This document shows positions 1 to 64,000 of a stretch of 64,000 nucleotides of DNA, piece after piece (position 1 is the stretch's first letter; the number at the start of each line of letters is the position of its first letter). The notes beneath the pieces were generated by a model that worked only from the letters and a program-made list of their open reading frames with translations, had not been told where the DNA came from and ran no database searches. Source of the DNA: Candidatus Margulisiibacteriota bacterium. Its GTDB lineage: Bacteria; Margulisbacteria; Termititenacia; CAZZFK01. Both the position numbers and the translations under genes were made by a program. Location of the stretch: assembly GCA_042562495.1 (NCBI GenBank), contig JBHPMC010000003.1, positions 20,752-84,751 of the forward strand, read 5' to 3'.

Positions 1-1090
1 GATGTATCTCGTTGGAGCTGATCACGAAATTATTGATCTGGTCCATCCGCGATAAAGTGTAATATTTACCTTTGATCTTGCGGGGGAAAATGGCCATGCC
101 CTTGTTTTTTACCGAATTGCCATGCAAGGGCACGATCTTAAAATGACGAAAATCCTTGGTCTCGATCAAGCGGGGCATGATGGCAACACCGTTAAAAGCG
201 GTATATGTCGCATAATAGGTCACTTGTCCGTCGTCATCGGTAAAACGTACCCATCTGGTATCTTCCAAGCCACGGCTTTCTGTAAAGACCATAGGAAAAA
301 TGACCCTTTCCGAAATGGTAGTTTCCTCGGAAAAAGTGATCTCATAATATGATCTTGCCACCCAAAGTATGGTATCGATCAAGCTCCTTTCCTGTTCGGA
401 AAAATTGCCGGTATTTAAGGTCTCCTCTATACATTTTCGCAAAGAGCCGTAAGTGAATTCAATGGGGCATTTTTCTGTGACCAATTTGGTTGCCCATCCA
501 GGAAGCTCTATTTCTTTTAATTGCTGGAGGAATTCTTCCCTAAGATAGGTATGTTTTTTGATCCGTTCTGGTATTTCTACAAATTTACGGTGAGGAGGGT
601 CCAGCAGAATATCGTTAGCGGCAGTAAGTAATCCGCTGCGGAACACGATAGAAGAAACATGCCCCTCGCCGATGGCCCGAAAACTGAGAATGACCTTCTT
701 TTCGCCTTTTTTTGTACCGCTTTGATCAGGGGCTTCTACGATCGAAGGATTAACGAAGGCCGCGGATTCGATGGAATATTCCATAGTAAAATATATGCCG
801 ATCAAAAGCTTTCTCTGGGGGGTAAGTTCTTTTTGGCCCAGATCGAGAGGGAACTGGCCCCTGACCAGCTGGTAATTTTTCAGCAATAAGCTTTTGAGGT
901 CCCGGTGGCGATGAGCGTATTCTTTTAAGGTATTATTTACCAGAGTATCCACTTCTTTTTCAGAGAAGGACATTATCCTTTTTACTTGAGCAGCGTTCAC
1001 CTCGGGTTCATCAGTAAGTATAAAATAACGAGTGATCACTCGGTCGGAAGAAGAGATCAGGATCGGTTTCCTTTTTACTTCAATAGACAT
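1..1090 (-). CDS. GH130-like glycosidase/phosphorylase (PH1107-related); N-terminal part, C-terminus runs off the window
   Basis: Absent from the ORF track because it has no stop in the window. Hand translation of the minus strand from ATG 1090..1088 (MSIEVKRKPILISSSDRVITRYF...) stays open to the window edge. The distal part reads ERVIFPMVFTESRGLEDTRWVRFTDDDGQVTYYATYTAFNGVAIMPRLIETKDFRHFKIVPLHGNSVKNKGMAIFPRKIKGKYY, which is the GH130/DUF377 propeller-core pattern. Confidence 0.7.
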   Translation of the reverse strand, partial: MSIEVKRKPILISSSDRVITRYFILTDEPEVNAAQVKRIMSFSEKEVDTLVNNTLKEYAHRHRDLKSLLLKNYQLVRGQFPLDLGQKELTPQRKLLIGIYFTMEYSIESAAFVNPSIVEAPDQSGTKKGEKKVILSFRAIGEGHVSSIVFRSGLLTAANDILLDPPHRKFVEIPERIKKHTYLREEFLQQLKEIELPGWATKLVTEKCPIEFTYGSLRKCIEETLNTGNFSEQERSLIDTILWVARSYYEITFSEETTISERVIFPMVFTESRGLEDTRWVRFTDDDGQVTYYATYTAFNGVAIMPRLIETKDFRHFKIVPLHGNSVKNKGMAIFPRKIKGKYYTLSRMDQINNFVISSNEIH

Positions 1091-1122
1091 TATTTCTGAT
1101 CATTTCCCCTCGAATTTGAATA

Positions 1123-2289
1123 TCATTCTCTTAGCTCTGCAAAGAACGGTGTCTGTTTTTGTTCCACACAGGCTGCAGCATAGAGATACATTGCCGCCGA
1201 CCAGGTCTGCCAGTCTTCACCTTTAGGTTTTCCGTCCTGTGCTTTGATCCATTCATTAAAACCATACTCCACTTTCTGCTCATGTACAGGTTTGACCAAT
1301 TTTGTCAGTTCGATCAATTTTCTTTCAGCGAGCTCCTGTTCACCCGCGGCAACTATTGCAGCTACATAAAATCCGCACACAAAGGGCCAGATCCCTCCGT
1401 TATGATATTCTCCGGGCTGATTGTATTCAGTATAGCGTGCCCGCCAATCCGGTTCCCCTGGCTGAATGTATGGAAAAAAGTTTGGCGGCAGATCTACCCC
1501 AAGTTCACCGTTCTCTTTCATGGCTGCACATTCCGCTTCCACCCAATGCACGATCTCTTTGGCTCTTTTGGTAGGCGTTAATCCAGAAAGGATGGCCAAG
1601 CTATTGCCGAGCAGATCGAAACGTTCACTATTATGTACCTTGTAGGACCAGAAAGCATAATATGGCTTGTTCTCTAGGGCCAGACCTTCATGAACATGTC
1701 TTTGCTGGCGGCTTTCTCTGACAGTGAAGCGCCCCATCAGATCTTTTAAAAGGCCCGCCTGCCCGTGCTTTCCGTATAATTGCAGATAGGTATAGACCAG
1801 GGTATTTACAAAGAGACCGAAACCGATGACCCATAGTTCATCACGCCAGTCACTGGTGGGCAATTGGCCTACTATCACCCGGTCAGCGGGACTGCGGTAT
1901 TCCATCCAGGTCAATGCTTTTTGAATGGCTTCTTCCAGAAAATCCTTCTCTCCTGAGATCTGACGATAAAAAGCGGCAGCGATCAGAAAGAGCGGGGTAG
2001 AATCACTTGAACCACGGTCCTCCGGATCGTTGACCAAGGACGGAATGTGGCCGAGCCGGGTCTGGTTGACCGCCGCTGTTTCCAGAACTCGTTTGACCAT
2101 CTCAATTAGCTTTTTATCTCCGCTTGCAAAAATACCCAAGGAAGAGATCATCCAATCCCGAGTATAGGCCTCCGGATAGGCCCAGCCGGCCGTGCGCGGC
2201 AGACCGTCACTGAACGGACCTTTGACATTATGATACAGAACTTCCAAAGCAGCTTTTTTAGCTTTTTCGATCAATGTTTTTTCTTTCAT
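1123..2289 (-). CDS. (alpha/alpha)6-barrel glycoside hydrolase, GH100 neutral-invertase / amylo-alpha-1,6-glucosidase (GDE_C)-like
   Basis: 388-aa ORF. Motifs YTRDWMISSLG, LLGNSLAILSGL and EYHNGGIWPFVCGFY resemble the signatures shared by GDE_C and GH100. It lies 32 nt upstream of the GH130-like gene on the same strand. Confidence 0.65.
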   Translation of the reverse strand: MKEKTLIEKAKKAALEVLYHNVKGPFSDGLPRTAGWAYPEAYTRDWMISSLGIFASGDKKLIEMVKRVLETAAVNQTRLGHIPSLVNDPEDRGSSDSTPLFLIAAAFYRQISGEKDFLEEAIQKALTWMEYRSPADRVIVGQLPTSDWRDELWVIGFGLFVNTLVYTYLQLYGKHGQAGLLKDLMGRFTVRESRQQRHVHEGLALENKPYYAFWSYKVHNSERFDLLGNSLAILSGLTPTKRAKEIVHWVEAECAAMKENGELGVDLPPNFFPYIQPGEPDWRARYTEYNQPGEYHNGGIWPFVCGFYVAAIVAAGEQELAERKLIELTKLVKPVHEQKVEYGFNEWIKAQDGKPKGEDWQTWSAAMYLYAAACVEQKQTPFFAELRE

Positions 2290-2291
2290 AA

Positions 2292-3434
2292 TTAATTGAC
2301 CCCTAGCTTTTCTGAGACTAATTTTACAAAACGTTCCGCTACTTTGCGATAGCTAAAATTTTCCATAATATACTCTCGGCCAGCCTGGCCCATTTCTTGT
2401 CTTAATTTTTCATCTTTCATTAATTTTAATAAATGATCAGCAATATCATATACACTGGCACGATAATCTACTAAGCGGGGAGTAGGGAAAACCATCTTTT
2501 GCTTATGAACAATACCTGAATCAACCACTAAAGAAGCTTCCCTGATATAATTTTCTTGAGCTACATCAGCAAGCAAAGCTGTTTTTTCATGAATTAAGGT
2601 ATCAAGCATGGCCATAGCCCTGATCCCAATTACAGGTTTACCGCAGGCACTGGCTTCAACCTGGATCATACCGAAGCCTTCAATTCTGGAAGGCGCAGCA
2701 TAGATATCACAGGCATTTATAAGAAAAGGCATGTAATTCCTCGAGGTCTTCCCGGTAGTGTAAAGGATACTGTTCTTCAACCCTAATTGATTAGCCAAGA
2801 TCAGGTCCTCAGCAGTTTGTTTTTCAGTACGCTTTGAAGGATATACTTTACAGATGTATTTCCATTTCGGGGCATCAGGATTGATCAACGCCAAAGCCTG
2901 CATTACTTCCTGTGCGCCTTTGGATGCAGCATCACCACCTGCGGTCAGGATCATTAGCTCATCGCTTGCTACTCCCAAGGCATCTCTCACTCCTTTTACT
3001 TTTGGATCATCTTTTTCTTTTGGAGAAAAACTTTCAGTATCACAACCTACTGGTAGAACAATGATGTTTTTGCCATCAATGCCATCGCGTACATAAACTT
3101 CCTTTACCCAGTTAGAAGTCACCAAGATCAAGGGAAGAGAATTTAATATCTCCTGATAACTTGCAATATAACCATCTGCTACCAGCCAGGGAACTGCCAA
3201 TATCCCGTGCTGCTGCGGGTGCAATACCAGGGACGGAATATCACCCCAATAACCAATACCAATTACGACATCAGGTTTAAACCAATGGTAATACCATTCT
3301 TTTTCTTGAGAAGAAGTATGATTGCACGGGAAGGCCTCTACTCCAATTTCTCTCAATCCACGATAAAGCAGATCACCTTGAGTAGATAATCCTTCAGGTG
3401 TCGGTGGATAATCATACAATACTAATACTTTCAT
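2292..3434 (-). CDS. Glycosyltransferase family 4 (GT-B, group 1)
   Basis: 380-aa ORF with the motif RIEGFGMIQVEASACGKPVIG. Its start overlaps the stop of the upstream PIG-L gene (ATGA at 3431..3434). Confidence 0.85.
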   Translation of the reverse strand: MKVLVLYDYPPTPEGLSTQGDLLYRGLREIGVEAFPCNHTSSQEKEWYYHWFKPDVVIGIGYWGDIPSLVLHPQQHGILAVPWLVADGYIASYQEILNSLPLILVTSNWVKEVYVRDGIDGKNIIVLPVGCDTESFSPKEKDDPKVKGVRDALGVASDELMILTAGGDAASKGAQEVMQALALINPDAPKWKYICKVYPSKRTEKQTAEDLILANQLGLKNSILYTTGKTSRNYMPFLINACDIYAAPSRIEGFGMIQVEASACGKPVIGIRAMAMLDTLIHEKTALLADVAQENYIREASLVVDSGIVHKQKMVFPTPRLVDYRASVYDIADHLLKLMKDEKLRQEMGQAGREYIMENFSYRKVAERFVKLVSEKLGVN

Positions 3435-4087
3435 TTTATTCTCCTTTTCATAAGTTTTTTAATTTTACTTGGCTCATTAAAACGCCAGAACGCTTCAACA
3501 CGAGGTGTAACTTTCCCTTCAAAGCTTTCTGGTAAAAAGTTGTATACTCCGGTAATGATCCGATATTTTTCATCCCAGGTGTATTTATCCAAAAGATCCA
3601 AATGATCTGCATCTCTGATTGCTCGGGGCAGATATTTTTTATTACCGTCCTCGTAGGCGAACATCCATAATTTTCCTATTTGCAGTTCTTTTTCGTTCCA
3701 AAGAGCCTGCACTGCCCGCCCCACCTCTTCATGCCTCAAATGCTTGGTGTATTCTCCATTGATACTATGTGTTAATACCAGATCATATTCTCGGCGAGAT
3801 AGCAGAGCAAGAATGGTATTTTTCAGTTGTTTGACATTGAGAGGTTTTTGCTCCGGCCCATCATCCAGGTCCCCCATCTTACCGATAGCCTGGTAACACT
3901 TTAGCGCTTGAAAAAAACGGGGTGCGCGGTCTGGATCGTTTTTCCTGCAGATAGTTATGATCTCCCAGTTATAATCAGAGCCATTTAGGATCATACCTCC
4001 GCACCAGAGCGTCTCATCATCAGGATGCGCTACTATCACTGCGGCATTTTTTAATTTTTGTTTAATATTTTTATTCCAAAAACTCAT
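3431..4087 (-). CDS. PIG-L/LmbE family N-acetylglucosaminyl deacetylase
   Basis: VIVAHPDDETLWCGG zinc-site motif near the N-terminus. I prefer ATG 4087 (MSFWNKN...) to the track start at 4132, which would overlap the upstream gene by 62 nt. Confidence 0.8.
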   Translation of the reverse strand: MSFWNKNIKQKLKNAAVIVAHPDDETLWCGGMILNGSDYNWEIITICRKNDPDRAPRFFQALKCYQAIGKMGDLDDGPEQKPLNVKQLKNTILALLSRREYDLVLTHSINGEYTKHLRHEEVGRAVQALWNEKELQIGKLWMFAYEDGNKKYLPRAIRDADHLDLLDKYTWDEKYRIITGVYNFLPESFEGKVTPRVEAFWRFNEPSKIKKLMKRRIK

Positions 4088-5081
4088 TTCCGATCTTCCT
4101 TGCTCGTGCTGGTTTATCCAGATCGATCCCATTTCTCAAGCCGATCTCCACTAAAAGGTTCCAACCAACAATTAATTCCAGGTAAGGATTAAAATCGCCG
4201 AATTCTGGGATTATTATTGTTGGGAAAATTGTTTGTTTAGTAGCAATAGCAAATACAGAAAGCCCAATTCCTTTTTGCAGCACCTCCTTGAATTTTTCTT
4301 CTTCCTGGTGATAAGGGTCAATTATGATCGCCACTTCGTTCTTCTGCATGACTTCTTCAATGCCATGGACCGCATAGGTCCCTTCCAAATATTCTGATTT
4401 TTTCCGGGCGATCTCATTGGCCTTTAAAGCTAATTCTTCTGCTACACCGTTGTTGCGGCCAGAAAAATATATGATCTCGGCAGCAGCCACAGTGCTGATT
4501 ATTTCCTCAGGGATCTTCATTGCCAACACTTTTTCTATCAACTCGCCAAGTTTGATAAAGTCGGGTAAATAATGATCATTTTTTTTGCGAAAAAGAATAT
4601 CATAGAACAAGGCCTGTTCAATGACAGATTTTGTGGAAGCTACGGCATGTTCAGGGCCGCAGCTCAAGATATGACCATGATTACTTTTATTTAGCACAGG
4701 AGTATCGGGATTAGCAACAACACCCAGGATATTATTATGATCTTTACCTTTTAAATCATGGATCAATCTAATGCATTCCTTGGTTTTTCCGGAGTTTGAA
4801 GTAACAAATACAGTATAGTCAGTGAGGTCATATTCCAGAGCTTGAGTGGCATTTTCAGTGACAAAGTGTTCTGCATAATTATCCCTTAGGGCATCATAGA
4901 TCAACTTTTTTGCCGGGAAGATCCGGGAAGAGCCTTCTCCAGTGAGGAATATTTTATTTTTTTCGATATATGGTAAAAAGGAAGCAATAGAATTGACAGC
5001 GGTCTTCTTCACTAAAGCTGTTGTTTCCAGCATGTCCTGGATCAGTGAAAATTCTTTATATTTATTTTCCTTAAGGTTCAT
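4071..5081 (-). CDS. Double-SIS-domain sugar phosphate isomerase/aminotransferase-like protein (GlmS C-terminal / AgaS / FrlB-like)
   Basis: 336-aa ORF with SIS motifs FLTGEGSSRIFPAKK and VFVTSNSGKTKE. First gene of the minus-strand glycan operon. Confidence 0.7.
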   Translation of the reverse strand: MNLKENKYKEFSLIQDMLETTALVKKTAVNSIASFLPYIEKNKIFLTGEGSSRIFPAKKLIYDALRDNYAEHFVTENATQALEYDLTDYTVFVTSNSGKTKECIRLIHDLKGKDHNNILGVVANPDTPVLNKSNHGHILSCGPEHAVASTKSVIEQALFYDILFRKKNDHYLPDFIKLGELIEKVLAMKIPEEIISTVAAAEIIYFSGRNNGVAEELALKANEIARKKSEYLEGTYAVHGIEEVMQKNEVAIIIDPYHQEEEKFKEVLQKGIGLSVFAIATKQTIFPTIIIPEFGDFNPYLELIVGWNLLVEIGLRNGIDLDKPARARKIGNEFLE

Positions 5082-5153
5082 AATATTTTCTTGTTATCCC
5101 AGAAAATATGGCTATTTTAAAAGCGTAAGAAATAAATGTTTTATTGTATAAAA

Positions 5154-5402
5154 TTAAAATTCACTATCCATACTTTCTGGTTCACTTCCTCCTTCTTCTG
5201 AACCATACTCGCTTTCCGCTGTTGAGCCTTCAGGCTCAGCATAGGTGCTTTCTTCGTATTTCAGGGTATCTCCGGAGTCATTTAGGGATTCCTCTTCTAC
5301 AGTCTCCATAACAGGTTGTTTGCGCTCCACTTTTTCTCCTGCGCTGAAAGCTACTCCAGCAAGTAATGCTATGATCACTATGGTGGTAATAAATTTGTTC
5401 AT
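5154..5402 (-). CDS. Small exported, highly acidic (Glu/Ser/Asp-rich) protein, unknown function
   Basis: 82 aa. Has an N-terminal hydrophobic signal/anchor (MNKFITTIVIIALLAGVAFSA) followed by a tail rich in E/D/S. Its start overlaps the arsR-family stop (ATGA at 5399..5402). Confidence 0.5.
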   Translation of the reverse strand: MNKFITTIVIIALLAGVAFSAGEKVERKQPVMETVEEESLNDSGDTLKYEESTYAEPEGSTAESEYGSEEGGSEPESMDSEF

Positions 5403-5779
5403 TTTTTCTTTTTCACCCCTTGTTCTATTTTAGCCTGCTCTATTTTTGCCAGTTTTTTCAGATCGTTCTTACATTCTTCTGTAACTGACAAACTTCTTAT
5501 GATGGAGCTGATCATATCCTGGTAGAATACATTCCTGGGTTTGGTCAAATGATAATAGATAAATTGTCCTTGTCTTATATCCGAAGCCAATCCCATTAAT
5601 CTCAATTGTGTTAAATGTTTGGAGATATTTGACTGTGTAGTGCCTAATAGCTGCCGCAGCTCGGCAACATTTAATCTTTGATGATGCAATAAATATAAGA
5701 TCCTTAACCGATTACCTTCAGCAAAGGCCTTTAAGAACCGCCTTACTTTTCTTAATTCATCCATAGAAGTGATGAGCAT
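5399..5779 (-). CDS. ArsR/SmtB family transcriptional regulator
   Basis: Winged-HTH region NRLRILYLLHHQRLNVAELRQLLGTTQSNISKHLTQLRLMGLA. Confidence 0.85.
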   Translation of the reverse strand: MLITSMDELRKVRRFLKAFAEGNRLRILYLLHHQRLNVAELRQLLGTTQSNISKHLTQLRLMGLASDIRQGQFIYYHLTKPRNVFYQDMISSIIRSLSVTEECKNDLKKLAKIEQAKIEQGVKKKK

Positions 5780-5933
5780 ATTACCATATGTTCATGTGTT
5801 TATACAATAAATTTGTTATTAATAGAGATCAGATAGCAAAACACTCTTTTTAGAGAGAGCTTGATTTTGGAGCTATCCTGTGTGGCTGGGGGAAGCCTCT
5901 TAAGGTGGGAAGCCCTGGCGTTAATTAAACTTC

Positions 5934-6010
5934 TGGCGGGGCCGACGAGACTCGAACTCGCGACCTCCTGCGTGACAGGCAGGCGTTCTAACCAACTGAA
6001 CTACGGCCCC
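5934..6010 (-). tRNA. tRNA-Asp (anticodon GTC), CCA encoded
   Basis: The reverse complement folds by hand as GGGGCCG-TA-GTTC-AGTTGGTTA-GAAC-G-CCTGC-CTGTCAC-GCAGG-AGGTC-GCGAG-TTCGAGT-CTCGT-CGGCCCC-G-CCA (77 nt). The cloverleaf is canonical with a GTC anticodon. Confidence 0.9.
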
Positions 6011-6057
6011 GTATTGGACAGCCAGTATAACAACGGCGGTTTTTTCAGTCAAACAAA

Positions 6058-6708
6058 TTATTGTTTTTGAAAAATAACAATGTTTTTTTCTTGGGATATA
6101 ATGTCAAGAGCAAAGCTTGTAGATATCCAATTAAAAACCTCTTTTTTATAGAAACAAACATGGGTGGGATCTTGAGCGTAGTGCCAATCTGCAAAATCTG
6201 AGTCATTGCCCATAATTTTTGTCATAACACCCAGAATGCCACCTGGGTTGAGCAGATCTTTTAAGAGCTTAAATTCCTTGTGTGGTTCGTACATATGCTC
6301 AGCCACTTCTGAACAGCTTATAAAATCATATGTTTCTTTTAGCAAACTATTATCAGGTTCATAGATAGGGTCATAATGTTTGGTTGGAAAGCCTTGTTCA
6401 TTGAACATTAAAGAAAGAGTAGGGCCGGGGCCGCTGCCAAAATCCAGGCCTTTGGCGCCGGGTTTTAAGTGCTTTAGCATCGGTTGTCTCAATCTATTCA
6501 AAAAATTGCGATACTTTTTATCTTGTGGATCATTGTTGTGGGTGTCGTAGCGTTTTTTTTCTTCTTCAGGCGTAAGTCTTTGAGCCCTATCTAGAAAAGT
6601 TAAACTACAAGTGTTACAGCGAAAAAACTTTCTATTGTTTTTTGCAGTATGAAACAGCTTAATTTCTTGACCTTCACAAAGTGGGCAGGTACTATTCATG
6701 TCAGTCAT
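6058..6708 (-). CDS. Class I SAM-dependent methyltransferase with N-terminal zinc ribbon
   Basis: CPLCEG...CNTC zinc-ribbon cysteines and SAM motif I GLDFGSGPGP. The start is probably MTDMNST (6708), because the track start at 6744 overlaps the divergent yjbQ gene. Confidence 0.7.
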   Translation of the reverse strand: MTDMNSTCPLCEGQEIKLFHTAKNNRKFFRCNTCSLTFLDRAQRLTPEEEKKRYDTHNNDPQDKKYRNFLNRLRQPMLKHLKPGAKGLDFGSGPGPTLSLMFNEQGFPTKHYDPIYEPDNSLLKETYDFISCSEVAEHMYEPHKEFKLLKDLLNPGGILGVMTKIMGNDSDFADWHYAQDPTHVCFYKKEVFNWISTSFALDIISQEKNIVIFQKQ

Positions 6709-6728
6709 TATAGTAGAAAGGCCTCGAT

Positions 6729-7124
6729 ATGAAAAAACTTTCAATTAAGACCAAACAGCGTTCGGAGATCATTGATATAACAGCGCAAGTGAAAGAATAT
6801 ATAGCTGAAGAAAAAATGAAGTCGGGAATTGTCATGGTTTTTTCTCCGCATACCACCGCCGGCATCACCGTGAACGAGAACGCCGATCCGGATGTTAAGC
6901 GGGATATACTGGCACACTTAAAAGAAATGGTCCCTCAGGAAGGTGCTTTTGAACACGCCGAAGGCAATTCGGATGCGCATATTAAAGGAAGTTTAATGAA
7001 TTTTTCGCAGACCTTTATAGTCGAGAACGGTCAATTGCAACTAGGAACTTGGCAGGGGATCTACTTTGTTGAATTCGATGGGCCCCGTAATAGGAATGTG
7101 TGGCTTAAGATAATTGGATCATGA
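6729..7124 (+). CDS. yjbQ: YjbQ/UPF0047 family protein (secondary thiamine-phosphate synthase family)
   Basis: 131 aa. Motifs SPHTTAGITVNENADPDV, GNSDAHIKGSLMN and LGTWQGIYFVEFDGPR are typical of the family. Confidence 0.85.
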   Translation: MKKLSIKTKQRSEIIDITAQVKEYIAEEKMKSGIVMVFSPHTTAGITVNENADPDVKRDILAHLKEMVPQEGAFEHAEGNSDAHIKGSLMNFSQTFIVENGQLQLGTWQGIYFVEFDGPRNRNVWLKIIGS

Positions 7125-7165
7125 TTTATTTTATGCTTGCCCGCCGAAGCTTTGGCGTAGGAGGG

Positions 7166-7219
7166 GAGTTTGATGGACCGCGGCAGAGACAAGTCTGGTT
7201 AAAGATCATTCCACAATAA
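7166..7219 (+). pseudogene. Relic second copy of the yjbQ 3' end (17 codons plus stop), out of frame with the gene
   Basis: 7166..7219 translates to EFDGPRQRQVWLKIIPQ*, against the true gene tail at 7071..7124, EFDGPRNRNVWLKIIGS*. Hand alignment of the last 51 nt (from FDG on) gives 33/51 identities, with mismatches mostly at third codon positions. Confidence 0.5.
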
Positions 7220-7249
7220 AATTCCTAGTGTTAAAATAGCGTCATAATT

Positions 7250-9580
7250 ATGAAAAAAATTCCAGAAGGCATTTTTTCGATCGGGATTGGAGAGACTAAG
7301 CAGGTCAAAGTTGGGCGTGAGAAGACCTGGCGTTGGGTAAAAGGTTTCTTAGGTATACCGAAGAGAATAAAGATCAAAATGATGGATACCTATCCTCATG
7401 GTGCTCCGGTCGGTGGTTTCGGTGCAGGAACGATTGGTCGTACACCAGATGGTGATTTTTCAGTATGGCACTTAGCTACAGGGCGTCACGTTTATGAGAA
7501 TATTCCGGCCTGTCAATTCCATGTATTCCAGAAGCAGGGTAAGAAAAAAGTAGTACAGTCACTTTCCGCCAGCAAGCCCAAGGGTAGGCAATTGAGTAGC
7601 TTTAAGTGGAAATACCCCAAAGGGCAGGGTAAATATTCAGCGCTATATCCAAAATCATTCTTTGAATATAATGCAGAAAAATTACCGATGAAATTATCCT
7701 GTACGCAATTCTCTCCGATACTCCCGGATAATTATAAAGAGACCAGCTATCCCGTTGCGATATATGTCTATCGAGGGAAGAACGAGACAAAAGAACCAAT
7801 AAAATTATCCTTGATGTTGACCTGGGAGAATATCGTGGGCTGGGATGTTACTTGGCCAAAGGCCCAGCATAATTCCGAGCAATGTTACTGGATCAAAAAC
7901 GCCGGGGATACTGTTCATGAAGTGGTTGATACTAAAAAAAGCGTGAATCTGATCCTTTCTAAAAGAAAAAAAATAGAGCAATTTTGCTTGAGCGTACCTA
8001 AGGATAAAAAACATATTATCTCCTATCAAAAGGATTTTAATCCAAGAAGTTCCGGCAAGATCGTATGGAAAACTTTTTCTAAGAACGGGATCTTGAAGAA
8101 TAAAAAAGTTAGAGCTGAAAAAAAGAGAAATGCGGCTGCTCTTGCCCTTAAAACAATTGTCTTTCCTGGGGAAGAGATCGAGATCCCTTTTGTTCTGGCT
8201 TGGGATTATCCAAAGCATGAATTCAAGGATAATAAGTTCTTTTACCGTTATTACACAAAACATTTTAACGATAAGGGCCGGGGGGCTTTAAAGGTTGCCC
8301 AAGAGGGGATCAAGAATTATAAGCAGTGGGAGAGGGCAATTGATAAATGGCAAGCAGCCTATCTTAAAAATTATAAACCTTGGCTCACATCTTTTTTATT
8401 CAATGAGCTTTATTATTTGGCTGATGGTGGAGCTATTTGGGATGCTAAAACCGGAGATTTTGGATTGCTGGAATGTTACGACTACTTTTTTTACGAAACC
8501 TTGGATGTACGTTTTTACGGTTCTTTTCCGATCTTGAAATTTTGGCCGAAATTAGAAAAACAAGTGATGAGCAATTTTGCAAAAGCAGTGCTTAAAGAAG
8601 ATCCAACTTTTACGAGATTTTGGGAATATAATTGGAAGATCGATGAGCCAATCACTGAAGAGCCCAAACATGTCTATTCCGGCCCTTTAAAGGTCAAAGG
8701 AGCATGCCCCCATGATCTGGGAAGCTTGCGGGATCATCCTTTGAAGAAGATGAATTCATATGTTTGGCGCAATCCCAATCATTGGAAGGATATTAATTCT
8801 AAATTCGTGCTTTTGATCTATAGGGATTATGTTAATGGCGGTAAGGATAAAAAGTTCTTAAAAGATTCTTGGCCGGCTGTTAAAGAGGCCATGTATTTCT
8901 TGAAGAAGATGGATAAGGATGATGATGGCTTGGTCGAGAATGAAGGATTCCCTGATCAAACCTATGATAATTGGCCTATGAGCGGAGTTTCTGCATATTG
9001 TGCAACATTATGGTTGGCTGCACTGGAATCAGCTATTCAGATCGGCAGGATCCTTAAAAGGAATGCTGAAACGAAAGAGTTCAAGGCCTGGTTGAATTTA
9101 GGCAAGAAAAATCTTGAGCAAAAATTATGGAACGGGAGATACTTTAATTGTTTTGAGGGATGTAAGGATATTTTTTCTGATCAATTAGTAGGGCAGTGGT
9201 ATGCACAAAAATTAAAGTTACCAAATCTAGTAAATGCTTCAAAAATAAAAAGTTCTTTGCAGAATATCTATAAATATAATGTGCTGACTTTTGGGGCGGG
9301 CAAGATCGGTGCGGTGAATGGCCGGCAGAAAAGCGGCCTGCCTTGTGGCCATGAACAAGGAGATGATGCCTGGGTCGGTACGAATTGTTTTGTGGCAGGC
9401 TTAATGTTAACTAATGGAATGAAAAATGAAGGATGGCAGGTCTTAAAAGGCGTATATGATGTAATTTATAATAAAAAAGGGTATTATTTTAGAACACCGG
9501 AAGGCTATCGTGAGAACGGTGATTTTGTAGGGACCATGTATATGCGCCCTTTAGCGATCTGGTCTATAGTTGATATATAA
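7250..9580 (+). CDS. GH116 beta-glucosidase (GBA2-type non-lysosomal glucosylceramidase-like)
   Basis: 776 aa. The N-terminal GAPVGGFGAGTIGRTPDGDFSVWHL motif is characteristic of the GBA2 N-terminal domain, followed by a long (alpha/alpha)6-type C-terminal half. Confidence 0.75.
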   Translation: MKKIPEGIFSIGIGETKQVKVGREKTWRWVKGFLGIPKRIKIKMMDTYPHGAPVGGFGAGTIGRTPDGDFSVWHLATGRHVYENIPACQFHVFQKQGKKKVVQSLSASKPKGRQLSSFKWKYPKGQGKYSALYPKSFFEYNAEKLPMKLSCTQFSPILPDNYKETSYPVAIYVYRGKNETKEPIKLSLMLTWENIVGWDVTWPKAQHNSEQCYWIKNAGDTVHEVVDTKKSVNLILSKRKKIEQFCLSVPKDKKHIISYQKDFNPRSSGKIVWKTFSKNGILKNKKVRAEKKRNAAALALKTIVFPGEEIEIPFVLAWDYPKHEFKDNKFFYRYYTKHFNDKGRGALKVAQEGIKNYKQWERAIDKWQAAYLKNYKPWLTSFLFNELYYLADGGAIWDAKTGDFGLLECYDYFFYETLDVRFYGSFPILKFWPKLEKQVMSNFAKAVLKEDPTFTRFWEYNWKIDEPITEEPKHVYSGPLKVKGACPHDLGSLRDHPLKKMNSYVWRNPNHWKDINSKFVLLIYRDYVNGGKDKKFLKDSWPAVKEAMYFLKKMDKDDDGLVENEGFPDQTYDNWPMSGVSAYCATLWLAALESAIQIGRILKRNAETKEFKAWLNLGKKNLEQKLWNGRYFNCFEGCKDIFSDQLVGQWYAQKLKLPNLVNASKIKSSLQNIYKYNVLTFGAGKIGAVNGRQKSGLPCGHEQGDDAWVGTNCFVAGLMLTNGMKNEGWQVLKGVYDVIYNKKGYYFRTPEGYRENGDFVGTMYMRPLAIWSIVDI

Positions 9581-9589
9581 GGAGATTCT

Positions 9590-10534
9590 ATGATCACAAC
9601 AGTTACACTTAATCCGGCATTAGATATGACACTTGGTGTTAAAGCATTCAAGGCAGATGATTCCAATCGTGTGCAATGGGTACTTAAGAATCCGGGGGGC
9701 AAGGGCATAAATGTTTCTCGTGTGGTCAATGTTTTAGGCGGACTGGTGAATACAGTTGCATTTGTTGGGGGGCATGCCGGGGCACAGCTTAGAGAATTAT
9801 TAAAAGAAGAGGGTGTCATTCTTTGGGAAGTAGAAGCTTTAGAGGAAACTCGTACCAATGTTACTTTTGTCGTAGAAAAAGATAAAACTCAGACCAGGTT
9901 AAACCAAAAGGGTGCAAAAATAACACCCAAAGAATTAAAAAGTCTGTTCAATCTTATTTCCCAGGTAGGGGATAATGCGGATTTCTTAGTGATAAGCGGT
10001 TCTCTTCCACCAAATGTCAGCAAGGATACTTATCAAAAGATAATCAAATTAGTAAAGTCAAAAAGCGATAGGGTTAGGATAGTCCTTGATGCAGATGGTG
10101 AAGTATTGCAAAAAGGATTAAAAGCAAGGCCTTTTCTCGTCAAGCCAAATATTCATGAACTTGAGCGTTTGGTAAAAGATAAAATTAAGACAGAGCGAGA
10201 TATTTGTAGAGCTGCACTTAAAGTGCAAGAAATGGGAGCCGCTAATGTTATTGTCTCGAGGGGTGCCAAAGGGATCATTGCCTTAAGCGAGTATGGCGAG
10301 TATTTTAGCGCCGTTGGGCCAAAAATTAAGGTTGCTAGCACTGTTGGAGCAGGTGATTCATTTATTGCAGGTGTTATTTTTAAACTGGACCAGAAAGCAA
10401 CCTTTAAAGAAGCACTAGCCTATGGAGTCGCTGTGAGCTCAGCGATGGTAATGACGCCTGGCACAGAATTATGTAGGCCATCAGATGTTAAAAAACTGGT
10501 GCGTAAAGTAAAACTTAATACTCTAGATATCTAA
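9590..10534 (+). CDS. PfkB-family hexose-phosphate kinase (1-phosphofructokinase / tagatose-6-P kinase type)
   Basis: MITTVTLNPALDMTL N-terminus and GAGDSFIAG ATP-site motif. A GGAG RBS lies 5 nt upstream. Confidence 0.8.
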   Translation: MITTVTLNPALDMTLGVKAFKADDSNRVQWVLKNPGGKGINVSRVVNVLGGLVNTVAFVGGHAGAQLRELLKEEGVILWEVEALEETRTNVTFVVEKDKTQTRLNQKGAKITPKELKSLFNLISQVGDNADFLVISGSLPPNVSKDTYQKIIKLVKSKSDRVRIVLDADGEVLQKGLKARPFLVKPNIHELERLVKDKIKTERDICRAALKVQEMGAANVIVSRGAKGIIALSEYGEYFSAVGPKIKVASTVGAGDSFIAGVIFKLDQKATFKEALAYGVAVSSAMVMTPGTELCRPSDVKKLVRKVKLNTLDI

Positions 10535-10567
10535 TATCAGATTTCCTTTCTGTATTAATAAAAATTG

Positions 10568-10597
10568 TTGCATCTCAATTTTAAATTATGCTAAAAT
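10568..10597 (+). promoter_or_regulatory. Candidate sigma70-type promoter for the 631-aa cargo / barrel-SLH operon
   Basis: TTGCAT (10568..10573), an 18-nt spacer, then TAAAAT (10592..10597), about 105 nt upstream of the ATG. The genome is AT-rich, so a chance match is possible. Confidence 0.3.
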
Positions 10598-10702
10598 ACA
10601 CCCAACTTGGTCACTAAAGCACAGGTTGACTTAATCCCCCCATTAATTAGTCATCCATATTTATTGTGCTGTGTAGTGTAATTATTTATAAATGGGGTAG
10701 TT

Positions 10703-12598
10703 ATGTTAAAGAAGTTAAAATTCTTTCTTCTAGTTTTCCTGCTTTTAGGATTAACGATCACTCAAGTAAATGCATTTACCAATGGTGGCTATGTTGACGG
10801 ACAAACTCCTGGTGATTGCTATCTAACTTTTGGGATCAGTTCCTTTGTAAGTAGTAATACCGTTAATGTAAATACGATCCGGATAGATAGTGTTATATCA
10901 GACCGGGTCTATGTTTCAACAAATATGTCCAATATCCCGGTAAGTGTATCAGTAACCAATACCGGCGAGATCACAGCTACCTTTAATTTGAATTTGAGTA
11001 TATTTAACAGTACTTTAGGAACAGCCGCAGGTGGTTTTAATGTCGCGGGTAGTGGAACATTTACTTTAGCTCCTGGAACAACCTCAATATATTTATTTAC
11101 TGTTAATCCAGTTGGACCGCTTACGCCTACTTTCCCAGTAATAGTAGATGCAGTTGCTGCTGCGCCTGGCCCCTGGGGGCCGTTAGGCGATGATAATTGG
11201 TGGATTGCGATCGACGGTTCTTCAGTAACTGGTGCGGTCAGTCCGTGGTTGTGGGATACCAGAAATTTGCCGGCACCTATATCGATCCTGGTCACGCCAA
11301 ATATTTCTCAAGGATATAATCCAACTGAGCTGCAAGTTACTTTCAGCCGAGCTATGGATGATACAAAAGTAGCGAATTTTGATGCAGTAAGTTCTGATGG
11401 GACAGTAATGGCCTCCTTCGCAGGTAATTGGATTTCAGCTGCTACTACTTTAAGCTGGGTGGGTACGGTTGATACTACAACTTGGCCAGATGGCTTATAT
11501 CATGTCTCAGGCGATAGCGCCGTAGATTCTATGGGCATAACCATGAACCAAGATCCTTTTATTTTAGCTTACACTTTCGAAATAGACCGTTTAACGCCGA
11601 CAGTTAACTTATATCATAATCCTACTGCAAATCCGGGCTTTATTTTCCCGGTCACATTAGTTGCGGTTGATTTTGATGTAATACCTTTAGCTCCGGATCT
11701 TTGGGCGGAATTTTTATTAGATACTGGATTGACCACTTCTGTTCAAGTAACGGGCTGGGCTTCGGCAGGGGGACAAGGGATCACCTGGTCTGGAACTGTG
11801 GCGGTACCTATAAATGCTACACAGAATTCTATAGCAACGTTTAATAATCTTTCTGTTACAGATAATGCAGGATTATTTTCCAATGTTATAAATTCTGGTG
11901 CTACTTTTAATATAGGCGCAGGCGGGCCATATATTACAAATCTAACCTTTGATGGATTAGTAGTAATCAACGGGGATGTTATAGATCCTTTGCCTCAAAT
12001 ACGCTTCTTTATAGTTGATGGTGGAAGTTCTAGCGGCACACCGGGTATTGCCACAGCAAGTATTCGGATCACTATGAACGGTACATTGCTTGTTTCGGGC
12101 AATGCTTTAACTCAAGTAGGGACAACTCCATTTCGTACATATGAATGTATCTACAATATACCCAATGATCTTCCGGAAGGCACATATACTTTTGAGTTCG
12201 GGGCAAGTGATAGTGATGGTATCGCAGCGGTACCAGTTGTTGTCGTTGTGCGTGTTGTAGGAGGAGGCGTTGATCTTATACGCCAGCCTATAAACTGGAC
12301 AAATCCTTTCTCGCCAAATGGGGATGGAGTAGAAGATATTACTTATATAATTTATGAATTAACCAGATCTACTCCAGTAAGACTATATATCTTTAATATG
12401 GATGGAGAGATCGTCTGGAGAAAAGATATTGATGAAGGTCAGGAAGGTGGTCATGCCGGTTACAATGCAGTGGTTTGGGATGGATTTACTAGTTTCGGGG
12501 ATGATCTGCCTAATGGTGTATATATTGCACACGTCATCGTAAATGACAGAGGTACAAGAAAATCGCTTGGTAGGGCGAGAATAGTTATCTTGAAGTAA
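10703..12598 (+). CDS. Secreted surface protein (631 aa) with CARDB/Ig-like modules and a C-terminal FlgD-Ig/T9SS-CTD-like domain (cargo 1)
   Basis: Signal peptide MLKKLKFFLLVFLLLGLTITQVNA. Thr/Asn/Val-rich beta-sandwich-like sequence. The C-terminus carries the shared CTD. Confidence 0.75.
   Translation: MLKKLKFFLLVFLLLGLTITQVNAFTNGGYVDGQTPGDCYLTFGISSFVSSNTVNVNTIRIDSVISDRVYVSTNMSNIPVSVSVTNTGEITATFNLNLSIFNSTLGTAAGGFNVAGSGTFTLAPGTTSIYLFTVNPVGPLTPTFPVIVDAVAAAPGPWGPLGDDNWWIAIDGSSVTGAVSPWLWDTRNLPAPISILVTPNISQGYNPTELQVTFSRAMDDTKVANFDAVSSDGTVMASFAGNWISAATTLSWVGTVDTTTWPDGLYHVSGDSAVDSMGITMNQDPFILAYTFEIDRLTPTVNLYHNPTANPGFIFPVTLVAVDFDVIPLAPDLWAEFLLDTGLTTSVQVTGWASAGGQGITWSGTVAVPINATQNSIATFNNLSVTDNAGLFSNVINSGATFNIGAGGPYITNLTFDGLVVINGDVIDPLPQIRFFIVDGGSSSGTPGIATASIRITMNGTLLVSGNALTQVGTTPFRTYECIYNIPNDLPEGTYTFEFGASDSDGIAAVPVVVVVRVVGGGVDLIRQPINWTNPFSPNGDGVEDITYIIYELTRSTPVRLYIFNMDGEIVWRKDIDEGQEGGHAGYNAVVWDGFTSFGDDLPNGVYIAHVIVNDRGTRKSLGRARIVILK
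12287..12595 (+). other. CTD copy 1 (FlgD-Ig / T9SS type-A CTD-like sorting domain)
   Basis: PINWTNPFSPNGDGVEDITYIIYEL...VRLYIFNMDGEIVW...GYNAVVWDG...PNGVYIAHVIV...RARIVILK*. Confidence 0.65.
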
Positions 12599-12632
12599 GG
12601 TTATACCTGTGTGTTGGGGGGACAGGGTAAGA

Positions 12633-15509
12633 ATGAATAAGCGTTTCTTATTATTGCTCATTTTAGTGGGGGTACTATTGCTACCTGCTTTGGCTACAGC
12701 TGAAGTTGGTGCGAGTGATCCTTCCAGATTAAGCGTTGGTGCGCGACCATTAGGCATGGGCCGTATGTTCATTCCTGTAGCCAATGATGCCAGCGCAGTA
12801 TTTATGAATCCCGCAGGTATGCCTCAAGCAAAAGAACTCCAATTCATGACCATGGGGTCGCAAGTTGTCTGGGCAGTAGATTATCAGACCATAGGTTTTG
12901 TTCTGCCCGTTGGGAAATGGGGTGCTTTAGGTTTAGGTTATGCCGGTCGTAATGTTCCGGATATTGCTTTGTTTTCTGCTTCGGCTTCGATCAATAACCG
13001 CGTAGATAGAAGAGCAGCTGATTATGGATCATTCTCTGACAGTGCCTTATTGCTGAGTTGGGCCAGGCGTTTTGACCTATTCGGGCTAAAACGCGTAGGC
13101 TTGGGAGGAAGTTTTAAGTTCTTTCAGAAAAACGGGACCGGGTCATCAGCATTAGATGATGCTAATGCCACAGGTACTAATTTGGATCTGGGTGTGCATT
13201 GGAATTGGAAAGATGATATTAATTTTGCTTTCACAGGGCAAAATGTGTTGCGGCCATCAGATAAATCCGGGACCGGTGTCCTGATCTGGGATACAGGTGA
13301 GCGAGAGTATTTTGATTCTATATATAAGGTAGGCGTGAGCAATAGGTTTTTTGAGCGCAGAGTACTGGCCGGTATAGAATATGAAAAGAACGGAAGCCAG
13401 CCTAATTATCCCGGCATCGGTCATATAGGTGTAGAGTGGCATCCAATAAATTCTTTATATGTACGAGGTGGTATAGATCAGGCATTTGCTATGCCCGATG
13501 TGGATGCTAATTCTCGATACGATATGCATAATAATGTAACTTTAGGTCTGGGCTTATTGGTTTCTGGATGGCGATTTGATTATGCCTACCATTTATTAAA
13601 TGACATTCCGAATTTAACTACACACTTTATATCTATTTCACTTGTTGGTGATGATGAGCTGGCGCCTATGGAGCCTCCGGAAGTTGAGGTGGCAGTAACC
13701 TCAGATATTCTGGAAGTGTTTACGCCAGAAGACAAGACCATCACGCACTCTTCCTCAATTCTTATTTCAGGAAGAGTTAGGGATCGCCAGAACGTGCGTA
13801 TCAATGGTGAAGATTTCCCTGTGGATGAAGAAGGTGGTTTTGCCACTATCGGTCAATTAGGTATCGGCAGAAATGATGTTATCGTTTCTGTTGAAAAATA
13901 TCCGGTTAAGATCTTAAGAAGGGTATTGCGCTTAGCTTCATTTGTTGATGTGACAAAACAACCGTATAAAGATCCGATCGAATATTTAGCTACGCTTGGT
14001 TTTGTTGGAGAAGATTATGATGGCTTCTTTAAGCCCGATCGTTATGTGACCCGGCAAGAAGCGGCCAGTATGCTGGTCAAAATGCGTAATATTTCCTTGC
14101 CTGTCACAATGCGTGGGATCTGGGAAGATATTGATCTTGCTGCCAGCCAGGGCTTGATCGTTGGTTTCCCTGATGGTTTGTTCCGACCAGCAGAAAAATT
14201 GACCAGAGCTCAATTGGCAGTTATTTTGGCGCGTTTTGAGAACTTGCCGCTACCAAGTAAGACCACGTTGCCTTTAGCCCAAAGATATCTTGCTCAAGAG
14301 CACTGGGCTGCAGGGGCCGTGCAAGCTTTAGTGAATACTGGCTTATACAATTCAGAGGAGTTCAGCCCGCTATCCGGTCCGGTCACTAAGCAGGAATTGG
14401 TAATGGCGTTTTATAAGACCAGTTATGTCCAACGCAGAGTGAATAATATGCTCAATTTCATTGATGAACCGATCACGCCGACCATTCCTAAGAGGGCCAA
14501 TTTATTTATGCGCATATCACAGCCGGTCGATAGTGATGAAAAGCAGATATTTGAGCAGATCATGACCGGGAAGAAAGTGGTAGTGGAAGAGACGGTCGTT
14601 GAATCAGTCGGGAAGTTGACGCCTGAAGCCCCAGCATCAGATATAGATATTTATCAAATGATCGTTGCTAAGAAGGCGATCACCGATGTTGCAAAAGGTT
14701 CTGTAAAAGCACCACTGATGACCTTAATAAAGCCTATCGATAAAACAATAACTTATAAAAATATTGTTGTGGCCCAGGGTTCGGTGAAGAATGCTTCAAA
14801 ATTGTTGATCGATAATCAATCCATATACTTAAAACCTGGCGGTAAGTTCTATAAGAAAATCAAATTAAGTAAATTCGGGAAAAGAAAAATAGAGTTTAAG
14901 GCTACGAATAAAAGCGGAGGAACCTTGAGGAAAACGGTCAGAGTGCTTTATCTGCCAACAGTTAATGATATTGTCGAAGGTTCTTATAAAAAGACTGTTT
15001 CAGGCTTGGTTGCCTTAGGGTATTTAAAATTGGACAGTAAGAATAATTATGATCCTGCCAAGGATATGACCAGGGGGGAGTGGGCCTCTCTTCTATTTAA
15101 AGCCAAAGGGCTTGCACCTGTTGTCCTAAAATATAAAGATGTGCCGGCAACTTATCCATATGCCAAGAGGGTCGGCGCTGTAGCTAAAGCAGGTTATCTG
15201 CCTCCGGTTAGCCCGACACTCTATAAACCAAATGATCCATTAAGCCGAGCACGGGCCGGGATCAGTTTGGCTAAGCTGGAAGGATTAAAAGTGGAACAAT
15301 ATGCAGGTAAGACCGGGTTTAGTGATGTTTCAGTCAAACAGGATTATGCTAAATATTTAGCAGCTGCTAAAGCAGCAGGTATTCTCAAAGGTGAAACCTA
15401 TAAACCAATGAATAATTTAACCAAATTATCGGCCGCGCAACTTATTGCTGGGACTTCAAAAACAAGACAAAAACTGGCCGATCTATATGATTGGAATAAA
15501 GGTTACTAG
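12633..15509 (+). CDS. FadL/PorV-like OM beta-barrel fused to two triplets of SLH domains (barrel 1)
   Basis: Start chosen at MNKRFLLLLILVGVLLLPALATA (the track GTG at 12609 adds 8 aa). Hatch motif VGARPLGMGRMFIPVANDASAVFMNPAGM. The barrel ends with HFISISL (~13645) followed by an acidic linker. SLH-like repeats include FVDVTKQPYKDPIEYLATLGFVG...VTRQEAASMLVKM, WEDIDLAASQGLIVGFPDGLFRPAEKLTRAQLAVILAR and FSDVSVKQDYAKYLAAAKAAGILKG, among others (~13941..14430 and ~14962..15470). Confidence 0.7.
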   Translation: MNKRFLLLLILVGVLLLPALATAEVGASDPSRLSVGARPLGMGRMFIPVANDASAVFMNPAGMPQAKELQFMTMGSQVVWAVDYQTIGFVLPVGKWGALGLGYAGRNVPDIALFSASASINNRVDRRAADYGSFSDSALLLSWARRFDLFGLKRVGLGGSFKFFQKNGTGSSALDDANATGTNLDLGVHWNWKDDINFAFTGQNVLRPSDKSGTGVLIWDTGEREYFDSIYKVGVSNRFFERRVLAGIEYEKNGSQPNYPGIGHIGVEWHPINSLYVRGGIDQAFAMPDVDANSRYDMHNNVTLGLGLLVSGWRFDYAYHLLNDIPNLTTHFISISLVGDDELAPMEPPEVEVAVTSDILEVFTPEDKTITHSSSILISGRVRDRQNVRINGEDFPVDEEGGFATIGQLGIGRNDVIVSVEKYPVKILRRVLRLASFVDVTKQPYKDPIEYLATLGFVGEDYDGFFKPDRYVTRQEAASMLVKMRNISLPVTMRGIWEDIDLAASQGLIVGFPDGLFRPAEKLTRAQLAVILARFENLPLPSKTTLPLAQRYLAQEHWAAGAVQALVNTGLYNSEEFSPLSGPVTKQELVMAFYKTSYVQRRVNNMLNFIDEPITPTIPKRANLFMRISQPVDSDEKQIFEQIMTGKKVVVEETVVESVGKLTPEAPASDIDIYQMIVAKKAITDVAKGSVKAPLMTLIKPIDKTITYKNIVVAQGSVKNASKLLIDNQSIYLKPGGKFYKKIKLSKFGKRKIEFKATNKSGGTLRKTVRVLYLPTVNDIVEGSYKKTVSGLVALGYLKLDSKNNYDPAKDMTRGEWASLLFKAKGLAPVVLKYKDVPATYPYAKRVGAVAKAGYLPPVSPTLYKPNDPLSRARAGISLAKLEGLKVEQYAGKTGFSDVSVKQDYAKYLAAAKAAGILKGETYKPMNNLTKLSAAQLIAGTSKTRQKLADLYDWNKGY

Positions 15510-16868
15510 TTATTTGCGGATAACTTTTTTGACCACAGATTTTTCACTACCGTTATAAACAACTCTGGCTTTAAAGAAATAGGTCCCTTTGGGCAGCTCA
15601 GCTTTGAGTTTCCAATCAAAAACTGCAGTATAGGTTTTGTTGGGTTCCAGGGAGACTTTTTTAGCTGAGAAAACCTTAAGTGGTTGCTTCTGATCATCAT
15701 AGATGCTCAAAGCACACTTAATATCTGTAGTTACTTCTCCAGTGTTCTCGAACACAACCTCAGTCTTTACCAAGCCATTGATCTTCTTAACGGTCATCTT
15801 ATTGATGGCAGCATCTTTTTTAAATTCTAATAAAGGTATTTCCTCAACATCAGCTGAAGCAACTTTGAGCTCACCAGGGCTTACCTCTCTTGGCTTTTCT
15901 GCCTCATCGATCTTCTGCTCTTCTTCTAATGGTTCGATGAGATCTTCTTGTTCTTCAAGAAGATAACTAAGGGATAGGAAATGCTTATTATCAACGACTT
16001 CACCTACTGGTTCTGTAGCAAAAGTATAATGCAGCCCGAATTTTTCATAAGCCAGGCTGGTGCCTAAGAATAGGCGCTCCTGATCGTAACCGGCACGGAA
16101 GGTCAGATACTTATTGAAAATAAAACGGCCACCGACCTTTAGCCCCAATCCGCGATCACTGCGCGAATTAACATCAACTGCGAGCAGGAATTGTCTGGTT
16201 ATTTTATGTGATACTCCGATGATGATATTGAACGGTATGGTTTCTATAAGATCGCTATCCGTATCCCAGGCAAGCTGGGGCGGAGTAATATTTTGATAGA
16301 CCAGACCAAGCTGGGTCCGAGAATTCAATCTATAAAATAAACCGGCATCAAATCCTGTGCCTGAAGCGCCGTTATCATAAAGCGATTCCTGGATGTATTT
16401 AAAGTTCAGACCAACTGCTAATTTCTTATCCAGTGCTTTAGCCGCTGAGAAGACGTAGGCATTGCCTTGATAACTAAAGCTCTTGCCAGTTAAGCTTCCT
16501 GCCCCATTTTGATAGGTAGCTTCTTTGATACCATCTACGCGAGTATTTAAAATATTCACTCCAAGAGCGATATCCCAGATCCTTGGATCACGTAACCGGT
16601 TATAGCCTAACTGGAGATAATCAACATCGCCTAAGATCGTCCCCTGCATAGAATTTACTTCGCTACGATTTACATAAGCCAGTACAGCAGGATTCCAATA
16701 ACCCACAGTTCCGTCCTCTGCAAAGGCCACCACTGCAGCGCCCATGCCCAGGGATCGGGCACCCACAGGTCTCATTATAAATGAGCCTGCAGAGGTTGCG
16801 TCTGCAGTGGTAGACCACTGTCCGAGGAGCAGTGTTATTAAAATTAAAATACTAAACAGTTTTCGCAT
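15510..16868 (-). CDS. FadL/PorV-like OM beta-barrel with C-terminal CARDB/CTD-like Ig domain (barrel 2, partner of the 4178-aa protein)
   Basis: Signal peptide MRKLFSILILITLLLGQWSTTADA. Hatch motif VGARSLGMGAAVVAFAEDGTVGYWNPAVL. The barrel ends with KHFLSLSY followed by a Glu-rich linker. Its AGGAG RBS overlaps the stop of the upstream giant gene (9-nt gap). Confidence 0.7.
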   Translation of the reverse strand: MRKLFSILILITLLLGQWSTTADATSAGSFIMRPVGARSLGMGAAVVAFAEDGTVGYWNPAVLAYVNRSEVNSMQGTILGDVDYLQLGYNRLRDPRIWDIALGVNILNTRVDGIKEATYQNGAGSLTGKSFSYQGNAYVFSAAKALDKKLAVGLNFKYIQESLYDNGASGTGFDAGLFYRLNSRTQLGLVYQNITPPQLAWDTDSDLIETIPFNIIIGVSHKITRQFLLAVDVNSRSDRGLGLKVGGRFIFNKYLTFRAGYDQERLFLGTSLAYEKFGLHYTFATEPVGEVVDNKHFLSLSYLLEEQEDLIEPLEEEQKIDEAEKPREVSPGELKVASADVEEIPLLEFKKDAAINKMTVKKINGLVKTEVVFENTGEVTTDIKCALSIYDDQKQPLKVFSAKKVSLEPNKTYTAVFDWKLKAELPKGTYFFKARVVYNGSEKSVVKKVIRK

Positions 16869-16877
16869 CGTTTACTC

Positions 16878-19800
16878 CTATTTCAGTACGGCGATCTTGA
16901 CCCGCTTAACTTTGCGGTTCTCGCCATCTGTTGCAACGATGTAGGCGACATATACTCCGTTGGCCAGGATCTCGCCCCACTGATCCTTGCCATCCCACGC
17001 TATCTCTCCGGAACTGGAATTTACATCTTCTTCGGTCTCCCATATTTTTTGACCACTGATGTCATAAACATAGATCTTGATGTTGGCCTCGTTCCTATTT
17101 ATGTTGTACATGAAATGGATAGAATCGTTATGTAAATTGACCGGATTTGGCGCAACAAAAGTTTGTAAAGCACTTAAGGAAGATTGTACGTTCAAGCCAA
17201 CAACGGCGAACTTGGAGAAATGAGTTGTACTGAATACAAGAGTAGTACCATCAAAACTAATAATGGTTATGCCATCGTTACTCCAACTACTTGTACTGGT
17301 ATTGTAATAATAAATACTGATCTGATTGGCCGGATAATTGAAGCTCATACCTAAGTTCAGGGTTACGATAACCGGATTGGCGAATTGTGGATCTGTAACA
17401 GGATTTAATGCCCCATCCAGCAATTCTAGATAGAACGGAAGTAAAAAGGACATTGCTTCAGTATCGTTCTCTGTCGGCGCCAAGTTGAAGCTAACGTAGG
17501 CCTCATAAGCTACTGCGCCTACTGGTAAAGTTATGTCAGCTGTGACATTTACAGAAGGATCGCCACTGATGAATTGAAATACTTTCTCTACTGTTAACAC
17601 AACTTGGCTGGCAGAAGTAGGGCTGAGATTACCGGCATTGTCGATACAGGTGGCATTGATAGTATTGTAGCCAGGAGATCTCAGGGCAACTTGCAAGGAG
17701 AAGCTTCCTGTAGTGCTGACCGGGCTGGAACCAAGCAATCGTCCGTTATTATAGATGCGTACTGTAGCGCCGGCCTCGGCCGAACCGCTGATTTTGAATA
17801 TACCAATGTTAGTTGTAGCCGGGGCCAGAGGCACTGGCAAACTGGATAATACTGGTGCAGCAGGAGGATAAGTATCCGTTTCGGTGCTGAAGGAGTAGTT
17901 GAGATTAGTAATATTTGGCGGATTACCATAATCTGCTGTTTGTGCTGCGACCTGTACAGTATCGTTATAGTTGAAAGTCTGGGCAGGTGTGAATGTAATA
18001 TTGTAGGTAATAGGTCCTCCAGAGATCACAGTTCCGCCGGCAACAGGAATGCCACCTACGCTGACAGTAACGCCTATTAGTCCTGTTTGGATACCTGTTT
18101 CGTTATCATAGGTTTGCAGAACGATGGTCGTATTTGTAGAGACATTCGTTGCTCCAGAAAGCGGTGAAAGAGCAGAGAGAAAAGGATCGCCATTGTCCTG
18201 GCCGGAAATGAAATTATATTCATCGACCACTGCATTGCCGCTTATATCTGTTGCATTAATAGTTACATATATCGTACTTAAGATGCCGAAATCAGTATCG
18301 TGAGTGAAAGATGCATCGTAGGTTGGGCCACTGCCGACAATATTTAAGACAAGATCACCGGTGATAATCCCCTGGCCGCTGTCCAGAACCTCAATTGTTA
18401 CGGAATCAACTGATACTCCGGTTTCAAGATCAACGATTGAGAAATTGACCGGTGCATCCTGAGCCCCGGCTCCTGATTTTTGCGGATTATGCCCGAATAT
18501 TGTAGGTGACGTTAGATCTTGTTCGGTTATAAAATAGAAATTATCGGTGACCAGATTATCTCTAAGGTCTTTTGCTGATATTGTGACCACCACGGTCTCG
18601 AAATAACCGAGTTCAGGTGTATAAGATACTGTATACTGACCGGCATTGCCGTTTATGTTGAGAGAAGCGCTGACATCAACATTATTGACCTCTAGTATTA
18701 TCGAATCGAGAGAGACGCCGCTTTCTATATCCGTAAGAGTGAAAGACATGTTGGTATCCTGAGCAACATTTGTTGTATCTCTGGTAGGTATTAAGCTGGA
18801 AATGACTGGAGCGTTGGTATCATCTATGGTCTGAAAACTATAAGAGATGCTACCAGGATTACCACCAATGTCTTCAGCGTTAACAGTTAGGTCGATGGTT
18901 TCCAGATATCCAAAATCGTTGGTAACTAATGTAGCAGTATAGCTATTCATGTTGCCGGTGATATCCATGGACGCTGAAAGATCTATACCAGCAACCAATA
19001 TCTGTATGGTATCCAAACTTACGCCTGTTTCAGAATCAGATATGATTAAGCTGATAGGAGTTGTCGGGGAGACACTAGTTGCTCCATTGGTCGGCGATAG
19101 AGAGCTGAATTGAGGAGCTGTCGAATCAGCGTGGATAGTAAATCCATAACTTATGCTTCCCGGATTATCCAAGAGATCATATGCTGAAGCAGTAACAGCT
19201 ACTGTTTCTCCGTAACCAAAATCAACACTTGGTGTATAGCTTACTTGGTAACTACTGGTAGTTCCTGAAATGCTTAGCTCATTGGTTACTTCAAGCTCTT
19301 GGACCCAGAGCCTTATAGAATCTTGGGATACACCGCTGCCGCTATCCTCAATAGTAATGTTTATTGAAGGATTTAAGGTAACATCAACTGCACCAGCTAA
19401 AGGATCTAGGCTATTAAAGGTCGGTGGTGTTGATTCAGGTGGCGCCTGGCCGATTCCGAAGCTGTAGGTCACTGTCTGGCTGTTGGCGGAGACATCCTCA
19501 ACATTGATGGTCACTGGTACAACAGAATTATAATTAAAGGTCGTGACCGGGTTATAAGTGACCAGATAATCACTGCCGGACAAGGTGATCTGGTCAGGGA
19601 CTACTGCTTGAGAGTCCACTTCTAGTTGTAAGGTATCGATGCTGACCCCGGATAATGTGTCGGAGATACGGAAAGCGATAGGCGTATCATTCACATTGCC
19701 CGTGCTATTTTGTGCAGGATATATGTCGCTTATTTCAGGAGGGAAATTATCATCAGCTATCTTTTCATAAGCTCCCATATCATATTGCGCCGTAGCGCCT

Positions 19801-22800
19801 GCTGAGACAAAGCGACCTAATTGAGGTCTGGTTATGCCCAGAATATCAGCTGCGGGTATATAGCTGCCTACAGACGTGCCTGTTTCAATAGCCAAAGAAT
19901 CTGGTTGAAGTTGGAAATCATAATTTGGTGTAGAGATAAATTTTGGATCAGAGGTTATTACACCTTCTTCAGATCCAGCCCAATTTTCAATGTCACTGTA
20001 TTTTAAGTTTAGGCTAAATTGATTGCTGATCTGTGGATTTGTAGCTGCAGTATTTCCCCAGAAAATATTATTGCGTAGAGTTGCGGAATTGTTATTATAA
20101 AGTCCACCGCCATCACTGGATCCACCTGGACAAGTGTTCTCAGAGAAAGTATTGTTATTAAGATATAAGATATCGTTGTTATATATACCTGCGCCTTGGC
20201 CGGTATTATTTAAGGCTTTATTCTCAGCAAAGATACAATTTATAATTCTGGCAGTCTGATTATTGTGATATATTGCGCCTCCTTTGCTGCCGAAGTTGTA
20301 TTGACTTTCATTACCGATAAAAACAGCTTTTTCTAGATCCAGAGCATTATCACTGTATATAGCTCCACCATAGTTATTAGCAGTATTATCAGTGAAATGT
20401 CCGCCGTTTATGTATATTCCACTTGATGTGTTGTATATAGCACCGCCATGACTGTTAGTGCTCTTATTCCCGATAAAATCGGTGTTTTGAATTGTTCCAG
20501 TACCATTTTCTTTATAAATAGCACCGCCATAATTGACAGCAGTATTATCATTGAACAGACTATCTACAATATATAATGCTATTCCTTCTCCATAAGCGTA
20601 GATGCCACCTCCATAATAACTCGAACTAATATTGCTGCTTACTATCACATTGTTCAGGGTCAGGGCCGAATTATCCGCCAAATAGATACCGCCTCCTTCA
20701 TTTACATTATTGCCGTTCTGGATGGTCAAATCTTCAATCGTAAGGGCTGTTCCATTGCTACCATTAAATGTACCAACGATTATTACGCGGTCATTGTTCT
20801 GCGCATCTATAATTACACTGCTAGATGCTGCCGGAGATATTCCTTTTAAGGTCAAATTCAAAGGTTTAGTAGGCCAGGTTATTTTAGTGGTCAGCTGGTA
20901 ATTGCCGGTCACAGCGATAGCAACTCCATTTGTAACATTATTATCGGAAAGATAATTCAAAGCATTTTGAATAGAATTGAAAGGATTAGCATAGCTTCCG
21001 CCGCCGCCGGCAGCAGCATTGGCACTTACATATACGGTGGAGAGCGCCCCTTGGGTAAAGAAACTATAGTCATCTATATAGGTTGTATTGCCTAAGCTGT
21101 CCTCAATATGGATAAGAACATTTACCGTAGTTTCTGGCGGATATGCAGTATCTGGATCAAGGATTACCGTGTAATCATTAATAGTTCCGCTATAGGTAAC
21201 GGCGCTGCTTAGCTCTGTATAGACAGTACCATTAATAGATATGATCAAAGAGGCAATATCAATCCCTGGATCGTCATCTCGGATCTTTAAGGTTATAGGC
21301 TCATCGGCGGGAACGTTCTGTGAATTATTCAGTGGATCAAAACTATAGATCATAGGTGCTTGGTATTCATAAGCTCCGATATCGTATTGATCACCTTGTG
21401 GTCGGGCTTGACCATTAATATCTATAGAGATATTTGATGTAGTTCCTTGATCGATCAGAGGTGAACTATGCATCAAGGAATAATCTAAACCAGCGTTAAC
21501 GAACTTTGGGTCGACCGAAATATTACCGAGGCCAGCATAGCCGCTCTCAATATCAGAATATTGGACTAATATAGTAGCTATATTGTTTATTTGAGAAGTG
21601 TTATCCCAAATAATTGTATTTAGCACATTAGCAGAGGCATTGTTATAAATTCCCGTTGAATTATCAGCTAAGACAACTTGGCTGATATATGTTTCACCGG
21701 ATAGATTTGAGATACCAATCCCATTATGAACAACCAGGCTGTTCTGTATCATAAAAGTGCCGTTATTAGAAACGCCTGAAGTACTGTTGCCGGAGATCAG
21801 CAATTGTTCTGCTTGTAATATTGCGCCACTTTGGACCTGTATACCAGTGCTGCCACCAGTGATAGTTAGGCCGTAGATATTTGCCGAAACAGTTTGTGCC
21901 AGATCAATGGCTAATCCATTGTTGCCATTGAGGATAACAGCTGTATAAGCATTTGGAGTATTGCCTTTTAGTGTTACTCCTTGTTTATTTGGCCAATTAA
22001 TATTTTCTGTATATGTTCCGCTTAAGACAGATACTGTGCCGTTTTCTTTAACAATGTCCAAGCCTTTTTGGATAGTAGCAAAAGGTAGTGCCATTGTTCC
22101 TTTTCCAGTAGTATCGTTGCCTCCGGTCGAGATGTATACATCTTCAGGCGCTATTATGGTGAAAGAAAGGATATCCTGTCTGCCCGCTCCGTTTTGGTCT
22201 GTAACATCAGTTGTAGCCACATAGGTCTTGCCTTTATCAAGATCGACCGCTGGGGTAATTGATATCAAAATATTTGCCGTGGTCGCTCCGCTTAGATCAG
22301 TGTAGTTAAAAGTATTTGAACCTGAAGCTTTATAAACCAGGCTATTAAAATTTATTGTTACTAAATTAATATCTACAGTTGAGGAGTTATCCACGATCCG
22401 CAGATAGACAGGCGTTGTAGCTGGAATATCTATGCCCGCCTTATCCGGCACATGGTCTATTACATATATAGAACGATATTCAAAGATACCCATATCAGGC
22501 AGGTTGTATTGAGGTCTTTCATGCCCGGCATTGTCTGTATCAGCCAGCGCAAGGATATTATCTGTCCCGCTTTCTATAGCGGGAGAATCGACAAGTAAGC
22601 TATAGTCCCCACTTGCTTCGTTAGTAAATTTCGGATCAGCGCTAACATTTCCAATGCCTGTTGAAGCTCCAGGGAAAATGCTGTAATTGATATTTACTAA
22701 GCCAGCGGGCATATTATTCGAGAAGATGGAATTAGTTATATCATTGTTGCTTCCCGAGATCGCAATGCCTCCGGCATTATTGCTGACAAAGACACAGTGT

Positions 22801-25800
22801 TGGATAGTGTTGTTGCCATCAGTTATGGCATTGCCGTTAGAACCACTGCTATTCGATCTGAAGATACTATTTACTATTATATTAATACCAGAATATAGAG
22901 CGCCACCACTACCTGCTGTAGCGGAGTTGTTTATAAATTCAGAATTGTTTATGGTCGTTCTTTCAGAAGAATCTTTATAGATCGCACCACCACCACCCGT
23001 GCCTGAGGTAGTATTGTTTTGGAACACACAATCCTCAATAGTTAAATTACCGCGATAGATCGCACCACCACCATTGTTTGAATTATTGTCACTATTATCT
23101 ACGAAAGAACAGTTAGTAAATGTAGCTTCTGCTGCAGTTAAAGCAGCGGCGCCACCGTTCATAGCGGCTGTATTGTTGATAAATAAGGAGTTATCAGCCT
23201 CAACAGTCACTAAACCACCGAAACTGGATAAACCGCCACCATAACCTTGGGTAATATTGCTGGCTTGGTTGCCAGAGACAATGACATTGTTCAAGGAAAT
23301 AGTAGTACCACCGGCTAGTCTAATTCCACCACCACTACTGCTGGTAGCATTTCCGTTACGAATAGTCAGCTTTTCAATGGTCAAGTGTATTGCCGTAGGG
23401 ACATCGATAGCCCGGGCAGAACCACCGCCATTGATGACAACGCTGGTCGAAGTGGCAAATCCGCTTCCTTTTAAGGTTATATTATTTATATTCGGCCAGG
23501 TCAGATTCTCATTGTAAACCCCGGTATTTACTTCAAGGGTCTCTCCAGCGTTGGCTGAAGCCAGTGCTTGGGCTATAGTTGAATAACCTGTAGCTTGGTC
23601 GACATTGACCACATTGAAAGGTACCGCTTCATAGGCGCCCATGTCATAACCTGAGCCAAGTGGCCTGGAATTGCCATCAAAATCAGTAATGACCCCTATT
23701 GAATATGTCGCCGTATCCAGGGCCATGGAAGCTGGGTTCAAATGCAGATCAAAAGTGCCCTCATTAATGAACATGGGATCGGAGGTGATATTGCCCAGGC
23801 CTCCACCGGACCAATTCTGTAGATCGGAATAAGTTACAGTAATGGTCCCCTTCAAGCCATGCCCAGACCTGTTATTCCATAAAATAGAATTGATAATGTT
23901 TGTCTGCGCAGCGCCTTGTACAGAATCTCCGGTGACCTGGGCCGTATTCTTAAAGAAAGTAGAGTTGATTATCTTACAATCGGTATTGATGTTGTAAAGA
24001 GCACCGCCACTATTGAGGGCATTATTACTGACAAATATCGAATTGATTATCTTTACCTTGCCGTAATTAGCACCTGCTCCACCGTCGCTGATAACTGCTT
24101 TATTCTCTTCAAAATAACAGGCATTAAAAGTTGCCGCTCCGCCTGTAGTGGATTTAAAACCTCCACCTTTTTTTGCTTCGTTATTAAGGAAAGAACAATT
24201 ATTCGCAGTAAGTTTCGCGGTGCTGCCCATGTAGATAGCCCCGCCATCCACGCTGTTATCGATATTGTTATTGAAAGTAACTCTATTTAAATTAGCTATG
24301 CTTCCCATGGATAAGGCGCTTTTCTTGTTGCCGGAGACGATACAATCATACATATTTAGAACGGCAGACTGATTATCAGATTTAATGCCTCCTCCTTGAC
24401 CTATAGAGGTGCCATTCTGGATGACCAGGTTCTTGATGCTTAAAGACACAGCTTGTGCGACATTGATCACAGTGTCACTATTGCTCCCATCCAGGACGAC
24501 GGTACCATTGCCTTGCAAAGTGATGTTATTCTTATTGGGCCAGGATAAGTTCTCATGATAAGTCCCTGCATCGACAGAGATGATATGTCCCGCTTGTAAG
24601 GCAGCATCAGCTAGGGCTTCGGCGATACTTAGGTAGTGCCGATTGGGCGAGGCAGAAATATTGTGGGCATAATAATTTAAAGCATTGCCGGTTATCAAAG
24701 CATCCGGATCTGCTATAACACCATCTGCAGATGCTCTGACAATATGGAAACTATCTCCAAAAGGCAGGCCAAATGCTGTTTGTGCGATACCGGTCGGGCC
24801 AGCATAGGCAAGGGGAGAACCTATTATCCCGTTGCCTGTAACTAAGGAGAAATAGACAGGCGCTCCTGATACAGTGCTGCCTAATAGGTCGGTCACGGTC
24901 ACGGTCAAATTTATAGTTGCTTCCGCATTATTAGTGATATTTGTTTCCGTGAAATTAAGTGTAGAGATAAAGGTGCTGCCATAAACTGAGAATTTCTTGA
25001 CCTTGAACGATGCTTTGTTCTCTGCTGGAGTATGTACATAATTATATATCCTGTTCAGATAATCACTAGAAGGGACACTTGTCCTATTACTGCCGTTGTA
25101 ATTAGTTATTGTTTGTGGACCGAACCCGATATCCAGTGTCAAAAGAGGGCGCTTAGAGCTGAATACTGAATTATAAAGTACAAGAGGGACATAAACGGCT
25201 GGAGAGGCACTGTTCACAGTAGTACCCAAGTTACTTGTTGAAGCCACATTGATCTCTGGTAGTTCTTCATTATTCTTAGTGATGATCAGGTCGGAGAAAT
25301 CAAAGTCAAAGATACTGATACCTAATTCGCTTGGGATTATCTTAATGCTGCCCAGATCGCTGCCTGCTAATTTACGTTTGATATATATATTTGTAGCTGA
25401 AGTTATGTTCTCTGTATTGCCAGCTTCATTGACATAGTAATAGGAAAGGTCCAGAGGTAAGCGTACTTCAAGTTCTTCATATATACCCATATCTGGGTAA
25501 CGGCCTTTTAAACGGGCTCGCGTATTTGTGAAATCATATTGAGGGATATTGACAGCTGTGCCAGTTTCAAAAGCTGGAGAATTCCTGCTGACATGAAAAT
25601 CACTATTTGCTACATCTATGAAGAGCGGATCGCTACTAATATTACCAGTGCCAGAAGTTGGATTTTGAATATCAGAATAGGTTATAGTTCCAGCACCTGA
25701 ATTACTCCAACCTGTAGTGGTGTTTCCCCAGATAATGGAGTTCCAAGCATCCAAGGTTCCCGAGTTGCTAATGCCGATGCCATTATTATAAACAATACAA

Positions 25801-28800
25801 TGTCTTACTTGTGCGTATCCTGCAGTATTAATTAGACCTACACTGGAGTTGTTGACAAGTAAAGAATTATCTAAATAGAGGGTGCCACTTGCTTTATTTA
25901 TTCCAATTATATTGCTGGCGATAATAGATCTGTTGATGGTTATCAAAGTATCTGTGATATTGATCCCGGCAGAATTGCTCGCAGTTACGATAATATTGTC
26001 AATATTAACTGTAGTAGTATTTAGGGAAATTGTATTTTTGAAGATAATATTCTTAAGTTCAGCGCTATTATTCTGGACCATAAAAGAATTAGCGGAAATG
26101 ATACTTGTATCCGGGGAAGACGAAGTGCTTCGTAAAGTGATGTTTGAGGAAATACTTCCATCCCAATTTACTGATCCGGAAAAAGTATCATCATTGATCC
26201 AGATCGTATGATCATCTTCGGCATCTTCCAGTGCGGATTGAATGTCGGTGTAGTATCTTGTAGGCGTATGATCACTGTTGTAGATCTTAAGAAGTTCTGT
26301 GTTGAATTTAAAAGCTCTTGATAAAATATCTGCTGAAGCATTTTGAGCGTTAATAGTCACATTGATCGTAGAATCAGTTGCCCAGTTCATTGTTGGAGCC
26401 AGGGTGATCGTTAGTGCTGCAGTTGGAGATCCGCTACCAGTAATATTAAGAGTGGCTGGGCCACCTAATGTATATTCCACACTATTTACATTCACGGTTA
26501 TCGAGGTGGAGGCTACTGAATGTAATAGATCATATATTTTAAAAGAGATTATTTGGTCAACAGGCCTGTCGATACTATCTGGCGTCGGCTGTATAGCGGA
26601 GACCATTAGATTCTGGTGTTCATACACACCTATATCATAATTACTGATCTGGGGTCTTTGAATGCCAATTAGATCATATTGGCAATTTTCACTTACCTGT
26701 ATATTGCTGAGCAGATTTGTCCCTGCTTCGATCGCTAATGAGGATGGTTGAAGCCGGTAATCGTTATTTGTGGTATCTACGAATAAAGGATCCGTTGATA
26801 AATTTCCAGTGCCAGCATGGCCACCTTGGATAATAGAATAAGAAATAATCCCAGTTACATCTTGTAGCTGAGTACCATTACCCCAAATTATTGAGTTATA
26901 TATGTTTTGCTCGCCGCCATAAATTCCATGACTACTGTTATTGTTTACTATTATATTAGAGAAGAAATTATCGACATTGTCGCCAGTGTAGATCCCTGAA
27001 GCATTTGAGCCGGTATTGTTCTTTATGATGCTGTTGGTTAAGAATAGTGAACTGTTATTTGCTTGATAGATACCGGCGCCCCAGTCTGCAGCATTTCCAC
27101 TTATAATACAATTATTGATATTAAGAGATACTCCTTGGTTTAAGAAAACACCGCCACCTTGTACTGTATTCCCTCCGTTTTGAATTACTAAGCCTTCAAT
27201 ATTTGCAGAGACAGAACTTGAAATTTTTATTGTAGAATCTGCAGCACTACCATCGATCTTGACCTGAAAGGGCGCGTAAATATCAGCTGATCTTAAAGTA
27301 ATACCTTGTTTGTTCGGCCAGACAATATTTTCGGAGTAAACTCCTGGGTAAACAATCACTTCTCCAAAACGACTGATCTGTTGCAAGCCTTCTGCAATGG
27401 TCACAAAAGGGCTGACTATTGTGCCATCTCCCGAAGGGGAAGCGTTTATATCTACATAAACAGTTGTGAGCAATTCAGTTTCGAATGAATAATTAGCAGT
27501 AAGTGTATGGCCGTGAATATCATCAACAGATACTTCAACGGGAATCCAAGTGATGTATTCAAAATCAGTAGTAGGAACGTATTGGACACTATAACTTGTT
27601 ATAGCAGAATTGCTGCTGGTTATCAGGTCAGTTACATTAATACCATTAACGCTTACGGCTAAAGTTGATATATCAACCCCATAGCTATCAACAACATCAA
27701 AATTAATAGTGCTGTTAATTGGAATCCCTTGTTCTCCAGGAGCAGGATTTTGTGCGCTTATAGTTGGTGGATCTACTTCGGCAAGGGTTTTAAACGACCA
27801 GGAATCGGTTGTTATGTTACCTGAGCTATCGCTAACACTTATGTTTACTGTGATAATACTATTAACTGGCAGATTAACCGTTGGAACATAGTATGCATTT
27901 ATTGTAGCTAGATAATCCCCTTCCGTATAAACCTCGGAAGAAATATCTTTTCCATTAACGGTCATAATTATTGAGTTTGTATCGATCCCGGGAAATTCAT
28001 CGAATGTTCCAAATGAGATCGTTGTTATTAGCGATAGATCAATGCTGTCAGGAGTAGGGATCTTTTCAAATACATTTGGTGGTGTTACTTCGGGGATAGT
28101 CGTAAAAACAGTATCACTCGTATTAATATTCCCCGAAATATCTTCAATATATACGGTCAAATTGTAAATGGTCCCAAGATCTAGCTCCTCTAAACCAGGC
28201 AGATCAACGTGATAGTTATAAGTTGATCCTGTTATATCAATGAATGTAGAGCTAGCCGTGATCGCAAAATTATTAAAAGTAATTATTAGAGAATCAATGT
28301 TCACTCCAGTTTCTTGATCAGTTAGATCAAAGCTCATTGTTGGATAAAGAGAAACATTTGTACTAGTGTCTGCTGGCGAAAGGTTTATTATGTTTGGAGG
28401 AGTAGTATCCTGATGAACGTCAAAAGAGTAGGAATCGGTTTGAATGTTGCCAGAAATATCTTTTACTTCGATCTCAACAGAGACGGGAACACCATAATCA
28501 AAATCAGTAGAAGGATCATGAGTTACCGAATAGTTATACATTGAACCGGTATAGGTTGTGCCAACAACAGCTCCGTTAACGCTAACGATCAGTGAATCGA
28601 TGCTGACACCAGTTTCAGTATCAGAGATCGTAAAAACAATGGAACTGTTGGTCGGAACATCAGAAGCTCCAGAATCAGGATCTCTGTTGGCTATAGCAGG
28701 AGGAGTAGTATCCTGATGAATGTCAAAAGAGTAGGAATCAGTTTGGATATTGCCTGATATGTCTTTTACTTCGATCTCTACAGTAACAGGTATTCCGTAT

Positions 28801-29414
28801 GCGAAGTCGGAAGAAGGATTATGAGTTACAGAATAGCTATACATGGAACCAGAATATGTGGTTGCTGCTAACTCTCCGTTAACAGAGACGATCAACGAAT
28901 CGATGCTAACACCGGTTTCAGAATCAGAGATGGTGAAAGCAATGGAGCTATTGGTCGGAACATCAGAGGCTCCAGAGTCAGGATTTCTGTTGGCTATTGC
29001 AGGAGGAGTTGTATCTTCAACGGTTGTAAAAGAATAAATAGAGGTTTGTGGATTGCCAGAGACATCCTCGATATAAATATCTACAGTAACTAATTCTCCA
29101 TAACCAAAATCTGTTCCGGGATCGTAGGTGAAATTATAACTTGCCGGGACACCATTGCTTACAACTTGAGTAGTTATATCAATAGTTTTTACTTTTAAAA
29201 CTAAGGTATCTAAACTAACTCCGCTTTCAGTATCCCAAACATCAAATGAAATAGATGAATTTGTTGGAATAGCTGAAGCATCCGGAGCCGGAGTTTTGTT
29301 GTCGATAGTTGGAGCAAGAGTATCTGCTGCAAAAGCAATATTTGTACCTGTCATTACAACGCTTAGTAATAACAAGGTGATTGTTATAACAAACAGTTTT
29401 TTTATGATCCCCAT
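16878..29414 (-). CDS. Giant (4178 aa) secreted surface protein: Ig-like arrays, six right-handed beta-helix modules with Pmp-like GGAI/FxxN repeats, and a C-terminal FlgD-Ig/T9SS-CTD-like domain (cargo 2)
   Basis: Single uninterrupted ORF with signal peptide MGIIKKLFVITITLLLLSVVMTGTNIAFA. Six N-terminal (aa ~30-646) and six or seven C-terminal (aa ~3219-3945) Ig-like domains of ~100 aa each, with the pattern PPxI...P...A..V....I.F.I.D..SGV. Six beta-helix modules each end in DP.F......D[FY].L...S.A...GT......D..G..RP....YD[MI]G.YE (aa ~880-932, 1262-1313, 1879-1930, 2260-2313, 2635-2683, 3156-3217). Confidence 0.85.
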   Translation of the reverse strand: MGIIKKLFVITITLLLLSVVMTGTNIAFAADTLAPTIDNKTPAPDASAIPTNSSISFDVWDTESGVSLDTLVLKVKTIDITTQVVSNGVPASYNFTYDPGTDFGYGELVTVDIYIEDVSGNPQTSIYSFTTVEDTTPPAIANRNPDSGASDVPTNSSIAFTISDSETGVSIDSLIVSVNGELAATTYSGSMYSYSVTHNPSSDFAYGIPVTVEIEVKDISGNIQTDSYSFDIHQDTTPPAIANRDPDSGASDVPTNSSIVFTISDTETGVSIDSLIVSVNGAVVGTTYTGSMYNYSVTHDPSTDFDYGVPVSVEIEVKDISGNIQTDSYSFDVHQDTTPPNIINLSPADTSTNVSLYPTMSFDLTDQETGVNIDSLIITFNNFAITASSTFIDITGSTYNYHVDLPGLEELDLGTIYNLTVYIEDISGNINTSDTVFTTIPEVTPPNVFEKIPTPDSIDLSLITTISFGTFDEFPGIDTNSIIMTVNGKDISSEVYTEGDYLATINAYYVPTVNLPVNSIITVNISVSDSSGNITTDSWSFKTLAEVDPPTISAQNPAPGEQGIPINSTINFDVVDSYGVDISTLAVSVNGINVTDLITSSNSAITSYSVQYVPTTDFEYITWIPVEVSVDDIHGHTLTANYSFETELLTTVYVDINASPSGDGTIVSPFVTIAEGLQQISRFGEVIVYPGVYSENIVWPNKQGITLRSADIYAPFQVKIDGSAADSTIKISSSVSANIEGLVIQNGGNTVQGGGVFLNQGVSLNINNCIISGNAADWGAGIYQANNSSLFLTNSIIKNNTGSNASGIYTGDNVDNFFSNIIVNNNSSHGIYGGEQNIYNSIIWGNGTQLQDVTGIISYSIIQGGHAGTGNLSTDPLFVDTTNNDYRLQPSSLAIEAGTNLLSNIQVSENCQYDLIGIQRPQISNYDIGVYEHQNLMVSAIQPTPDSIDRPVDQIISFKIYDLLHSVASTSITVNVNSVEYTLGGPATLNITGSGSPTAALTITLAPTMNWATDSTINVTINAQNASADILSRAFKFNTELLKIYNSDHTPTRYYTDIQSALEDAEDDHTIWINDDTFSGSVNWDGSISSNITLRSTSSSPDTSIISANSFMVQNNSAELKNIIFKNTISLNTTTVNIDNIIVTASNSAGINITDTLITINRSIIASNIIGINKASGTLYLDNSLLVNNSSVGLINTAGYAQVRHCIVYNNGIGISNSGTLDAWNSIIWGNTTTGWSNSGAGTITYSDIQNPTSGTGNISSDPLFIDVANSDFHVSRNSPAFETGTAVNIPQYDFTNTRARLKGRYPDMGIYEELEVRLPLDLSYYYVNEAGNTENITSATNIYIKRKLAGSDLGSIKIIPSELGISIFDFDFSDLIITKNNEELPEINVASTSNLGTTVNSASPAVYVPLVLYNSVFSSKRPLLTLDIGFGPQTITNYNGSNRTSVPSSDYLNRIYNYVHTPAENKASFKVKKFSVYGSTFISTLNFTETNITNNAEATINLTVTVTDLLGSTVSGAPVYFSLVTGNGIIGSPLAYAGPTGIAQTAFGLPFGDSFHIVRASADGVIADPDALITGNALNYYAHNISASPNRHYLSIAEALADAALQAGHIISVDAGTYHENLSWPNKNNITLQGNGTVVLDGSNSDTVINVAQAVSLSIKNLVIQNGTSIGQGGGIKSDNQSAVLNMYDCIVSGNKKSALSMGSIANLNRVTFNNNIDNSVDGGAIYMGSTAKLTANNCSFLNNEAKKGGGFKSTTGGAATFNACYFEENKAVISDGGAGANYGKVKIINSIFVSNNALNSGGALYNINTDCKIINSTFFKNTAQVTGDSVQGAAQTNIINSILWNNRSGHGLKGTITVTYSDLQNWSGGGLGNITSDPMFINEGTFDLHLNPASMALDTATYSIGVITDFDGNSRPLGSGYDMGAYEAVPFNVVNVDQATGYSTIAQALASANAGETLEVNTGVYNENLTWPNINNITLKGSGFATSTSVVINGGGSARAIDVPTAIHLTIEKLTIRNGNATSSSGGGIRLAGGTTISLNNVIVSGNQASNITQGYGGGLSSFGGLVTVEADNSLFINNTAAMNGGAAALTAAEATFTNCSFVDNSDNNSNNGGGAIYRGNLTIEDCVFQNNTTSGTGGGGAIYKDSSERTTINNSEFINNSATAGSGGALYSGINIIVNSIFRSNSSGSNGNAITDGNNTIQHCVFVSNNAGGIAISGSNNDITNSIFSNNMPAGLVNINYSIFPGASTGIGNVSADPKFTNEASGDYSLLVDSPAIESGTDNILALADTDNAGHERPQYNLPDMGIFEYRSIYVIDHVPDKAGIDIPATTPVYLRIVDNSSTVDINLVTINFNSLVYKASGSNTFNYTDLSGATTANILISITPAVDLDKGKTYVATTDVTDQNGAGRQDILSFTIIAPEDVYISTGGNDTTGKGTMALPFATIQKGLDIVKENGTVSVLSGTYTENINWPNKQGVTLKGNTPNAYTAVILNGNNGLAIDLAQTVSANIYGLTITGGSTGIQVQSGAILQAEQLLISGNSTSGVSNNGTFMIQNSLVVHNGIGISNLSGETYISQVVLADNSTGIYNNASANVLNTIIWDNTSQINNIATILVQYSDIESGYAGLGNISVDPKFVNAGLDYSLMHSSPLIDQGTTSNISIDINGQARPQGDQYDIGAYEYQAPMIYSFDPLNNSQNVPADEPITLKIRDDDPGIDIASLIISINGTVYTELSSAVTYSGTINDYTVILDPDTAYPPETTVNVLIHIEDSLGNTTYIDDYSFFTQGALSTVYVSANAAAGGGGSYANPFNSIQNALNYLSDNNVTNGVAIAVTGNYQLTTKITWPTKPLNLTLKGISPAASSSVIIDAQNNDRVIIVGTFNGSNGTALTIEDLTIQNGNNVNEGGGIYLADNSALTLNNVIVSSNISSSYYGGGIYAYGEGIALYIVDSLFNDNTAVNYGGAIYKENGTGTIQNTDFIGNKSTNSHGGAIYNTSSGIYINGGHFTDNTANNYGGAIYSDNALDLEKAVFIGNESQYNFGSKGGAIYHNNQTARIINCIFAENKALNNTGQGAGIYNNDILYLNNNTFSENTCPGGSSDGGGLYNNNSATLRNNIFWGNTAATNPQISNQFSLNLKYSDIENWAGSEEGVITSDPKFISTPNYDFQLQPDSLAIETGTSVGSYIPAADILGITRPQLGRFVSAGATAQYDMGAYEKIADDNFPPEISDIYPAQNSTGNVNDTPIAFRISDTLSGVSIDTLQLEVDSQAVVPDQITLSGSDYLVTYNPVTTFNYNSVVPVTINVEDVSANSQTVTYSFGIGQAPPESTPPTFNSLDPLAGAVDVTLNPSINITIEDSGSGVSQDSIRLWVQELEVTNELSISGTTSSYQVSYTPSVDFGYGETVAVTASAYDLLDNPGSISYGFTIHADSTAPQFSSLSPTNGATSVSPTTPISLIISDSETGVSLDTIQILVAGIDLSASMDITGNMNSYTATLVTNDFGYLETIDLTVNAEDIGGNPGSISYSFQTIDDTNAPVISSLIPTRDTTNVAQDTNMSFTLTDIESGVSLDSIILEVNNVDVSASLNINGNAGQYTVSYTPELGYFETVVVTISAKDLRDNLVTDNFYFITEQDLTSPTIFGHNPQKSGAGAQDAPVNFSIVDLETGVSVDSVTIEVLDSGQGIITGDLVLNIVGSGPTYDASFTHDTDFGILSTIYVTINATDISGNAVVDEYNFISGQDNGDPFLSALSPLSGATNVSTNTTIVLQTYDNETGIQTGLIGVTVSVGGIPVAGGTVISGGPITYNITFTPAQTFNYNDTVQVAAQTADYGNPPNITNLNYSFSTETDTYPPAAPVLSSLPVPLAPATTNIGIFKISGSAEAGATVRIYNNGRLLGSSPVSTTGSFSLQVALRSPGYNTINATCIDNAGNLSPTSASQVVLTVEKVFQFISGDPSVNVTADITLPVGAVAYEAYVSFNLAPTENDTEAMSFLLPFYLELLDGALNPVTDPQFANPVIVTLNLGMSFNYPANQISIYYYNTSTSSWSNDGITIISFDGTTLVFSTTHFSKFAVVGLNVQSSLSALQTFVAPNPVNLHNDSIHFMYNINRNEANIKIYVYDISGQKIWETEEDVNSSSGEIAWDGKDQWGEILANGVYVAYIVATDGENRKVKRVKIAVLK
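16881..17159 (-). other. CTD copy 2
   Basis: FVAPNPVNLHNDSIHFMYNI...NIKIYVYDISGQKIW...GEIAWDGKD...ANGVYVAYIVA...KRVKIAVLK*. Confidence 0.65.
28410..29015 (-). repeat. Tandem duplication (2 x 303 nt) encoding two near-identical Ig-like domains in the giant gene
   Basis: aa 134-234 (DTTPPAIANRNPDSGASDVPTNSSIAFTISDSETGVSIDSLIVSVNGE...DSYSFDIHQ) versus aa 235-335 (DTTPPAIANRDPDSGASDVPTNSSIVFTISDTETGVSIDSLIVSVNGA...DSYSFDVHQ). The similarity is also obvious at the nucleotide level. Confidence 0.85.
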
Positions 29415-29507
29415 TTGGCTCTCCTCGGACAGTTAAAGAGCACCTTTTCCCTTTATGCTACTTTTATGCCCACTTATCGCCATTTTTATACCTATTTTTT
29501 TGGGGAG

Positions 29508-29537
29508 ACTATAAGAAATATATAAAGCCATCCCCAA
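29508..29537 (-). promoter_or_regulatory. Weak candidate promoter for the giant gene
   Basis: On the minus strand: TTGGGG, an 18-nt spacer, then TATAGT, about 95 nt upstream of the ATG. A chance match in AT-rich DNA is quite possible. Confidence 0.2.
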
Positions 29538-29628
29538 CTAGGCTCCTTTTCCTAACTATAATATCGGCTGATCATGTATTGATAATGTATCGATGAAATT
29601 TGGTGTATTTAAAGTATAATATTTGCCT

Positions 29629-30165
29629 ATGTATAAAGTTAAGATAAACAAGTCAGAAATAGCTTTAAAAATAGGTGATATTACTAAAGAAAAAGTGGAT
29701 GCTATCGTTAATGCAGCAAATAGTAGATTAGCTGGTGGTGGGGGAGTGGATGGTGCTATTCATAGGGCTGGTGGTCCTAAGATCATGGAAGAATGCCGGG
29801 AATATCCTGGTTGTCCTACCGGGCAGGCGGTCATAACCAGTGGTGGTAATTTGCCTGCAAAATATGTAATCCATACTGTGGGGCCCTACTACAGTGGCAA
29901 GTCTAAGGATGCAGAATTATTAGCTAGTGCTTATGGCGAAAGTCTAAAGCTTGCGGAGAAGAACAAAATCACTAGCATTTCATTCCCGTCAATTAGTACG
30001 GGTGTTTACCGCTATCCTTTGTCAGAAGCTGCGAAAGTGTCTTTAAATGCTGTTAGAGCTTATTTAAAGAAAGGGACTAAGATCAAACAAGTTAATTTTG
30101 TTTTATATGATCAAAGAACATTCGATGCATTCGAGAAAGTATTAGATAAAATATTCTCAGAATGA
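29629..30165 (+). CDS. Macro domain protein (O-acetyl-ADP-ribose deacetylase, YmdB-like)
   Basis: IGDITKEKVDAIVNAANSRLAGGGGVDGAIHRAGG and SISFPSISTGVY motifs. ATG 29629 is preferred to the track TTG at 29623. Confidence 0.85.
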   Translation: MYKVKINKSEIALKIGDITKEKVDAIVNAANSRLAGGGGVDGAIHRAGGPKIMEECREYPGCPTGQAVITSGGNLPAKYVIHTVGPYYSGKSKDAELLASAYGESLKLAEKNKITSISFPSISTGVYRYPLSEAAKVSLNAVRAYLKKGTKIKQVNFVLYDQRTFDAFEKVLDKIFSE

Positions 30166-31031
30166 AAAGCTATAAAGAACTTACGATCAAGGACCTAAAT
30201 GAAATATACGAAGATCCACTTATAGAAGTTTTAACACAGGTGGGGGCCAAGGGTGCTTTCTCAGAAAGACTAGAAAAATATCCACATAAAAATACTAAAA
30301 CTGTTAATATAAAGGCATACTTCGATCAAGATCTTGGCTACAGCAGAATAAGGTCGTTTTTAAAGCAAAGGCTAAATATTCTTGGTTTAAAAATTATTCA
30401 AAAAAGGATTAAAATTAGCAAATATTGCGCAAAAAAGACTAAAAATGCTCATAAAATGATTAAAATTGATGATATTTTGATAGTTTCTTCTAAATATAAA
30501 ATGGATGATAAAAATGACGAAAAAGTACTAATAATTGATGATTTTATGGCTTTTGGTACTGGATATCATGAGACAACCCAGTCTTGTTTAAGGTTGCTTG
30601 TCGCGTCTGTTAAGCCTGACTTAAAAACAGCTGATGTTGGAACGGGAACGGGGATCTTGGCTATTGCATGTGCAAAATTAGGCGCTAAGGCTGTATTTGC
30701 ATTTGAAAATAGTAGTGAAGCATATGAAATAGCCAAAGCAAATTTAAGGAAAAACAAAGTTACACAGAGAGTAAAATTAGTCAAAAAAGATATTACTAAA
30801 CAGTCTATTGGCAAGAATTATGGTCTAATCATAGCAAATCTAACACCAGAAATATTTGAAAGTATTTTAGGGCGACTCAAAAAAGCTCTCATAAAAAATG
30901 GCAAGCTGATCTTGTCAGGCATACATGAAAAATATTTTAATAAGTTCAGAAGAAGCCTTTTAAAACATAAATTGACTATTCAAAAAGTCAAAAAAAGTGG
31001 TGAATGGGCCACATTTTTAGTAAAGAAGTAA
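30162..31031 (+). CDS. prmA: Ribosomal protein L11 methyltransferase
   Basis: MAFGTGYHETTQSCL and DVGTGTGILAIACAKLGA motifs. ATGA overlap with the macro domain gene. Confidence 0.8.
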   Translation: MKSYKELTIKDLNEIYEDPLIEVLTQVGAKGAFSERLEKYPHKNTKTVNIKAYFDQDLGYSRIRSFLKQRLNILGLKIIQKRIKISKYCAKKTKNAHKMIKIDDILIVSSKYKMDDKNDEKVLIIDDFMAFGTGYHETTQSCLRLLVASVKPDLKTADVGTGTGILAIACAKLGAKAVFAFENSSEAYEIAKANLRKNKVTQRVKLVKKDITKQSIGKNYGLIIANLTPEIFESILGRLKKALIKNGKLILSGIHEKYFNKFRRSLLKHKLTIQKVKKSGEWATFLVKK

Positions 31032-31044
31032 TATTCAAAATTCC

Positions 31045-31074
31045 TTGACTTTAAGCCAAAAAATACGTTAAAAT
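31045..31074 (+). promoter_or_regulatory. Candidate sigma70-type promoter upstream of merR-family gene / 1864-aa cargo operon
   Basis: TTGACT (31045..31050), an 18-nt spacer, then TAAAAT (31069..31074). Confidence 0.35.
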
Positions 31075-31207
31075 TTGTTAGTTCAACTATCAACTTGCAG
31101 GTTTTTACCCCCATCAAACAAGCAGGATAGAGTTAATTTTTTTGTCTCAAATTTTTTATTGAAGCGTGGTAATGTTTTGCTTTGAAAATTTGGGGAGGGT
31201 ATTTAGT

Positions 31208-31450
31208 ATGAGCAGTAGTAATGGGGGATTACTTAAGGCTGGCGAACTTGCGAAACGCTTTGGCATCCTGACCAGTACGATCCGTTATTATACAAATATT
31301 GGTTTATTACAATCCGATGGGCGATCCCCCGGCGGATATAATCTATATGATTTTATGAAGGCAAAAGGTGCCTTGGATAAAATAAAGCACTTAAAGGATA
31401 AAAGATTTACATTAGATGAAATAAAAGAAAAGCTGTTCATAAAGGGGTAA
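31208..31450 (+). CDS. Short MerR-family HTH transcriptional regulator
   Basis: AGELAKRFGILTSTIRYYTNIGLL HTH motif. ATG 31208 is preceded by GGGGAGGG, so it is preferred to the track GTG at 31166. The gene ends 4 nt before the 1864-aa gene. Confidence 0.8.
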   Translation: MSSSNGGLLKAGELAKRFGILTSTIRYYTNIGLLQSDGRSPGGYNLYDFMKAKGALDKIKHLKDKRFTLDEIKEKLFIKG

Positions 31451-31454
31451 GGTC

Positions 31455-34400
31455 TTGGCAAAAAGAATAATAAAGCTTTTTATTTTTTCTTTATTTATTG
31501 TGTTCCTGGGAGCATCAGGCACGTGTGCTTTTTATAACGGCTCTCAAGTTGGCGATACTCCGTGGGCAGGGATTCCAGCCCCGGGTGCTTTATGGGTCTC
31601 TGGAAATGTCAGCGGCTGGGGGAATCTTTATCAAAGAATAAATGATCAGCCGGTAGCCTATACAACTACTTTAAAGCTTATAGAAACATTCATTCCTGCC
31701 AATGTGGCCAGGGGTAGTACTGTTACTGTTTCTTATGTTATGGAAAATACCGGGGATGATACCATCTTAGTAAATGCTGCATCGCTCAGCTTTTTCCAGG
31801 GATCGATCAATCCAGTAAATAATATCGGCTCGGAATATACTATTACGCCGCTCACTCCTATAGGCTTTAATTTGCTGCCCAATACTTCAACAACTTTTAA
31901 TTTTTCTGTATTTATTGCTACAAATGCAACGACCGGGAGTATTGTGGTCGATGGTGTAGCCACCGGGAATGCCAATGGTTCAACGATCGTGGATGACATT
32001 TGGCAGGATATTACCGGGGCCTGGAATAGCGCGGCAATTACTGCTAATTCCTGGAATGTATGGGATGGCGCTATAGTAACAGTTACTTCGGTTGTGGTGC
32101 CTCCAACCCGCAGTATCAGTACAACTGCAACTTTTAATGTCACGGTTAATATTTTAAATACCGGCGGAGTTTCTGCGAATCTATTTGTTCCGTCTACAAA
32201 CAATCTGGTCTTTTGGCAAGTAAGTGATATCTCAACGGATTACAGTATCGTGGCACCAGCAGCAATGGTTGGCGGGGGATTAGTTCTTGGTCCAGGAGCA
32301 AGTGATACCCTTGTTTATCAAGTGGTTTTCTCAGCAGATAATTCCCCGCCGATCACAACCGGCAGTATTGCTGTAATAGCTTCGATCTCAGGCACAGGAG
32401 ATATTTTAGCCAATAATATTACAGGGGTTGGTACCGGCAATTTTTTTGTAGAAACAGCTGCTTCTTTATCGGTCTCTGCTATTGACATTGTTTCACCAAA
32501 TGGGGCCCAGGATTTTATTTTAAGTGCCGGGCAAAGTTTTGTTGTTTCGGTGAATATCACAAATTATGGGGAAGCAGGAATAACAGGGCCTGCCCAAGTA
32601 CAGTTAGCCGTTCCTGCGGGATATACACTGATCAGTCCTGCGATCCAGTCCTTTATGGCTGGAGGAGATGTTACTTGGAGCGTAACAGCTACAAATACCT
32701 TTCTCAGCTTAGATGTTATTACGGTAAATATGAATACAATACCATTGGATGTTAATAATCTAACAACGGTTCCTGTTAATCCAGCACTAGTGACCGCTGG
32801 ATTAACGATCGAAAAACCTGCTCAGCTTGAGAATCAGACCTTGGCAATAAGCTCGCAGAATTTTCTGGCAGCTGAACCTCAAGTTCCGCCAATAGTGATC
32901 ACCTTGAACGTGCAGAATGTGGGAAGTGCAGATGCGATTCTAACGCCAACAGCATCAGATCTGGTCTTTACCGTAAGCTCAAATCCTTGGAGCGGCTATA
33001 CAGTAACTATCCCGTCTTCAAGTATCTTTATTGCCGGTAATGGCGATACAAAAGATGTGGTCTATTGGCTGACCTTGACCGGAACTCAAATGGGGTGGGG
33101 CACCTTAAATGCCACAGTATGGGGTATTGATCAAAATTCTAATGTGCCTACAGAAAGCTATTGGCCTACCGGAACGTGGCCAGGAGCTGCGGTAACATTT
33201 TATGTTACCGGCAATACAGCAATCGTAAACGGCCAGGTCTATACTGATAGGAATCCGATAGGATATCTGCAGCCTTTTCAGGCGTTTGTTCCCATAACAA
33301 ATAGCAGCACAGATATTACGGCTAATGTTACGCCTTCGGATAATGATCTTATTATTTGGTTAACTGCCTTTCCTGGTGTTGACTTGACAGTGAGCTTCAA
33401 TGTCTTGGCTGCTTCAACGACACAGTTCCAGTTATTTCCAGGCCAAAGCACTGTAATAACCTATAACATTATTCCATCAGCAGATGCTATCGATGGTATT
33501 TATAGTATCGGGGCGCGCAGCGGTGCTCCGGCCGCGACCAATAATGCTAATGGACAGAGTGTTGCCGATGCCTCGGGAGGCATACCTACAACAGATGTGC
33601 GTTACGATACGATCTCACCGAATGTTATTGCAGTGTCTACAAATGTTCAAACACCTGTTGGTCCTACGAACAATTTTATTTTAATAGCACGTTTTGATGA
33701 GGAAATGTTGCCGTCTTCAACTCCAGTAGTATCTGTTCAATGCGCAGGGGCTACTCCAAATATCGTAGGCGGTACTTGGTCAACGATTGTATCGCAAAAT
33801 GATACTTATACATTTAATCCTACAACAATACTTGCGGGGAACGAAGGCTGGGTCACGATCTCATTTACGGGAGGTGGGCAGGATCTGGCAGGCAATTATC
33901 AAGCTACAAGCAATTGGACCTTTTACATAGATGCCACAGCTCCGACTTGTGCTGTAACGATAAATGCAGGTGAAGCAGTAACAACTAATTCATTAGTCAC
34001 TTTAACTATTGAAGGCGGAGATGATATTACAACTCCAGGCGCATTACAGATGATGATCTATGGTGATGTGTCGGGCAATCCTGGGATAACTGTTAATCAA
34101 TTTATCCCATATCAGCAGACCGTTACAATTAATTTAGATACTATTATCGGGACTAAGAATATTTATGTAGTAATGCGTGATGAGGCGGGCAATATAAGTG
34201 TGACGGCTAACGATGATATTTTCTTGGATTATGCGGGAGCGTATTTTGTATCGCCAAGTATGGGCGAAGCGATCGGCGCGACCTATAATCTTAAGGTCAA
34301 TAGCTCTGCTTTTTCTCAAGAGATCTATTATTACTATATAGATTCTTCAGGGAATACTACTAATTTTTATGTAGATACCTCACCCGGGCCGCCATACCCG

Positions 34401-37049
34401 TATAACTACGACTGGATCACATCACTTATTGCAGATCCGGCTATGAGAAATACTACCAATGTTACTTTGTGGGCCTCGGTATCAACATCATATGGAGTTA
34501 CATATGATGCTTATGTCAGTGGAATAACCATTGATAATGAAATGCCGACCGCAACGGTTACTCTGCCAATAAATGTTTATATCAGTGGTTTAACAACATT
34601 TGGAGGAACTGCGACCGATAATCTATCCGGAGTAGCGGTCGTAGAAGTTAATATTGTAAATAATAATCCTGCCAACACTTTCGACATTACAGTTGTGGCT
34701 ACAGGGACAGAAAACTGGACCTATCAATTCTTAGTGCCAACAGTGGATCCGGATGGTACTAGATATTCAGTGTCAGCAAGAGCAAGGGATAATGCTGGCA
34801 ACTGGGGAAGTTGGTCTGCATTTCGTGAACACTATAAAGATACTAGTTCGCCAACCGTGAATATTTACTATCCACCGGATGGCAGTTTTGTACACAGGAC
34901 CATAATCGTAACAGGGGATGCTCAGGGGCTATCTGATATTACTCTGGTCGAATTCAGTACAGATGGAGGATTTGCTTATAGTGTTGCGACCGGGACGGCT
35001 AACTGGAGTTTTAGCTGGACCGTTCCGGGTTATGCTGATGGAACTCCGATGTTCTTGGTGGCCAGAGCATATGCCGGGAATTCACCGAACGTGCGAGTGG
35101 GTCTTTCGAGTATGTTCACAGTATATGCAGATGATACATCGCCGAATTCAACGATCACGAGCCTGGTCAGTGGTGATATTGTAGCTAGCACTGTAAATGT
35201 CTGGGGTACTGCTGATGATGGATTCGGTTCAGGCATCGCCTATGTAGATATCTCTTTCGATGGTGGAGCCACATGGGCTTCGGCAAATGGCACAACAAAT
35301 TGGTATTACAACGGTTGGGTGCCTAATCCGGCAGCATCTCCTTATAATATTATGACTCGAGCTGTCGATCTTTCTTTGACCACTCCCAATATGGAAACTC
35401 CTAATGTAGGTATAACCGTTTATCATGATTACGCAGCGTTACCGGCGATCAGTATTGTTGATCCACCCGATGGCAGTTTTGTGAATAATATTATGAGCGT
35501 AACTGGGCTAGCTTCTGCAGGCGGTACGGCTAATATTACTTGGGTGCAGATCGATTTTGGCGATGGGAATGGCTGGGTCACTGCCAGCGGAACAAGCACC
35601 TGGAATTATAATTGGCTGGTCCCAACGGCTGATCCGCACGGCACAACCTATTCGGTTACTCTGCAGGCCATGAACAGCAAAGGCATTCTTGGGCAGCCAT
35701 CTCCTTCGGTAACTTATATTTATACAAAAGATATTTATCCGCCGGCTGTATCGATCATTACTCCGGGCAATAATAGTATTGTCTCCGGGATAGTACCTAT
35801 AGATCTGGCGATCACTGTTTCTCAAGCTGCTTTAGTATCAAGCAGTGTCGGTTTGCTGATCGATGGTAATTATGTTACCGCATCATTTTTATCGGTCAGC
35901 AATAATGTTACTTTCTGGCGTTACAATTGGGATTCAACTGCTGCCGGCGGTGGTTTACATACTTTGGTAGGTATAGCCTGGGATACAGCAGGCAATGTAG
36001 GCTATTCCACTACCGTGTCGGTCGGTTCAACCGGAGCATTTAGGACCACGATCCCTGTGCCAGCCGGAAATATAATTAACGGGAGTATATTCCAGCCGAC
36101 ACCGAACGCAACCAGTTCCAATGTTATCTATTTCAGCAATCTTAATACTTATAGTGTTAATGTTGTCTTGAACGGAACAATTATATCTACGGTTTGGAGC
36201 GGTACCGATATAGTTGTTACTCTATCGGCAACTGAGCAAGATAATGTCGTAAATTTCTTGATCACTGATCCTGCCACTGGGCAAACTTCCGCGAACTCTG
36301 TCGTTGTTTGTTACGATGTAACACCGCCAACGGTCAATGCCTGGTTCGGCGGGGTCAATCGTTTGATACAGGGATCGATAATCGCTCCCAATGTGCCATT
36401 TAATCTAAATGTTATCGATAATATTTCACCGACCGGATCTGGGTTTGGCCTGGTGCCGACGTATGATGTGTTTGCCGGCATACAAGGTCCAGGCACAATG
36501 TTGATCAGTTTATATCCGGCAGGCACGACTGTAGATTCGACGAGTACTAATAGAGCTTATGTTTATAATGTAGGTACAGAAGTTCTGGCAACTACACTTA
36601 TTAATGTTCCTGCAGGTTTATACGATCTGTATGTAAAAGTAGTTGATAATGCCGGTAATATTTCTAGTACTTTCAATGTGCTGGGGCTTTCAATTCAGGC
36701 AGGTGCGAACGGGACTTCAGGTAAGATCGATGAAAATAGGAATATCCTGCCGTATCCAAATCCTTGGGATCCATTTGATACAACAAATATTCAATTCACA
36801 TACTTTTTAACTGACGGAATACTCAGTGCCAAGGTCTATATATACAACGAAGTAGCAGACCTGGTGCAGATAATAGAAAGAAATCAGGGTGAAGAAGGGA
36901 CCTATCCGGGATATAACGCTGTGGCCTGGAATGGTGAAGATATTAATTATCGTGTGTTAGCCAATGGCGTCTATTTATACGTCATTGTCACAAAAGGGGA
37001 TGCCGCTCAGAGTAAAGTGACCGGTAAATTTGTGGTATTGAGAAGGTAA
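31455..37049 (+). CDS. Large (1864 aa) secreted surface protein: CARDB-like and Ig-like (Big-type) arrays plus C-terminal FlgD-Ig/T9SS-CTD-like domain (cargo 3)
   Basis: TTG start with AAAGGGG upstream. Signal peptide MAKRIIKLFIFSLFIVFLGASGTCA. Five tandem ~85-aa Ig modules with the pattern P.DGSFV...I.V.G.A......V......G..W..A.GT.NW.Y.W.VP....G..Y.V...A.D.AGN. CTD at 36741..37046. Confidence 0.8.
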   Translation: MAKRIIKLFIFSLFIVFLGASGTCAFYNGSQVGDTPWAGIPAPGALWVSGNVSGWGNLYQRINDQPVAYTTTLKLIETFIPANVARGSTVTVSYVMENTGDDTILVNAASLSFFQGSINPVNNIGSEYTITPLTPIGFNLLPNTSTTFNFSVFIATNATTGSIVVDGVATGNANGSTIVDDIWQDITGAWNSAAITANSWNVWDGAIVTVTSVVVPPTRSISTTATFNVTVNILNTGGVSANLFVPSTNNLVFWQVSDISTDYSIVAPAAMVGGGLVLGPGASDTLVYQVVFSADNSPPITTGSIAVIASISGTGDILANNITGVGTGNFFVETAASLSVSAIDIVSPNGAQDFILSAGQSFVVSVNITNYGEAGITGPAQVQLAVPAGYTLISPAIQSFMAGGDVTWSVTATNTFLSLDVITVNMNTIPLDVNNLTTVPVNPALVTAGLTIEKPAQLENQTLAISSQNFLAAEPQVPPIVITLNVQNVGSADAILTPTASDLVFTVSSNPWSGYTVTIPSSSIFIAGNGDTKDVVYWLTLTGTQMGWGTLNATVWGIDQNSNVPTESYWPTGTWPGAAVTFYVTGNTAIVNGQVYTDRNPIGYLQPFQAFVPITNSSTDITANVTPSDNDLIIWLTAFPGVDLTVSFNVLAASTTQFQLFPGQSTVITYNIIPSADAIDGIYSIGARSGAPAATNNANGQSVADASGGIPTTDVRYDTISPNVIAVSTNVQTPVGPTNNFILIARFDEEMLPSSTPVVSVQCAGATPNIVGGTWSTIVSQNDTYTFNPTTILAGNEGWVTISFTGGGQDLAGNYQATSNWTFYIDATAPTCAVTINAGEAVTTNSLVTLTIEGGDDITTPGALQMMIYGDVSGNPGITVNQFIPYQQTVTINLDTIIGTKNIYVVMRDEAGNISVTANDDIFLDYAGAYFVSPSMGEAIGATYNLKVNSSAFSQEIYYYYIDSSGNTTNFYVDTSPGPPYPYNYDWITSLIADPAMRNTTNVTLWASVSTSYGVTYDAYVSGITIDNEMPTATVTLPINVYISGLTTFGGTATDNLSGVAVVEVNIVNNNPANTFDITVVATGTENWTYQFLVPTVDPDGTRYSVSARARDNAGNWGSWSAFREHYKDTSSPTVNIYYPPDGSFVHRTIIVTGDAQGLSDITLVEFSTDGGFAYSVATGTANWSFSWTVPGYADGTPMFLVARAYAGNSPNVRVGLSSMFTVYADDTSPNSTITSLVSGDIVASTVNVWGTADDGFGSGIAYVDISFDGGATWASANGTTNWYYNGWVPNPAASPYNIMTRAVDLSLTTPNMETPNVGITVYHDYAALPAISIVDPPDGSFVNNIMSVTGLASAGGTANITWVQIDFGDGNGWVTASGTSTWNYNWLVPTADPHGTTYSVTLQAMNSKGILGQPSPSVTYIYTKDIYPPAVSIITPGNNSIVSGIVPIDLAITVSQAALVSSSVGLLIDGNYVTASFLSVSNNVTFWRYNWDSTAAGGGLHTLVGIAWDTAGNVGYSTTVSVGSTGAFRTTIPVPAGNIINGSIFQPTPNATSSNVIYFSNLNTYSVNVVLNGTIISTVWSGTDIVVTLSATEQDNVVNFLITDPATGQTSANSVVVCYDVTPPTVNAWFGGVNRLIQGSIIAPNVPFNLNVIDNISPTGSGFGLVPTYDVFAGIQGPGTMLISLYPAGTTVDSTSTNRAYVYNVGTEVLATTLINVPAGLYDLYVKVVDNAGNISSTFNVLGLSIQAGANGTSGKIDENRNILPYPNPWDPFDTTNIQFTYFLTDGILSAKVYIYNEVADLVQIIERNQGEEGTYPGYNAVAWNGEDINYRVLANGVYLYVIVTKGDAAQSKVTGKFVVLRR
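36741..37046 (+). other. CTD copy 3
   Basis: NILPYPNPWDPFDTTNIQFTYFL...AKVYIYNEVADLV...GYNAVAWNGED...ANGVYLYVIVT...KVTGKFVVLRR*. Confidence 0.65.
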
Positions 37050-37056
37050 AGTAAAT

Positions 37057-38016
37057 ATGAAGAAGAGTTTAGCTATATTGCTAACTCTCCTCTTGTTTGT
37101 TCAACAAGGATGGGGGGCGCTAAAGATCACTGGGGATAGTTCACCAGCAGATATTTCCCGTGTGGGTATCGGCGCCAGACAATTAGCCATGGGCCGGGTA
37201 AGTGTGGGTACTGCAGATGATGCCGGCGGCTGGCTATTAAATCCGGCCGGCTTGGCGGGGATCCGGGCCCCGGAAGTGAATACCATGATGACCAAGCTTG
37301 TTGGGGAGTTTAATTATTATTTCCTTTCCTATGTACAGCCTGCCAAGCAGGATACCTTTGGTGTTAGTTTATTACATGAAAATCCCGGATCTATTCCTCG
37401 CGTAGATAGCTTGGATGTCAATGGTTATCCAGTTGATTCAGGAGATACGATAGCTGCTGGAAGCACTTTGTTATCTGTAGGTTACGGTCGAAAGTGGTCC
37501 AAGAACTTGTATCTGGGAGTGGCGGTCAAACATTTCGTGCAATATTTAGATAATGCACACGGCACCAGTACCGGAGCAGATGTTGGCTTGATCTGGGGCA
37601 CACCTATAAAAGATCTGTCGGTAGGCGCGACTGTGGTAAATGCAGCACAGCAAGGTATTCGCTGGGACACAACGGACAGTACTTTGTATAATCTGCCAAC
37701 ATATTTAAGAGTTGGGCTAGCCTGGGAAGTGCTCAATAAACGTTTGACCTTAGCTATCGATGATGAGATCGGTAATTTTAATCGTTTGAACTTGGGAGCA
37801 GAATACTGGTTCAATAAAAATTTCGCGCTCAGGATGGGGACCTACGGAGAGATCCTTACTTTAGGAGTTGGGCTGCGTCACGGATTTTTTGAATTAGATT
37901 ATGCGTATTCCTATGAGCAGGGGCCAATAACTCAAACAGCTTTTGTTTCGTTGACTTTTGGCAATGCTAGACAAAGTGAGCTGGAACAACCAGAGATATA
38001 TATATTGGAGGAATAA
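37057..38016 (+). CDS. FadL/PorV-like OM beta-barrel, barrel only (barrel 3)
   Basis: 319 aa. Signal peptide MKKSLAILLTLLLFVQQGWG. Hatch motif IGARQLAMGRVSVGTADDAGGWLLNPAGL. Terminal strand AFVSLTF followed by a short acidic tail. Lies 7 nt after the 1864-aa gene. Confidence 0.7.
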   Translation: MKKSLAILLTLLLFVQQGWGALKITGDSSPADISRVGIGARQLAMGRVSVGTADDAGGWLLNPAGLAGIRAPEVNTMMTKLVGEFNYYFLSYVQPAKQDTFGVSLLHENPGSIPRVDSLDVNGYPVDSGDTIAAGSTLLSVGYGRKWSKNLYLGVAVKHFVQYLDNAHGTSTGADVGLIWGTPIKDLSVGATVVNAAQQGIRWDTTDSTLYNLPTYLRVGLAWEVLNKRLTLAIDDEIGNFNRLNLGAEYWFNKNFALRMGTYGEILTLGVGLRHGFFELDYAYSYEQGPITQTAFVSLTFGNARQSELEQPEIYILEE

Positions 38017-38017
38017 T

Positions 38018-40474
38018 ATGGGGGGAAAAATAATCAGGATTTTATGTATTGTTTTGCTGCTGTGTATCTTGCTTAGTGCCTTTTCTTTAGCGCAAAAAAC
38101 TTCTATTAAATATACCAATAGGGATGAGGTCTCTTTTCGCGGCACAGCGGATCCGGAGTCGGAAGTAAAAATATTTGTTAATGGGGAGGAATATACTACT
38201 GTCCAAACTGACGGTGCCGGGAATTGGATCGCCAGAGATGTGCCAATGGATAGTAAGCTCAAGGAGAATATGGTCTATGCCAAGGCATTTGATAATTCCG
38301 GTATGGAAAGCCCTTATTCCAGAAAGATCAAAATAATAGTAGATAAGATACCTCCTAAAGTCACGATAACTGTTGAGCCTAATAAAGTTAAAGGCGGAGA
38401 GCAGGTCCGCTTATCTTTAAAAGCAAATGAAGATGTGAAGAATGCTTCGGTCGCTGCTCCGGATAATAATATCCTGAACCTTTCTTATGATGCTACCAAG
38501 GCTACCTGGGAGGGAGTTTGGGATGTGCCGCTGCGTTTTACGACCGGAGTCTATCAATTCGTTGGTATGGCAACCGATCTGGCGGGAAATATCGGTAAGG
38601 GTAAATCAAATCCGGTGAACATCGATACAGGCGTAGGGCTATCGATAGTTTCGCCAGAGCCCTGGGCTTTAGTATATGAAGATAGAATAACTGTTCAAGG
38701 TATCGCTGAGAATTTACCTTTTGTTGAGCTGAACGATAAACAAGTAATGGTACGTCCGGATAATACTTTTGCCGGCGAGGTTGCTCTGCCCAAGCCCGGG
38801 CACAATATCATTGCTGTGGTCGGCCGTGATGCAGCTAGTGAGGTAAAACGAATAGAGCAGACCATAGTTAAATTAATAACTTTTCCGGATATTCAGACCC
38901 ATTGGGCAAAAAAGGAAATAGAGTTCCTGGCGACATTAGGCTATGTAGAAGCAGGCAATGAAGATGGCTTGTTTCTGCCTGATCAGCCGATCCGGCGTTC
39001 GGAGATGGCCTCGGTAGTAATCAGAGCTAAGAATTATCCGGTCGGTTCTTTTACTAAATCTACGTTCCGGGATATTATGGAGAATCACTGGGCTATGAAT
39101 TATATTGAGACCGGTTATCAGTACGGCATCTTAAAGGGCTATCCCGATCATGAGTTCCATCCCAATACTTATTTAAACAGAGCAGAAGGCGCTACGGTCA
39201 TCACCCGTATGGCAGATTTTCCGTTGCTAACACCAAAACAACCGCCGGCCTTGGATGTTCCTTCAGATCATTGGGCAGCTAAATATATTTATACTTTCCA
39301 GCGTAATGGATTGATACCTCCGCCTTGGAAAGGGAAGAGCAGGTTTTATCCAAAAGTACCCATGAGCCGAGCAGAGTTCGTGGCCGCCCTGGCGCGGACA
39401 CCCCAGGTGAATAGAGCGATAGCACACTTGATCAACCGCAATCCTGAATTTGAAGTAGTAGTTGATGAATATGGTAAGCAGCGGATCGTAAAACAAGGTG
39501 ATGTGGCTTTGCAGCAGGGAAAAATGTATAAAAGTATCGTTGAAGGAGTGGCAGACGAAGAAGGTTCTGCTAATAAACATTTTGTCCAAGTAAAAGTATC
39601 TCCGCAAGAAGTAAGGCCCGGCACAAGTGTGCATATCTCAGTGGCCAGCTGGAGAAAATTAACTTCAGTTATCGCTGTTGCTCCCAACGAAGAAGTGATC
39701 GCTTTAAAATATAACAAGAACATCGATCGGTTTGAGGGTTATTGGAAAGTACCTAATGTAGATCATTTATACGGGAATTATGTAATGAAGGTAAAAGCGG
39801 TAGATTTCAAAGGAGAGGTCTATCGGGTAGATTCAAATAAGTTTGCGATCGTGGCGATCCCGCAGATGATGGTGCCTCAAGAGGCTAAGCCTGAAAAGAG
39901 CATGGCTATCGAGATCCCTGTGGAAGGTTCTTCGGAGATTGTATTTGCAGAATATGCAGAAACAGGTGCCAGCGGGAAGACCTTTGAGGGTATAGCCGAT
40001 GGTACAAAGACTGAAAGTGGTAGCGCATTACAACCAAGCAGTGTTCAGCGAACGGGGTTTGTCACCAGAGCGCAATTCGCTCAATTCTTAGTAGATATCG
40101 GCAAGGTCCCCACTGCTAAAAAAATCAAGTTCGTGGCCAAGGATGTGGGAATAGATCATCCGCAGGCTGCTGCGATCAATGCTTGTTTATTAAAAAATTA
40201 TATGAAATTGGATGCCCAGAAAAAATTTAATCCAAACGGAGCTGTCTCCAGGGCTTTTACAGCCGTAGCACTGACCAGGGCCAAGAACGTGGCTTTGCCC
40301 AGCAAATTGATCAAAGATCCTTTTAAGGATGTATCCAGGAAGTATTGGGCAGCTCCGCATATATATAAGGTAACCAAACTAGGCTGGATGAAACCTGTGA
40401 CAGCAACAATGTTCTATCCGAAAAATAATATCGATCAAAAAGAATTTGAGGCGATCAGAAAGAGGATCAAATAA
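38018..40474 (+). CDS. Secreted SLH-domain protein with Ig-like modules (S-layer/cell-wall-associated protein candidate)
   Basis: Start at MGGKIIRILCIVLLLCILLSAFSLAQ, with a GGAGG RBS and a 1-nt gap after barrel 3. The track start at 37958 is rejected. SLH repeats: FPDIQTHWAKKEIEFLATLGYVEAG...IRRSEMASVVIRA, FRDIMENHWAMNYIETGYQYGILKGYP...LNRAEGATVITRM, LDVPSDHWAAKYIYTFQRNGLI...MSRAEFVAALAR, plus C-terminal FKDVSRKYWAAPHIYKVTKLGWM. Confidence 0.75.
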   Translation: MGGKIIRILCIVLLLCILLSAFSLAQKTSIKYTNRDEVSFRGTADPESEVKIFVNGEEYTTVQTDGAGNWIARDVPMDSKLKENMVYAKAFDNSGMESPYSRKIKIIVDKIPPKVTITVEPNKVKGGEQVRLSLKANEDVKNASVAAPDNNILNLSYDATKATWEGVWDVPLRFTTGVYQFVGMATDLAGNIGKGKSNPVNIDTGVGLSIVSPEPWALVYEDRITVQGIAENLPFVELNDKQVMVRPDNTFAGEVALPKPGHNIIAVVGRDAASEVKRIEQTIVKLITFPDIQTHWAKKEIEFLATLGYVEAGNEDGLFLPDQPIRRSEMASVVIRAKNYPVGSFTKSTFRDIMENHWAMNYIETGYQYGILKGYPDHEFHPNTYLNRAEGATVITRMADFPLLTPKQPPALDVPSDHWAAKYIYTFQRNGLIPPPWKGKSRFYPKVPMSRAEFVAALARTPQVNRAIAHLINRNPEFEVVVDEYGKQRIVKQGDVALQQGKMYKSIVEGVADEEGSANKHFVQVKVSPQEVRPGTSVHISVASWRKLTSVIAVAPNEEVIALKYNKNIDRFEGYWKVPNVDHLYGNYVMKVKAVDFKGEVYRVDSNKFAIVAIPQMMVPQEAKPEKSMAIEIPVEGSSEIVFAEYAETGASGKTFEGIADGTKTESGSALQPSSVQRTGFVTRAQFAQFLVDIGKVPTAKKIKFVAKDVGIDHPQAAAINACLLKNYMKLDAQKKFNPNGAVSRAFTAVALTRAKNVALPSKLIKDPFKDVSRKYWAAPHIYKVTKLGWMKPVTATMFYPKNNIDQKEFEAIRKRIK

Positions 40475-41163
40475 TGAAAAGAAAAATAATATTCATTCTG
40501 GCCATATTGTTCTGTTATATATTTGCGATAGAAACATTTGCTGCGCCAGTTGCGAGTAATCCTCGTTTTGATGGCCGAGCTACGATCGGCGATGATCCAA
40601 TAGCACCTTTGCCCTTGATCACAGTACAGGTCACGGGAGTAAATGTCAGTTTTGATGCGTTTGTGCTCTGGATCGATGGTGCCCAAGTAAGTACCAGTAA
40701 TCCGTATAATTATACTTATGACGGAACTGATTTTAGTTTACAAGTTAGCAGCCGATTAAATAATGGCTGGCACACCTTTACTTTGCGTGCACGTGATGAT
40801 GGCGGGCTGATGATACCTGATTATACTTTTAACGGCTTTGTTGCTGCTCAAGCCCAGGGTATTATCGGAGAGCCTTTAGCAATCCCTAATCCAGCCACAG
40901 ATAATATGCGGATCACTTATAAATTGACCGGAAGCGGTGATGTAGATATCCGGATCTATAATTTGAACAGTGAATTGGTCTGGGAGCAGGAGCTAAGTGC
41001 AGGGCAGACCGGAGCTCAGGTCGGTTATAACGAAGTGGTTTGGGACCTGCGTTCAGGTTTTGGCGAGGAGTGTCCGAATGGCGCATATCTTTGTGTTATT
41101 TTAAAAGAAGAGGATGAAAGCCCTGTGGCTATGGAGAAAGTAAAGCTGTTCATCTTGAGATAA
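40474..41163 (+). CDS. Small (229 aa) secreted protein: one Ig-like domain plus CTD (cargo 4, minimal cargo)
   Basis: TAATG overlap with the upstream gene. Signal peptide MKRKIIFILAILFCYIFAIETFA. CTD at 40867..41160. Confidence 0.7.
   Translation: MKRKIIFILAILFCYIFAIETFAAPVASNPRFDGRATIGDDPIAPLPLITVQVTGVNVSFDAFVLWIDGAQVSTSNPYNYTYDGTDFSLQVSSRLNNGWHTFTLRARDDGGLMIPDYTFNGFVAAQAQGIIGEPLAIPNPATDNMRITYKLTGSGDVDIRIYNLNSELVWEQELSAGQTGAQVGYNEVVWDLRSGFGEECPNGAYLCVILKEEDESPVAMEKVKLFILR
40867..41160 (+). other. CTD copy 4
   Basis: GEPLAIPNPATDNMRITYKL...VDIRIYNLNSELVW...GYNEVVWDLRS...PNGAYLCVILK...EKVKLFILR*. Confidence 0.6.
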
Positions 41164-41181
41164 AGTATTTGGGGGGCGCAA

Positions 41182-44100
41182 TTGTATAAGAAACTTTTAG
41201 TTTTATTATTAATATTATTAGCGACATCAGCCTCTGCTGCTGATGAACGTATCCTGGCCGATGATACAGGATACTTGGGAACAAGTGCCAAGACCTTGGG
41301 GATGGGCCGAGCATTTGTCGCGGTCGCAGATGATGTGAACGCCGTTTTTTATAATCCAGCCGGACTAGGCCAAGTGGATCGTTTTCAGTTAATGACAATG
41401 TCAGAGACATCTTTGCTTATGGGCGAGATGCAGTATTCAACCGCAGCCTTGGCAATTCCGATCGGCCTGGGCACCTTAGGTTTTGGTGTGATATCCAAAC
41501 GTTTCGATGGCATACCCTTATTATCTGCTGATGAAGTGGATGGTAATGGGCGTCCTGATGCAAGCTTAGTTGATTACGGAAACTATGAGGATAATACGAC
41601 ACTAATAGCCTATGGGCTGGATTTAGGCACCGTATCACAATTCAAATTCTTCCGTAATCTTTCACTAGGTTTTACTATCAAAATGTACAGCAAGATCGGT
41701 CGCGGGGAGAACGATCTGCTCGATGATGCGATCGCCCAAGGTTATGATCTGGACCTTGGTTTGCGTAGTAATTTAACAGAAGATTTTTCTTTGGGTTTTA
41801 ATCTGCGTAACGCCATGACCTATCGAGATCGCTATGGCGCCGGGGCATTACGTTGGCAGACCGGAGAGCGAGAATCGATCATGGGTATCTACACTTTTGG
41901 CGGTGCTTTCAAAATGTATGAAGATCAATTGATATTGGCAGCAGATGTTGATGTATTTGAGCGCAATGCTAAGCCATCCTTGGGTCATTTCGGTCTGCAA
42001 TGGGCCGTGGGAGAGCATATGTTCATCAGGACAGGTTGGGACCAGCTGCCGTTACCCGCTACAAATAAGAGTGCCGAACGAGTGGCAAATATCATGCCGG
42101 CCGGTATTGGCTTGGAATATCTTGGATTTGCGATCGATTATGCATATTATCCCGCACATAATATAGAAGGAACTGCTACTCACTTCCTTTCATTATCTTT
42201 CCTTGGTCTTCCGGATACTAAAACGGATGAAGAAGAGGAGGAGGTAACACCATCGGTACCAACGCTAGTGAGCTTTGATAAATTGCCAAAACAAATGATC
42301 GTTTATAAAGAGAGCTTGATCATAGAAGGTAAGGCCCAGGGCTACGAGAAAATGACGATCGGCGGACAGGAAATTGATATAAAAGAAGAAAGCTTTAGCA
42401 CTAAAGTGCCATTAAAAATAGGTGTAAATGAAATCGTAATTTCAGCAAAGGATAGGGAGATCAAAAGAAAAGTACTGCGGTTGCCTACAGTGAGCGAGGG
42501 GAAAGAGCAGGCTTTAGTAAATAATCTGGAATATATATTGATCCAACCGAATTTTGCATCTTTTTATAAACCACATGACAAGCTTACCAGAAGACAAATG
42601 GCAGATTGGATAGCCAGGGGGAAAGGCATGAAAATGCCGGAAGAACTAAAGGGTATCTTTACGGAGATGGATCTGCTGGCCCTAAAAGGTTATATGGATG
42701 AAAGTGCCGATGGCATGTTCAATCCTGATGAGCTGATGACCAGAGGTAAATTTGCCCTGGCTTTAGCTTATTTGGAAGGCAGACAGGATGCCTTTATAGG
42801 TATTCCTATCGAGAATAGACAAGATTATGCTGTGGAACTATTGGAAAGTACTGGGCAATTCAAAAGCACAGATTTTCTGCCCATGGATGAAGTGATCAAC
42901 CTGCACGATGCCTCAAAGCTGATGGGCAGGACCAGTATGATCGATCTCAAGATCAAGAACTTGACCAGTGGATTCGTAGTGCCGCGCGCTATTTTAACAC
43001 CACAAGTATTGATCCCGGGAGAAATGCTGAAAGTACAGGTGCTGGTACCAATGGATGTTGCTGTTAAAAAGCTTGGCGTCCGTGTTGAAAAGAATAAGCG
43101 CATAAGAATAAAAAAGATATCCGATCGTTTGTTCGAAGGAGAATGGAAGATACCTGCCGGACGCAAGGCTGGATATTATCCGCTGGTAGTATTGATCGAG
43201 GATGTTTTTGGTAACAAAGTAACAGTAAAAGATTATTATGAGATACGTAAGACAACAACAAGTGAGCCGGCGGCGGTCAGTAGAGGTGTGGCTAGGGCTG
43301 GTGTTCTGATAAATGTTGGTCCCAGGCCGCTTTTGCCGGGAAAGAAGATGAATATCAAAGTTGGATTAACTGGTGGGCAGACCGCAGATAAAGTGATCTT
43401 GGAATTAAAGAACGGTAAGCAGCTCGAATTGCAGGTCAATGATAGTGGTCTGTGGGAGGGCACACATGCTTGGTCTAGAAGGGAAGCTCATGGTTCACAG
43501 CTCGGCAAATTCTATATACATCGTTATGCCAAAGAACCTGTGATCAAGGAATATGTATTTACTTTAGGGCGTGGACCACAGACTTTGTCTGCAGCAGTGG
43601 TCGTGCCTGAAGTTAGTGCCAAGGCCGAGGCGCCTAAGCCGGCGCTGTTGTCCAGCATATCGGGTATACATGTTTTGACCAAGATAAAAGCACAATATGT
43701 AGAAGCGCAGACCTATATATATGCAGCTTCAGGATTTACCGAAGGTGCAGAGAAGATCCAAAGCGTTACGGTAGTTCTGCCGACCAATAAACAAGTTGCT
43801 TTAAAAAAGAGCTCAACTAACCTTTGGCAGGGAGAAGTTATCCTGCCAGCCAAACTCAAAGATCTGCAAGAAGCCAAGTTCTTTATAAAAGATATTTCGG
43901 GCAGGACCATGGTCCAGGATAAAGCTTTTGTGATCCAGCAGGGCGGTTCTCAGCAAAAGATCACACTAACGATCCCGGTCTCAGCGCCTGCCGTACAGCC
44001 TTTGGCAAAAGTTAAAGTGCCAATAGTACCTGTTGTTCCAGTAATAAAACCGGCTGTTAAAGCTGCGCCGGTAAAAGCAGCTAGTGTGCCGGTCGTTAAA

Positions 44101-44505
44101 TCCGCGACAAAAGCAGCACCGGTTAAAACTCCAGAAAAAGAGGTCAGCATTAAAACAACACCAGCTGAACCGGAAGTTTCTATTGAAGTTTTAGCTGCTG
44201 AGAAATTATTACAGAAGCCGAGCAGGTCTAAGCTCAACTATGTACCGGATATTATATTAGGACCCGATAATTTAAGGGCAGGTGGGATCTTATATATTAA
44301 GACCAGTATGAACACTTCGGATGGTATAGACAAGATGACAGCAACATTTGCAGATGGAAATACTCCGCTTAAGAACGTCGGCGGTGAATGGCGCGGTCAG
44401 TACAAGTTGGCCAAAGGTACCAAGGGGCTGTCCAAAATGAAATTATATATTAAAGATACGGATGGTAAGGTCTGGGCTTTTGAAAAATTGTTCCAGGTCA
44501 ACTAA
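41182..44505 (+). CDS. FadL/PorV-like OM beta-barrel fused to degenerate SLH-like repeats, four Ig-like W-x-G modules and a Pro/Ala/Val/Lys-rich linker (barrel 4)
   Basis: TTG start 5 nt after a GGGGGG run. Signal peptide MYKKLLVLLLILLATSASA. Hatch motif TSAKTLGMGRAFVAVADDVNAVFYNPAGL. The barrel ends with THFLSLSF (~42205) followed by DEEEEEV. SLH-like repeats: KLTRRQMADWIARGKG and FTEMDLLALKGYMDESADGMFNPDELMTRGKFALALAYL. Confidence 0.7.
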   Translation: MYKKLLVLLLILLATSASAADERILADDTGYLGTSAKTLGMGRAFVAVADDVNAVFYNPAGLGQVDRFQLMTMSETSLLMGEMQYSTAALAIPIGLGTLGFGVISKRFDGIPLLSADEVDGNGRPDASLVDYGNYEDNTTLIAYGLDLGTVSQFKFFRNLSLGFTIKMYSKIGRGENDLLDDAIAQGYDLDLGLRSNLTEDFSLGFNLRNAMTYRDRYGAGALRWQTGERESIMGIYTFGGAFKMYEDQLILAADVDVFERNAKPSLGHFGLQWAVGEHMFIRTGWDQLPLPATNKSAERVANIMPAGIGLEYLGFAIDYAYYPAHNIEGTATHFLSLSFLGLPDTKTDEEEEEVTPSVPTLVSFDKLPKQMIVYKESLIIEGKAQGYEKMTIGGQEIDIKEESFSTKVPLKIGVNEIVISAKDREIKRKVLRLPTVSEGKEQALVNNLEYILIQPNFASFYKPHDKLTRRQMADWIARGKGMKMPEELKGIFTEMDLLALKGYMDESADGMFNPDELMTRGKFALALAYLEGRQDAFIGIPIENRQDYAVELLESTGQFKSTDFLPMDEVINLHDASKLMGRTSMIDLKIKNLTSGFVVPRAILTPQVLIPGEMLKVQVLVPMDVAVKKLGVRVEKNKRIRIKKISDRLFEGEWKIPAGRKAGYYPLVVLIEDVFGNKVTVKDYYEIRKTTTSEPAAVSRGVARAGVLINVGPRPLLPGKKMNIKVGLTGGQTADKVILELKNGKQLELQVNDSGLWEGTHAWSRREAHGSQLGKFYIHRYAKEPVIKEYVFTLGRGPQTLSAAVVVPEVSAKAEAPKPALLSSISGIHVLTKIKAQYVEAQTYIYAASGFTEGAEKIQSVTVVLPTNKQVALKKSSTNLWQGEVILPAKLKDLQEAKFFIKDISGRTMVQDKAFVIQQGGSQQKITLTIPVSAPAVQPLAKVKVPIVPVVPVIKPAVKAAPVKAASVPVVKSATKAAPVKTPEKEVSIKTTPAEPEVSIEVLAAEKLLQKPSRSKLNYVPDIILGPDNLRAGGILYIKTSMNTSDGIDKMTATFADGNTPLKNVGGEWRGQYKLAKGTKGLSKMKLYIKDTDGKVWAFEKLFQVN

Positions 44506-44518
44506 AGCTGACCACCCC

Positions 44519-44546
44519 GACCCCCTCCAAGTGAGGGGAGGGCGTC
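44519..44546 (+). repeat. GC-rich inverted repeat/hairpin just after the barrel-4 stop (possible terminator, no U-tract)
   Basis: GACCCCCTCC-AAGTGAGG-GGAGGGCGTC gives a 10-bp stem with one mismatch. It is followed by ACTTAATAG rather than a T run. Confidence 0.35.
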
Positions 44547-44565
44547 ACTTAATAGAGAGGTTTAT

Positions 44566-45039
44566 ATGAAAGTCGGGATAATAGGCGAGAGCAACGCCAC
44601 TCCAAATAATTATAAGAATGCAGAAAAAGTAGGAGAACTGCTAGCCGAGCAGAAATGTTCGATCATCTGTGGCGGTATGTCAGGAGTAATGGAAGCGGCC
44701 TGTAAAGGTGCTAAGAGTAAAAATGGCCGGACCATTGGTATTTTACCGGGATTGGATGCTAAGCAAGCAAATAAATATGTAGATCTGCCGATCGTTACCG
44801 GTATCGGTCATGCACGTAACATGCTGGTCGTTCGGAATTCGGATGCGATCATAGCGATAGGCGGCTGGCACGGCACTTTGACCGAAATAGGTTTTGCTCT
44901 TGATGCAGAAATACCGGTCATTGGTCTAAACACCTGGTCCATAGAAAAAAAGGATCATGTTCCGGAAAAGCCGGGGATCATCTATGCCAAGACACCAGAG
45001 GAAGCAGTCGAGCTAGCTATAAAAAAGGGAGAGCAGTAA
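44566..45039 (+). CDS. TIGR00725/LOG-like (SLOG superfamily) Rossmann-fold protein
   Basis: IICGGMSGVMEAACKGAK...GRTIGILPG...PIVTGIGHARNMLVVRNSDAIIAIGGWHGTLTEIGFAL. Confidence 0.7.
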   Translation: MKVGIIGESNATPNNYKNAEKVGELLAEQKCSIICGGMSGVMEAACKGAKSKNGRTIGILPGLDAKQANKYVDLPIVTGIGHARNMLVVRNSDAIIAIGGWHGTLTEIGFALDAEIPVIGLNTWSIEKKDHVPEKPGIIYAKTPEEAVELAIKKGEQ

Positions 45040-46139
45040 TGGTCAAGAAGGATCGCCTGGTGGATCTTTTTTTAGAGCTCGTAAAGATCGATAGTGTATC
45101 TAAGGAAGAGCAGAAGGTTGCCGAGCGGCTGATAAAAGAGCTGAAATTGCTTGGCTTGGCTGTGAAACAAGATAGTAAGGGTAATATTATTGCCCAGCTC
45201 AAAGGGAATTTACTTAGCGGCAAGACCATTTTGTTCAATGCCCATATGGATACAGTATCTCCGGGTAAGAACGTTAATCCGGTAATAAAAGACGGTAAGA
45301 TCATGAGTGATGGCAAAACCGTATTAGGTGCGGATGATAAAGCAGGTATTGCGATCATCATAGAAATGTTACGTATATTGAAAGAACAGCAGCTGCTTCA
45401 CGGCGATATAAAAGTTATCTTTACTGTGGAAGAAGAGATCGGCTTAAAAGGTGCCAAGGAATTGAATAAAAAAGATGTTACAGCCGATTATTGTTTTGTC
45501 TTAGATGCCGACGGAGAGGTCGGCACTATCGTTAACCGCAGCCCGTTCCAGGAGAGCATCAATGTTATTATCAAAGGCAAGCCGGCCCATGCCGGGATCT
45601 GTCCGCAAAAAGGGATCAGCGCGATCAAGATCGCTGCTAAAGCGATCAGCCAGATGAAGTTGGGCAGAATAGATATGGAGACCACAGCGAATATCGGTGT
45701 GATCAAAGGCGGTGTGGCGACGAATATCATTCCGGAAGAAGTTGTTATAGAAGGCGAGGCGAGGAGCCACTCTGTAACAAAATTAAAAAAACAAGCGGAT
45801 CACATGATCGCCAAATTCAATAAAGCGGCTCAGGAAGCAAAGGGTGCGGTCGATATCAAGATCGAAAGAGCTTACGATAGTGTTTCGATCCCGATCAGCT
45901 CACCGATCATCAAGCTGACCAAAAAAGTGGCCGATAAGCTGGGTTTTAAACACAAGGTAGTTTCTTCGGGGGGCGGCAGTGATGCCAGCGTGATCCATTC
46001 TTGTGGTATACCAACGATCGCGATCGGTATAGGGATGGAAAATGTCCATTCTAAAAATGAATATATCAAGATAAAGAACCTGCACGAGACGGCAAAATAT
46101 GTACTGGGAGTGATCCGCGAAACGAATAATAATTGGTAA
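45039..46139 (+). CDS. M20-family metallopeptidase (peptidase T-like tripeptidase)
   Basis: NAHMDTV, GADDKAGIA and FTVEEEIGLKGA metal-ligand motifs. TAATG overlap with the upstream gene. Confidence 0.75.
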   Translation: MVKKDRLVDLFLELVKIDSVSKEEQKVAERLIKELKLLGLAVKQDSKGNIIAQLKGNLLSGKTILFNAHMDTVSPGKNVNPVIKDGKIMSDGKTVLGADDKAGIAIIIEMLRILKEQQLLHGDIKVIFTVEEEIGLKGAKELNKKDVTADYCFVLDADGEVGTIVNRSPFQESINVIIKGKPAHAGICPQKGISAIKIAAKAISQMKLGRIDMETTANIGVIKGGVATNIIPEEVVIEGEARSHSVTKLKKQADHMIAKFNKAAQEAKGAVDIKIERAYDSVSIPISSPIIKLTKKVADKLGFKHKVVSSGGGSDASVIHSCGIPTIAIGIGMENVHSKNEYIKIKNLHETAKYVLGVIRETNNNW

Positions 46140-46143
46140 TTCA

Positions 46144-46680
46144 ATGGACCTGCGTGAAAAACTCATAAAATCCGAACCTGCTTATAAAGGCAAGGTCATA
46201 GATCTAAAATTAGATACAGTTGAGCTGCCCAGCGGCAAAGCATCTTTACGTGAATGTGTTATCCATGAACCCACTGTCGCGGTCCTGCCGATCAAAGATA
46301 ACGGGAAAATAATACTTATCAAACAATATCGTCATTGTACCGAAAAAGAATTGTTGGAGATCCCGGCCGGTTCTATTGATAAAGGAGAATCTGTCGAAGA
46401 TACTGTGCAAAGAGAATTGGCCGAAGAGATCGGTTATGAAGCAGACAAGCTGGAGAAAATATGCGAAGCGTTCACTACTCCGGGATTCACCAATGAATAT
46501 ATGTATTTCTATGTTGCTAAAGAATTGAAAGAGAAAAAGAAAAAAGGAGATGAGGATGAATTCATCGAGGTCTTGGAATATACTATAGCTGAAGTGCAGA
46601 AAATGATCGAAAAAAAAGAGATCATAGATGCCAAGACGATCTTGGCCATTAATTACTATCTGCTGAATAAGGATAAATGA
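46144..46680 (+). CDS. NUDIX hydrolase (ADP-ribose pyrophosphatase-like)
   Basis: Nudix box GSIDKGESVEDTVQRELAEEIGY. Confidence 0.8.
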   Translation: MDLREKLIKSEPAYKGKVIDLKLDTVELPSGKASLRECVIHEPTVAVLPIKDNGKIILIKQYRHCTEKELLEIPAGSIDKGESVEDTVQRELAEEIGYEADKLEKICEAFTTPGFTNEYMYFYVAKELKEKKKKGDEDEFIEVLEYTIAEVQKMIEKKEIIDAKTILAINYYLLNKDK

Positions 46681-47564
46681 GCGATTTTTTAAAGCTGTTC
46701 CAGAATTATTTAAAATATGAACGGGGTTATTCTGAAAATACTCAGGAAGCCTATACGCGGGATATCCTGCAATTCGAGGATTTCTTAAAGGGCAACGGAG
46801 TAAATATCAAGAAACTAACCAGGAATGTCCTTAGTCTTTATATTTCCCAATTGCATCGCAACGAATTAAAGGCTTCCTCATCAGCCAGAAAGCTGGCGGC
46901 GATCAAAGCCTATTGTCATTTTTTATTCAGGGAGAGCTTGATCAAGGCCGATCCGACCACAGATATTGATCTGCCCAAACTGGGTAAGTATTTACCTAAA
47001 GCCATAACGATCTCTGATGTAAATCAGCTTTTAGCTAAGACCGAAGCAAAAGATGATCCGCTTTTGATCCGGGATAAAGCGATCATTGAAGTTCTATATT
47101 CTACGGGGATGAGGATCTCGGAATTATCCGGTTTGAAAGAGATCGATGTGGATTTTGATCTTAAATATGCCAAGGTCTCAGGCAAAGGCGGTAAAGAGAG
47201 GTTGGTCCCCTTAGGTGATCCGGCATGCAAGGCGATCAAGCTCTATCAAAAAGAGGCCAGACCGCTTTGGTTAAAAGGAAAAAAGATCGAGCAGCTGTTT
47301 ATCAATCGACGAGGAAATAAATTTACCAGGCAGGGCCTTTGGAATGTGATCAAAAGAGCACTAAGGAGGGCGGGGATCTTAAAAGAAGTATCACCGCATA
47401 CCTTACGCCATTCTTTTGCAACACATCTTCTAGAAAATGGGGCAGATCTGCGGGCAGTACAGGAAATGCTGGGCCATGCTAATATTTCTACGACACAAAT
47501 TTATACGAGTGTAAGTAAAGAACGTTTAAAGAAAGTTTATTCAAGTGCACATCCGAGGGCGTAA
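46677..47564 (+). CDS. XerC/XerD-family tyrosine recombinase
   Basis: The N-terminal YLKYERGYSENTQEAYTRDI and C-terminal HTLRHSFATHLLENGADLRAVQEMLGHANISTTQIYT motifs carry the catalytic R..H.R..Y pattern. ATGA overlap with the Nudix gene. Confidence 0.85.
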   Translation: MSDFLKLFQNYLKYERGYSENTQEAYTRDILQFEDFLKGNGVNIKKLTRNVLSLYISQLHRNELKASSSARKLAAIKAYCHFLFRESLIKADPTTDIDLPKLGKYLPKAITISDVNQLLAKTEAKDDPLLIRDKAIIEVLYSTGMRISELSGLKEIDVDFDLKYAKVSGKGGKERLVPLGDPACKAIKLYQKEARPLWLKGKKIEQLFINRRGNKFTRQGLWNVIKRALRRAGILKEVSPHTLRHSFATHLLENGADLRAVQEMLGHANISTTQIYTSVSKERLKKVYSSAHPRA

Positions 47565-47660
47565 CCCACACCCCTAGCCCCTATTGGCTGGCAGGTTGAA
47601 ATTGCTCAGCCTCTCCAGGGAGCGGCTATTTTACTTAGGAGAGGGGAAGTTAGGAAAAAT

Positions 47661-48272
47661 ATGATCATAGGTTTAGCAGTATTATTATTTTCTATTATCG
47701 CCCACGAATTGGCCCATGGTTATATGGCTTATTATTTGGGTGATCCGACGGCAAAAATGCAGGGTAGATTATCCTGGAATCCTCTTGTGCATATCGATCC
47801 CTTTGGCTCGATCCTGCTGCCGGCGATGCTTGTCCTTACCGGTTCACCTGTATTGTTCGGCTGGGCGAAACCTGTGCCGGTAAATCCTAATAATCTAGAA
47901 AATCCGCGACAGGGTATGATGTATGTTGGTGCTGCTGGGCCAATGGCTAATTTTGTCTTGGCAGGAAGTGCATCGATACTATTGCATATAGTTCCGGGAG
48001 TTCATGCCACTGTTTTTGGCGTGATCCTGCAATTGCTTGTCATTTACAACATTATTTTGCCTGTTTTTAATCTTATTCCGATACCGCCGCTGGATGGCTC
48101 CAGGGTCGTTTCCGGGCTATTACCTTATAAATATGCCAGGCAATACGATAAATTAGAGCCTTACGGTATCGCTATAGTATTTGCGCTGTTATATTTTGGA
48201 TTATTGGGCAGGATCATCAATATGATCTGGCCTTTAATATATTTTCTGCTTGGATCAACCACTCCTTTTTAA
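47661..48272 (+). CDS. Site-2 protease family (M50) membrane metalloprotease
   Basis: HELAHG zinc motif in the first TM helix. Multi-pass hydrophobic profile with a late PPLDGS motif. Confidence 0.8.
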   Translation: MIIGLAVLLFSIIAHELAHGYMAYYLGDPTAKMQGRLSWNPLVHIDPFGSILLPAMLVLTGSPVLFGWAKPVPVNPNNLENPRQGMMYVGAAGPMANFVLAGSASILLHIVPGVHATVFGVILQLLVIYNIILPVFNLIPIPPLDGSRVVSGLLPYKYARQYDKLEPYGIAIVFALLYFGLLGRIINMIWPLIYFLLGSTTPF

Positions 48273-48352
48273 GGAAGAGCCAGATTTCCCTTATAGCTGC
48301 AACAAAAATACCAAAATTACGATATCTATATAGAGAACTGAAAGGTGTAAAA

Positions 48353-49204
48353 ATGAGCGAATTACGTCCAATTCACATAGATGTAGGTGATAATGTCGGT
48401 CAGGACATAAGGATAAATCTAGATAAACCTGCTGAAAAATCTGTAGAAGTAAAATTCATTGAAGATGCTCTAATTAATCTTAGGAATGAACAAGATCCTC
48501 AACAAAGAATTAGTTATCTTGAAAACGTAAGTGATAAATACCAAGCAATATTGGAAGAGATACGGGTAGCAAAGTTGGCAAAAAAGAATCTTACAGAATT
48601 AATAAGTAAAAAAGAGGCTGCGAGAAAGCTGATCAAAGAACATTTTAAGTTGGAGATTAAAAACCAGGGTATTGATACAGAGAGTTTTTCAGGGCTGGAG
48701 AAATATTATAATGAACATGTCTCTGATCAGGAATTCTTTTGCTCGATATATCTTTATACCCAGAGTAATTTTGATGTTTCAAATCAAAATAAGATCATAA
48801 AATCGCCCAAGGATGTTTTTAATTCCAAGCAGGGGGAATGTGATGATATTTCTTATTTTGTGGATCATTTTGCCACCCTGCGAGGTATAACTGATGGCCA
48901 GATCATCTTTCAGGATTATTTTGAGACCGATAAAGATGGAGTGACCGGACATGTTGCTTATATGTATGATAATGGAGAGAAGATCACTGTGCTCGATCAA
49001 TATGAATATGTTTCCTTAGATAAAGATGATTATAAATTAAGGGATTACAGAGATATTATTTATAAATACTGTAAAAAGATCGAAAAGGCCAATCCGTGTA
49101 AGAAAAACTTAAGCAAGGCCGGGAATCTACCGGAGAAGATGCTGTATGATGGATTAAAGTTGACTGATTATGAATATAAGCGATCAAAGCACTTTCTTAA
49201 ATAA
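48353..49204 (+). CDS. Hypothetical protein, possible transglutaminase-like cysteine peptidase fold
   Basis: 283 aa with no signal peptide. A candidate Cys-His-Asp arrangement is QGECDDISYF ... TGHVAYMY ... VLDQYEY. This is a weak call made by eye only. Confidence 0.3.
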   Translation: MSELRPIHIDVGDNVGQDIRINLDKPAEKSVEVKFIEDALINLRNEQDPQQRISYLENVSDKYQAILEEIRVAKLAKKNLTELISKKEAARKLIKEHFKLEIKNQGIDTESFSGLEKYYNEHVSDQEFFCSIYLYTQSNFDVSNQNKIIKSPKDVFNSKQGECDDISYFVDHFATLRGITDGQIIFQDYFETDKDGVTGHVAYMYDNGEKITVLDQYEYVSLDKDDYKLRDYRDIIYKYCKKIEKANPCKKNLSKAGNLPEKMLYDGLKLTDYEYKRSKHFLK

Positions 49205-49223
49205 ATTCCATTCATACTGAACA

Positions 49224-51572
49224 TTACTCTTTAAAACTAATAAAATTCAGCATGCTCTTTTTGGTGTTTTCGGGGAGTACCTTGCCTCCAAGCATTCCCT
49301 TCGTAGCACGAACAGTAGCATCTTGTTCAAGGGCATCTGTGTACAGAGCTGCTAGCCTTGCATCTGCCCTGCTAATAACTTTGCTTTTTCCATTTATATT
49401 TGTAACTTTGTATCCTCCGTCAGGTAATCTTTCAATGGTTAGCATAGTTTTTCCATTAAGGCTTCTGGTAATTTTCTGGCCTGGCTTTAGATTGTCGATC
49501 GACTCGAGACCTCCTTTGATATAATCCATTTTCATACTGCTGATACCCATTTCGCTTAGCAGGTTAATAGCATCATTCTCGAATTTTTGTTCTTCGGTGG
49601 TTAGGGGCTTAAGTTCAGGAGTTTCTACTTTAACTTCTTCTTTTTTCGGCGAGATCTGTTTTACTGATACATCAATAATCGGCCCTTCTTTATCATTTAA
49701 ATTTGTTTTGCTCACGACATTTTCTTCCATTTTTATAAGCACATCTTTATATTCTCCCGGATTTTTTCCCGGGATTTGTGCATATAATTTGCTATCTCTT
49801 TGTACAACACGCGTATCTTGCCCAAATTTAACTTCATATTGGACTCCATCTTGGAAAAAATTAAGAGGGCTATCTTTTTTGACTTCCCAAACATCACCGT
49901 CTTTCATTTTTGTTTGATCTTTTATAGAATTATCTGCTCCCGCCACATCAGTTTCTTCTTCCACTTTTGTTAGGCCCATATCATTTCCTGTTTTCAGGTC
50001 TATCTTAGCGATATCATATTTCACTCCATCGATCTCTTTTCTGGTGGGATTATTGAGGGTCATAACACCTGTTTTTTCATCAATTACCACAACATCACCT
50101 TTTTTTAAGGCATATGTTTTTCCATGGATCTTTACATTTGAATCTTCCTTGATAGTAAGTTCTCTTTTGCCATCCACTAATTTGTCAGAGGTTAATTCAG
50201 GAAATTTAGTTATCTCACTTCTTATCGGTGTACTACCCGGAGCACTTGTTACGATCTCGACATAGGGGGAAGGTATCCTTTCGGCACTATGCCCGGCATT
50301 TTCAACTATCGAGTTATAATTTACTATATCAAAGCTAGAACTTGGCATGCCCGCTGTTTCTCTGCTATCTAATAATTCTCTTACGGCTTTTAATCCCTTG
50401 CCATCATCATTATTAGCGAAGTATTGTGTTATGTTGTTTAAAAGGTTAATATATTCGGCACCTTTATTATTATTCAAATATTCTATTAACGTATTAACCA
50501 TTTCTGGAGTGTATGGCATGTTCTCAGTTGTGATCCTCTCGCCGTTTTCGTGATAGTACTCTCCACTATTTTGAAGCATGCTTAAAATATCATGCTCTGA
50601 ATATTTATTTTGCTGATCTTTTGGCACTGCATCCTTTGGCACGGAAGCTTTTTCGGTCTGGGACTTCATTTCCTCTGCTTTTTGTTGAGCTATTTTATCC
50701 CCTTCACCCTTTAATCTTTCATCTTTCATCTTTTGGACTTCTTTTTCACCAGGCTTGGCCTCAGGTTTAGCTTCAGGTTTAGCCTCAGGCTTAGCTTCAG
50801 GCTTGGCCTCAGGTTTAGCTTCAGGTTTAGCTTCAGGTTTAGCTTCAGGCTTGGCCTCAGGTTTAGCCTCAGGCTTGGCCTCAGGTTTAGCCTCAGGCTT
50901 AGCTTCAGGTTTGGCCTCAGGCTTAGCTTCAGGTTTGGCCTCAGGCTTAGCATCAGGATTAGCCTCAGTTGTATCATCAGGATTAGCTTGTTGTTTTATT
51001 GGCTTTTGATCGTCAGGTGTTTTACCTACATCGTCTATTTTAATCGAGCTGATCCTGCTCAATACTTCATTGCGAGCTTCAGAATCTTTTGCCTCGGCAT
51101 ATTTGTTAAATTCTGCTTTTGTTTCTTGGAGATCTCCTTTTTTTATCGTTGCTGTATTTTTATAGCCTCCATCTTCGCTTTTAGTGATGAGTTGGCGATT
51201 GCCCTGAGCATCTCTTCCTGTTATGTCAATATAATTTTCGGGAGTTTCCAGCATTGATAAGCCTTTGCCATTTTCAGTGGATTTCATATCGGCTTCGAAT
51301 TTATCACCAAAGCCTTCTTTTGCTACATCAGCTTTTATTTCGTTCCATTTTTTTTCGCTCATAGTCGATGGGCTTTTAACACCATATTTGTTAAGCAGGT
51401 AATTTTGGCAATCTCTCCAGGTATATTTGCCGCCCCCGGGTTTTTCTACCGGTGGTTCAGCTTTATTTAAAGCATCACTCATATCGTGGGCTAAAGTATT
51501 TATATATTTTGCTTTAGTAGTATCCAAACCTCCTGAGATATCACCTTTATTTACATTAAATCCTACTGGCAT
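49224..51572 (-). CDS. Orphan Lys/Glu-rich protein (782 aa) with a central (KPEA)n repeat
   Basis: Start chosen at ATG 51572 (MPVGFNVNKGDISGG), preceded by AGGAGG. The track start at 51701 would overlap the divergent GNAT gene. No signal peptide and no domain that I recognise. Confidence 0.6.
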   Translation of the reverse strand: MPVGFNVNKGDISGGLDTTKAKYINTLAHDMSDALNKAEPPVEKPGGGKYTWRDCQNYLLNKYGVKSPSTMSEKKWNEIKADVAKEGFGDKFEADMKSTENGKGLSMLETPENYIDITGRDAQGNRQLITKSEDGGYKNTATIKKGDLQETKAEFNKYAEAKDSEARNEVLSRISSIKIDDVGKTPDDQKPIKQQANPDDTTEANPDAKPEAKPEAKPEAKPEAKPEAKPEAKPEAKPEAKPEAKPEAKPEAKPEAKPEAKPEAKPEAKPEAKPGEKEVQKMKDERLKGEGDKIAQQKAEEMKSQTEKASVPKDAVPKDQQNKYSEHDILSMLQNSGEYYHENGERITTENMPYTPEMVNTLIEYLNNNKGAEYINLLNNITQYFANNDDGKGLKAVRELLDSRETAGMPSSSFDIVNYNSIVENAGHSAERIPSPYVEIVTSAPGSTPIRSEITKFPELTSDKLVDGKRELTIKEDSNVKIHGKTYALKKGDVVVIDEKTGVMTLNNPTRKEIDGVKYDIAKIDLKTGNDMGLTKVEEETDVAGADNSIKDQTKMKDGDVWEVKKDSPLNFFQDGVQYEVKFGQDTRVVQRDSKLYAQIPGKNPGEYKDVLIKMEENVVSKTNLNDKEGPIIDVSVKQISPKKEEVKVETPELKPLTTEEQKFENDAINLLSEMGISSMKMDYIKGGLESIDNLKPGQKITRSLNGKTMLTIERLPDGGYKVTNINGKSKVISRADARLAALYTDALEQDATVRATKGMLGGKVLPENTKKSMLNFISFKE
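50751..50952 (-). repeat. ~17 tandem copies of a 12-nt unit encoding (AKPE/KPEA)n
   Basis: The plus strand reads aggcttggcctc / aggtttagcttc / aggtttagcctc and so on. The units differ only at synonymous positions, so the peptide repeat is perfect. Confidence 0.9.
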
Positions 51573-51703
51573 ATATATTCCTCCTTGTGTATATTTTTTA
51601 CTATATAACTTATCCCCATTATTACTGCAGAATATACATAGATAGTTTCTGTTATATTTTGGTTTGAGAAATTCAATAGATTCACTTAAGATTGATATCA
51701 ACT

Positions 51704-52114
51704 ATGCAATACCTAGAAGCCCAGCAAGCCGATTGTGCAGAATTAAATGAAGTGATAATAAAATTGGATCTCTTATCTGATGAATCTATCTGTGAAAACA
51801 CTTTTTTAGCTAAAGATAAGGGGAGGATTGTAGGCCTGGCCCATATCCGCAAGATCGAAGGTTATTTAGAATTAACTCATGTAGGAGTACTTCCTGAATA
51901 TCGTAAGCAGGGGGTAGGGGGGGAATTAGTAAATAAATTAGTAGAAGCCAATTCTCAGGATATCTATCTAAATACTGTCGTACCGGAATTCTTTGAAAAA
52001 CTCGGTTTCGAGAAGACCAGGGATTTTCCAACTAGGTTCAAAAAATCAGAGAAATGGTGTGAAGGCTGTATTATCGAAAAGTGCACCGCTATGGTAAAAA
52101 GGAAGGCTGCATGA
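51704..52114 (+). CDS. GNAT family N-acetyltransferase
   Basis: Acetyl-CoA motif A VLPEYRKQGVGGELVNKL. ATG 51704 is preferred to the track TTG at 51692. Confidence 0.8.
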   Translation: MQYLEAQQADCAELNEVIIKLDLLSDESICENTFLAKDKGRIVGLAHIRKIEGYLELTHVGVLPEYRKQGVGGELVNKLVEANSQDIYLNTVVPEFFEKLGFEKTRDFPTRFKKSEKWCEGCIIEKCTAMVKRKAA

Positions 52115-53031
52115 GTATCCCAGTATTTCCAGAATTTCGGCAAATTACCAAAGAAGATAAGCAGGATATCGAACAGGTGCTTCTGGCCAATAATATTGAA
52201 ATTGCTGAGCTTACCTTCCCTAATATGTTTGCCTGGAGAGAATATGATCATCCGGAAGTTTCAATACTTAATGATAATTTACTGTTCTTATCTGCTCCCT
52301 GGAATGAACCTTCTTGTAGATTTATGATGCCCATTGGTACTAAGAACATCGTAGAAACAATTCGTTCTTGCTTGCAGTACCTTGTTCGGGAAAAAGAATG
52401 TAAGAAGCCGCATATAGCCAGACTGCCGGAGAATATCGTCAAAGAATATAAATTAGAAGAGCATTTTATTTGCGAGGCCGATCGGGATAATAGCGATTAT
52501 GTTTATCAAGTATCGGATCTGGCCGAGCTTAAAGGCAGAAAATACGATGGCAAGCGTAATCATATTAAGAAGGTAAAAGAAAGAGGGGATTATCAATATA
52601 AAGATCTGACAATTGAAGATATCGGCGGCTGTAAAAAAGTCCTGGCTGCCTGGGCGAAACACAAGTTTAAAAAAGAAGAAGTAGATAATCTGGAGACTTT
52701 GATCTTCGGAGAAAAAGCTCTTTATCAGTATTTAGATAATTTTGAATATTTAGGCTTATGCGGAGGAGTAATTGTAAAAGCTGATAAAGTAGTCGCCTTT
52801 ACTTTAGCCAGCCGTTTAAATAAAGATACGGCAGTGACCTATGCAGAGACCAGCTTGCCTGAAGAAAAAGGCTTGAACCAATTGCTCAATCAGGAATTTT
52901 GCCAGAAGGGCTTAAAAGAGTTTAAATATGTGAACCGCGAGCAAGACCTGGGTCATCCGGGCTTACGTAAAGCAAAGATGAGCTATCAACCTCATCATTT
53001 GGTTAATAAATATAATGTGAGACCTAAATGA
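52111..53031 (+). CDS. DUF2156 protein (MprF C-terminal / phosphatidylglycerol lysyltransferase-like acyltransferase fold)
   Basis: Start at MSIPVFPEF (ATGA overlap with the GNAT stop, AGGAAGG RBS). Motifs LTFPNMFAWREY, DYVYQVSDLAELKGRKYDGKRNHIKKV and NREQDLGHPGLRKAKMSYQPHHLVNKY fit the family pattern. Confidence 0.65.
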   Translation: MSIPVFPEFRQITKEDKQDIEQVLLANNIEIAELTFPNMFAWREYDHPEVSILNDNLLFLSAPWNEPSCRFMMPIGTKNIVETIRSCLQYLVREKECKKPHIARLPENIVKEYKLEEHFICEADRDNSDYVYQVSDLAELKGRKYDGKRNHIKKVKERGDYQYKDLTIEDIGGCKKVLAAWAKHKFKKEEVDNLETLIFGEKALYQYLDNFEYLGLCGGVIVKADKVVAFTLASRLNKDTAVTYAETSLPEEKGLNQLLNQEFCQKGLKEFKYVNREQDLGHPGLRKAKMSYQPHHLVNKYNVRPK

Positions 53032-53945
53032 AAAAAGACCTGATAAAAGTAAATAAGTTAGTTAAAAAATTCAATGAACTGACCGCAGTTGATGGGATCT
53101 CCTTTAGTGTCCATGAAGGCGAATGCCTAGGTATCTTAGGGCCTAATGGAGCAGGGAAGACAACAGCCGTTAAAGTGATCCAGTGTATATCACCTTTGAC
53201 CAGCGGTGAAGTAACGGTCCTGGGTATGCCGGCTAGCCTGGAAGAGCGGCGGATCAGGGCGATGCTTGGATTAGTGCCTCAGGAGAATGAGCTAGATCCG
53301 GATCTTTCTGTTTTTGATAACCTGCTATTGTTCTCCAGATATTTTGATATTCCAAAGAAGATCGCTAAAGAAAGAATAAATGAACTATTGGAATTCGTTT
53401 CATTAGGTGATAAGAAAAAGAAAAAAATTGAGGAATTGTCCGGCGGTATGAAGCGAAGATTATTGATCGCCAGGGGTTTGATCAACGACCCCAAGCTGAT
53501 GATCCTTGATGAGCCGACCACCGGTCTTGATCCCCAGGCACGTCACCTGGTCTGGCAGAGATTACGTTCACTCAAAGATAAAGGGGTGACGATGATCCTG
53601 AACACTCAATATATGGAAGAAGCTCAGCAGTTGTGCGACCGTTTATTGATCATGCATAAAGGAAAGATCTTAAAGAAGGGCAGTCCGGCCCAGCTGGTGA
53701 AAGAAGAGGTCGGCGAAGAAGTGATCGAAGTGCGTAATCATGGTTCGGAAAAAGATGTCTTAAAAATGATCGAAGGTATGAATTTCACTCATGAGATAGT
53801 CGGAGATACATTATATATTTATAGTGATCATTCAGCAGAAATAATGCCTAAAATAGTATGTGAAGAGCATTGTTCTATTCTGCGGCGCCCGGCAACGCTG
53901 GAGGATGTTTTCTTGAAATTAACCGGCAGAGGATTAACTGAATGA
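53028..53945 (+). CDS. ABC transporter ATP-binding protein (DrrA/NodI-like)
   Basis: Walker A GPNGAGKTT, signature LSGGMKRRL, Walker B LMILDEPTTGLD. ATGA overlap with the upstream gene. Confidence 0.9.
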   Translation: MKKDLIKVNKLVKKFNELTAVDGISFSVHEGECLGILGPNGAGKTTAVKVIQCISPLTSGEVTVLGMPASLEERRIRAMLGLVPQENELDPDLSVFDNLLLFSRYFDIPKKIAKERINELLEFVSLGDKKKKKIEELSGGMKRRLLIARGLINDPKLMILDEPTTGLDPQARHLVWQRLRSLKDKGVTMILNTQYMEEAQQLCDRLLIMHKGKILKKGSPAQLVKEEVGEEVIEVRNHGSEKDVLKMIEGMNFTHEIVGDTLYIYSDHSAEIMPKIVCEEHCSILRRPATLEDVFLKLTGRGLTE

Positions 53946-53974
53946 GTCAGCTTAGGGAAATCTGTGTTAATAAA

Positions 53975-54007
53975 AGAGACTCTTCGCTACGCTCAGCGTG
54001 ACAAGTG
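53975..54007 (+). repeat. Dispersed ~33-nt intergenic element, copy A (between the ABC ATPase and permease genes)
   Basis: AGAGACTCTTCGCTACGCTCAGCGTGACAAGTG. Compare copy B at 61395..61428. Confidence 0.7.
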
Positions 54008-54021
54008 GGAGTAAATAAGTC

Positions 54022-54798
54022 ATGTTTAAATTATTAAGTAATCTAAGCTACCGAGCTTATTATGTATGGTTGAGGAATCTTATTTCCTACCGTAGATATG
54101 TCGTGGTCACTTTCGTGGCCAGTCTGGGCGAGCCATTGTTATACCTGGTCGCCATGGGCATTGGCTTGGGATCATACATGGGCCTGATCAACGGAATGCC
54201 GTATTTAAATTTTATTGCCCCGGGATTATTAATATCTGCCGCTATGTTCTCCGCAGTATATGAATGTACTTTTTCATCCATGGTCCGTATGAAGATGGAA
54301 AAAGTTTTTAATGAGCAGATCGTTACACCTGTTTCTGTTGAAGATGTCATTGCTGGAGAGATCTTGTGGGGAATGACCAGAGCAGTAATGAGCGGGATGA
54401 TCATGTTCTTTGCTTTGCTATTGTTCGGATTAATATCTTTTAAAGTCTTGATACCGATGTTCTTATTGTGGTTATCCGTTGGCTATTTGTTCTCAGCCAT
54501 GTCCATGGTGGTAACTGCTTTTGCTCCCAGTTTTGATTTTTTTACATACTATTTAGGATTATTCATAACACCGATGTTCTTTTTTTCGGGGATCTTCTTT
54601 CCTTTAGATAAATTCCCGGAAGTTGTACAGACCATAGCCTTGTTCCTTCCTTTATATCATGCAGTAGCCATATCCCGCGCCTTTATCCATGGGCCGGTCT
54701 CTACTAATATTTTGTTTAATTTTCTGGCTTTGTTGATACCGGGATCCATATTCTTTGTCTGGGCACTTTATCAGATGAAAAAAAGATTAATTAAGTGA
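54022..54798 (+). CDS. ABC-2 type transporter permease (DrrB/NodJ-like)
   Basis: 258 aa with about six hydrophobic spans. Follows the ABC ATPase gene. Confidence 0.75.
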   Translation: MFKLLSNLSYRAYYVWLRNLISYRRYVVVTFVASLGEPLLYLVAMGIGLGSYMGLINGMPYLNFIAPGLLISAAMFSAVYECTFSSMVRMKMEKVFNEQIVTPVSVEDVIAGEILWGMTRAVMSGMIMFFALLLFGLISFKVLIPMFLLWLSVGYLFSAMSMVVTAFAPSFDFFTYYLGLFITPMFFFSGIFFPLDKFPEVVQTIALFLPLYHAVAISRAFIHGPVSTNILFNFLALLIPGSIFFVWALYQMKKRLIK

Positions 54799-54808
54799 TC
54801 TTTTCTCA

Positions 54809-54995
54809 CTTTCTTTGCTTGCCCAAAGAAAGTAAGCAAAGAAAGGGCCCAAAGGGGCAAGCCCCTTAGCACCCCTACGCTTTAACCCTGCCTTCGCCGA
54901 AGCGAAGCTTCTGGCTTCGCGCAGGCAGGTCGCTCCAGTCACTGCGTTTTATGGAGCTCAGACAGCTCGCTAATAAGGTATCCCGCTGCGCGGGA
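54809..54995 (+). repeat. Hairpin-dense, GC-enriched intergenic block upstream of lpxB
   Basis: A perfect 12-bp inverted repeat CTTTCTTTGCTT (54809..54820) / AAGCAAAGAAAG (54834..54845). AAGGGG-caag-CCCCTT at 54852..54867. A compound hairpin at 54887..54929 (CCTGCCT...GCGAAGC-ttctg-GCTTCGC...AGGCAGG). TCCCGC-tgc-GCGGGA at 54981..54995. Confidence 0.7.
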
Positions 54996-55040
54996 TGATC
55001 TTATGTAGGCAAAAACGCTTCTCATTGTTAAAATACATTT

Positions 55041-56177
55041 ATGTCCAAGAAAGTAATGGTTTCAGCGATCGAGGTTTCGGCAGATTTTCATCTGGCACAT
55101 CTTATCAAAGCGGTAAAAGCCAAGAGTTCGGATATAGAGTTCTTTGGGCTGGCCGGGCATAATTGTGCGGAGCAGGGCGTGGATATCACCGCAGATGTTA
55201 CCGGCAAGGGGACGATCGGCTTTATTGAACCTTTAAAACATATTCCTGCACTTCTTTATAATCTCTGGCAGGCCAAGAAGTTGCTTTCAGAAAGAAAGCC
55301 GGATCTATTGATCGTTGTCGACGGGCAGGGATTTAACATGCCCCTGGCCGAGACAGCCAAGAACCTGGATATTCCCGTCGTTTATTATATCCCTCCTCAA
55401 GAATGGCAGTGGGGCACTGAGGCCGGCGGAAAAAGGGTCTTGCAGGTCGTTGATATGATCCTGACCTTATTTAAAGATGCGGCTGATTTTTATAATCGTT
55501 TAGGAGGCAACGCTCATTGGAGCGGGCATCCTTTATTAGATATTGTTAAACCAAAGTTAAGCAAAGCAGAGTTCTTTAAGCAAAATAACCTAGATCCCAA
55601 TAAAAAGCTCGTTGGATTTTTCCCGGGCAGCCGTAAACAGGAATTAAAATATTTATTGCCGGTCATGGTTAAAATGGTCGGGTTATTAAAGAAGGAGCAG
55701 CCGGACCTGCAATTCGTTTTTTCTTCGGCCACTCCGTATTGTCATCAGCGGATCGATAAGCTGATCAAGGATATCCCGGTCCTGGAGGCTTGGAATTATG
55801 ACATCATGGCCTATTGCGATCTGATGGTCACTTCCACCGGTACAGCAACCCTGGAAGGGGCATGTCTACTTAAACCAATGATAGCGATCTATAAATTTTC
55901 CCAGCTATCTTATTTGTTGATAAAAAAGTTGGTCGGGAAGAAGATCCCTAAATATGCGGCACTTCCGAACATCTGGCTGGATAAGATGGCTGTACCGGAA
56001 TTCGTACAAAAAGGCGTAAATCCTCGTAGTTTGGCAGATGATGCCTTGAAGATCATTAATGATCCTGCCTTGATGTCTTCAATAATAAGTGATCTTACGA
56101 AATTAGATAAAGTATTGGGGCAGCCCGGAGCTTTGAGCAAGAACGCAGATATCCTGCTGAACTTTCTGAATAAATAG
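55041..56177 (+). CDS. lpxB: Lipid-A-disaccharide synthase
   Basis: N-terminal VSAIEVSADFHLAHLIKAVK and FFPGSRKQELKYLLP motifs with GT19 length. Confidence 0.8.
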   Translation: MSKKVMVSAIEVSADFHLAHLIKAVKAKSSDIEFFGLAGHNCAEQGVDITADVTGKGTIGFIEPLKHIPALLYNLWQAKKLLSERKPDLLIVVDGQGFNMPLAETAKNLDIPVVYYIPPQEWQWGTEAGGKRVLQVVDMILTLFKDAADFYNRLGGNAHWSGHPLLDIVKPKLSKAEFFKQNNLDPNKKLVGFFPGSRKQELKYLLPVMVKMVGLLKKEQPDLQFVFSSATPYCHQRIDKLIKDIPVLEAWNYDIMAYCDLMVTSTGTATLEGACLLKPMIAIYKFSQLSYLLIKKLVGKKIPKYAALPNIWLDKMAVPEFVQKGVNPRSLADDALKIINDPALMSSIISDLTKLDKVLGQPGALSKNADILLNFLNK

Positions 56178-56218
56178 TATTTGCTGCAATAATCAAGGAC
56201 TCCCTTCGATATACTTAT

Positions 56219-56881
56219 ATGGAAGCAAAGATAATATCTCTGCCATATATCAGTAGATTGAAGCATACGATCGAATTGCTCGATCTTGATATTAACAGAG
56301 CAAAGGAACAGGGTTCATTTAAGCAACCTGATAAAAGATTATGGATGAAGACTTCATATGGTATAGGCTTAAGATCCCCGCTGAATAATCTGTGGCAATT
56401 CCTTGCCCGCTTAGATTCCAGGATAGGTTCTTTAAATATATTAAAGATCTTCGATGTTGGCAGTTTCTTGGGTGATACCGGCGCGCTATTTTCAAGATTA
56501 TTTAAAGAAGTTTCTCTTATTGAAGGGGATAGTAAAATGATGGGAATATCAAAAAAAAGATTAAAGCTTCTGCAAAGCAGTGGCCTGGTCGATCTTGCTA
56601 AGATACGTTTCCAGGAGGGTGATTGTTTATCAGAAGATGTAAAATTTAAAGGTGCGGATATTATTTATAATTATTGTGATAAGTGTGATACTGATGTTGA
56701 GCACGTTACTCCTTTTTATACTAAGCTTACGGAAAAGATCATTGCAGAAGCAAACCAAGGTGTGTTCTTGATAACTCTAAATGCCAGCGATACTTCAGGT
56801 ATACAAAAACATATGCGAAATGTACCTAGCCTAAATAAGCTAATTGGAACGAGTGAATTCCTGGTCTTTCAAAGAAGATAA
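56219..56881 (+). CDS. Hypothetical protein, possible Rossmann-fold methyltransferase-like
   Basis: A degenerate motif I IFDVGSFLGDTG, followed by LIEGD and DIIYNY. A weak call. Confidence 0.35.
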   Translation: MEAKIISLPYISRLKHTIELLDLDINRAKEQGSFKQPDKRLWMKTSYGIGLRSPLNNLWQFLARLDSRIGSLNILKIFDVGSFLGDTGALFSRLFKEVSLIEGDSKMMGISKKRLKLLQSSGLVDLAKIRFQEGDCLSEDVKFKGADIIYNYCDKCDTDVEHVTPFYTKLTEKIIAEANQGVFLITLNASDTSGIQKHMRNVPSLNKLIGTSEFLVFQRR

Positions 56882-56884
56882 TAC

Positions 56885-58594
56885 TTAGGTCTTTAATATC
56901 TCTTCGGCATGTTTCATTGTGGCAGCCGAAGATGTGCCAGATAGCATGCGCGAGATCTCTTCTTTTCTATCCTCCGGATCCTTCAGTTTTATAATACCGA
57001 CTACTGTGCGCATACCGTCGAAATGTTTTTCCACGACCAGATGATTCTTGGCAAGAGATGCGATCTGCGGCAGATGAGTGACACAGATTATCTGTCTTTT
57101 TTTAGCAAGATCCGCCAGCTTTTCAGCGACTGCTTTTGCCGTACGCCCGCCGATACCGGTATCGATCTCATCGAATACCATACAGGGGATCGGATCAGCA
57201 TCAGCTAAGACCGATTTTAAGGCAAGCATTATCCTGGATACTTCCCCTCCGGAGGCGATCTTAGCCAAAGGCTTGGGTGGTTCGCCGGGATTGGCCGAGA
57301 TAAGGAACTCTACCTGATCTATGCCGGTCGGGAAGGCCTTGAACCAGTTGCTGAGCACCGGGACACCTTCGGCTTTATCTTCGAATTGTTTAAGCTGTAC
57401 GCGGAAGATCGAGTTCTGCATGTTCAGATCATCTAGATTCTTTACTATCTGTTTTTCAATATTTTTGGCAACTGCTAATCTTTTCATGGAAAGCTCCATG
57501 CAGATCTTACCCAGGACCTCTCTTTGGTGCTTAATATCATTTTCGAGCTTTGAAGTATCTTGATCGAAGTTCAAAAGATCGGCATACTGCTGCTCCATTT
57601 GCTTTTTCTTTTCCAGGATCAAGGCCACGATATCTCCCAAAGGTTCAGTGCCGAGCTTAAAATGTTTGCGCTTCATACTGCGGATGAAATCCAGACGTTC
57701 GGTCACTTCATTGAGGCGATCGGAATTAACAGAGATCTGCTGTTGATAATCCCTGATGTACTCTGCGGTATCTTCAACGGAATAAAAAGTATTATCCAGC
57801 TCATCGCTTTTCTGGGCCAGGGAGCTATCGAGCTCGGCCATTTCCTTTAAAGAGGCCTGAGCCGTACGCAAAAAATTCTCCAGTTGATCTAGTGAAGCCG
57901 AAGCCTGCTTGCCTTTAGCTGCCAATTTGGCAGCATTTTTTAATATTTTTTGCTCTGAGGACAAGGCTTCCATTTCTCCGGGCTGTAAATTGGCGGAATC
58001 TATCTCGACGATCTGAAATTTCAAAAAATCCTTTTCTTTTTCCCTAATATCAGCGCTGGATCTTAAACGATTGAACTCGCTTAAGAATTTCTGCAGATAA
58101 TTATATTCTTCAAAAGCTTTGCGACGCAGGCTCAATATTTCTTTGCCGCCGAAAGAATCCAGGATATTAATATGTTCTTCGACATTGAGCAGGGATTGAT
58201 GCTGGTGTTGACCGTGGATATCAAAGAGCAGGGTGCTGATCTGGCGCAGAACACCTTGAGCTATCGTCCTGTTATTTACACGGGCCACACTTTTCCCGGG
58301 GCTAAGCTCTCTGGAAATTATCAGTTCGCTCTCTGGTTCCAGCCCCAAGTTCTTTAAGCGCTTGGCTAATCTTGGATTATCTTTTAAAGAAAAGACAGCT
58401 TCTACAAAGGCACGTTCGGAGCCGGTCTTGATCAGTTCGGTAGAAGCTCTTTCGCCGAGGATCATATTGATGGCATCAATGATTATTGATTTGCCCGCCC
58501 CGGTCTCGCCGGTCAAGACATTGAACCCGCTTTCTAGCTCTAAGGAAAGTTTTTCTATTAAGGCGAAGTTCTCAATATAGACAGAAACTAGCAT
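56885..58594 (-). CDS. recN: DNA repair protein RecN
   Basis: MLVSVYIENFALIEKLSLELESGFNVLTGETGAGKSIIIDAI N-terminus, a long coiled-coil middle, and C-terminal SGGEVSRIMLALK...MVFDEIDTGIGG. Confidence 0.9.
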   Translation of the reverse strand: MLVSVYIENFALIEKLSLELESGFNVLTGETGAGKSIIIDAINMILGERASTELIKTGSERAFVEAVFSLKDNPRLAKRLKNLGLEPESELIISRELSPGKSVARVNNRTIAQGVLRQISTLLFDIHGQHQHQSLLNVEEHINILDSFGGKEILSLRRKAFEEYNYLQKFLSEFNRLRSSADIREKEKDFLKFQIVEIDSANLQPGEMEALSSEQKILKNAAKLAAKGKQASASLDQLENFLRTAQASLKEMAELDSSLAQKSDELDNTFYSVEDTAEYIRDYQQQISVNSDRLNEVTERLDFIRSMKRKHFKLGTEPLGDIVALILEKKKQMEQQYADLLNFDQDTSKLENDIKHQREVLGKICMELSMKRLAVAKNIEKQIVKNLDDLNMQNSIFRVQLKQFEDKAEGVPVLSNWFKAFPTGIDQVEFLISANPGEPPKPLAKIASGGEVSRIMLALKSVLADADPIPCMVFDEIDTGIGGRTAKAVAEKLADLAKKRQIICVTHLPQIASLAKNHLVVEKHFDGMRTVVGIIKLKDPEDRKEEISRMLSGTSSAATMKHAEEILKT

Positions 58595-58618
58595 TTTGGG
58601 CCATTCTCGCTTTACCCT

Positions 58619-59422
58619 TTAGCTGGGCGCGGCAGATAATTTTTGTTTTAAAAGCTTTTTAAAATTATAGTGTTTAAAACGTATAAAATCTACTTTTTTT
58701 TGTTCACATTTGATAGTGATCTCATCTTCGGTCTTAAGTGAAAAATGTTTTTGTCCGTCCATGGTCAGCAGCATCGATTGTTTTTTTGGAAAATGGATCT
58801 TGAGCATGATCTTTTTTTGTGGGTTGATCAGCTGAGAGCGCCATTTTATCTGATGCGGACAGATCGGAGTGATGATCAATTGCTTTTTTTGCGGAGCAAG
58901 GATCGGGCCGCCGGCAGAAAGATTATAGGCGGTCGAGCCTGTGGCAGTAGAGACGATAACTCCATCAGCACGGTAAGAAGCAGTTTTCTTATTATCAACA
59001 TAAGTATCAATACCTACCAGCCGTGCAATTTTAGAGCTGCTGACAACAGCATCGTTTAATCCGTAGGCTTGCTTTGCTTTTCTTTGGTGACGAAAGATCG
59101 TGGCGCAGATCATTTTGCGCGAATCCAGATTGTATCTGCCCTGAAGGGCTCTTTCAACCCCTTTTATCACATCTTTTTCGCTTAGTTCTGATAAAAAACC
59201 GATCTTGCCCAAACATACTGAAAGTATAGGCAGGTTATGGTTTATTGCTCTATCTACAGCGTTCAACACGGTTCCGTCACCACCCATGGTCAATAGAAAA
59301 GCAGCCTTGGGGGAGCGTGATGATACTATTTGATAGCCGTTCTCTTTTAATAGCTTGATAATGTTCTTCGCTTTAGCTTTGATGCTCTTTTTCTTATTGT
59401 AGAAAACTGCAAAAGCGGGCAT
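58619..59422 (-). CDS. nadK: NAD(+) kinase
   Basis: GGDGTVLNA, NDAVV and DGVIVSTATGSTAYNLSAGGPIL motifs. Confidence 0.85.
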   Translation of the reverse strand: MPAFAVFYNKKKSIKAKAKNIIKLLKENGYQIVSSRSPKAAFLLTMGGDGTVLNAVDRAINHNLPILSVCLGKIGFLSELSEKDVIKGVERALQGRYNLDSRKMICATIFRHQRKAKQAYGLNDAVVSSSKIARLVGIDTYVDNKKTASYRADGVIVSTATGSTAYNLSAGGPILAPQKKQLIITPICPHQIKWRSQLINPQKKIMLKIHFPKKQSMLLTMDGQKHFSLKTEDEITIKCEQKKVDFIRFKHYNFKKLLKQKLSAAPS

Positions 59423-59431
59423 CTGTTCTCC

Positions 59432-59884
59432 TTAAATAACGAATTCAACAGTGTGAATTTGCTGTGAGGACATATCTACCAGCAGCACACCATCTGGTTT
59501 ATATGTTACATAATATTCTAAGAGCTGTCGACGTGTAGTCGCGGTGCGAATGTTCGGTGCATTTTGCCCGGTCTTAACTTCTGCCACAAAAGTTTGTTCA
59601 TCTTTTTGTACAATTAGGTCCGCAATGATGTCTGTTTCCCAGGGATCCCCGTCAAAAAGCAGTTTCAAAGGAAAGCGTGCTTGTCTATCAACGATCGTAT
59701 AGCCATGATCGATCAATAATTGTTCGGCAGCGCTTTCTCCAAGCTTTGCGTTGGCATGTTGGTTCTGGATCTTACGCCGGAACCACAATTTGCGCAGCTG
59801 CCAGAGCAGGAAGATACCGATAAGGATACCTATGATAAGGACGAGTACTAAGAGCAGGAAAGTTTCTTTGTTCAATTCGATCAT
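59432..59884 (-). CDS. Membrane-anchored protein with PD-(D/E)xK (YraN-like) nuclease-fold motifs
   Basis: N-terminal TM helix FLLLVLVLIIGILIGIFLLW, then GESAAEQLLIDHGYTIV ... DIIADLIV ... FVAEVKTG ... RRQLLEY, which fits an E-D-ExK-Q pattern. Confidence 0.45.
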   Translation of the reverse strand: MIELNKETFLLLVLVLIIGILIGIFLLWQLRKLWFRRKIQNQHANAKLGESAAEQLLIDHGYTIVDRQARFPLKLLFDGDPWETDIIADLIVQKDEQTFVAEVKTGQNAPNIRTATTRRQLLEYYVTYKPDGVLLVDMSSQQIHTVEFVI

Positions 59885-60615
59885 TTTTTAAGGTGAATAA
59901 AAAATTCTTTATTGCCGTCCTTGCCAGTTATCGGAGAAGTGCAGGTGTCGAGGATAGTAAAGCCCAGATCTGCTGCGGCCTTGGTAATATCGCCTAGGAC
60001 CTGTTGCTGGACCAAAGGATCATTGATCAGGCCGCCTTTTTCGACCTGTTCTTTGCCGGCTTCGAACTGCGGTTTAACAAGAGAAATTATATCTGCTCCG
60101 GAGCTTAAGATATTTTTCAAGGCAGGCAGGATCTTGGTTATAGAAATAAAAGAGACATCCATTACCACAAGATCGGGTGTAGATTTAAGATCCTCTGGCT
60201 TAAGATCTCGGGCATTATACTTTTCAATGACGGTCACACGGGGATCTTTTCTAAGTTTATAATCGATCTGGTTATGGCCAACATCCAGAGCAATAACATG
60301 TTTGGCGCCTTTTTGGAGCAAGCAATCAGTAAAACCTCCCGTAGAAGCACCTACATCCAATACTACTTTATCTTTGGGATCATATTTGAATTCTTTTAAA
60401 GCGCCTTCGAGCTTTAAGCCGCCTCGCGAGACATAGGGATTGTTATCGCCCAGGATGCGGATAATGCCGTCGATCGGCACGGAAGTCCCGGGTTTATCGA
60501 TCTTTTTTTCATTGACCAACACGTTGCCGGACATGATAAGAGCCTGGGCTTTATTGCGTGATTCAGCCAGGCCTTTTTCTGTTAAAAGAACATCTAAGCG
60601 TGCTTTTTTGTTCAT
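59881..60615 (-). CDS. tlyA: TlyA-family 16S/23S rRNA (cytidine-2'-O)-methyltransferase
   Basis: S4 domain RLDVLLTEKGLAESRNKAQALIMSGNVLVN and SAM motif LDVGASTGGFTDCLLQKGA. Confidence 0.85.
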   Translation of the reverse strand: MNKKARLDVLLTEKGLAESRNKAQALIMSGNVLVNEKKIDKPGTSVPIDGIIRILGDNNPYVSRGGLKLEGALKEFKYDPKDKVVLDVGASTGGFTDCLLQKGAKHVIALDVGHNQIDYKLRKDPRVTVIEKYNARDLKPEDLKSTPDLVVMDVSFISITKILPALKNILSSGADIISLVKPQFEAGKEQVEKGGLINDPLVQQQVLGDITKAAADLGFTILDTCTSPITGKDGNKEFFIHLKK

Positions 60616-61379
60616 AATTCGATCTCCAAGCCATCATAGGCCAGCTTCATATTTTTTGGCAATTCTTTATTGGTCTTTTCATGATCTAGATTATGAGCGA
60701 TATGTGTAAAAAAAGTTTGTTCAGCTCCGATCTTTTCAGCGGTTTTGACAGCTTGTTCGACATTAAAATGAGTAGGATGAGGTTTGTGGCGCAAGGCATC
60801 AAGTACTACAACATCCAAACCTTCAAGTTTCTTAAAAGAATCTTCTGGAATTTCGGAGCAATCGGTCAGATAGGCGAATTTACCTATCCTAAAGCCAAGT
60901 ATAGGAACGATACCGTGCATGATGTCGATAGGGATAATTTCCAGGCCATAAAGATAAAGAGGCTTCTTAGGGTCTAGTTCTTTTAGATCGATCCTAGGCG
61001 TACCTCCGCCTTCTTGAGGCACAGGTTCGAAGATATGATGAAAAATGTCCTTCAATTCCTTGATATCCTTTTTAACTGCATAATAAGGGATCGCGCCATT
61101 TTGAATATAATTAAAAGGGCGGATATCATCCATACCGAAAACATGGTCGGCGTGAACATGGGTACAAAGTATAGCGTCAATATGGGTAATTTTATTACGC
61201 AGAGCCTGTTCTCTTAGGTCGGTAGCGGTGTCGATAAGGATATTTCTGTCATTATGACAGATCAGTATTGAAGGCCGTGTCCTTTTATTCTTAGGATCTT
61301 TTGAATTGCATACGGCGCAATCACAGCCGATGACCGGAACGCCGGAGGAAGTGCCTGTGCCGAGGAAAGTTATTTTCAT
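60612..61379 (-). CDS. MBL-fold metallo-hydrolase (PhnP-like)
   Basis: MKITFLGTGTSSGVPVIGCDCAVCNS N-terminus and HVHADH motif. Confidence 0.8.
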   Translation of the reverse strand: MKITFLGTGTSSGVPVIGCDCAVCNSKDPKNKRTRPSILICHNDRNILIDTATDLREQALRNKITHIDAILCTHVHADHVFGMDDIRPFNYIQNGAIPYYAVKKDIKELKDIFHHIFEPVPQEGGGTPRIDLKELDPKKPLYLYGLEIIPIDIMHGIVPILGFRIGKFAYLTDCSEIPEDSFKKLEGLDVVVLDALRHKPHPTHFNVEQAVKTAEKIGAEQTFFTHIAHNLDHEKTNKELPKNMKLAYDGLEIEL

Positions 61380-61394
61380 ATTAAAGATTATAAC

Positions 61395-61428
61395 AGAGAC
61401 TCTTCGCTTACGCTCAGAGTGACAAATG
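61395..61428 (+). repeat. Dispersed ~33-nt intergenic element, copy B
   Basis: AGAGACTCTTCGCTTACGCTCAGAGTGACAAATG. Same orientation as copy A, from which it differs by a 1-nt indel and 2 substitutions. Confidence 0.7.
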
Positions 61429-61434
61429 AACTAT

Positions 61435-61944
61435 CTATTTAAGGAGTTTTAAGATCTCTTCCGCGAACTTTTGGGCCGGAGCCGGGCCGTTGGCGGTGAC
61501 GACATTGCCGTCCACGGTAAGATCCTCGCCAGTATAAATAGCACCATGTTTTTCTAGTTCTGCTACCGAAGCCGGTGTTTCAAAGACGGTACTCTTGCGG
61601 CCTTTCATGATGCCGGCTTGGGAGGGGATACAACCGGAGATGCAGATCGCGCCGATCGGTTTTTTTACAGCGTCCATTTTCTTTAACATTTCGAGTATTT
61701 TAGGATCATTCCAGAAGTAATCTTGTCCGCCGGCGATAGCGATCGCGTCATAGTCTTCTATATTAACGTCTTTTAAAAGAATGTCGACATTAGCTGTTAC
61801 TTTGCCTAGCTTGCCGGTCAAAGGGCCGGGCTTGTCCGAGCAGGCCACGACCTCGATACCATTCTTCTCAAAAACTTTCTTGGGAACATCATATTCTTCA
61901 TCGCGGAAACCGTTGGGGACGATCAAAAAAAGAAGTTTAGCCAT
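61435..61944 (-). CDS. DJ-1/PfpI family protein
   Basis: 169 aa. Nucleophile-elbow region PIGAICISGCIP and a type-1 glutamine amidotransferase-like layout. Confidence 0.7.
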   Translation of the reverse strand: MAKLLFLIVPNGFRDEEYDVPKKVFEKNGIEVVACSDKPGPLTGKLGKVTANVDILLKDVNIEDYDAIAIAGGQDYFWNDPKILEMLKKMDAVKKPIGAICISGCIPSQAGIMKGRKSTVFETPASVAELEKHGAIYTGEDLTVDGNVVTANGPAPAQKFAEEILKLLK

Positions 61945-61954
61945 AAGCTACCTC

Positions 61955-62881
61955 CTAGATCTTTAATTCTTTGATACTATTCTTATATATTTCAGCAGAT
62001 CTTTTTAGCTCTGCTTTTTCTTGATCAGAAATATCCAGGTCAATTATCTCTTTTACTCCAGAACTATCCAATTCTGCTGGCAAGCCGATGTAAATATCGT
62101 CTAAACCATATTTTCCTTTTGGTAAGACAGAAGAAGGTAGGATATATTTCTTGTTCAATAAGATCGATTCGGCCATTTTCACCGTGGCTGCAGCCGGTGC
62201 GTAATAAGCACTGCCGGTTTTAAGTAAATTTACAATTTCTGCTCCACCTTTTTGTGTTCTAGTTATGATCTTCTCTAAGATCTCAGGCTTTAACATTTTA
62301 GATATGCTTGTGCCATCAATAGTTGTCAGATCACGCAAGGGAACCATAGTATCTCCATGCCCGCCGAGCACTACAGTGTTTACTTCAGCTGTTTTTAAAG
62401 TCGGATCTTCCATCATAACGAAGGCTGCCATACGGGCACTGTCTAATACTCCTGCTTGGCCGATCACTTTTTTTGAATCAAAGCCGGTTTTTTTCCACAT
62501 AAGATAGGTCATTACATCCACAGGATTACTGACCACAAGTACTATTGCTTTAGATGAATTCTTCTTAATACCTTCAGCAACCTCGGTGATTATTGCTGCG
62601 TTCTTTTTCAATAGATCTAATCTATCCATTCCTGGTTTTCTGGCCAGGCCGGCAGTTACTATATATAGATCGGAATCAGCAGTATCTTTGTAGTCAGAAG
62701 TACCGATTATTGTCGGTTCAAATTCAAGGATAGGGCGGGCCTGCATCATATCCAGCGCTTTGCCCTTAGCTAGACCCTCGGCTATATCCAAAAGGACTAC
62801 TTTGCCTAAGTTCTTTTGTAAGCAGTAAAGAGCAACTGTTGCTCCAACTTGACCTGCTCCAATAACTGATATTTTTTTCAT
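61955..62881 (-). CDS. mdh: Malate dehydrogenase (LDH-like MDH)
   Basis: KISVIGAGQVGATVA, TAGLARKPGMDRLDLL (Arg at the substrate-specificity position) and GGHGDTMVP motifs. Confidence 0.85.
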   Translation of the reverse strand: MKKISVIGAGQVGATVALYCLQKNLGKVVLLDIAEGLAKGKALDMMQARPILEFEPTIIGTSDYKDTADSDLYIVTAGLARKPGMDRLDLLKKNAAIITEVAEGIKKNSSKAIVLVVSNPVDVMTYLMWKKTGFDSKKVIGQAGVLDSARMAAFVMMEDPTLKTAEVNTVVLGGHGDTMVPLRDLTTIDGTSISKMLKPEILEKIITRTQKGGAEIVNLLKTGSAYYAPAAATVKMAESILLNKKYILPSSVLPKGKYGLDDIYIGLPAELDSSGVKEIIDLDISDQEKAELKRSAEIYKNSIKELKI

Positions 62882-62976
62882 TTATTGCTCCTTTTGCCAA
62901 GTAGTCCTAGGTAAAACCCGACTATTTCAGGAAGGGAGGTCAAATATATCACGACTTACGATATAATGTCACCGTT

Positions 62977-64000
62977 ATGAGCGCAAAAAGTTTAGGTATC
63001 GTTAAAACACAGGTATTAAAGATCAACGTTCCTTTGGTGTTGGAAAGCGGAGAACGCCTGCACAAATGGCAGCTGGCTTATGAAACTTACGGAAAATTGA
63101 ATGCTGACAGATCCAATGCGATCTTGGTCTGTCATGCATTATCCGGTGATGCACACGTGGCCGGCAAAAATTCCAAGTCCGATAAGAAGCCAGGCTGGTG
63201 GGATATTATGGTGGGTCCGGGTAAAGCATATGATACAAATAAATATTTTGTTATCTGTTCGAATATTATCGGTGGCTGCAAAGGCAGTACCGGCCCGGTT
63301 TCCATAAATCCTAAGGATGGTAAAGAGTATGGCTTGAGATTTCCTTCGATAACGGTCCGGGATATGGTCAATGCCCAGAAGGTCTTGATCGATAAGCTGG
63401 GTATCAAAAAATTATACAATGTTGTCGGGGGTTCGCTGGGCGGAATGCAGGTCTTGGATTGGACCATAGCTTATCCGGAGAAGGTGGCTTCAGCGATCGT
63501 GCTCGCCAGTACTTGGCGATTGTCACCCCAGGCTATAGCTTTTAACGAAGTAGGGCGTAAAGCGATCATGTCCGATCCAAATTGGAACAATGGCAATTAT
63601 TACGGCAAGAAAAAACCTGCCCAGGGTCTATCGATCGCCCGGATGGTCGGCCATATCACCTATTTAAGTGATGAATCGATGCATAAAAAATTCGGCAGGG
63701 AACTCCGTGAACAAAAAAATAAAGACAAATTTGGTATCCAGTTCCAGGTAGAAAGCTATCTGCATTATCAAGGGGAATCGTTTGTCGAGCGTTTTGATGC
63801 TAATTCATACCTATATATCACACGAGCCGCCGATAATTATGATCTTTCGGGAGGATATAAATCTTTGGAAGAGACCTTGAAGAACACAAAGGCAAAATAT
63901 TTGATCGTGACATTTTCCTCGGATTGGCTGTTCCCGCAATATCAATCATTGGAGATAGTCCGGGCGCTTAAGGTCAACGGGCGTAATGTTTCTTATCGGC
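62977..64000 (+). CDS. metX: Homoserine O-acetyltransferase, 3'-truncated by the window edge
   Basis: Hand translated from ATG 62977: [28 protein letters not shown]...[16 protein letters not shown]...[14 protein letters not shown]... The frame stays open to position 64000. Absent from the ORF track because there is no stop in the window. Confidence 0.85.

Follow-up and report, generated by a model that had tools for sequence, protein, structure and literature searches.

Four gene pairs were identified in a 64-kb stretch of DNA (the window, with roughly 45 genes) from a Candidatus Margulisiibacteriota MAG, and we consider it moderately likely that they are cognate surface-anchor modules, each consisting of a surface protein and an outer-membrane barrel that serves as its own anchor. 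Pairs of this kind are already known in Bacteroidota; what is new is their occurrence outside the FCB superphylum and their SLH tether. The interpretation given in the original prediction, a surface-display system in which each adhesin has its own barrel, is supported in part only. The window also contains lpxB, which suggests an LPS outer membrane, and the source organism is therefore probably an LPS diderm.

Organization of the cargo and barrel genes

Exactly four open reading frames of the window end in a common C-terminal domain (CTD) of about 100 amino acids, and in all four cases the next gene on the same strand encodes a barrel (Table 1). Coordinates, strands and intergenic gaps agree with the original prediction, as do the four hatch motifs and the AGGAG ribosome-binding site that overlaps the stop codon of the 4178-aa gene C2 (TAGGAG). 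Some details of the predicted barrel ORFs had to be modified. A length of about 320 aa is appropriate for the N-terminal barrel (300-345 aa), while the whole proteins comprise 958, 452, 319 and 1107 aa, and the barrel ending HF[LI]S[LI]S[FYL] is not shared by B3, whose barrel ends with AFVSLTF. Only 1 nt separates B3 from S3, and the stop codon of S3 overlaps the ATG of C4 (TAATG). Co-transcription of the pairs is probable, as is a partial coupling of their translation. HMMs were built from the four CTDs and the four barrels and searched against the six-frame translation of the window, which is circular for these members themselves; the four CTDs and four barrels were recovered and no extra copies were found in the window. 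The pairs are diverged paralogues in one locus with 24-35% identity, and comparison of paralogous CTD and barrel identities did not detect pair-specific co-evolution beyond orthology. The MerR-type gene is found in the same position in two related loci (L001 and L004) and is a candidate regulator of the C3-B3-S3-C4-B4 block. The counterpart of S3 is likewise a separate gene in both of these loci, and S3 is presumed to be the periplasmic wall tether for B3.

Table 1. Cargo, barrel and associated genes of the window, with the distance from each cargo gene to its barrel gene.
Gene	Position	Strand	Gap to barrel gene (nt)	Product	Basis
C1 cargo (pair 1)	10703..12598	+	34	631-aa Sec-signal surface protein; CTD about 12296-12595	Signal peptide; Pfam CHU_C 35.5 bits (cutoff 27), FlgD_ig; NCBIfam match to PorU C-terminal region
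B1 (pair 1)	12633..15509	+		958 aa; PorV/PorQ-family barrel aa 1-~345, acidic linker, Ig (Glucodextran_B), SLH module, second Ig + SLH-like module	PorV_fam E 5.8e-14; SLH 106 bits; Glucodextran_B 47 bits; 100% identical to Candidatus Margulisiibacteriota protein P0020
B2 (pair 2)	15510..16868	-		452 aa; PorV/PorQ-family barrel aa 1-~305, Glu-rich linker, C-terminal beta-rich domain of ~130 aa, no SLH	PorV_fam 90.6 bits (cutoff 90); PorQ E 1e-18; no Pfam/NCBIfam family match for the tail
C2 cargo (pair 2)	16878..29414	-	9	4178-aa Ig-repeat + beta-helix surface protein, CTD at C-terminus	Big_5 x6, Big_6, Beta_helix; signal peptide; CTD: FlgD_ig 24.3, CHU_C 23.2 bits, aa 4089-4168
MerR-type regulator	31166..31450	+		4 nt upstream of C3	NCBIfam MerR/ZntR-type, E 1e-11
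C3 cargo (pair 3)	31455..37049	+	7	1864-aa Ig-repeat surface protein, CTD at C-terminus	Big_7; weak FlgD_ig aa 1775-1845; CTD alignment; orthologues in L001, L004
B3 (pair 3)	37057..38016	+		319-aa stand-alone PorV/PorQ-family barrel, acidic tail	PorV_fam 111.6 bits
S3	38018..40474	+		Own signal peptide; Ig + Glucodextran_B + SLH; encoded separately	SLH 131 bits, Glucodextran_B, Big_13; homologous to B1 aa 360-608
C4 cargo (pair 4)	40474..41163	+	18	229-aa small CTD protein	Por_Secre_tail 23.2, FlgD_ig 18.7 bits; PorU C-terminal match E 6e-8; orthologues in L001, L004, L009
B4 (pair 4)	41182..44505	+		1107 aa; PorV/PorQ-family barrel, Glu-rich linker, degenerate Ig/SLH-like module, C-terminal Ig-like repeats + Ala/Pro/Val/Lys-rich stretch	PorV_fam E 1.9e-16; weak SLH + Glucodextran_B matches; homology to B1 over 655 aa, B1 Ig+SLH region included

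Family assignment of barrels, C-terminal domains and SLH modules

The N-terminal regions of B1-B4 are assigned to the FadL-like barrels of the PorV/PorQ family, as the original prediction had proposed, and this is supported alike by the curated HMMs, by a profile search of the PDB and by the structure predicted for B3. The curated cutoff of the NCBIfam PorV_fam model NF033709 (90 bits) was passed by B3 and B2, while B1 (52.4 bits, E 6e-14) and B4 (60.6 bits, E 2e-16) matched the full model length below it. Even though NCBIfam matches to PorV_fam, PorQ and PorV2 exist, the equivalog cutoffs for PorV, PorQ and PorV2 were reached by none of the four barrels. In a search of the PDB, the barrel profile A1 matched PorV (6h3i_F) with an E-value of 3.9e-32, compared with 1e-4 to 1e-2 for CymD, TodX and FadL. 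Structure prediction, which had been suggested as a check, was carried out with AlphaFold and modelled B3 as a PorV-like barrel (pLDDT 81). The top Foldseek match of this model was PorV from the SprA/RemA-CTD complex (8gl6_F; E 7e-14, TM 0.70/0.62), and TodX and FadL were matched at about 1e-8. Model and profile both indicate a FadL-like fold with an N-terminal hatch that resembles PorV more than FadL and TodX. PorP/SprF (PF11751) was not detected in the four barrels at E<=0.01 with either Pfam or NCBIfam, and weak PorP_SprF matches were obtained for some distant relatives only.

The cargo proteins carry N-terminal signal peptides and their CTDs are, as judged from sequence, of the T9SS type and nearest to the CTDs of PorU and PorZ. 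The earlier assignment of these domains is supported by Pfam matches and by the profile match to the PorU CTD. The Pfam CHU_C cutoff was passed by C1 alone, and this sole pass of a curated CTD threshold concerns the type-B model. Sub-threshold Pfam matches to FlgD_ig, Por_Secre_tail or CHU_C were obtained for C2, C3 and C4. The NCBIfam type-A model TIGR04183 matched only C4 (17.9 bits vs a cutoff of 23), and the type-B models (TIGR04131) did not match the window cargo at E<=0.01. The best match of the CTD profile in the PDB was the PorU CTD (6za2_A, residues 1061-1154; E 8e-7), and PorZ (5m11) was also matched (E 0.014). The window CTD HMM furthermore matches the CTD of Salibacter PorU (1e-13), which is encoded directly upstream of porV (L017). 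The AlphaFold model of the CTD had a pLDDT of 47 and the fold was not confirmed by prediction.

The most distinctive feature of the locus is the SLH modules, which were overlooked in the original prediction. A scan with SLH models, which it had proposed, identified SLH in B1 and S3 (106-131 bits, Pfam), weakly in B4 and not in B2, so that SLH modules are carried by or partnered with three of the four barrels, fused in B1 and B4 and via S3 for B3. The barrel-then-SLH architecture is common to 44 protein clusters, and the named source organisms are all Margulisbacteria. One protein (P0113) combines a PorV-family barrel with a C-terminal OmpA peptidoglycan-binding domain. The presence of an OmpA domain behind other PorV-family barrels supports a periplasmic, wall-binding tail.

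Conservation, proposed mechanism and alternative explanations

In line with the original prediction, the cargo-barrel arrangement is conserved in relatives, which was observed at 63% and 43% barrel identity and in two additional loci (L020 and L022). In further Margulisbacteria-type loci, each of the CTD genes (10/10) precedes a barrel gene, either immediately or with one more CTD gene in between. All 14 CTD genes in Margulisbacteria-type loci have a barrel gene as their first or second downstream neighbour, and no CTD gene was found outside a cargo-barrel cluster in the loci seen. This adjacency is far beyond chance. The proposed strict 1:1 pairing describes the window (4/4) but does not hold throughout the relatives, as L022 contains three cargo genes and two barrels (one barrel with two cargo genes), and L019 and L021 contain orphan barrel-SLH genes that adjoin lepA without neighbouring cargo. 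These orphans indicate that the barrel family also works without adjacent cargo. Besides lepA, the dnaK operon is a neighbour of the orphan copies.

In the proposed mechanism, the cargo, a large Ig-repeat adhesin-like protein with a putative beta-sandwich CTD of about 100 aa, would be exported by Sec via its signal peptide. The extracellular face of the barrel would then bind the cognate CTD non-covalently and hold the cargo on the cell surface, with the CTD retained rather than cleaved. This contact is suggested by homology and gene linkage, and it would mirror PorV-PorU, PorQ-PorZ and PorP/SprF with type-B cargo. The C-terminus of the barrel continues through the acidic linker and the Ig spacer into SLH in B1 and B4, and the module of B3 is the separately secreted S3. 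The SLH modules would be periplasmic, bind a wall polymer and fix the complex to the cell wall, a role equal to that of PorE with its OmpA_C-like domain in PorP-PorE-cargo complexes of Bacteroidota. B2, which has no SLH module, counts against the tether scheme. The cargo might cross the outer membrane through a SprA-type translocon whose genes lie outside the window, by a different secretion system or through its own barrel; no translocon gene was found in the window.

In agreement with the original prediction, domain searches of the 64-kb window found no gene for SprA/Sov, PorK/L/M/N (GldK/L/M/N) or PorU. Precomputed Pfam annotations of related Margulisbacteria-type loci, together about 120 kb, were also devoid of T9SS core families. 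A literature search found no link of Margulis-, Sagan- or Melainabacteria to T9SS, a system that published descriptions confine to Bacteroidota or to the FCB superphylum (PMC12618676, PMC11205867). It is nevertheless possible, if on balance doubtful, that the pairs are ordinary T9SS cargo loci, in which a canonical T9SS is encoded elsewhere in the genome and the barrels are specialised shuttles or anchors of this system. Both CTDs and barrels have homologues among the T9SS components, and the order of CTD gene and PorV-family barrel gene recurs in lineages that possess T9SS, as porU-porV in Salibacter and as a triad of TonB-receptor-like protein, CTD protein and barrel in Neomarinimicrobiota and one Bacteroidota MAG. 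The conserved orphan barrel-SLH gene beside lepA could be a housekeeping PorV. The absence of core families from the window and the related loci and the described taxonomic range of T9SS speak against this explanation, as does the lack of unlinked CTD genes in the loci seen, since typical T9SS genomes have many type-A cargo genes that are not linked in this way. If it were correct, T9SS would still extend beyond the FCB superphylum.

We tentatively propose, as a further possibility of limited probability, that Margulisbacteria have no SprA/PorKLMN and that CTD, PorV-like barrel and SLH form a self-sufficient display unit, whose cargo is exported by another route or by the barrel. The CTD would then act purely as an address for the cognate wall-tethered barrel. 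In Terrabacteria, the attachment half of T9SS would occur on its own, apart from the translocon, and might be older than it, and the unit would be a second SLH-based connector of outer membrane and wall besides OmpM.

It is unlikely that B1-B4 are general envelope barrels, OmpM-like wall tethers and/or FadL-type hydrophobic channels, whose adjacency to adhesin genes reflects co-regulation and not CTD binding. The combination of SLH module and beta-barrel matches the operational OmpM definition, the NPA motif of the hatch and the resemblance to the FadL/TodX fold fit as well, and cargo-less copies are found beside lepA and the dnaK operon. On the other hand, all 14 CTD genes are linked to barrels, the similarity of the barrels to PorV greatly exceeds that to FadL and TodX, SLH is missing from B2 and B3 themselves, and CTD binding is known for their homologues PorV and PorQ (PMC12365241). 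A dedicated exporter, in which the CTD targets the cargo to its barrel and the barrel, together with BAM, passes it through the outer membrane in a self-contained pathway of two-partner or autotransporter character that needs no SprA-type translocon, would agree with the near 1:1 linkage with translational coupling, the absence of a translocon gene from the window and a phylum outside the known T9SS range (PMC12618676), but is highly improbable, as 14-stranded hatch-plugged FadL/PorV barrels have no known polypeptide-export activity, PorV binds the CTD while SprA is the pore in the solved T9SS complex 8GL6, one L022 barrel has two cargo genes, orphan barrels exist, and Omp85/POTRA and TPS domains are absent.

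T9SS and its CTD/PorV recognition have been deemed a speciality of Bacteroidota or the FCB superphylum, and the two recognition partners are encountered here as conserved, multiplied pairs in a sister phylum of Cyanobacteria, with the barrel welded to SLH, by which Terrabacteria typically anchor proteins to the wall. The presence of a T9SS core in the genome would carry the range of T9SS far beyond the FCB superphylum. Its absence would mean that CTD-barrel anchoring does not need the translocon, with consequences for how T9SS was put together in evolution. The locus adds a second SLH-plus-barrel architecture to the debate on outer-membrane tethering in diderm Terrabacteria, and operational screens for SLH and barrel may have counted such barrels as OmpM. 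Cargo-barrel pairing also provides a testable rule by which surface adhesins of uncultivated Margulisbacteria, and the barrels that anchor them, may be predicted.

Comparison with known systems

The two-partner-like character claimed in the original prediction is a loose analogy only. A large adhesin gene adjoins a dedicated outer-membrane barrel gene as in two-partner secretion (TpsA/TpsB, T5bSS), but the recognition element is C-terminal here and the cargo gene comes first; Omp85, POTRA and the N-terminal TPS (haemagglutination activity) domain are absent from cargo and barrels.

OmpM homologues have been reported in Margulisbacteria, with OmpM operationally defined as SLH plus beta-barrel (bioRxiv 10.1101/2021.05.31.446380). 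Shared with OmpM/SlpA are the presence of SLH and an outer-membrane barrel in one protein, or in two adjacent genes as in Thermotogae, and the phylogenetic neighbourhood of Cyanobacteria and sister clades including Margulisbacteria. Identity with OmpM (N-terminal SLH, C-terminal porin-type barrel) was rejected, as the order is reversed, with the barrel N-terminal and SLH C-terminal, and the barrel is of the PorV/FadL type with a hatch instead of a porin. Acidic and Ig spacers precede SLH here, whereas OmpM/SlpA use a coiled-coil stalk, and the genes are linked to CTD cargo.

PorU is anchored via PorV and PorZ via PorQ (PMC12365241). These systems likewise place a surface protein on a PorV/PorQ-family barrel, the window CTDs resemble that of PorU most and also match PorZ, and Salibacter has porU and porV side by side with the CTD gene first, as in the window. 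In contrast, the cargo here is Ig-repeat adhesin-like and not a C25 sortase or A-LPS carrier, and four paralogous pairs are found in one locus, with SLH-tailed barrels among them.

In Bacteroidota, type-B CTD cargo is encoded directly upstream of its cognate PorP/SprF shuttle gene, the operon often includes a PorE-like protein that binds peptidoglycan, and the complexes are static and wall-anchored (PMC12618676). Examples are Fjoh_3952-3951-3950 of F. johnsoniae and PG1035-PorP-PorE of P. gingivalis. The differences are that the barrels here belong to the PorV/PorQ family, that type-B CTDs comprise 150-235 aa vs about 100 aa here, and that PorE is a separate protein with an OmpA_C-like domain while SLH is mostly fused to the barrel, which makes the SLH modules functional analogues and not homologues of PorE. 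The phylum is Margulisiibacteriota instead of Bacteroidota, and no T9SS core was found in the window. Both systems have the barrel gene directly behind its own cargo gene (7-34 nt here) and a peptidoglycan or wall binder in the operon (SLH, fused or next door), and for both the proposed outcome is a surface complex that is static, anchored to the wall and keeps its CTD. The claim that the arrangement is undescribed therefore has to yield to the precedents of porU-porV, PorZ-PorQ and type-B/PorP-SprF, and it stands for its occurrence outside the FCB superphylum with an SLH tether.

Organization of the cargo and barrel genes

ORF listing and translation reproduced exactly the coordinates, strands and gaps of the four originally described pairs, in which a cargo gene (C1-C4) with a shared C-terminal domain (CTD) is directly followed by an outer-membrane barrel gene (B1-B4). 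The C2 stop codon does lie within TAGGAG, and the hatch motifs of all four barrels likewise read as originally quoted. The length of about 320 aa given for the barrel ORFs describes the domain and not the whole protein, and the C-terminal motif ascribed to all four barrels is incorrect for B3, which ends in AFVSLTF. Sec-type signal peptides are present at the N-termini of all eight cargo and barrel proteins. HMMs of the four CTDs and the four barrels, run against the six-frame translation of the window, detected no copies beyond these four each.

Features of the window (coordinates in nt)
Feature	Position	Strand	Length (aa)	Gap to barrel (nt)
C1, cargo	10703-12598	+	631	34
B1, barrel	12633-15509	+	958	
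B1 stop codon, TAG	15507-15509	+		
B2 stop codon, TAA	15510-15512	-		
B1/B2 junction	15507-15512			
B2, barrel	16868-15510	-	452	
C2, cargo	29414-16878	-	4178	9
Promoter-like site	31045-31074			
MerR-type gene	31166-31450	+		
C3, cargo	31455-37049	+	1864	7
B3, barrel	37057-38016	+	319	
S3, SLH protein	38018-40474			
C4, cargo	40474-41163	+	229	18
B4, barrel	41182-44505	+	1107	
XerC/D-type integrase gene	46677-47564			
ORF without family match	48353-49204		283	
PEAK-repeat ORF	49224-51701	-	825	
Flanking chromosomal genes	5934-6010; 7250-9580; 55041-56177			

B1 and B2 are convergent and their stop codons abut, which leaves zero intergenic room for a terminator. Because the small MerR-type gene precedes C3 by 4 nt, S3 begins 1 nt after B3 and the S3 stop overlaps the C4 start (TAATG), MerR-C3-B3-S3-C4-B4 is a single tightly packed block. 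The MerR-type gene keeps its position in two related loci (L001 and L004), and a promoter-like site (10/12 matches) is located near it in the window. Promoter and terminator scans gave counts no higher than chance; the cargo-barrel gaps lack terminators, which is compatible with operons yet is not evidence for them.

The flanks are ordinary chromosomal sequence and encode a GH116 beta-glucosidase, a PfkB kinase, an ABC-2 transporter, a recN-like protein, an NAD kinase and a lactate/malate dehydrogenase family member, with tRNA-Asp as the sole RNA gene. They also contain lpxB (lipid-A disaccharide synthase), whose presence suggests that the outer membrane contains LPS. A mobile island was ruled out, as relatives keep synteny with the flanking housekeeping genes. 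Just past the integrase gene, an ORF with ~23 tandem PEAK repeats and neither a signal peptide nor a Pfam/NCBIfam match sits in a low-GC stretch (0.36-0.38), next to the 283-aa ORF.

Identity of the barrels, their tails and the C-terminal domains

All four barrels match PorV_fam (NCBIfam NF033709; curated cutoff 90 bits), B3 with 111.6 bits, B2 with 90.6 bits, and B1 and B4 with E-values of 6e-14 and 2e-16. Secondary NCBIfam matches are PorQ, PorV and "PorV2". A profile of 20 barrel sequences matched PorV in the PDB (6h3i_F) with an E-value of 3.9e-32, whereas CymD, TodX and FadL reached only 1e-4 to 1e-2. The best PDB match of an AlphaFold model of B3 (pLDDT 81) was PorV in the SprA/RemA-CTD complex (8gl6_F, E 7e-14, TM 0.70), followed by TodX and FadL at ~1e-8. 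The barrel family comprises 50,899 representative clusters at E<=1e-3. HMM, PDB profile and model, together with the linkage in relatives, bear out the original identification of CTDs and PorV-like barrels with dedicated pairing.

The SLH (cell-wall-binding) region beyond the Glu-rich linker had been overlooked. In B1, the barrel is followed by Glucodextran_B (an Ig-like domain) and SLH (106 bits) and then by a second such module. B4 is homologous to B1 across 655 aa, including the Ig/SLH module, which is degenerate in B4. B3 ends after an acidic tail, and its SLH would be supplied by S3, which contains a signal peptide, Ig domains and SLH (131 bits). A frameshifted fusion of B3 and S3 was ruled out, since they are separate genes in three genomes and the signal peptide of S3 is its own. 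The tail of B2 is beta-rich, without family assignment or SLH. A search with B1 retrieved 44 clusters with the barrel-then-SLH architecture, most of ~550-580 aa.

Barrels inserted by BAM have their C-terminus in the periplasm. Because of this rule and the OmpA fusions among distant family members, the tail past the last barrel strand would be periplasmic and directed towards the wall. Tails of distant PorV-family representatives (P0113, P0101, P0132, P0143 and P0081), with L010 9956-11251 as a further example, include OmpA (peptidoglycan-binding), TPR, fn3 (with DUF4352), SLH and, in one case, a CHU_C-like CTD borne by the barrel protein itself.

The C1 CTD exceeds the Pfam CHU_C cutoff (35.5 bits vs 27), and those of C2-C4 gave sub-threshold FlgD_ig, CHU_C or Por_Secre_tail matches. 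An 11-sequence CTD profile had the PorU CTD as its best PDB match (6za2_A residues 1061-1154, E 8e-7), followed by FlgD Ig domains and then PorZ (5m11, E 0.014). On account of these Pfam and PDB matches, the CTDs are assigned by sequence similarity to the T9SS/FlgD-Ig CTD superfamily, with those of PorU and PorZ nearest; they fit neither canonical type A nor canonical type B. A homologue search with the CTD profile returned four short fragments and nothing else, and an AlphaFold model of C4 from four sequences (pLDDT 47.5) was left out of the fold search. The cargo bodies consist of Ig-repeat and beta-helix regions and are adhesin-like. A T1SS or TPS route was ruled out by the Sec signal peptides of the cargo and the absence of Omp85/TPS.

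Linkage in relatives and in other phyla

B1 and B3 match NCBI proteins from a Candidatus Margulisiibacteriota MAG at 100% identity, on a contig of 98.5 kb. Cargo-barrel adjacency was found to hold in Margulisbacteria-type relatives. At 63% barrel identity (L001/L008), the block from the MerR-type gene to B4 is retained together with the same housekeeping genes downstream, and at 43% identity (L004) three pairs are present, one of them C1/B1-like. Single pairs occur in L020, at the syntenic position, and in L009. In the window and the relatives' loci, 14/14 CTD genes are linked to a barrel gene. One barrel can apparently serve more than one cargo, since L022 (3708-20013) contains three cargo genes and two barrels: two consecutive CTD genes (1333 and 765 aa) precede one barrel-SLH gene, and an ordinary cargo/barrel-SLH pair follows. 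Conserved orphan barrel-SLH genes of 551-578 aa (L019 10001-11737, L021 10001-11656) adjoin lepA, hemN and hrcA-grpE-dnaK-dnaJ with no CTD gene nearby; their product could be a PorV with a housekeeping role or an outer-membrane tether of general function. The proposed strict 1:1 pairing thus describes the four pairs of the window, but neither L022 nor the orphans. Correlation between CTD and barrel identities across pairs comes from orthology alone, and because paralogous pairs are all 24-35% identical, this comparison says nothing about pair-specific co-evolution.

The window CTD and barrel models also retrieved porU-porV of Salibacter (Bacteroidota). Neomarinimicrobiota and a Bacteroidota MAG contain a triad of a TonB-receptor-like protein (~960 aa), a CTD protein (~760 aa) with a PorU/PorZ-like CTD and a PorV-family barrel (L012 4825-10981, L013, L015, L014, L016 4620-10675); this barrel scores well above the PorV_fam cutoff and under the PorV and PorQ equivalog cutoffs. 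A further cargo-barrel pair was retrieved from a high-GC (0.66) contig (L005 1-11521). The gene order there is a >4500-aa fn3/LTD protein, a 1063-aa PQQ-beta-propeller with a type-A-like CTD and a PorV-family barrel (507 aa) that is extended at its C-terminus, with PTS and HPr-kinase genes as neighbours. An Elusimicrobiota MAG (barrel with a TPR tail) and a Poribacteria MAG encode PorV-family barrels that lack a neighbouring CTD gene.

Proposed cognate anchoring and the type IX secretion system

The best-supported reading of the pairs is that they are cognate anchor modules. Each Sec-exported cargo would be held through its CTD on the extracellular side of the PorV/PorQ-type barrel encoded with it, and SLH would fix the barrel to the wall. 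The domain identities, the gene linkage and its conservation are demonstrated; binding between CTD and barrel, a periplasmic position of SLH and retention of the CTD are inferred. Margulisbacteria are among the cyanobacterial sister clades with reported SLH-plus-barrel OmpM tethers; the study in question (bioRxiv 10.1101/2021.05.31.446380) used "SLH domain + beta barrel" as its operational definition of OmpM.

Alternatively, a canonical T9SS may be encoded elsewhere in the genome, which we regard as a real possibility, though less likely than not. T9SS core families are absent from the 64-kb window, as originally stated, and from Pfam lists covering ~120 kb of related loci. Published work confines the system to Bacteroidota or to the FCB superphylum (PMC12618676, PMC11205867), and a literature search found no publication tying Margulis-, Sagan- or Melainabacteria to T9SS.

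The claim that CTD-barrel pairing is undescribed proved wrong, as Bacteroidota offer a precedent for every element of cognate anchoring. Their type-B substrates depend on a cognate PorP/SprF shuttle whose gene follows immediately, and in F. johnsoniae five operons also encode a PorE homologue, which yields static complexes anchored to the wall (PMC12618676). The new features are the occurrence in a Terrabacteria-side phylum, the SLH tether, fused to the barrel or as its partner, and the use of PorV/PorQ-type instead of PorP/SprF-type barrels for adhesin-like cargo.

Follow-up and report, generated by a model that had tools for sequence, protein, structure and literature searches.

The window, a 64,000-nucleotide stretch of contig JBHPMC010000003.1, contains four gene pairs in which a gene for a protein with a signal peptide (the cargo) is adjoined by a gene for a PorV-like barrel (Table 1). 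The four cargo proteins (631, 4178, 1864 and 229 aa) carry similar tails, whose translations comprise 93–103 aa and finish exactly at the stop codon of the respective ORF. The likeness of these C-termini had been noticed by eye in the initial annotation and is confirmed by phmmer searches of each tail against the 3,157 ORFs of the genome, which connect the four tails as homologs in all pairwise comparisons (E = 1.8e-16 to 1.4e-4). HMM envelopes differ from the boundaries originally drawn by a few residues. The motif pattern described there is also real: it begins with PNP, continues with an IY-x-x-x-G strand, W-D/N-G and NGVY, and closes with the basic K-x-x-V-L-K. As had been proposed, the passenger regions are otherwise unrelated, being composed of Big_5/Big_6/beta-helix or Big_7 domains, or having no known domain.

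Table 1. Tails (CTD copies), cargo genes and partner genes in the window. iE, domain E-value with the iterated profile.
Feature	Coordinates	Strand	Scores
CTD copy 1, residues 528-631 of 631 aa	12284..12595	+	iE 1.3e-35; CHU_C 39 bits
Cargo gene 1, 631 aa, signal peptide, no known passenger domain	10703..12598	+	
Partner 1, 966 aa: PorV-like barrel (~41-344), Glucodextran_B, three SLH	12609..15509	+	
Partner 2, 452-aa PorV/PorQ-family barrel	15510..16868	-	NF033709 90.6 bits (cut-off 90), own barrel HMM
CTD copy 2, residues 4084-4178 of 4178 aa	16881..17165	-	iE 5.7e-30
Cargo gene 2, 4178 aa, signal peptide; Big_5, Big_6, Big_1, beta-helix	16878..29414	-	
Cargo gene 3, 1864 aa, signal peptide; Big_7	31455..37049	+	
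CTD copy 3, residues 1763-1864 of 1864 aa	36741..37046	+	iE 4.3e-31
Partner 3, 319-aa stand-alone PorV/PorQ-family barrel	37057..38016	+	NF033709 111.6 bits (cut-off 90)
838-aa protein, Big_13/Big_12, Glucodextran_B, four SLH; directly 3' of partner 3	37958..40474	+	
Cargo gene 4, 229 aa, signal peptide	40474..41163	+	
CTD copy 4, residues 133-229 of 229 aa	40870..41160	+	iE 1.4e-34
Partner 4, 1107 aa: PorV-like barrel (~33-340), Glucodextran_B, weak SLH match	41182..44505	+	

Gaps between cargo and partner genes span 7–18 nt: partner 1 starts 10 nt past the stop codon of cargo 1, and partners 2, 3 and 4 lie 9, 7 and 18 nt downstream of their cargo genes. The 452-aa and 319-aa partners exceed the family cut-off of NF033709 (PorV_fam, 90 bits); the two partners with fused extensions score 52–61 bits (52 for partner 1 and 60.6 for partner 4), with 63 and 57 bits, respectively, for PorV2. 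The SLH match of partner 1 is strong (8e-31). The 838-aa SLH protein is a separate-gene version of the extension fused onto partners 1 and 4. The order of a partner 3-type barrel gene followed by an SLH gene is kept in the sister genome GCA_964653455.1. Flanking genes, checked for regulators and secretion components, are housekeeping only (macro domain, PrmA, methyltransferase, SLOG and M20 peptidase).

The host is uncultured and its genome (1.3 Mb) is 67% complete. A search with an HMM of these four tails alone recovered seven additional proteins, six of them with domain E-values of 3.9e-30 to 4.2e-13 and the seventh, of 5879 aa, as a weak match (E = 0.01); after iteration of the profile, all 11 copies were matched at 1e-37 to 1.5e-18. 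Searches with the individual tails produced no match outside the same 11 proteins among the 3,157 ORFs. The carriers range from 229 to 5879 aa and in each of them the domain lies 0–3 residues from the C-terminus. A scattered distribution among cytoplasmic proteins was rejected, since every carrier (11/11) has a signal peptide. The domain had been taken as an element of this particular locus; instead, it is found in 11 copies genome-wide and in 121/121 genomes of the phylum, and a locus-specific domain was thus rejected. Two residues, W65 and Y80, are shared by all 11 rows of the alignment. Among 48 tails, a basic residue is present at positions -5 to -8 from the C-terminus in 45, and the final residue is K or R in 44. 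A conserved cleavage site upstream of the domain, which the initial annotation had suggested looking for, did not materialize: the 45 residues preceding the 11 tails contain neither a conserved site nor a linker, and the tail directly abuts the last passenger domain.

The AlphaFold2 model of the tail (copy 1, pLDDT 91.6) is a seven-strand beta sandwich. Its Foldseek matches include PorU (6za2, TMq 0.74–0.76), FlgD (up to TMq 0.68, reached by 3osv) and PorZ (5m11). Pfam searches of the individual members at E <= 0.01 matched FlgD_ig in 11/11, CHU_C in 8/11 and Por_Secre_tail in 5/11. The best FlgD_ig (PF13860) match has an E-value of 2.8e-9 and, of the four window tails, only tail 2 exceeds 27 bits (29 bits). 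CHU_C (PF13585, cut-off 27) is reached by tails 1 (39 bits) and 2 (29.9 bits), with no match for tail 4; tail 3 reaches the cut-off of neither CHU_C (17.5 bits) nor FlgD_ig (20.6 bits). TIGR04183 (cut-off 23) gives 29.9 bits for tail 2 and 18.5–20.5 bits for tails 1, 3 and 4; Por_Secre_tail (PF18962, cut-off 27) is reached by none of the four, with tail 4 slightly below at 26 bits; and TIGR04131 stays at 19.8 against a cut-off of 35. NCBIfam matches cover the last ~100 positions of the PorU, PorZ and T9SS-dependent protease models, with tail 2 matching the C-terminal end of PorU at 2.5e-11. Thus, the comparison with FlgD_ig, type A and type B models, proposed at the outset, yielded matches to all three and places the tail between FlgD_ig, the type B CTD (CHU_C) and the type A CTD (Por_Secre_tail), in most cases under the respective cut-offs. 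Type A CTDs are recognized by a seven-strand beta sandwich and a conserved Lys near the C-terminus; this near-invariant Lys contacts PorV and corresponds to the basic residue of the tails (PMC10994853). The tails combine seven strands with the basic residue at -5 to -8, and all 11 are strictly C-terminal on proteins that bear a Sec signal peptide.

PorV-like genes adjoin 10 of the 11 tail genes in the genome. In tail loci sampled from ~30 genomes of the phylum, a PorV/PorQ-family barrel gene is the direct neighbor in 35/40 cases, the remaining 5/40 copies being without an adjacent barrel. A profile of 11 barrels, including partner 3, matches PorV from the PDB (6h3i_F) at 2.4e-20, and the barrels keep the hatch motif GARxxGMGxA...NPAG. 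All of them score below the equivalog cut-offs for PorV, PorQ and PorV2. The matches listed at E <= 0.01 for the neighboring barrels contain PorV_fam, PorQ and PorV2 instead of the PorP/SprF family. The barrel was found in 8/8 phylum genomes sampled; near-complete genomes have 14–21 PorV-like matches and 12–36 tails, with 10–20 cassettes per genome and diverse passengers. Identities among tails correlate with those among barrels, both within the genome (Mantel r = 0.62, p = 2e-4, a value that leans on one close paralogue pair) and across 48 pairs (r = 0.64, p <= 5e-4). Such co-divergence could also come from duplication of gene pairs without binding specificity.

These features suggest that the ~95-residue tail is probably a Margulisbacteria branch of the T9SS-CTD/FlgD-Ig superfamily, acting in sorting and docking at the C-terminus of its carriers. 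The tag-like behavior and T9SS-CTD homology proposed in the initial annotation are thereby supported at the level of sequence and predicted fold, by the invariable C-terminal position, signal peptides, seven-strand fold and family matches. Cargo would be exported by Sec, and the tail would then bind its cognate barrel, as suggested by the solved SprA-PorV-CTD complexes and by gene pairing with co-divergence. The barrel would keep the cargo on the cell surface, and SLH domains, carried by the barrel protein itself or by the product of an adjacent gene, presumably tie many of the barrels to the cell wall. As no PorU-type sortase was recognizable, the tail probably stays uncut and may persist as a non-covalent anchor. 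The model runs from Sec export to surface docking, and a translocon is not part of it.

The best reading of a retained tail is by analogy to the type B CTD on PorP/SprF-like barrels, and to PorZ and PorU on PorQ and PorV. Proteins with a type B CTD bind to, and require, a cognate PorP/SprF barrel encoded by an adjacent gene, and this does not depend on PorU or PorV (PMC9143113, PMC12618676). As in SprB-SprF and PG1035-PorP-PorE, a beta-sandwich tag terminates large adhesin-like proteins, the gene for a cognate outer-membrane barrel adjoins each cargo gene, and the tail, here as predicted from the genes, would be kept as a non-covalent surface anchor without PorU/PorV; the CHU_C matches point in the same direction. 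In Porphyromonas gingivalis, the peptidoglycan-binding PorE (OmpA_C-like) joins the barrel, a part that SLH domains would play here. Unlike in the type B system, the partner belongs to the PorV/PorQ and not the PorP/SprF family, and TIGR04131 remains below its cut-off. The PorZ-PorQ and PorU-PorV pairs of the P. gingivalis attachment complex also use an uncleaved CTD, docked on a PorV/PorQ-family barrel, to hold a surface protein, and it is the C-terminal regions of PorU and PorZ that the tails match best in NCBIfam and Foldseek. Those, however, are two fixed components of one machine, and their genes are not organized as cargo-barrel cassettes. With type A CTDs (TIGR04183/PF18962) and their PorV shuttle, the tails share the PNP start, a G-x-Y core, the basic near-C-terminal residue, the seven-strand sandwich and a PorV homolog as the predicted binding partner. 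By contrast, most tails score below the type A cut-offs, are ~20 residues longer, contain a W-D-G insert of the FlgD_ig type and are paired with one barrel per cargo rather than one PorV for all, with neither sortase nor A-LPS pathway. The Ig-like domain of FlgD (PF13860) is the most consistent Pfam match and has a similar fold (3osv, 7eha), but the carriers, surface proteins that are rich in Ig domains or contain a beta-helix, have neither the FlgD N-terminal domain nor a flagellar context, and the terminal basic strand is an addition.

The tail might instead be a structural Ig-like end domain of a stalk or adhesin, the FadL-like barrels serving elsewhere, e.g. in uptake of a bound substance. 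The same fold does recur internally, with many large metagenomic proteins containing 5–19 tandem copies. The tail profile matches 147,367 library representatives (E <= 1e-3), and at least three copies are present in 148 of the best 150. Since the sandwich is found as internal repeats, it does not make a tag by itself. However, the internal copies mostly end at profile positions 80–90, without the last basic strand, whereas full-length copies coincide with the exact C-terminus. The domain is terminal in 11/11 copies of the genome and 38/40 sampled from the phylum, on unrelated passengers, and the tail genes adjoin homologs of a protein known to bind such tails, so a purely structural role is very unlikely. 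The operon-like, strictly one-to-one pairing could alternatively reflect two-partner-type export, in which each PorV-like barrel exports the neighboring cargo and the tail is a targeting signal; no other dedicated translocon is proven. PorV/FadL-family barrels, however, are 14-stranded and bear a hatch at the N-terminus, whose motif is conserved here, and the cargo reaches 5879 aa. Known members of the PorV family are carriers or anchors rather than protein pores (PMC10994853, PMC9143113). We therefore regard export through the partner barrels as improbable.

Margulisbacteria are a phylum sister to Cyanobacteria, and the literature treats T9SS and CTD signals as a speciality of Bacteroidota (FCB); our literature search found no paper in which the phylum is mentioned alongside type IX secretion or PorV. 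A classical, highly diverged T9SS, in which the tail is a transient signal for an SprA-type translocon and is removed after shuttling by the PorV-like barrels, also appears unlikely. Its support comes from a giant outer-membrane protein (1550–1870 aa; 1866 aa here) found in 60/61 phylum genomes, whose repeated modules match positions 590–715 of the SprA model (hhalign local probability 72%, against 0.4% for a reversed control). AlphaFold2 predicts ~36 long strands, and SprA chains 8gl8_A, 8gl6_A and 6h3i_A are the top Foldseek matches (E = 3e-6 to 1.5e-5), albeit with TM-scores of only 0.16–0.22. The barrel region has no sequence similarity to SprA in hhalign, and across 18 loci the gene showed no linkage to those of tails or barrels. 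A plain SprA homolog was rejected, because hhalign matched the repeated module only locally, phmmer against the PDB found nothing and Pfam returned only DUF2460. The core machinery was searched in 61 phylum genomes, 59 of high quality: SprA, GldL and GldM were above cut-off in 0/61, and Peptidase_C25 (PorU-type) in 1/61, within a 3856-aa ORF; in the genome studied here, PorU matched through the CTD part of the model alone. The same searches of four named Bacteroidota chromosomes recovered SprA in 3/4, GldL in 4/4 and GldM in 4/4. The failure to find the GldL/GldM motor or a C25 sortase in the 59 high-quality genomes, with controls working, and the pairing of one barrel per cargo, unlike the single PorV shuttle of type A cargo, argue against the classical system. 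Unlike in Bacteroidota, SprA, GldKLMN and PorU were not found in this phylum. The initial analogy to T9SS CTDs holds for the carrier/anchor step (type B CTD-PorP/SprF, PorZ-PorQ) but not for the whole system, and in place of one recognition element shared by one machine, each tail is typically accompanied by its own adjacent PorV-family barrel. The giant ~36-strand barrel with its SprA-like modules is nevertheless a candidate route for cargo over the outer membrane. An extension of the docking model, in which tail and own PorV barrel form a self-contained display/secretion system, without motor or sortase, universal in Margulisbacteria and with the giant barrel as translocon, is conceivable yet doubtful.

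Here, a CTD-type tail occurs with a PorV-type barrel outside Bacteroidota, as many dedicated cassettes in a small genome. Both parts of this recognition pair are present in every Margulisbacteria genome sampled for them, the tail in 121 and the barrel in 8, and docking of tails on cognate barrels would provide a simple rule for the surface proteome of these uncultured bacteria, which standard Pfam cut-offs overlook. The cassettes also offer a natural series of matched tails and barrels in which recognition specificity could be studied, and a testable view of which T9SS parts are ancestral. If the giant barrel is the translocon, the CTD-PorV-SprA triad would predate the Bacteroidota T9SS and extend beyond it, and the PMF motor and sortase of the latter would be later additions.

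The four window stretches encode tails of 93-103 residues, each of which stops exactly at the stop codon of its ORF (cargo proteins of 631, 4178, 1864 and 229 aa). The initial annotation had proposed from visual alignment that these C-termini share one domain and a series of motifs. The motifs are present, and phmmer searches against all 3,157 ORFs of at least 60 aa in the 1.3-Mb genome bear out the common domain: each tail retrieves the other three with E = 1.8e-16 to 1.4e-4, and none matches anything beyond one set of eleven proteins. The homology of the four tails is confirmed, far beyond chance. The proposed genome-wide count, made with an HMM from the four window tails alone, recovers seven further proteins, six with domain E-values of 3.9e-30 to 4.2e-13 and one, of 5879 aa, as a weak match (0.01). 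After iteration, the profile settles on eleven proteins, 229 to 5879 aa in length (1e-37 to 1.5e-18), all with a typical N-terminal signal peptide and with the domain ending 0-3 residues from the C-terminus.

In single-tail Pfam scans (E ≤ 0.01), FlgD_ig is found in all eleven tails, CHU_C, the type B T9SS CTD, in eight and Por_Secre_tail, the type A CTD, in five; these are the comparisons that the initial annotation had suggested. NCBIfam matches cover the final ~100 positions of the PorU, PorZ and T9SS-dependent protease models, as well as TIGR04183, for which tail 2 is above the cut-off and tails 1, 3 and 4 are just under it. The AF2 model of tail 1, obtained from an 11-row alignment (pLDDT 91.6), has seven strands. 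Its first Foldseek matches in the PDB are generic Fn3-like domains of C5a peptidases, followed by PorU 6za2 (TMq 0.74-0.76, rmsd 2.8-3.2), FlgD of various species and PorZ 5m11. A basic residue stands 5-8 positions from the C-terminus in 45 of the 48 tails compared between this genome and its relatives, and the final residue is K or R in 44. The CTD has been described as a 7-strand sandwich in which a single residue is nearly invariant, a Lys close to the C-terminus that contacts PorV (Lauber et al. 2024, PMC10994853). Thus, judging from the profile matches, the fold and the terminal basic residues, the tail belongs to the T9SS-CTD/FlgD-Ig superfamily, placed between the curated families. It is largely missed by routine annotation. 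Of the window's four tails, tails 1 and 2 alone score above a Pfam gathering threshold; in full-length Pfam scans, the tail of the 4178-aa cargo falls below the cut-off and that of the 1864-aa cargo is not detected, and in the sister genome (GCA_964653455.1) the tail goes entirely unflagged by the precomputed Pfam annotation.

The same sandwich is also an ordinary repeat module. Searched against a library of 1.84 billion representatives, the tail profile finds 147,367 proteins at E ≤ 1e-3; the best 150 of these are large proteins, 148 of them with three or more copies, so the sandwich by itself does not make a tag. Internal copies mostly stop at profile positions 80-90, without the last basic strand, and copies reaching the profile end lie at the exact C-terminus, with motifs such as GRGKIAVLK. 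It is this terminal strand that marks the tag version. Large metagenomic proteins (P0005-P0154) carry 5-19 tandem internal copies without the last strand, and several of them end in an ...NYSD...L...[FY] motif, which resembles a different C-terminal signal.

All four window cargo genes are followed on the same strand, after 7-18 nt, by a gene of the PorV/PorQ family, whose products match NF033709 (PorV/PorQ family) and NF052325 (PorV2). Two of the barrels continue into fused Glucodextran_B and SLH domains, and a third is followed by a separate gene for an SLH protein. In the whole genome, a PorV-like gene lies beside ten of the eleven tail genes (nine downstream, one upstream). The eleventh is on a 3.7-kb contig; the convergent ORF after it is cut by the contig end and gives no match to the barrel profile. 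A profile of eleven such barrels from this genome matches solved PorV 6h3i_F (2.4e-20) and nothing else in the PDB. The genes flanking the cassettes are housekeeping ones. Pairwise identities of tails and partner barrels are correlated (Mantel r = 0.62 for ten pairs of this genome and 0.64 for 48 pairs, both p ≤ 5e-4), so the pairs have been inherited and duplicated as units. Such co-divergence is compatible with cognate recognition, no proof of it.

With its listed TTG start, the gene of the third barrel's SLH neighbour (838 aa) shares 59 nt with the end of the 319-aa barrel gene. Since its orthologue in the sister genome starts 74 nt past the barrel gene (L173), the true start probably lies further downstream. 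In relatives, the barrel of some partners is immediately followed by a weak CTD-like Ig domain, and several partner genes are split or contain one in-frame stop, possibly as pseudogenes or assembly errors.

Coordinates of the features discussed (L, locus; G, genome; C, contig)
Feature	Location	Strand	Remark
Tail 1	window 12284..12595	+	
Tail 2	window 16881..17165	-	
Tail 3	window 36741..37046	+	
Tail 4	window 40870..41160	+	
838-aa SLH protein	window 37958-40474	+	listed TTG start
Barrel with trailing CTD-like Ig	L147:4372-6702	-	iE 2e-7
Barrel with trailing CTD-like Ig	L155:3012-4451	+	iE 8e-8
Barrel with trailing CTD-like Ig	L171:5543-6988	-	iE 9e-4
Split or in-frame-stop partner gene (example)	L145:5997-7001	-	
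CTD-like domain, hydrophobic helix, basic tail (...GLLGAGGFAWTKFKR)	L157:6899-10000	-	genome G043
CTD-like domain, hydrophobic helix, basic tail (...GLLGAGGFAWTKFKR)	L158:2-3127	+	genome G043
Peptidase_C25 match	G013:C28:23121-24188	+	176 bits
1866-aa giant outer-membrane protein	G000 contig C36:23147-28747, partly in L001	-	repeated SprA-like module
Giant-protein relatives	L179-L196		

The RecA protein of this genome is 86% and 71% identical to proteins that bear the name 'Candidatus Margulisbacteria bacterium'. The count in related genomes, likewise suggested at the outset, finds the tail (11-tail profile) in all 121 genomes and all 92 genera of the phylum, in 1-36 copies each. Of 40 loci sampled from about 30 genomes among the best-scoring ones, and hence biased towards high-scoring copies, 38 have the domain at the very C-terminus and 35 have a PorV-like gene as immediate neighbour. 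The other two proteins, L157 and L158, have 33-40 extra residues resembling a membrane helix and a basic tail, which by their sequence may represent an alternative anchoring mode; no PorV-like gene is adjacent to either. Eight near-complete genomes contain 14-21 PorV-like matches each, versus 12-36 tails.

Classical T9SS parts were searched for in 61 phylum genomes, of which 59 have a completeness of 90% or more. SprA has no match at the cut-off, its only matched part being a ~100-residue module (model positions 590-715); GldL is not found in these genomes, nor is GldM (one 20-bit match). Peptidase_C25, the catalytic domain of PorU, has a single match in the 61 genomes; as this match is part of a 3856-aa ORF, a cargo protease is a likelier identity for it than a PorU sortase. 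In the genome containing the window, the PorU model is matched through its CTD end only. The same searches on four named Bacteroidota chromosomes, selected via a 16S signature, found GldL and GldM in all four and SprA in three, making the absence credible at the level of the models used; very remote homologues are possible. SprA was missed in Sphingobacterium detergens (G123, L027), where GldL and GldM were found, so that a true SprA can escape the search and absence calls for single genomes are tempered accordingly.

A candidate translocon, and no more than a candidate, is a giant outer-membrane protein encoded outside the window. The family is present in 60 of the 61 genomes, in a 1559-1876-aa or a shorter 1308-1457-aa form. 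With hhalign, its 19-member profile gives only local matches to two SprA sequences (probability 72%; reversed control 0.4%). The AF2 model of the last 1100 residues has about 36 long strands (pLDDT 80, pTM 0.50), and its best Foldseek matches are SprA chains (E = 3e-6 to 1.5e-5), with TM-scores of only 0.16-0.22. In the 18 loci examined, the gene shows no linkage to those of tails or barrels.

Observed were CTD homology, terminal position, Sec signals, adjacent PorV-family barrels and SLH extensions, with no motor or sortase found; a conserved cleavage site upstream of the tail, which the initial annotation had suggested looking for, was not seen. On this basis we consider it fairly probable that the tail would dock on extracellular loops of its own barrel and would stay bound to it as a non-covalent anchor. 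Of the systems studied by experiment, the nearest are type B CTD proteins, whose binding to cognate PorP/SprF-like barrels, encoded in adjacent genes, does not depend on PorU or PorV; the complex that they form in P. gingivalis consists of PorE, PorP and the cargo, with PorE as its wall-binding member (PMC9143113; PMC12618676). The Margulisbacteria barrel, in contrast, is of the PorV/PorQ type, and wall binding would be the role of SLH domains rather than of PorE. The PorZ-PorQ and PorU-PorV pairs are similar cases to the tail-barrel pair. Our literature search returned no paper pairing Margulisbacteria with type IX secretion or PorV, and of the papers listed for PorV and the sister phyla none makes mention of PorV itself. 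We conclude that the cassette, without the T9SS motor and sortase, combines a CTD-type tag with one PorV-type anchor per cargo throughout the phylum.

Follow-up and report, generated by a model that had tools for sequence, protein, structure and literature searches.

How the outer membrane is linked to the cell wall is a central question in current ideas on the evolution of diderm and monoderm envelopes. The gene at positions 12633..15509 of the DNA analysed here (the target) raises the question of whether a barrel of the PorV/FadL class that carries SLH repeats at its C-terminal end provides such a link, and what the barrel itself may hold. The gene lies in a 64,000-nucleotide stretch from Candidatus Margulisiibacteriota (the whole stretch is called the window below); Margulisbacteria are a sister phylum of Cyanobacteria. 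The original prediction had described this fusion and read it as an inverted OmpM-style tether of new architecture. Overall, its observation is confirmed and its interpretation partly supported: we consider it fairly probable that the target is a docking barrel on which CTD proteins are held, that it is anchored to the wall and that it also tethers the outer membrane to peptidoglycan, a reading that depends on the orientation, the SLH ligand binding and the CTD docking that we infer below.

From N- to C-terminus, the target comprises a signal peptide, a 14-stranded PorV/FadL-like barrel, an acidic linker, an Ig-like domain, an SLH triplet, a second Ig-like domain and a second SLH triplet (Table 1). 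We take the ATG at 12633 as start codon in preference to the GTG at 12609, because a G-rich stretch resembling a ribosome-binding site lies upstream and a Sec-type signal peptide stands at the opening; family members resemble the target in their N-termini. The AlphaFold (AF2) model has a mean pLDDT of 84.3, and in Foldseek the protein retrieves PorV, FadL and the SLH domain of B. anthracis Sap as its best PDB matches. The predicted order of barrel, acidic linker, Ig-like segment and two SLH sets is thus borne out by Pfam, NCBIfam and AF2, with coordinates right to within a few codons. NCBI files an identical protein under Candidatus Margulisiibacteriota.

Table 1. Features of the target gene and of its surroundings in the window.
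Feature	Position	Strand	Description and evidence
Cargo 1	10703..12598	+	631-aa secreted protein; CHU_C 35.5 bits (cutoff 27), FlgD_ig 20.3 bits
Cargo 1 CTD	12281..12595	+	C-terminal ~105 aa
Target ORF	12609 (GTG) or 12633 (ATG)..15509	+	958 aa counted from ATG
Signal peptide	12633..12701	+	MNKRFLLLLILVGVLLLPALATA; Sec type, A-x-A site, not lipoprotein; read from sequence
Barrel	12705..13652	+	aa ~25-340; PorV/PorQ/FadL class, 14 strands; PorV_fam, AF2, Foldseek
Linker	13653..13709	+	aa 341-359; acidic, Pro/Glu-rich, flexible; pLDDT <50 at aa 345-353
Ig-like spacer 1	13710..13931	+	aa 360-433; beta-sandwich, Glucodextran_B-like
SLH triplet 1	13938..14468	+	aa 436 to about 612-622; Pfam SLH 67.9 bits
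Ig-like spacer 2	14712..14945	+	aa 694-771; Glucodextran_B 24.9 bits, under cutoff 27
SLH triplet 2	14961..15509 (incl. stop codon)	+	aa 777-958; Pfam SLH 59.1 bits, 3 stretches
Barrel 2	15510..16868	-	452 aa; PorV/PorQ-family barrel, acidic linker, C-terminal Ig-like domain; PorV_fam 90.6 bits (cutoff 90)
Cargo 2	16878..29414	-	4178-aa surface protein; Big_5 repeats, beta-helix regions, Big_6, C-terminal CTD (Pfam, CTD alignment)
Cargo 3	31455..37049	+	1864-aa Ig-repeat protein, C-terminal CTD; Big_7, FlgD_ig; CTD HMM E 2e-40
Barrel 3	37057..38016	+	319 aa; unfused PorV/PorQ-family barrel; PorV_fam 111.6 bits (cutoff 90)
Free SLH protein	38018..40474	+	secreted; Pfam SLH 131.4 bits, Glucodextran_B 38.8 bits
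Cargo 4	40474..41163	+	229 aa, C-terminal CTD; Por_Secre_tail 23.2 and FlgD_ig 18.7 bits, both sub-cutoff; CTD HMM E 5e-44
Barrel 4	41182..44505	+	1107 aa; PorV_fam 60.6 bits, E 1.9e-16
LpxB	55041..56177		diderm marker of the host

The NCBIfam profile PorV_fam (NF033709) aligns aa 33-336 of the target with profile positions 9-323 of 326 (E 5.8e-14), i.e. over nearly the whole profile, at a score of 52.4 bits that lies below the curated cutoff of 90; the PorVQ2 profile matches at E 2.3e-17. AF2 places 14 long strands at aa 70-337, as in the 14-stranded barrels of the FadL superfamily, and in Foldseek the barrel retrieves PorV on top (8gl6_F, 6h3i_F), followed by FadL and TodX, with the porins OmpG, OmpK35 and that of R. 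blastica ranking below PorV and FadL. Ahead of strand 1, model and sequence display an N-terminal segment of ~45 residues that includes a conserved GARPLGMG motif and takes the position of the hatch in FadL. Profile, strand count and fold search all uphold the FadL/PorV-like, 14-stranded barrel of the original prediction. With PorV/PorQ the target shares the 14-stranded barrel, PorV as best structural match and a gene position beside T9SS-like CTD genes; it differs in its host, a Margulisiibacteriota, in its sub-cutoff score and in its size, since the matched PorV chains are barrel-sized (345-367 aa) whereas the target has 600 aa of Ig and SLH domains beyond the barrel. To our knowledge, PorV has no C-terminal extension comparable to this one.

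The rank of FadL and TodX near PorV in the fold search, together with a weak Pfam match to Toluene_X in barrel 2 (next to other weak ones to PorV and Big_14), could point to a FadL-type uptake channel for hydrophobic compounds, whose SLH tail would only fix its position and whose link to cargo genes would be coincidental. We regard this as very unlikely: both profiles favour PorV/PorQ over FadL, the Pfam scan gave no Toluene_X match in the target, and the conserved adjacency of CTD genes described below would be left without explanation.

Beyond the barrel and its linker, spacer 1 is matched by Glucodextran_B (Pfam, 47.2 bits in two stretches, the best at aa 360-420) and its strands at aa 360-433 are modelled with pLDDT >90, while spacer 2 aligns with the Ig domain of barrel 4. 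Scoring the repeats with the Pfam SLH profile (PF00395, gathering cutoff 20.8 bits), a check proposed with the original prediction, gave 106.2 bits for the whole target (E 7.7e-31, well outside what chance would yield), and each triplet also exceeds the cutoff when scanned separately (Table 1). Triplet 1 aligns end to end, through all three repeats, with the B. anthracis Sap SLH domain (3pyw/6bt4; phmmer, E 4e-6), finds the same structures in Foldseek (TMt 0.71 for 3pyw, 0.65 for 6bt4) and is modelled as helices at aa 446-607 with pLDDT mostly >90, which corresponds to the three-repeat SLH fold of Sap or SpaA. For triplet 2, an HMM built on the SLH triplet of the family matches aa 786-964 in the numbering of the GTG-start ORF. 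At the position of the conserved ligand-binding motif TRAE, the target reads TRQE/TRAQ/TKQE in triplet 1 and TRGE/SRAR/TKLS in triplet 2, so that Arg is retained in two of the three repeats of each; the family consensus has TRAE in the first and third repeats and xRAE in the second, and the motifs of the target copy appear degenerate.

On which side of the outer membrane these domains lie can be addressed from the barrel model, in which loops of 16, 9, 26, 8 and 12 residues alternate with short turns (2, 2, 4, 2 and 2; range 2-5). Given the even number of strands and this alternation of long loops and short turns, the C-terminus falls on the short-turn side, which in such barrels is by convention the periplasmic side. 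From this strand and loop logic and from the nature of the fused domains, we infer that the Ig/SLH extension probably faces the periplasm; strand count and loop pattern of the model in this way support the side that had been predicted. Variants bearing LysM also count in favour of a periplasmic tail: one to three of these peptidoglycan-binding repeats follow the SLH triplet in 4 of the ~145 family representatives listed and at one further locus (L048), with LysM reaching 124.5 bits in the family member P0110.

The order of N-terminal barrel, linker and Ig-like domains is also that of intimin and invasin, further Ig or beta-sandwich modules typical of surface proteins are found on barrels 4 and 2, and a free SLH/Ig protein is co-encoded; the Ig/SLH region might accordingly be exported to the surface, where the SLH modules would attach to a glycan or, jointly with the free SLH protein, arrange an S-layer. 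This appears highly improbable. Inverse autotransporters (type Ve, IAT) have a 12-stranded barrel and a C-terminal passenger that is threaded to the surface, whereas the barrel of the target has 14 PorV/FadL strands and an N-terminal hatch-like segment, and no inverse-autotransporter family was matched in the Pfam scans. The ligands of SLH and LysM are wall polymers, which in diderms lie beneath the outer membrane, and the published diderm SLH domains compared recognise a wall-linked polymer or modified peptidoglycan, or have been proposed to be periplasmic.

What a barrel so oriented may hold is suggested by its gene neighbourhood. Cargo 1 is encoded 34 nt upstream of the target and ends in a T9SS-like CTD of the FlgD_ig/CHU_C type, which aligns with the three other cargo tails in the window. 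Modelled with AF2, this CTD is a beta-sandwich and comes closest in fold to the FlgD Ig-like domain; in the fold search, PorU and PorZ appear only as whole entries, at E ~1e-3. All four barrels of the window lie directly downstream of a CTD gene; barrel 2, which carries no SLH and is convergent with the target, follows the giant cargo 2. Across the family, upstream sequence could be inspected for 64 long-linker fusion genes; in 42 of them, the adjacent same-strand upstream gene ends in a CTD, at distances of -112 to +62 nt. Among 40 CTDs, profile matches were obtained to FlgD_ig (29), Por_Secre_tail (14) and CHU_C (12). The extracellular loops of PorV bind CTDs (PMC10994853), and gene adjacency together with this family analogy suggests that the CTD docks on the barrel. 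Pfam and NCBIfam scans of the window ORFs returned none of the T9SS translocon (SprA/Sov), PorKLMN, PorU sortase or motor genes; published abstracts call T9SS unique to or specific for Bacteroidetes/Bacteroidota.

The same counts bear on an alternative in which the target is purely an outer membrane-wall tether or structural outer-membrane protein, its barrel a mere membrane anchor and the CTD adjacency a reflection of shared envelope regulation. The upstream CTD gene is missing in 22 of the 64 long-linker genes and in all nine short-linker paralogues, proteins of 548-591 aa with 29-34 aa separating barrel and SLH. In the six short-linker loci with ORFs listed, the upstream side holds a divergent ORF of ~594 aa, the neighbours at locus L074 are lepA, a radical-SAM/HemN-like gene, hrcA, grpE and dnaK, and this gene context suggests that the short-linker form is a single-copy core envelope gene. 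We nevertheless find a pure tether unlikely, in view of the 42 long-linker genes that do abut a CTD gene and of several of the other 22 that are the second gene in a tandem barrel-SLH pair behind a cargo gene. The unfused barrels of the window are likewise paired with cargo, and the family of the target barrel is the only one with known CTD binding.

The target is best explained as an outer-membrane protein of a Margulisiibacteriota-specific family. This family counts at least 150 representatives at 50% identity, each scoring >450 bits; the best 80 of its 219 genomic relatives come almost all from Margulisiibacteriota, Saganbacteria or WOR-1, with up to five family loci per genome among these 80. 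As to the ligand pathway, PS_pyruv_trans (PF04230, CsaB) had no match among the scanned window ORFs of at least 150 aa, and published tables list CsaB in Margulisbacteria GWF2_35_9, in Termititenax and in several WOR-1/Saganbacteria genomes, and also in WOR-1 RIFOXYB2_FULL_42_35, a genome with the fusion OGC23703.1. For the latter genome, the main tether survey (Witwinowski et al.), which counted OmpM, OmpA, Pal and Lpp, has a separate OmpM entry (OGC24325.1); OGC23703.1, a homologue of the target, entered only as an SLH protein, in the SLH list and absent from the OmpM column. With a separate OmpM in the phylum, the fusion would therefore be an additional wall link and not a replacement tether. 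No description of a PorV-SLH protein was found in the literature searched.

The target is not a member of OmpM, in which an N-terminal SLH and a stalk precede a C-terminal porin barrel: here, the barrel is N-terminal, SLH is C-terminal and the fold is PorV/FadL. Like OmpM/Slp/SlpA, it joins SLH to an outer-membrane beta-barrel in a Terrabacteria diderm, belongs to a phylum with CsaB and is expected to link outer membrane and wall; unlike them, it has the reversed order and a monomeric PorV/FadL-type barrel rather than a porin. In OmpM, each protomer of a trimer contributes a single SLH, whereas one target chain carries complete three-repeat SLH modules, with an Ig-like spacer where OmpM has a coiled-coil stalk. 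The domain order is inverted with respect to OmpM, but the target is no inverted OmpM in evolutionary terms: its barrel and the OmpM porin are unrelated.

OmpA consists of an 8-stranded barrel, a flexible linker and a periplasmic OmpA_C peptidoglycan-binding domain. The target has the same succession of barrel, flexible linker and a wall-binding domain predicted to be periplasmic, but with 14 strands and SLH (and LysM in some family members), and no homology with OmpA was detected in Pfam and NCBIfam profile scans. In the Veillonella trimeric autotransporters Vpar_0041, 0100 and 1664, a C-terminal SLH follows a YadA barrel; this SLH has been proposed to lie in the periplasm with peptidoglycan as its ligand, and the architecture was reported to be restricted to Negativicutes (PMC5491611). 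These adhesins resemble the target in having an outer-membrane barrel followed by SLH, and they anchor a surface adhesin to the wall across the outer membrane, as the target would do for its surface protein; there, adhesin and barrel form one polypeptide with a trimeric YadA anchor, whereas the surface protein of the target is separately encoded and presumed to be held via its CTD. The order of barrel then wall binder is not new, being already found in OmpA and in the Veillonella autotransporters. By analogy, the target resembles OmpM or OmpA in its presumed function while belonging to neither family.

For the wall-anchored docking barrel that we favour, a monomeric 14-stranded barrel of the PorV/PorQ type would reside in the outer membrane, and its C-terminal extension, with acidic linker, Ig-like spacer, single-chain three-repeat SLH and a second Ig and SLH unit, would reach into the periplasm. 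This extension would be bound to the wall, most likely to a pyruvylated secondary cell-wall polymer, made with CsaB, on peptidoglycan, while the extracellular loops would grip the T9SS-like CTD of the surface protein encoded immediately upstream, as PorV/PorQ do in Bacteroidota. Each cargo-barrel pair would then be a trans-envelope chain from surface protein through barrel to wall, and the many pairs per genome would provide tethers in addition to the OmpM that is on record for the phylum. More tentatively, and as a proposal that we doubt more than we trust, Margulisiibacteria might use a surface display independent of a T9SS sortase, in which large CTD proteins stay docked for good on dedicated PorV/PorQ-like barrels; a periplasmic SLH module, in some cases with LysM added, would secure each barrel to peptidoglycan.

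A third SLH-based architecture, multi-copy across the phylum, would enlarge the known set of Terrabacteria wall tethers, and PorV/CTD-type modules would here occur outside Bacteroidota, the sole phylum named for T9SS in the abstracts surveyed. The fusion would point to a simple route by which a diderm could attach large surface proteins to its wall across the outer membrane. Were sortase-free display to hold true, it would give a diderm an outer surface layer anchored in the wall, and would join PorV/CTD of Bacteroidota with SLH/CsaB of Terrabacteria, two systems regarded as belonging to separate halves of the bacterial tree. Concrete sets of cargo CTD, barrel and SLH are now at hand for structural and binding work.

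Variants of this arrangement are present within the window itself. Barrel 3 is directly followed by the free SLH protein, whose prediction proved right (Table 1): a signal peptide (from ~38018) precedes Big_13, Big_12 and Glucodextran_B Ig domains, an SLH triplet, ~200 uncharacterised aa and a second SLH region, and the protein aligns with aa 360-608 of the target (E 2e-23) and with its second SLH set. Because the C-terminal 600 aa of the target are laid out in the same way, barrel 3 and the free SLH protein look like a split form of the fusion. The pair recalls Omp-alpha/Omp-beta of Thermotogae, in which SLH and barrel are also split, with a different barrel family and gene order.

In barrel 4, a PorV-like barrel and an Ig domain precede a degenerate SLH triplet (aa ~460-596), beyond which ~500 aa hold beta-rich repeats and a Pro/Ala/Val/Lys-rich spacer; its alignment with the target (30% identity, E 2e-78) covers aa 20-594. 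Its SLH-like region, at 17.2 and 18.4 bits, falls below the Pfam cutoff and is matched by the family-specific SLH-triplet HMM; judged by these alignments, it is homologous to that of the target despite the sub-threshold score. The same barrel with degenerate SLH-like repeats, as had been predicted, is thus found here, although the repeats fail the Pfam threshold. At its C-terminal end, the target reads LADLYDWNKGY, and a near-identical LADLLDWNKGY closes the homologue at locus L035.

The reading frame of the target, the first PorV/FadL-like barrel with SLH repeats in the window (958 aa), starts at 12609 (GTG) or 12633 (ATG) and ends at 15509 on the + strand. Of the two, the ATG at 12633 was chosen: a G-rich, RBS-like stretch precedes it, the stop of the upstream gene is 34 nt away, and translation from there begins with a Sec-type signal peptide (MNKRFLLLLILVGVLLLPALATA). 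Pfam scans of the whole protein returned SLH (106.2 bits, E 7.7e-31, five stretches), the Ig-like sandwich Glucodextran_B (47.2 bits, two stretches) and weak matches to TraF_2 and UPF0164. Scanned as separate segments, aa 436-622 and aa 777-958 scored 67.9 and 59.1 bits for SLH, the latter in three stretches, and aa 694-771 scored 24.9 bits for Glucodextran_B, slightly below its cutoff. With NCBIfam, the barrel matched PorVQ2 (E 2.3e-17) and PorV_fam (E 5.8e-14; aa 33-336 on profile positions 9-323 of 326), both under the curated cutoffs. The scans thus recover the layout of the original prediction (barrel, acidic linker, Ig, three SLH, Ig, three SLH), and both repeat triplets, first described as SLH-like, are SLH by profile score. 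A protein identical to the target is present in NCBI.

We then modeled target aa 1-620 with AlphaFold2 from a family alignment of 43 sequences (mean pLDDT 84.3), which agrees with the 14 strands initially assumed for the barrel (see the table below). In Foldseek searches against the PDB, PorV ranked first (8gl6_F and 6h3i_F, T9SS translocon structures), followed by FadL and TodX; reading the barrel as a FadL-like transporter was rejected as the main explanation. The barrel alone had no match in the PDB at the sequence level, so that its PDB link to PorV/FadL comes by fold search only, and the target belongs to PorV/PorQ by structure while falling short of the curated score cutoff. The tail resembles the SLH domain of B. 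anthracis Sap (3pyw, TMt 0.71; also 6bt4, in which Sap SLH is complexed with a pyruvylated polymer unit), and sequence comparison aligns all three repeats of the first SLH triplet with Sap (E 4e-6).

Features of the target, of the window and of related loci
Feature	Position	Strand	Length	Basis or context
Cargo 1	10703..12598	+		CTD match
Target barrel	12633..15509	+	958 aa	barrel match; paired with cargo 1
Barrel 2	15510..16868	-	452 aa	barrel match; paired with cargo 2
Cargo 2	16878..29414	-	4178 aa	CTD match
Cargo 3	31455..37049	+		CTD match
Barrel 3	37057..38016	+	319 aa	barrel match; paired with cargo 3
Cargo 4	40474..41163	+		CTD match
Barrel 4	41182..44505	+		barrel match; paired with cargo 4
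ORF without Pfam match	48353..49204		283 aa	low-GC stretch
ORF without Pfam match	49224..51701	-	825 aa	low-GC stretch
Barrel, 14 long strands	target aa 70-337			AlphaFold2 model
Linker, low confidence	target aa 345-353			AlphaFold2 model
Beta-sandwich	target aa 360-433			AlphaFold2 model
Helical module	target aa 446-607			AlphaFold2 model
Short-linker loci	L046, L054, L059, L065, L067, L068, L069, L074, L075 (e.g. L074 5926..7689)			barrel-then-SLH genes

In the model, the strand connections alternate between loops of 3, 16, 9, 26, 8, 12 and 5 residues on one face and turns of 5, 2, 2, 4, 2 and 2 residues on the other. The short-turn face of outer-membrane barrels is periplasmic and, the strand number being even, the C-terminus of the target is predicted to exit on that face. 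The opposite reading, in which the C-terminal tail is surface-exposed as in an inverse autotransporter, would have the tail thread back through the barrel. However, about 45 residues with an invariant GARPLGMG motif lie ahead of strand 1, in a position like that of the FadL hatch, and a lumen plugged in this way would make such threading unlikely; this reading was also rejected as the main explanation. One to three LysM repeats are found C-terminal to the SLH triplet in four family proteins from the profile search (P0110, with 124.5 bits, P0116, P0134 and P0144) and at the related locus L048, and from their sequence these are predicted to be a second, independent peptidoglycan-binding module within the same extension as SLH. 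The loop pattern, the hatch-like segment and the LysM variants all favour a periplasmic location of the modeled C-terminal extension. In the four proteins and in L048 (5932..8547), the LysM repeats are set apart by Glu/Lys/Pro-rich spacers.

A first protein search gave about 44 clusters of 540-670 aa combining barrel and SLH, and when 1.84 billion representatives were searched exhaustively with a profile, at least 150 proteins scored over 450 bits, most of them across the whole profile. The family consensus consists of a signal peptide, a ~330-aa barrel and three canonical SLH repeats, and members are named "SLH domain-containing protein" or "PorV/PorQ family protein" at NCBI. Scanning one genome per species yielded 219 relatives; nearly all of the best 80, with up to five loci per genome, carry the label Margulisiibacteriota, Saganbacteria or WOR-1, and the others read "uncultured bacterium" or "bacterium", with one Dehalococcoidia. 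The barrel-SLH fusion thus belongs to a large and lineage-restricted family, and a second search with the family alignment added no further fused proteins or taxa among the 8000 candidates compared. The target ends in LADLYDWNKGY (15474..15506) and the fusion at the related locus L035, a homologue only ~28% identical, in LADLLDWNKGY (3204..3236).

All four PorV-like barrels in the window directly follow a gene for a protein, hereafter the cargo, that has a ~100-aa C-terminal domain (CTD) common to the four. We ran HMMs of CTD, barrel and SLH triplet on the ORFs of 79 related loci and identified 83 barrel-then-SLH genes in two groups. In the long-linker group (n = 74), the spacer from barrel to SLH is Ig-sized (87-153 aa). 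For 64 of these genes the upstream sequence exceeds 400 nt; in 42 of the 64, the adjoining upstream gene on the same strand ends in the CTD (gaps of -112 to +62 nt, cargo lengths of 293-1987 aa), and several more come second in a tandem barrel-SLH pair that follows a cargo gene. The rival reading of the fusion as a pure tether draws on the short-linker group (n = 9, each from a different genome; spacer of 29-34 aa, 548-591 aa in total), beside which the HMM search found a CTD gene in none of the nine cases. A ~594-aa ORF lies divergently upstream in the six short-linker loci with ORFs listed (L054, L059, L067, L069, L074 and L075), and the neighbours scanned in L074 are lepA, a radical-SAM/HemN-like gene, hrcA, grpE and dnaK. 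This short-linker paralogue near lepA is the best candidate for a plain, cargo-free tether, and may be the core one. A simple promoter and terminator scan around the operon in the window performed no better than on shuffled sequence. The genes for GH116 beta-glucosidase, PfkB kinase, CTD cargo and barrel-SLH (7250..15509) recur in this order in the MAG locus L001 (255..8871), with ORF sizes kept, the first two ORFs being paired by size alone, and with a fusion protein that shares 57-65% identity with the target; conservation extends to the downstream convergent barrel and CTD protein.

Scanning 40 CTDs at E ≤ 0.01 gave matches to FlgD_ig (29/40), Por_Secre_tail (14/40) and CHU_C (12/40), and the tail of cargo 1 is above the CHU_C cutoff (35.5 and 39 bits versus 27). 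A CTD model is a beta-sandwich whose closest fold is the FlgD Ig-like domain, with PorU and PorZ entries at E ~1e-3; as it was built on four sequences only (pLDDT 76), these fold matches are just moderately informative. A protein database search with the cargo CTD alone returned nothing, only four candidates having passed the word prefilter. In Flavobacterium, the extracellular loops of PorV are bound by the CTD (PMC10994853). From gene adjacency and this family analogy, we infer that the CTD could dock on the adjoining barrel. Cargo 2 contains many Big_5 Ig domains and several right-handed beta-helix blocks ahead of its CTD, and has another CTD HMM match at aa 816-852.

The best-supported reading of the target is a wall-anchored docking barrel, in which orientation, binding of the ligand and docking of the cargo are inferred. 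In the outer membrane, a PorV/PorQ-type barrel would grip the CTD of the co-encoded surface protein on the outside, and the same barrel would be fixed on the inside to the wall polymer by a single-chain SLH module past a flexible linker and an Ig spacer; the many cargo-barrel pairs per genome would then add outer membrane-wall tethers beside OmpM, the SLH-porin tether. A monomeric barrel and a three-repeat SLH module on one chain fit each other, whereas in OmpM the SLH module is assembled from three protomers. OmpM has the opposite domain order and another barrel class, and as neither agrees the target lies outside the OmpM family. The reversed order is itself precedented, since OmpA follows the same logic, a barrel and then a periplasmic wall binder, and so do the Veillonella trimeric autotransporters whose YadA anchor is followed by a C-terminal SLH (PMC5491611). 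The literature searched contains no paper on PorV together with an SLH domain, nor one on type IX secretion in Margulisbacteria. The fusion is of real interest to students of envelope evolution.

SLH ligands need the pyruvyl transferase CsaB, and Pfam found no PS_pyruv_trans match in the ORFs scanned from the window. In the supplementary table of Witwinowski et al (bioRxiv 10.1101/2021.05.31.446380), CsaB is given for Margulisbacteria GWF2_35_9 (OGI09408.1), Termititenax persephonae (GBR76307.1) and several WOR-1/Saganbacteria genomes. For WOR-1 RIFOXYB2_FULL_42_35, the same source gives OGC24325.1 as OmpM and OGC24502.1 as CsaB, and has OGC23703.1 in the SLH column only, absent from the OmpM column. 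By exact-sequence look-up, OGC23703.1 is the L035 fusion (MEUC01000025.1 1368..3236), so that one genome has the fusion, the OmpM entry and CsaB together. We considered whether the OmpM entries listed for the phylum are these fusions and rejected it for the one genome cross-referenced, where the two are different proteins; the fusion thus adds to OmpM and does not replace it. Although the definition of OmpM in that preprint takes any SLH protein with a predicted beta-barrel and ignores domain order, the fusion went uncounted there as a tether. Over the 83 triplets, the SLH consensus reads TRAE in the first and third repeats and xRAE in the second; the target motifs are divergent (TRQE/TRAQ/TKQE in set 1, TRGE/SRAR/TKLS in set 2), and repeat 2 of set 1 is without about ten N-terminal positions.

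The other barrels of the window differ in what follows them. Barrel 3 is unfused, and within two bases of its stop (38016) begins a separately secreted protein (38018..40474), in which three Ig domains are followed by an SLH triplet and, past an unknown region, by a second SLH region. The free SLH protein of the original prediction is thus found directly after barrel 3, with its own secretion signal and two SLH regions. This protein is laid out like the last 600 aa of the target, so that the pair (37057..40474) looks, from gene and domain order, like the fusion in split (fission) form, in the way of Omp-alpha/Omp-beta versus OmpM. Barrel 2 has an acidic linker and an Ig-like domain alone C-terminal to the barrel. 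Barrel 4 is homologous to the target (aligned over target aa 20-594, E 2e-78), its SLH motifs are more degraded (TRRQ and TRGK, the third absent) and its SLH-like region is below the Pfam cutoff, in line with the degenerate repeats first noticed there. Its extra C-terminus consists of ~500 aa of beta-rich repeats with no Pfam match (42970..44505) and a Pro/Ala/Val/Lys-rich spacer (PVSAPAVQPLAKVKVPIVPVVPVIKPAVKAAPVK...); by eye, about four ~100-aa repeats with a W-x-G ... Y-I-x-D-x-x-G pattern can be discerned.

Further downstream, an envelope-lipid gene cluster (52081..56177) encodes an LPG_synthase_C-domain protein, an ABC-2 transporter pair and LpxB (55041..56177), consistent with a lipid-A-containing outer membrane. 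At 48-52 kb, past an XerC/D-type tyrosine recombinase (46677..47564), GC is low (0.36-0.38), and the region 46677..51701 may be an acquired element.
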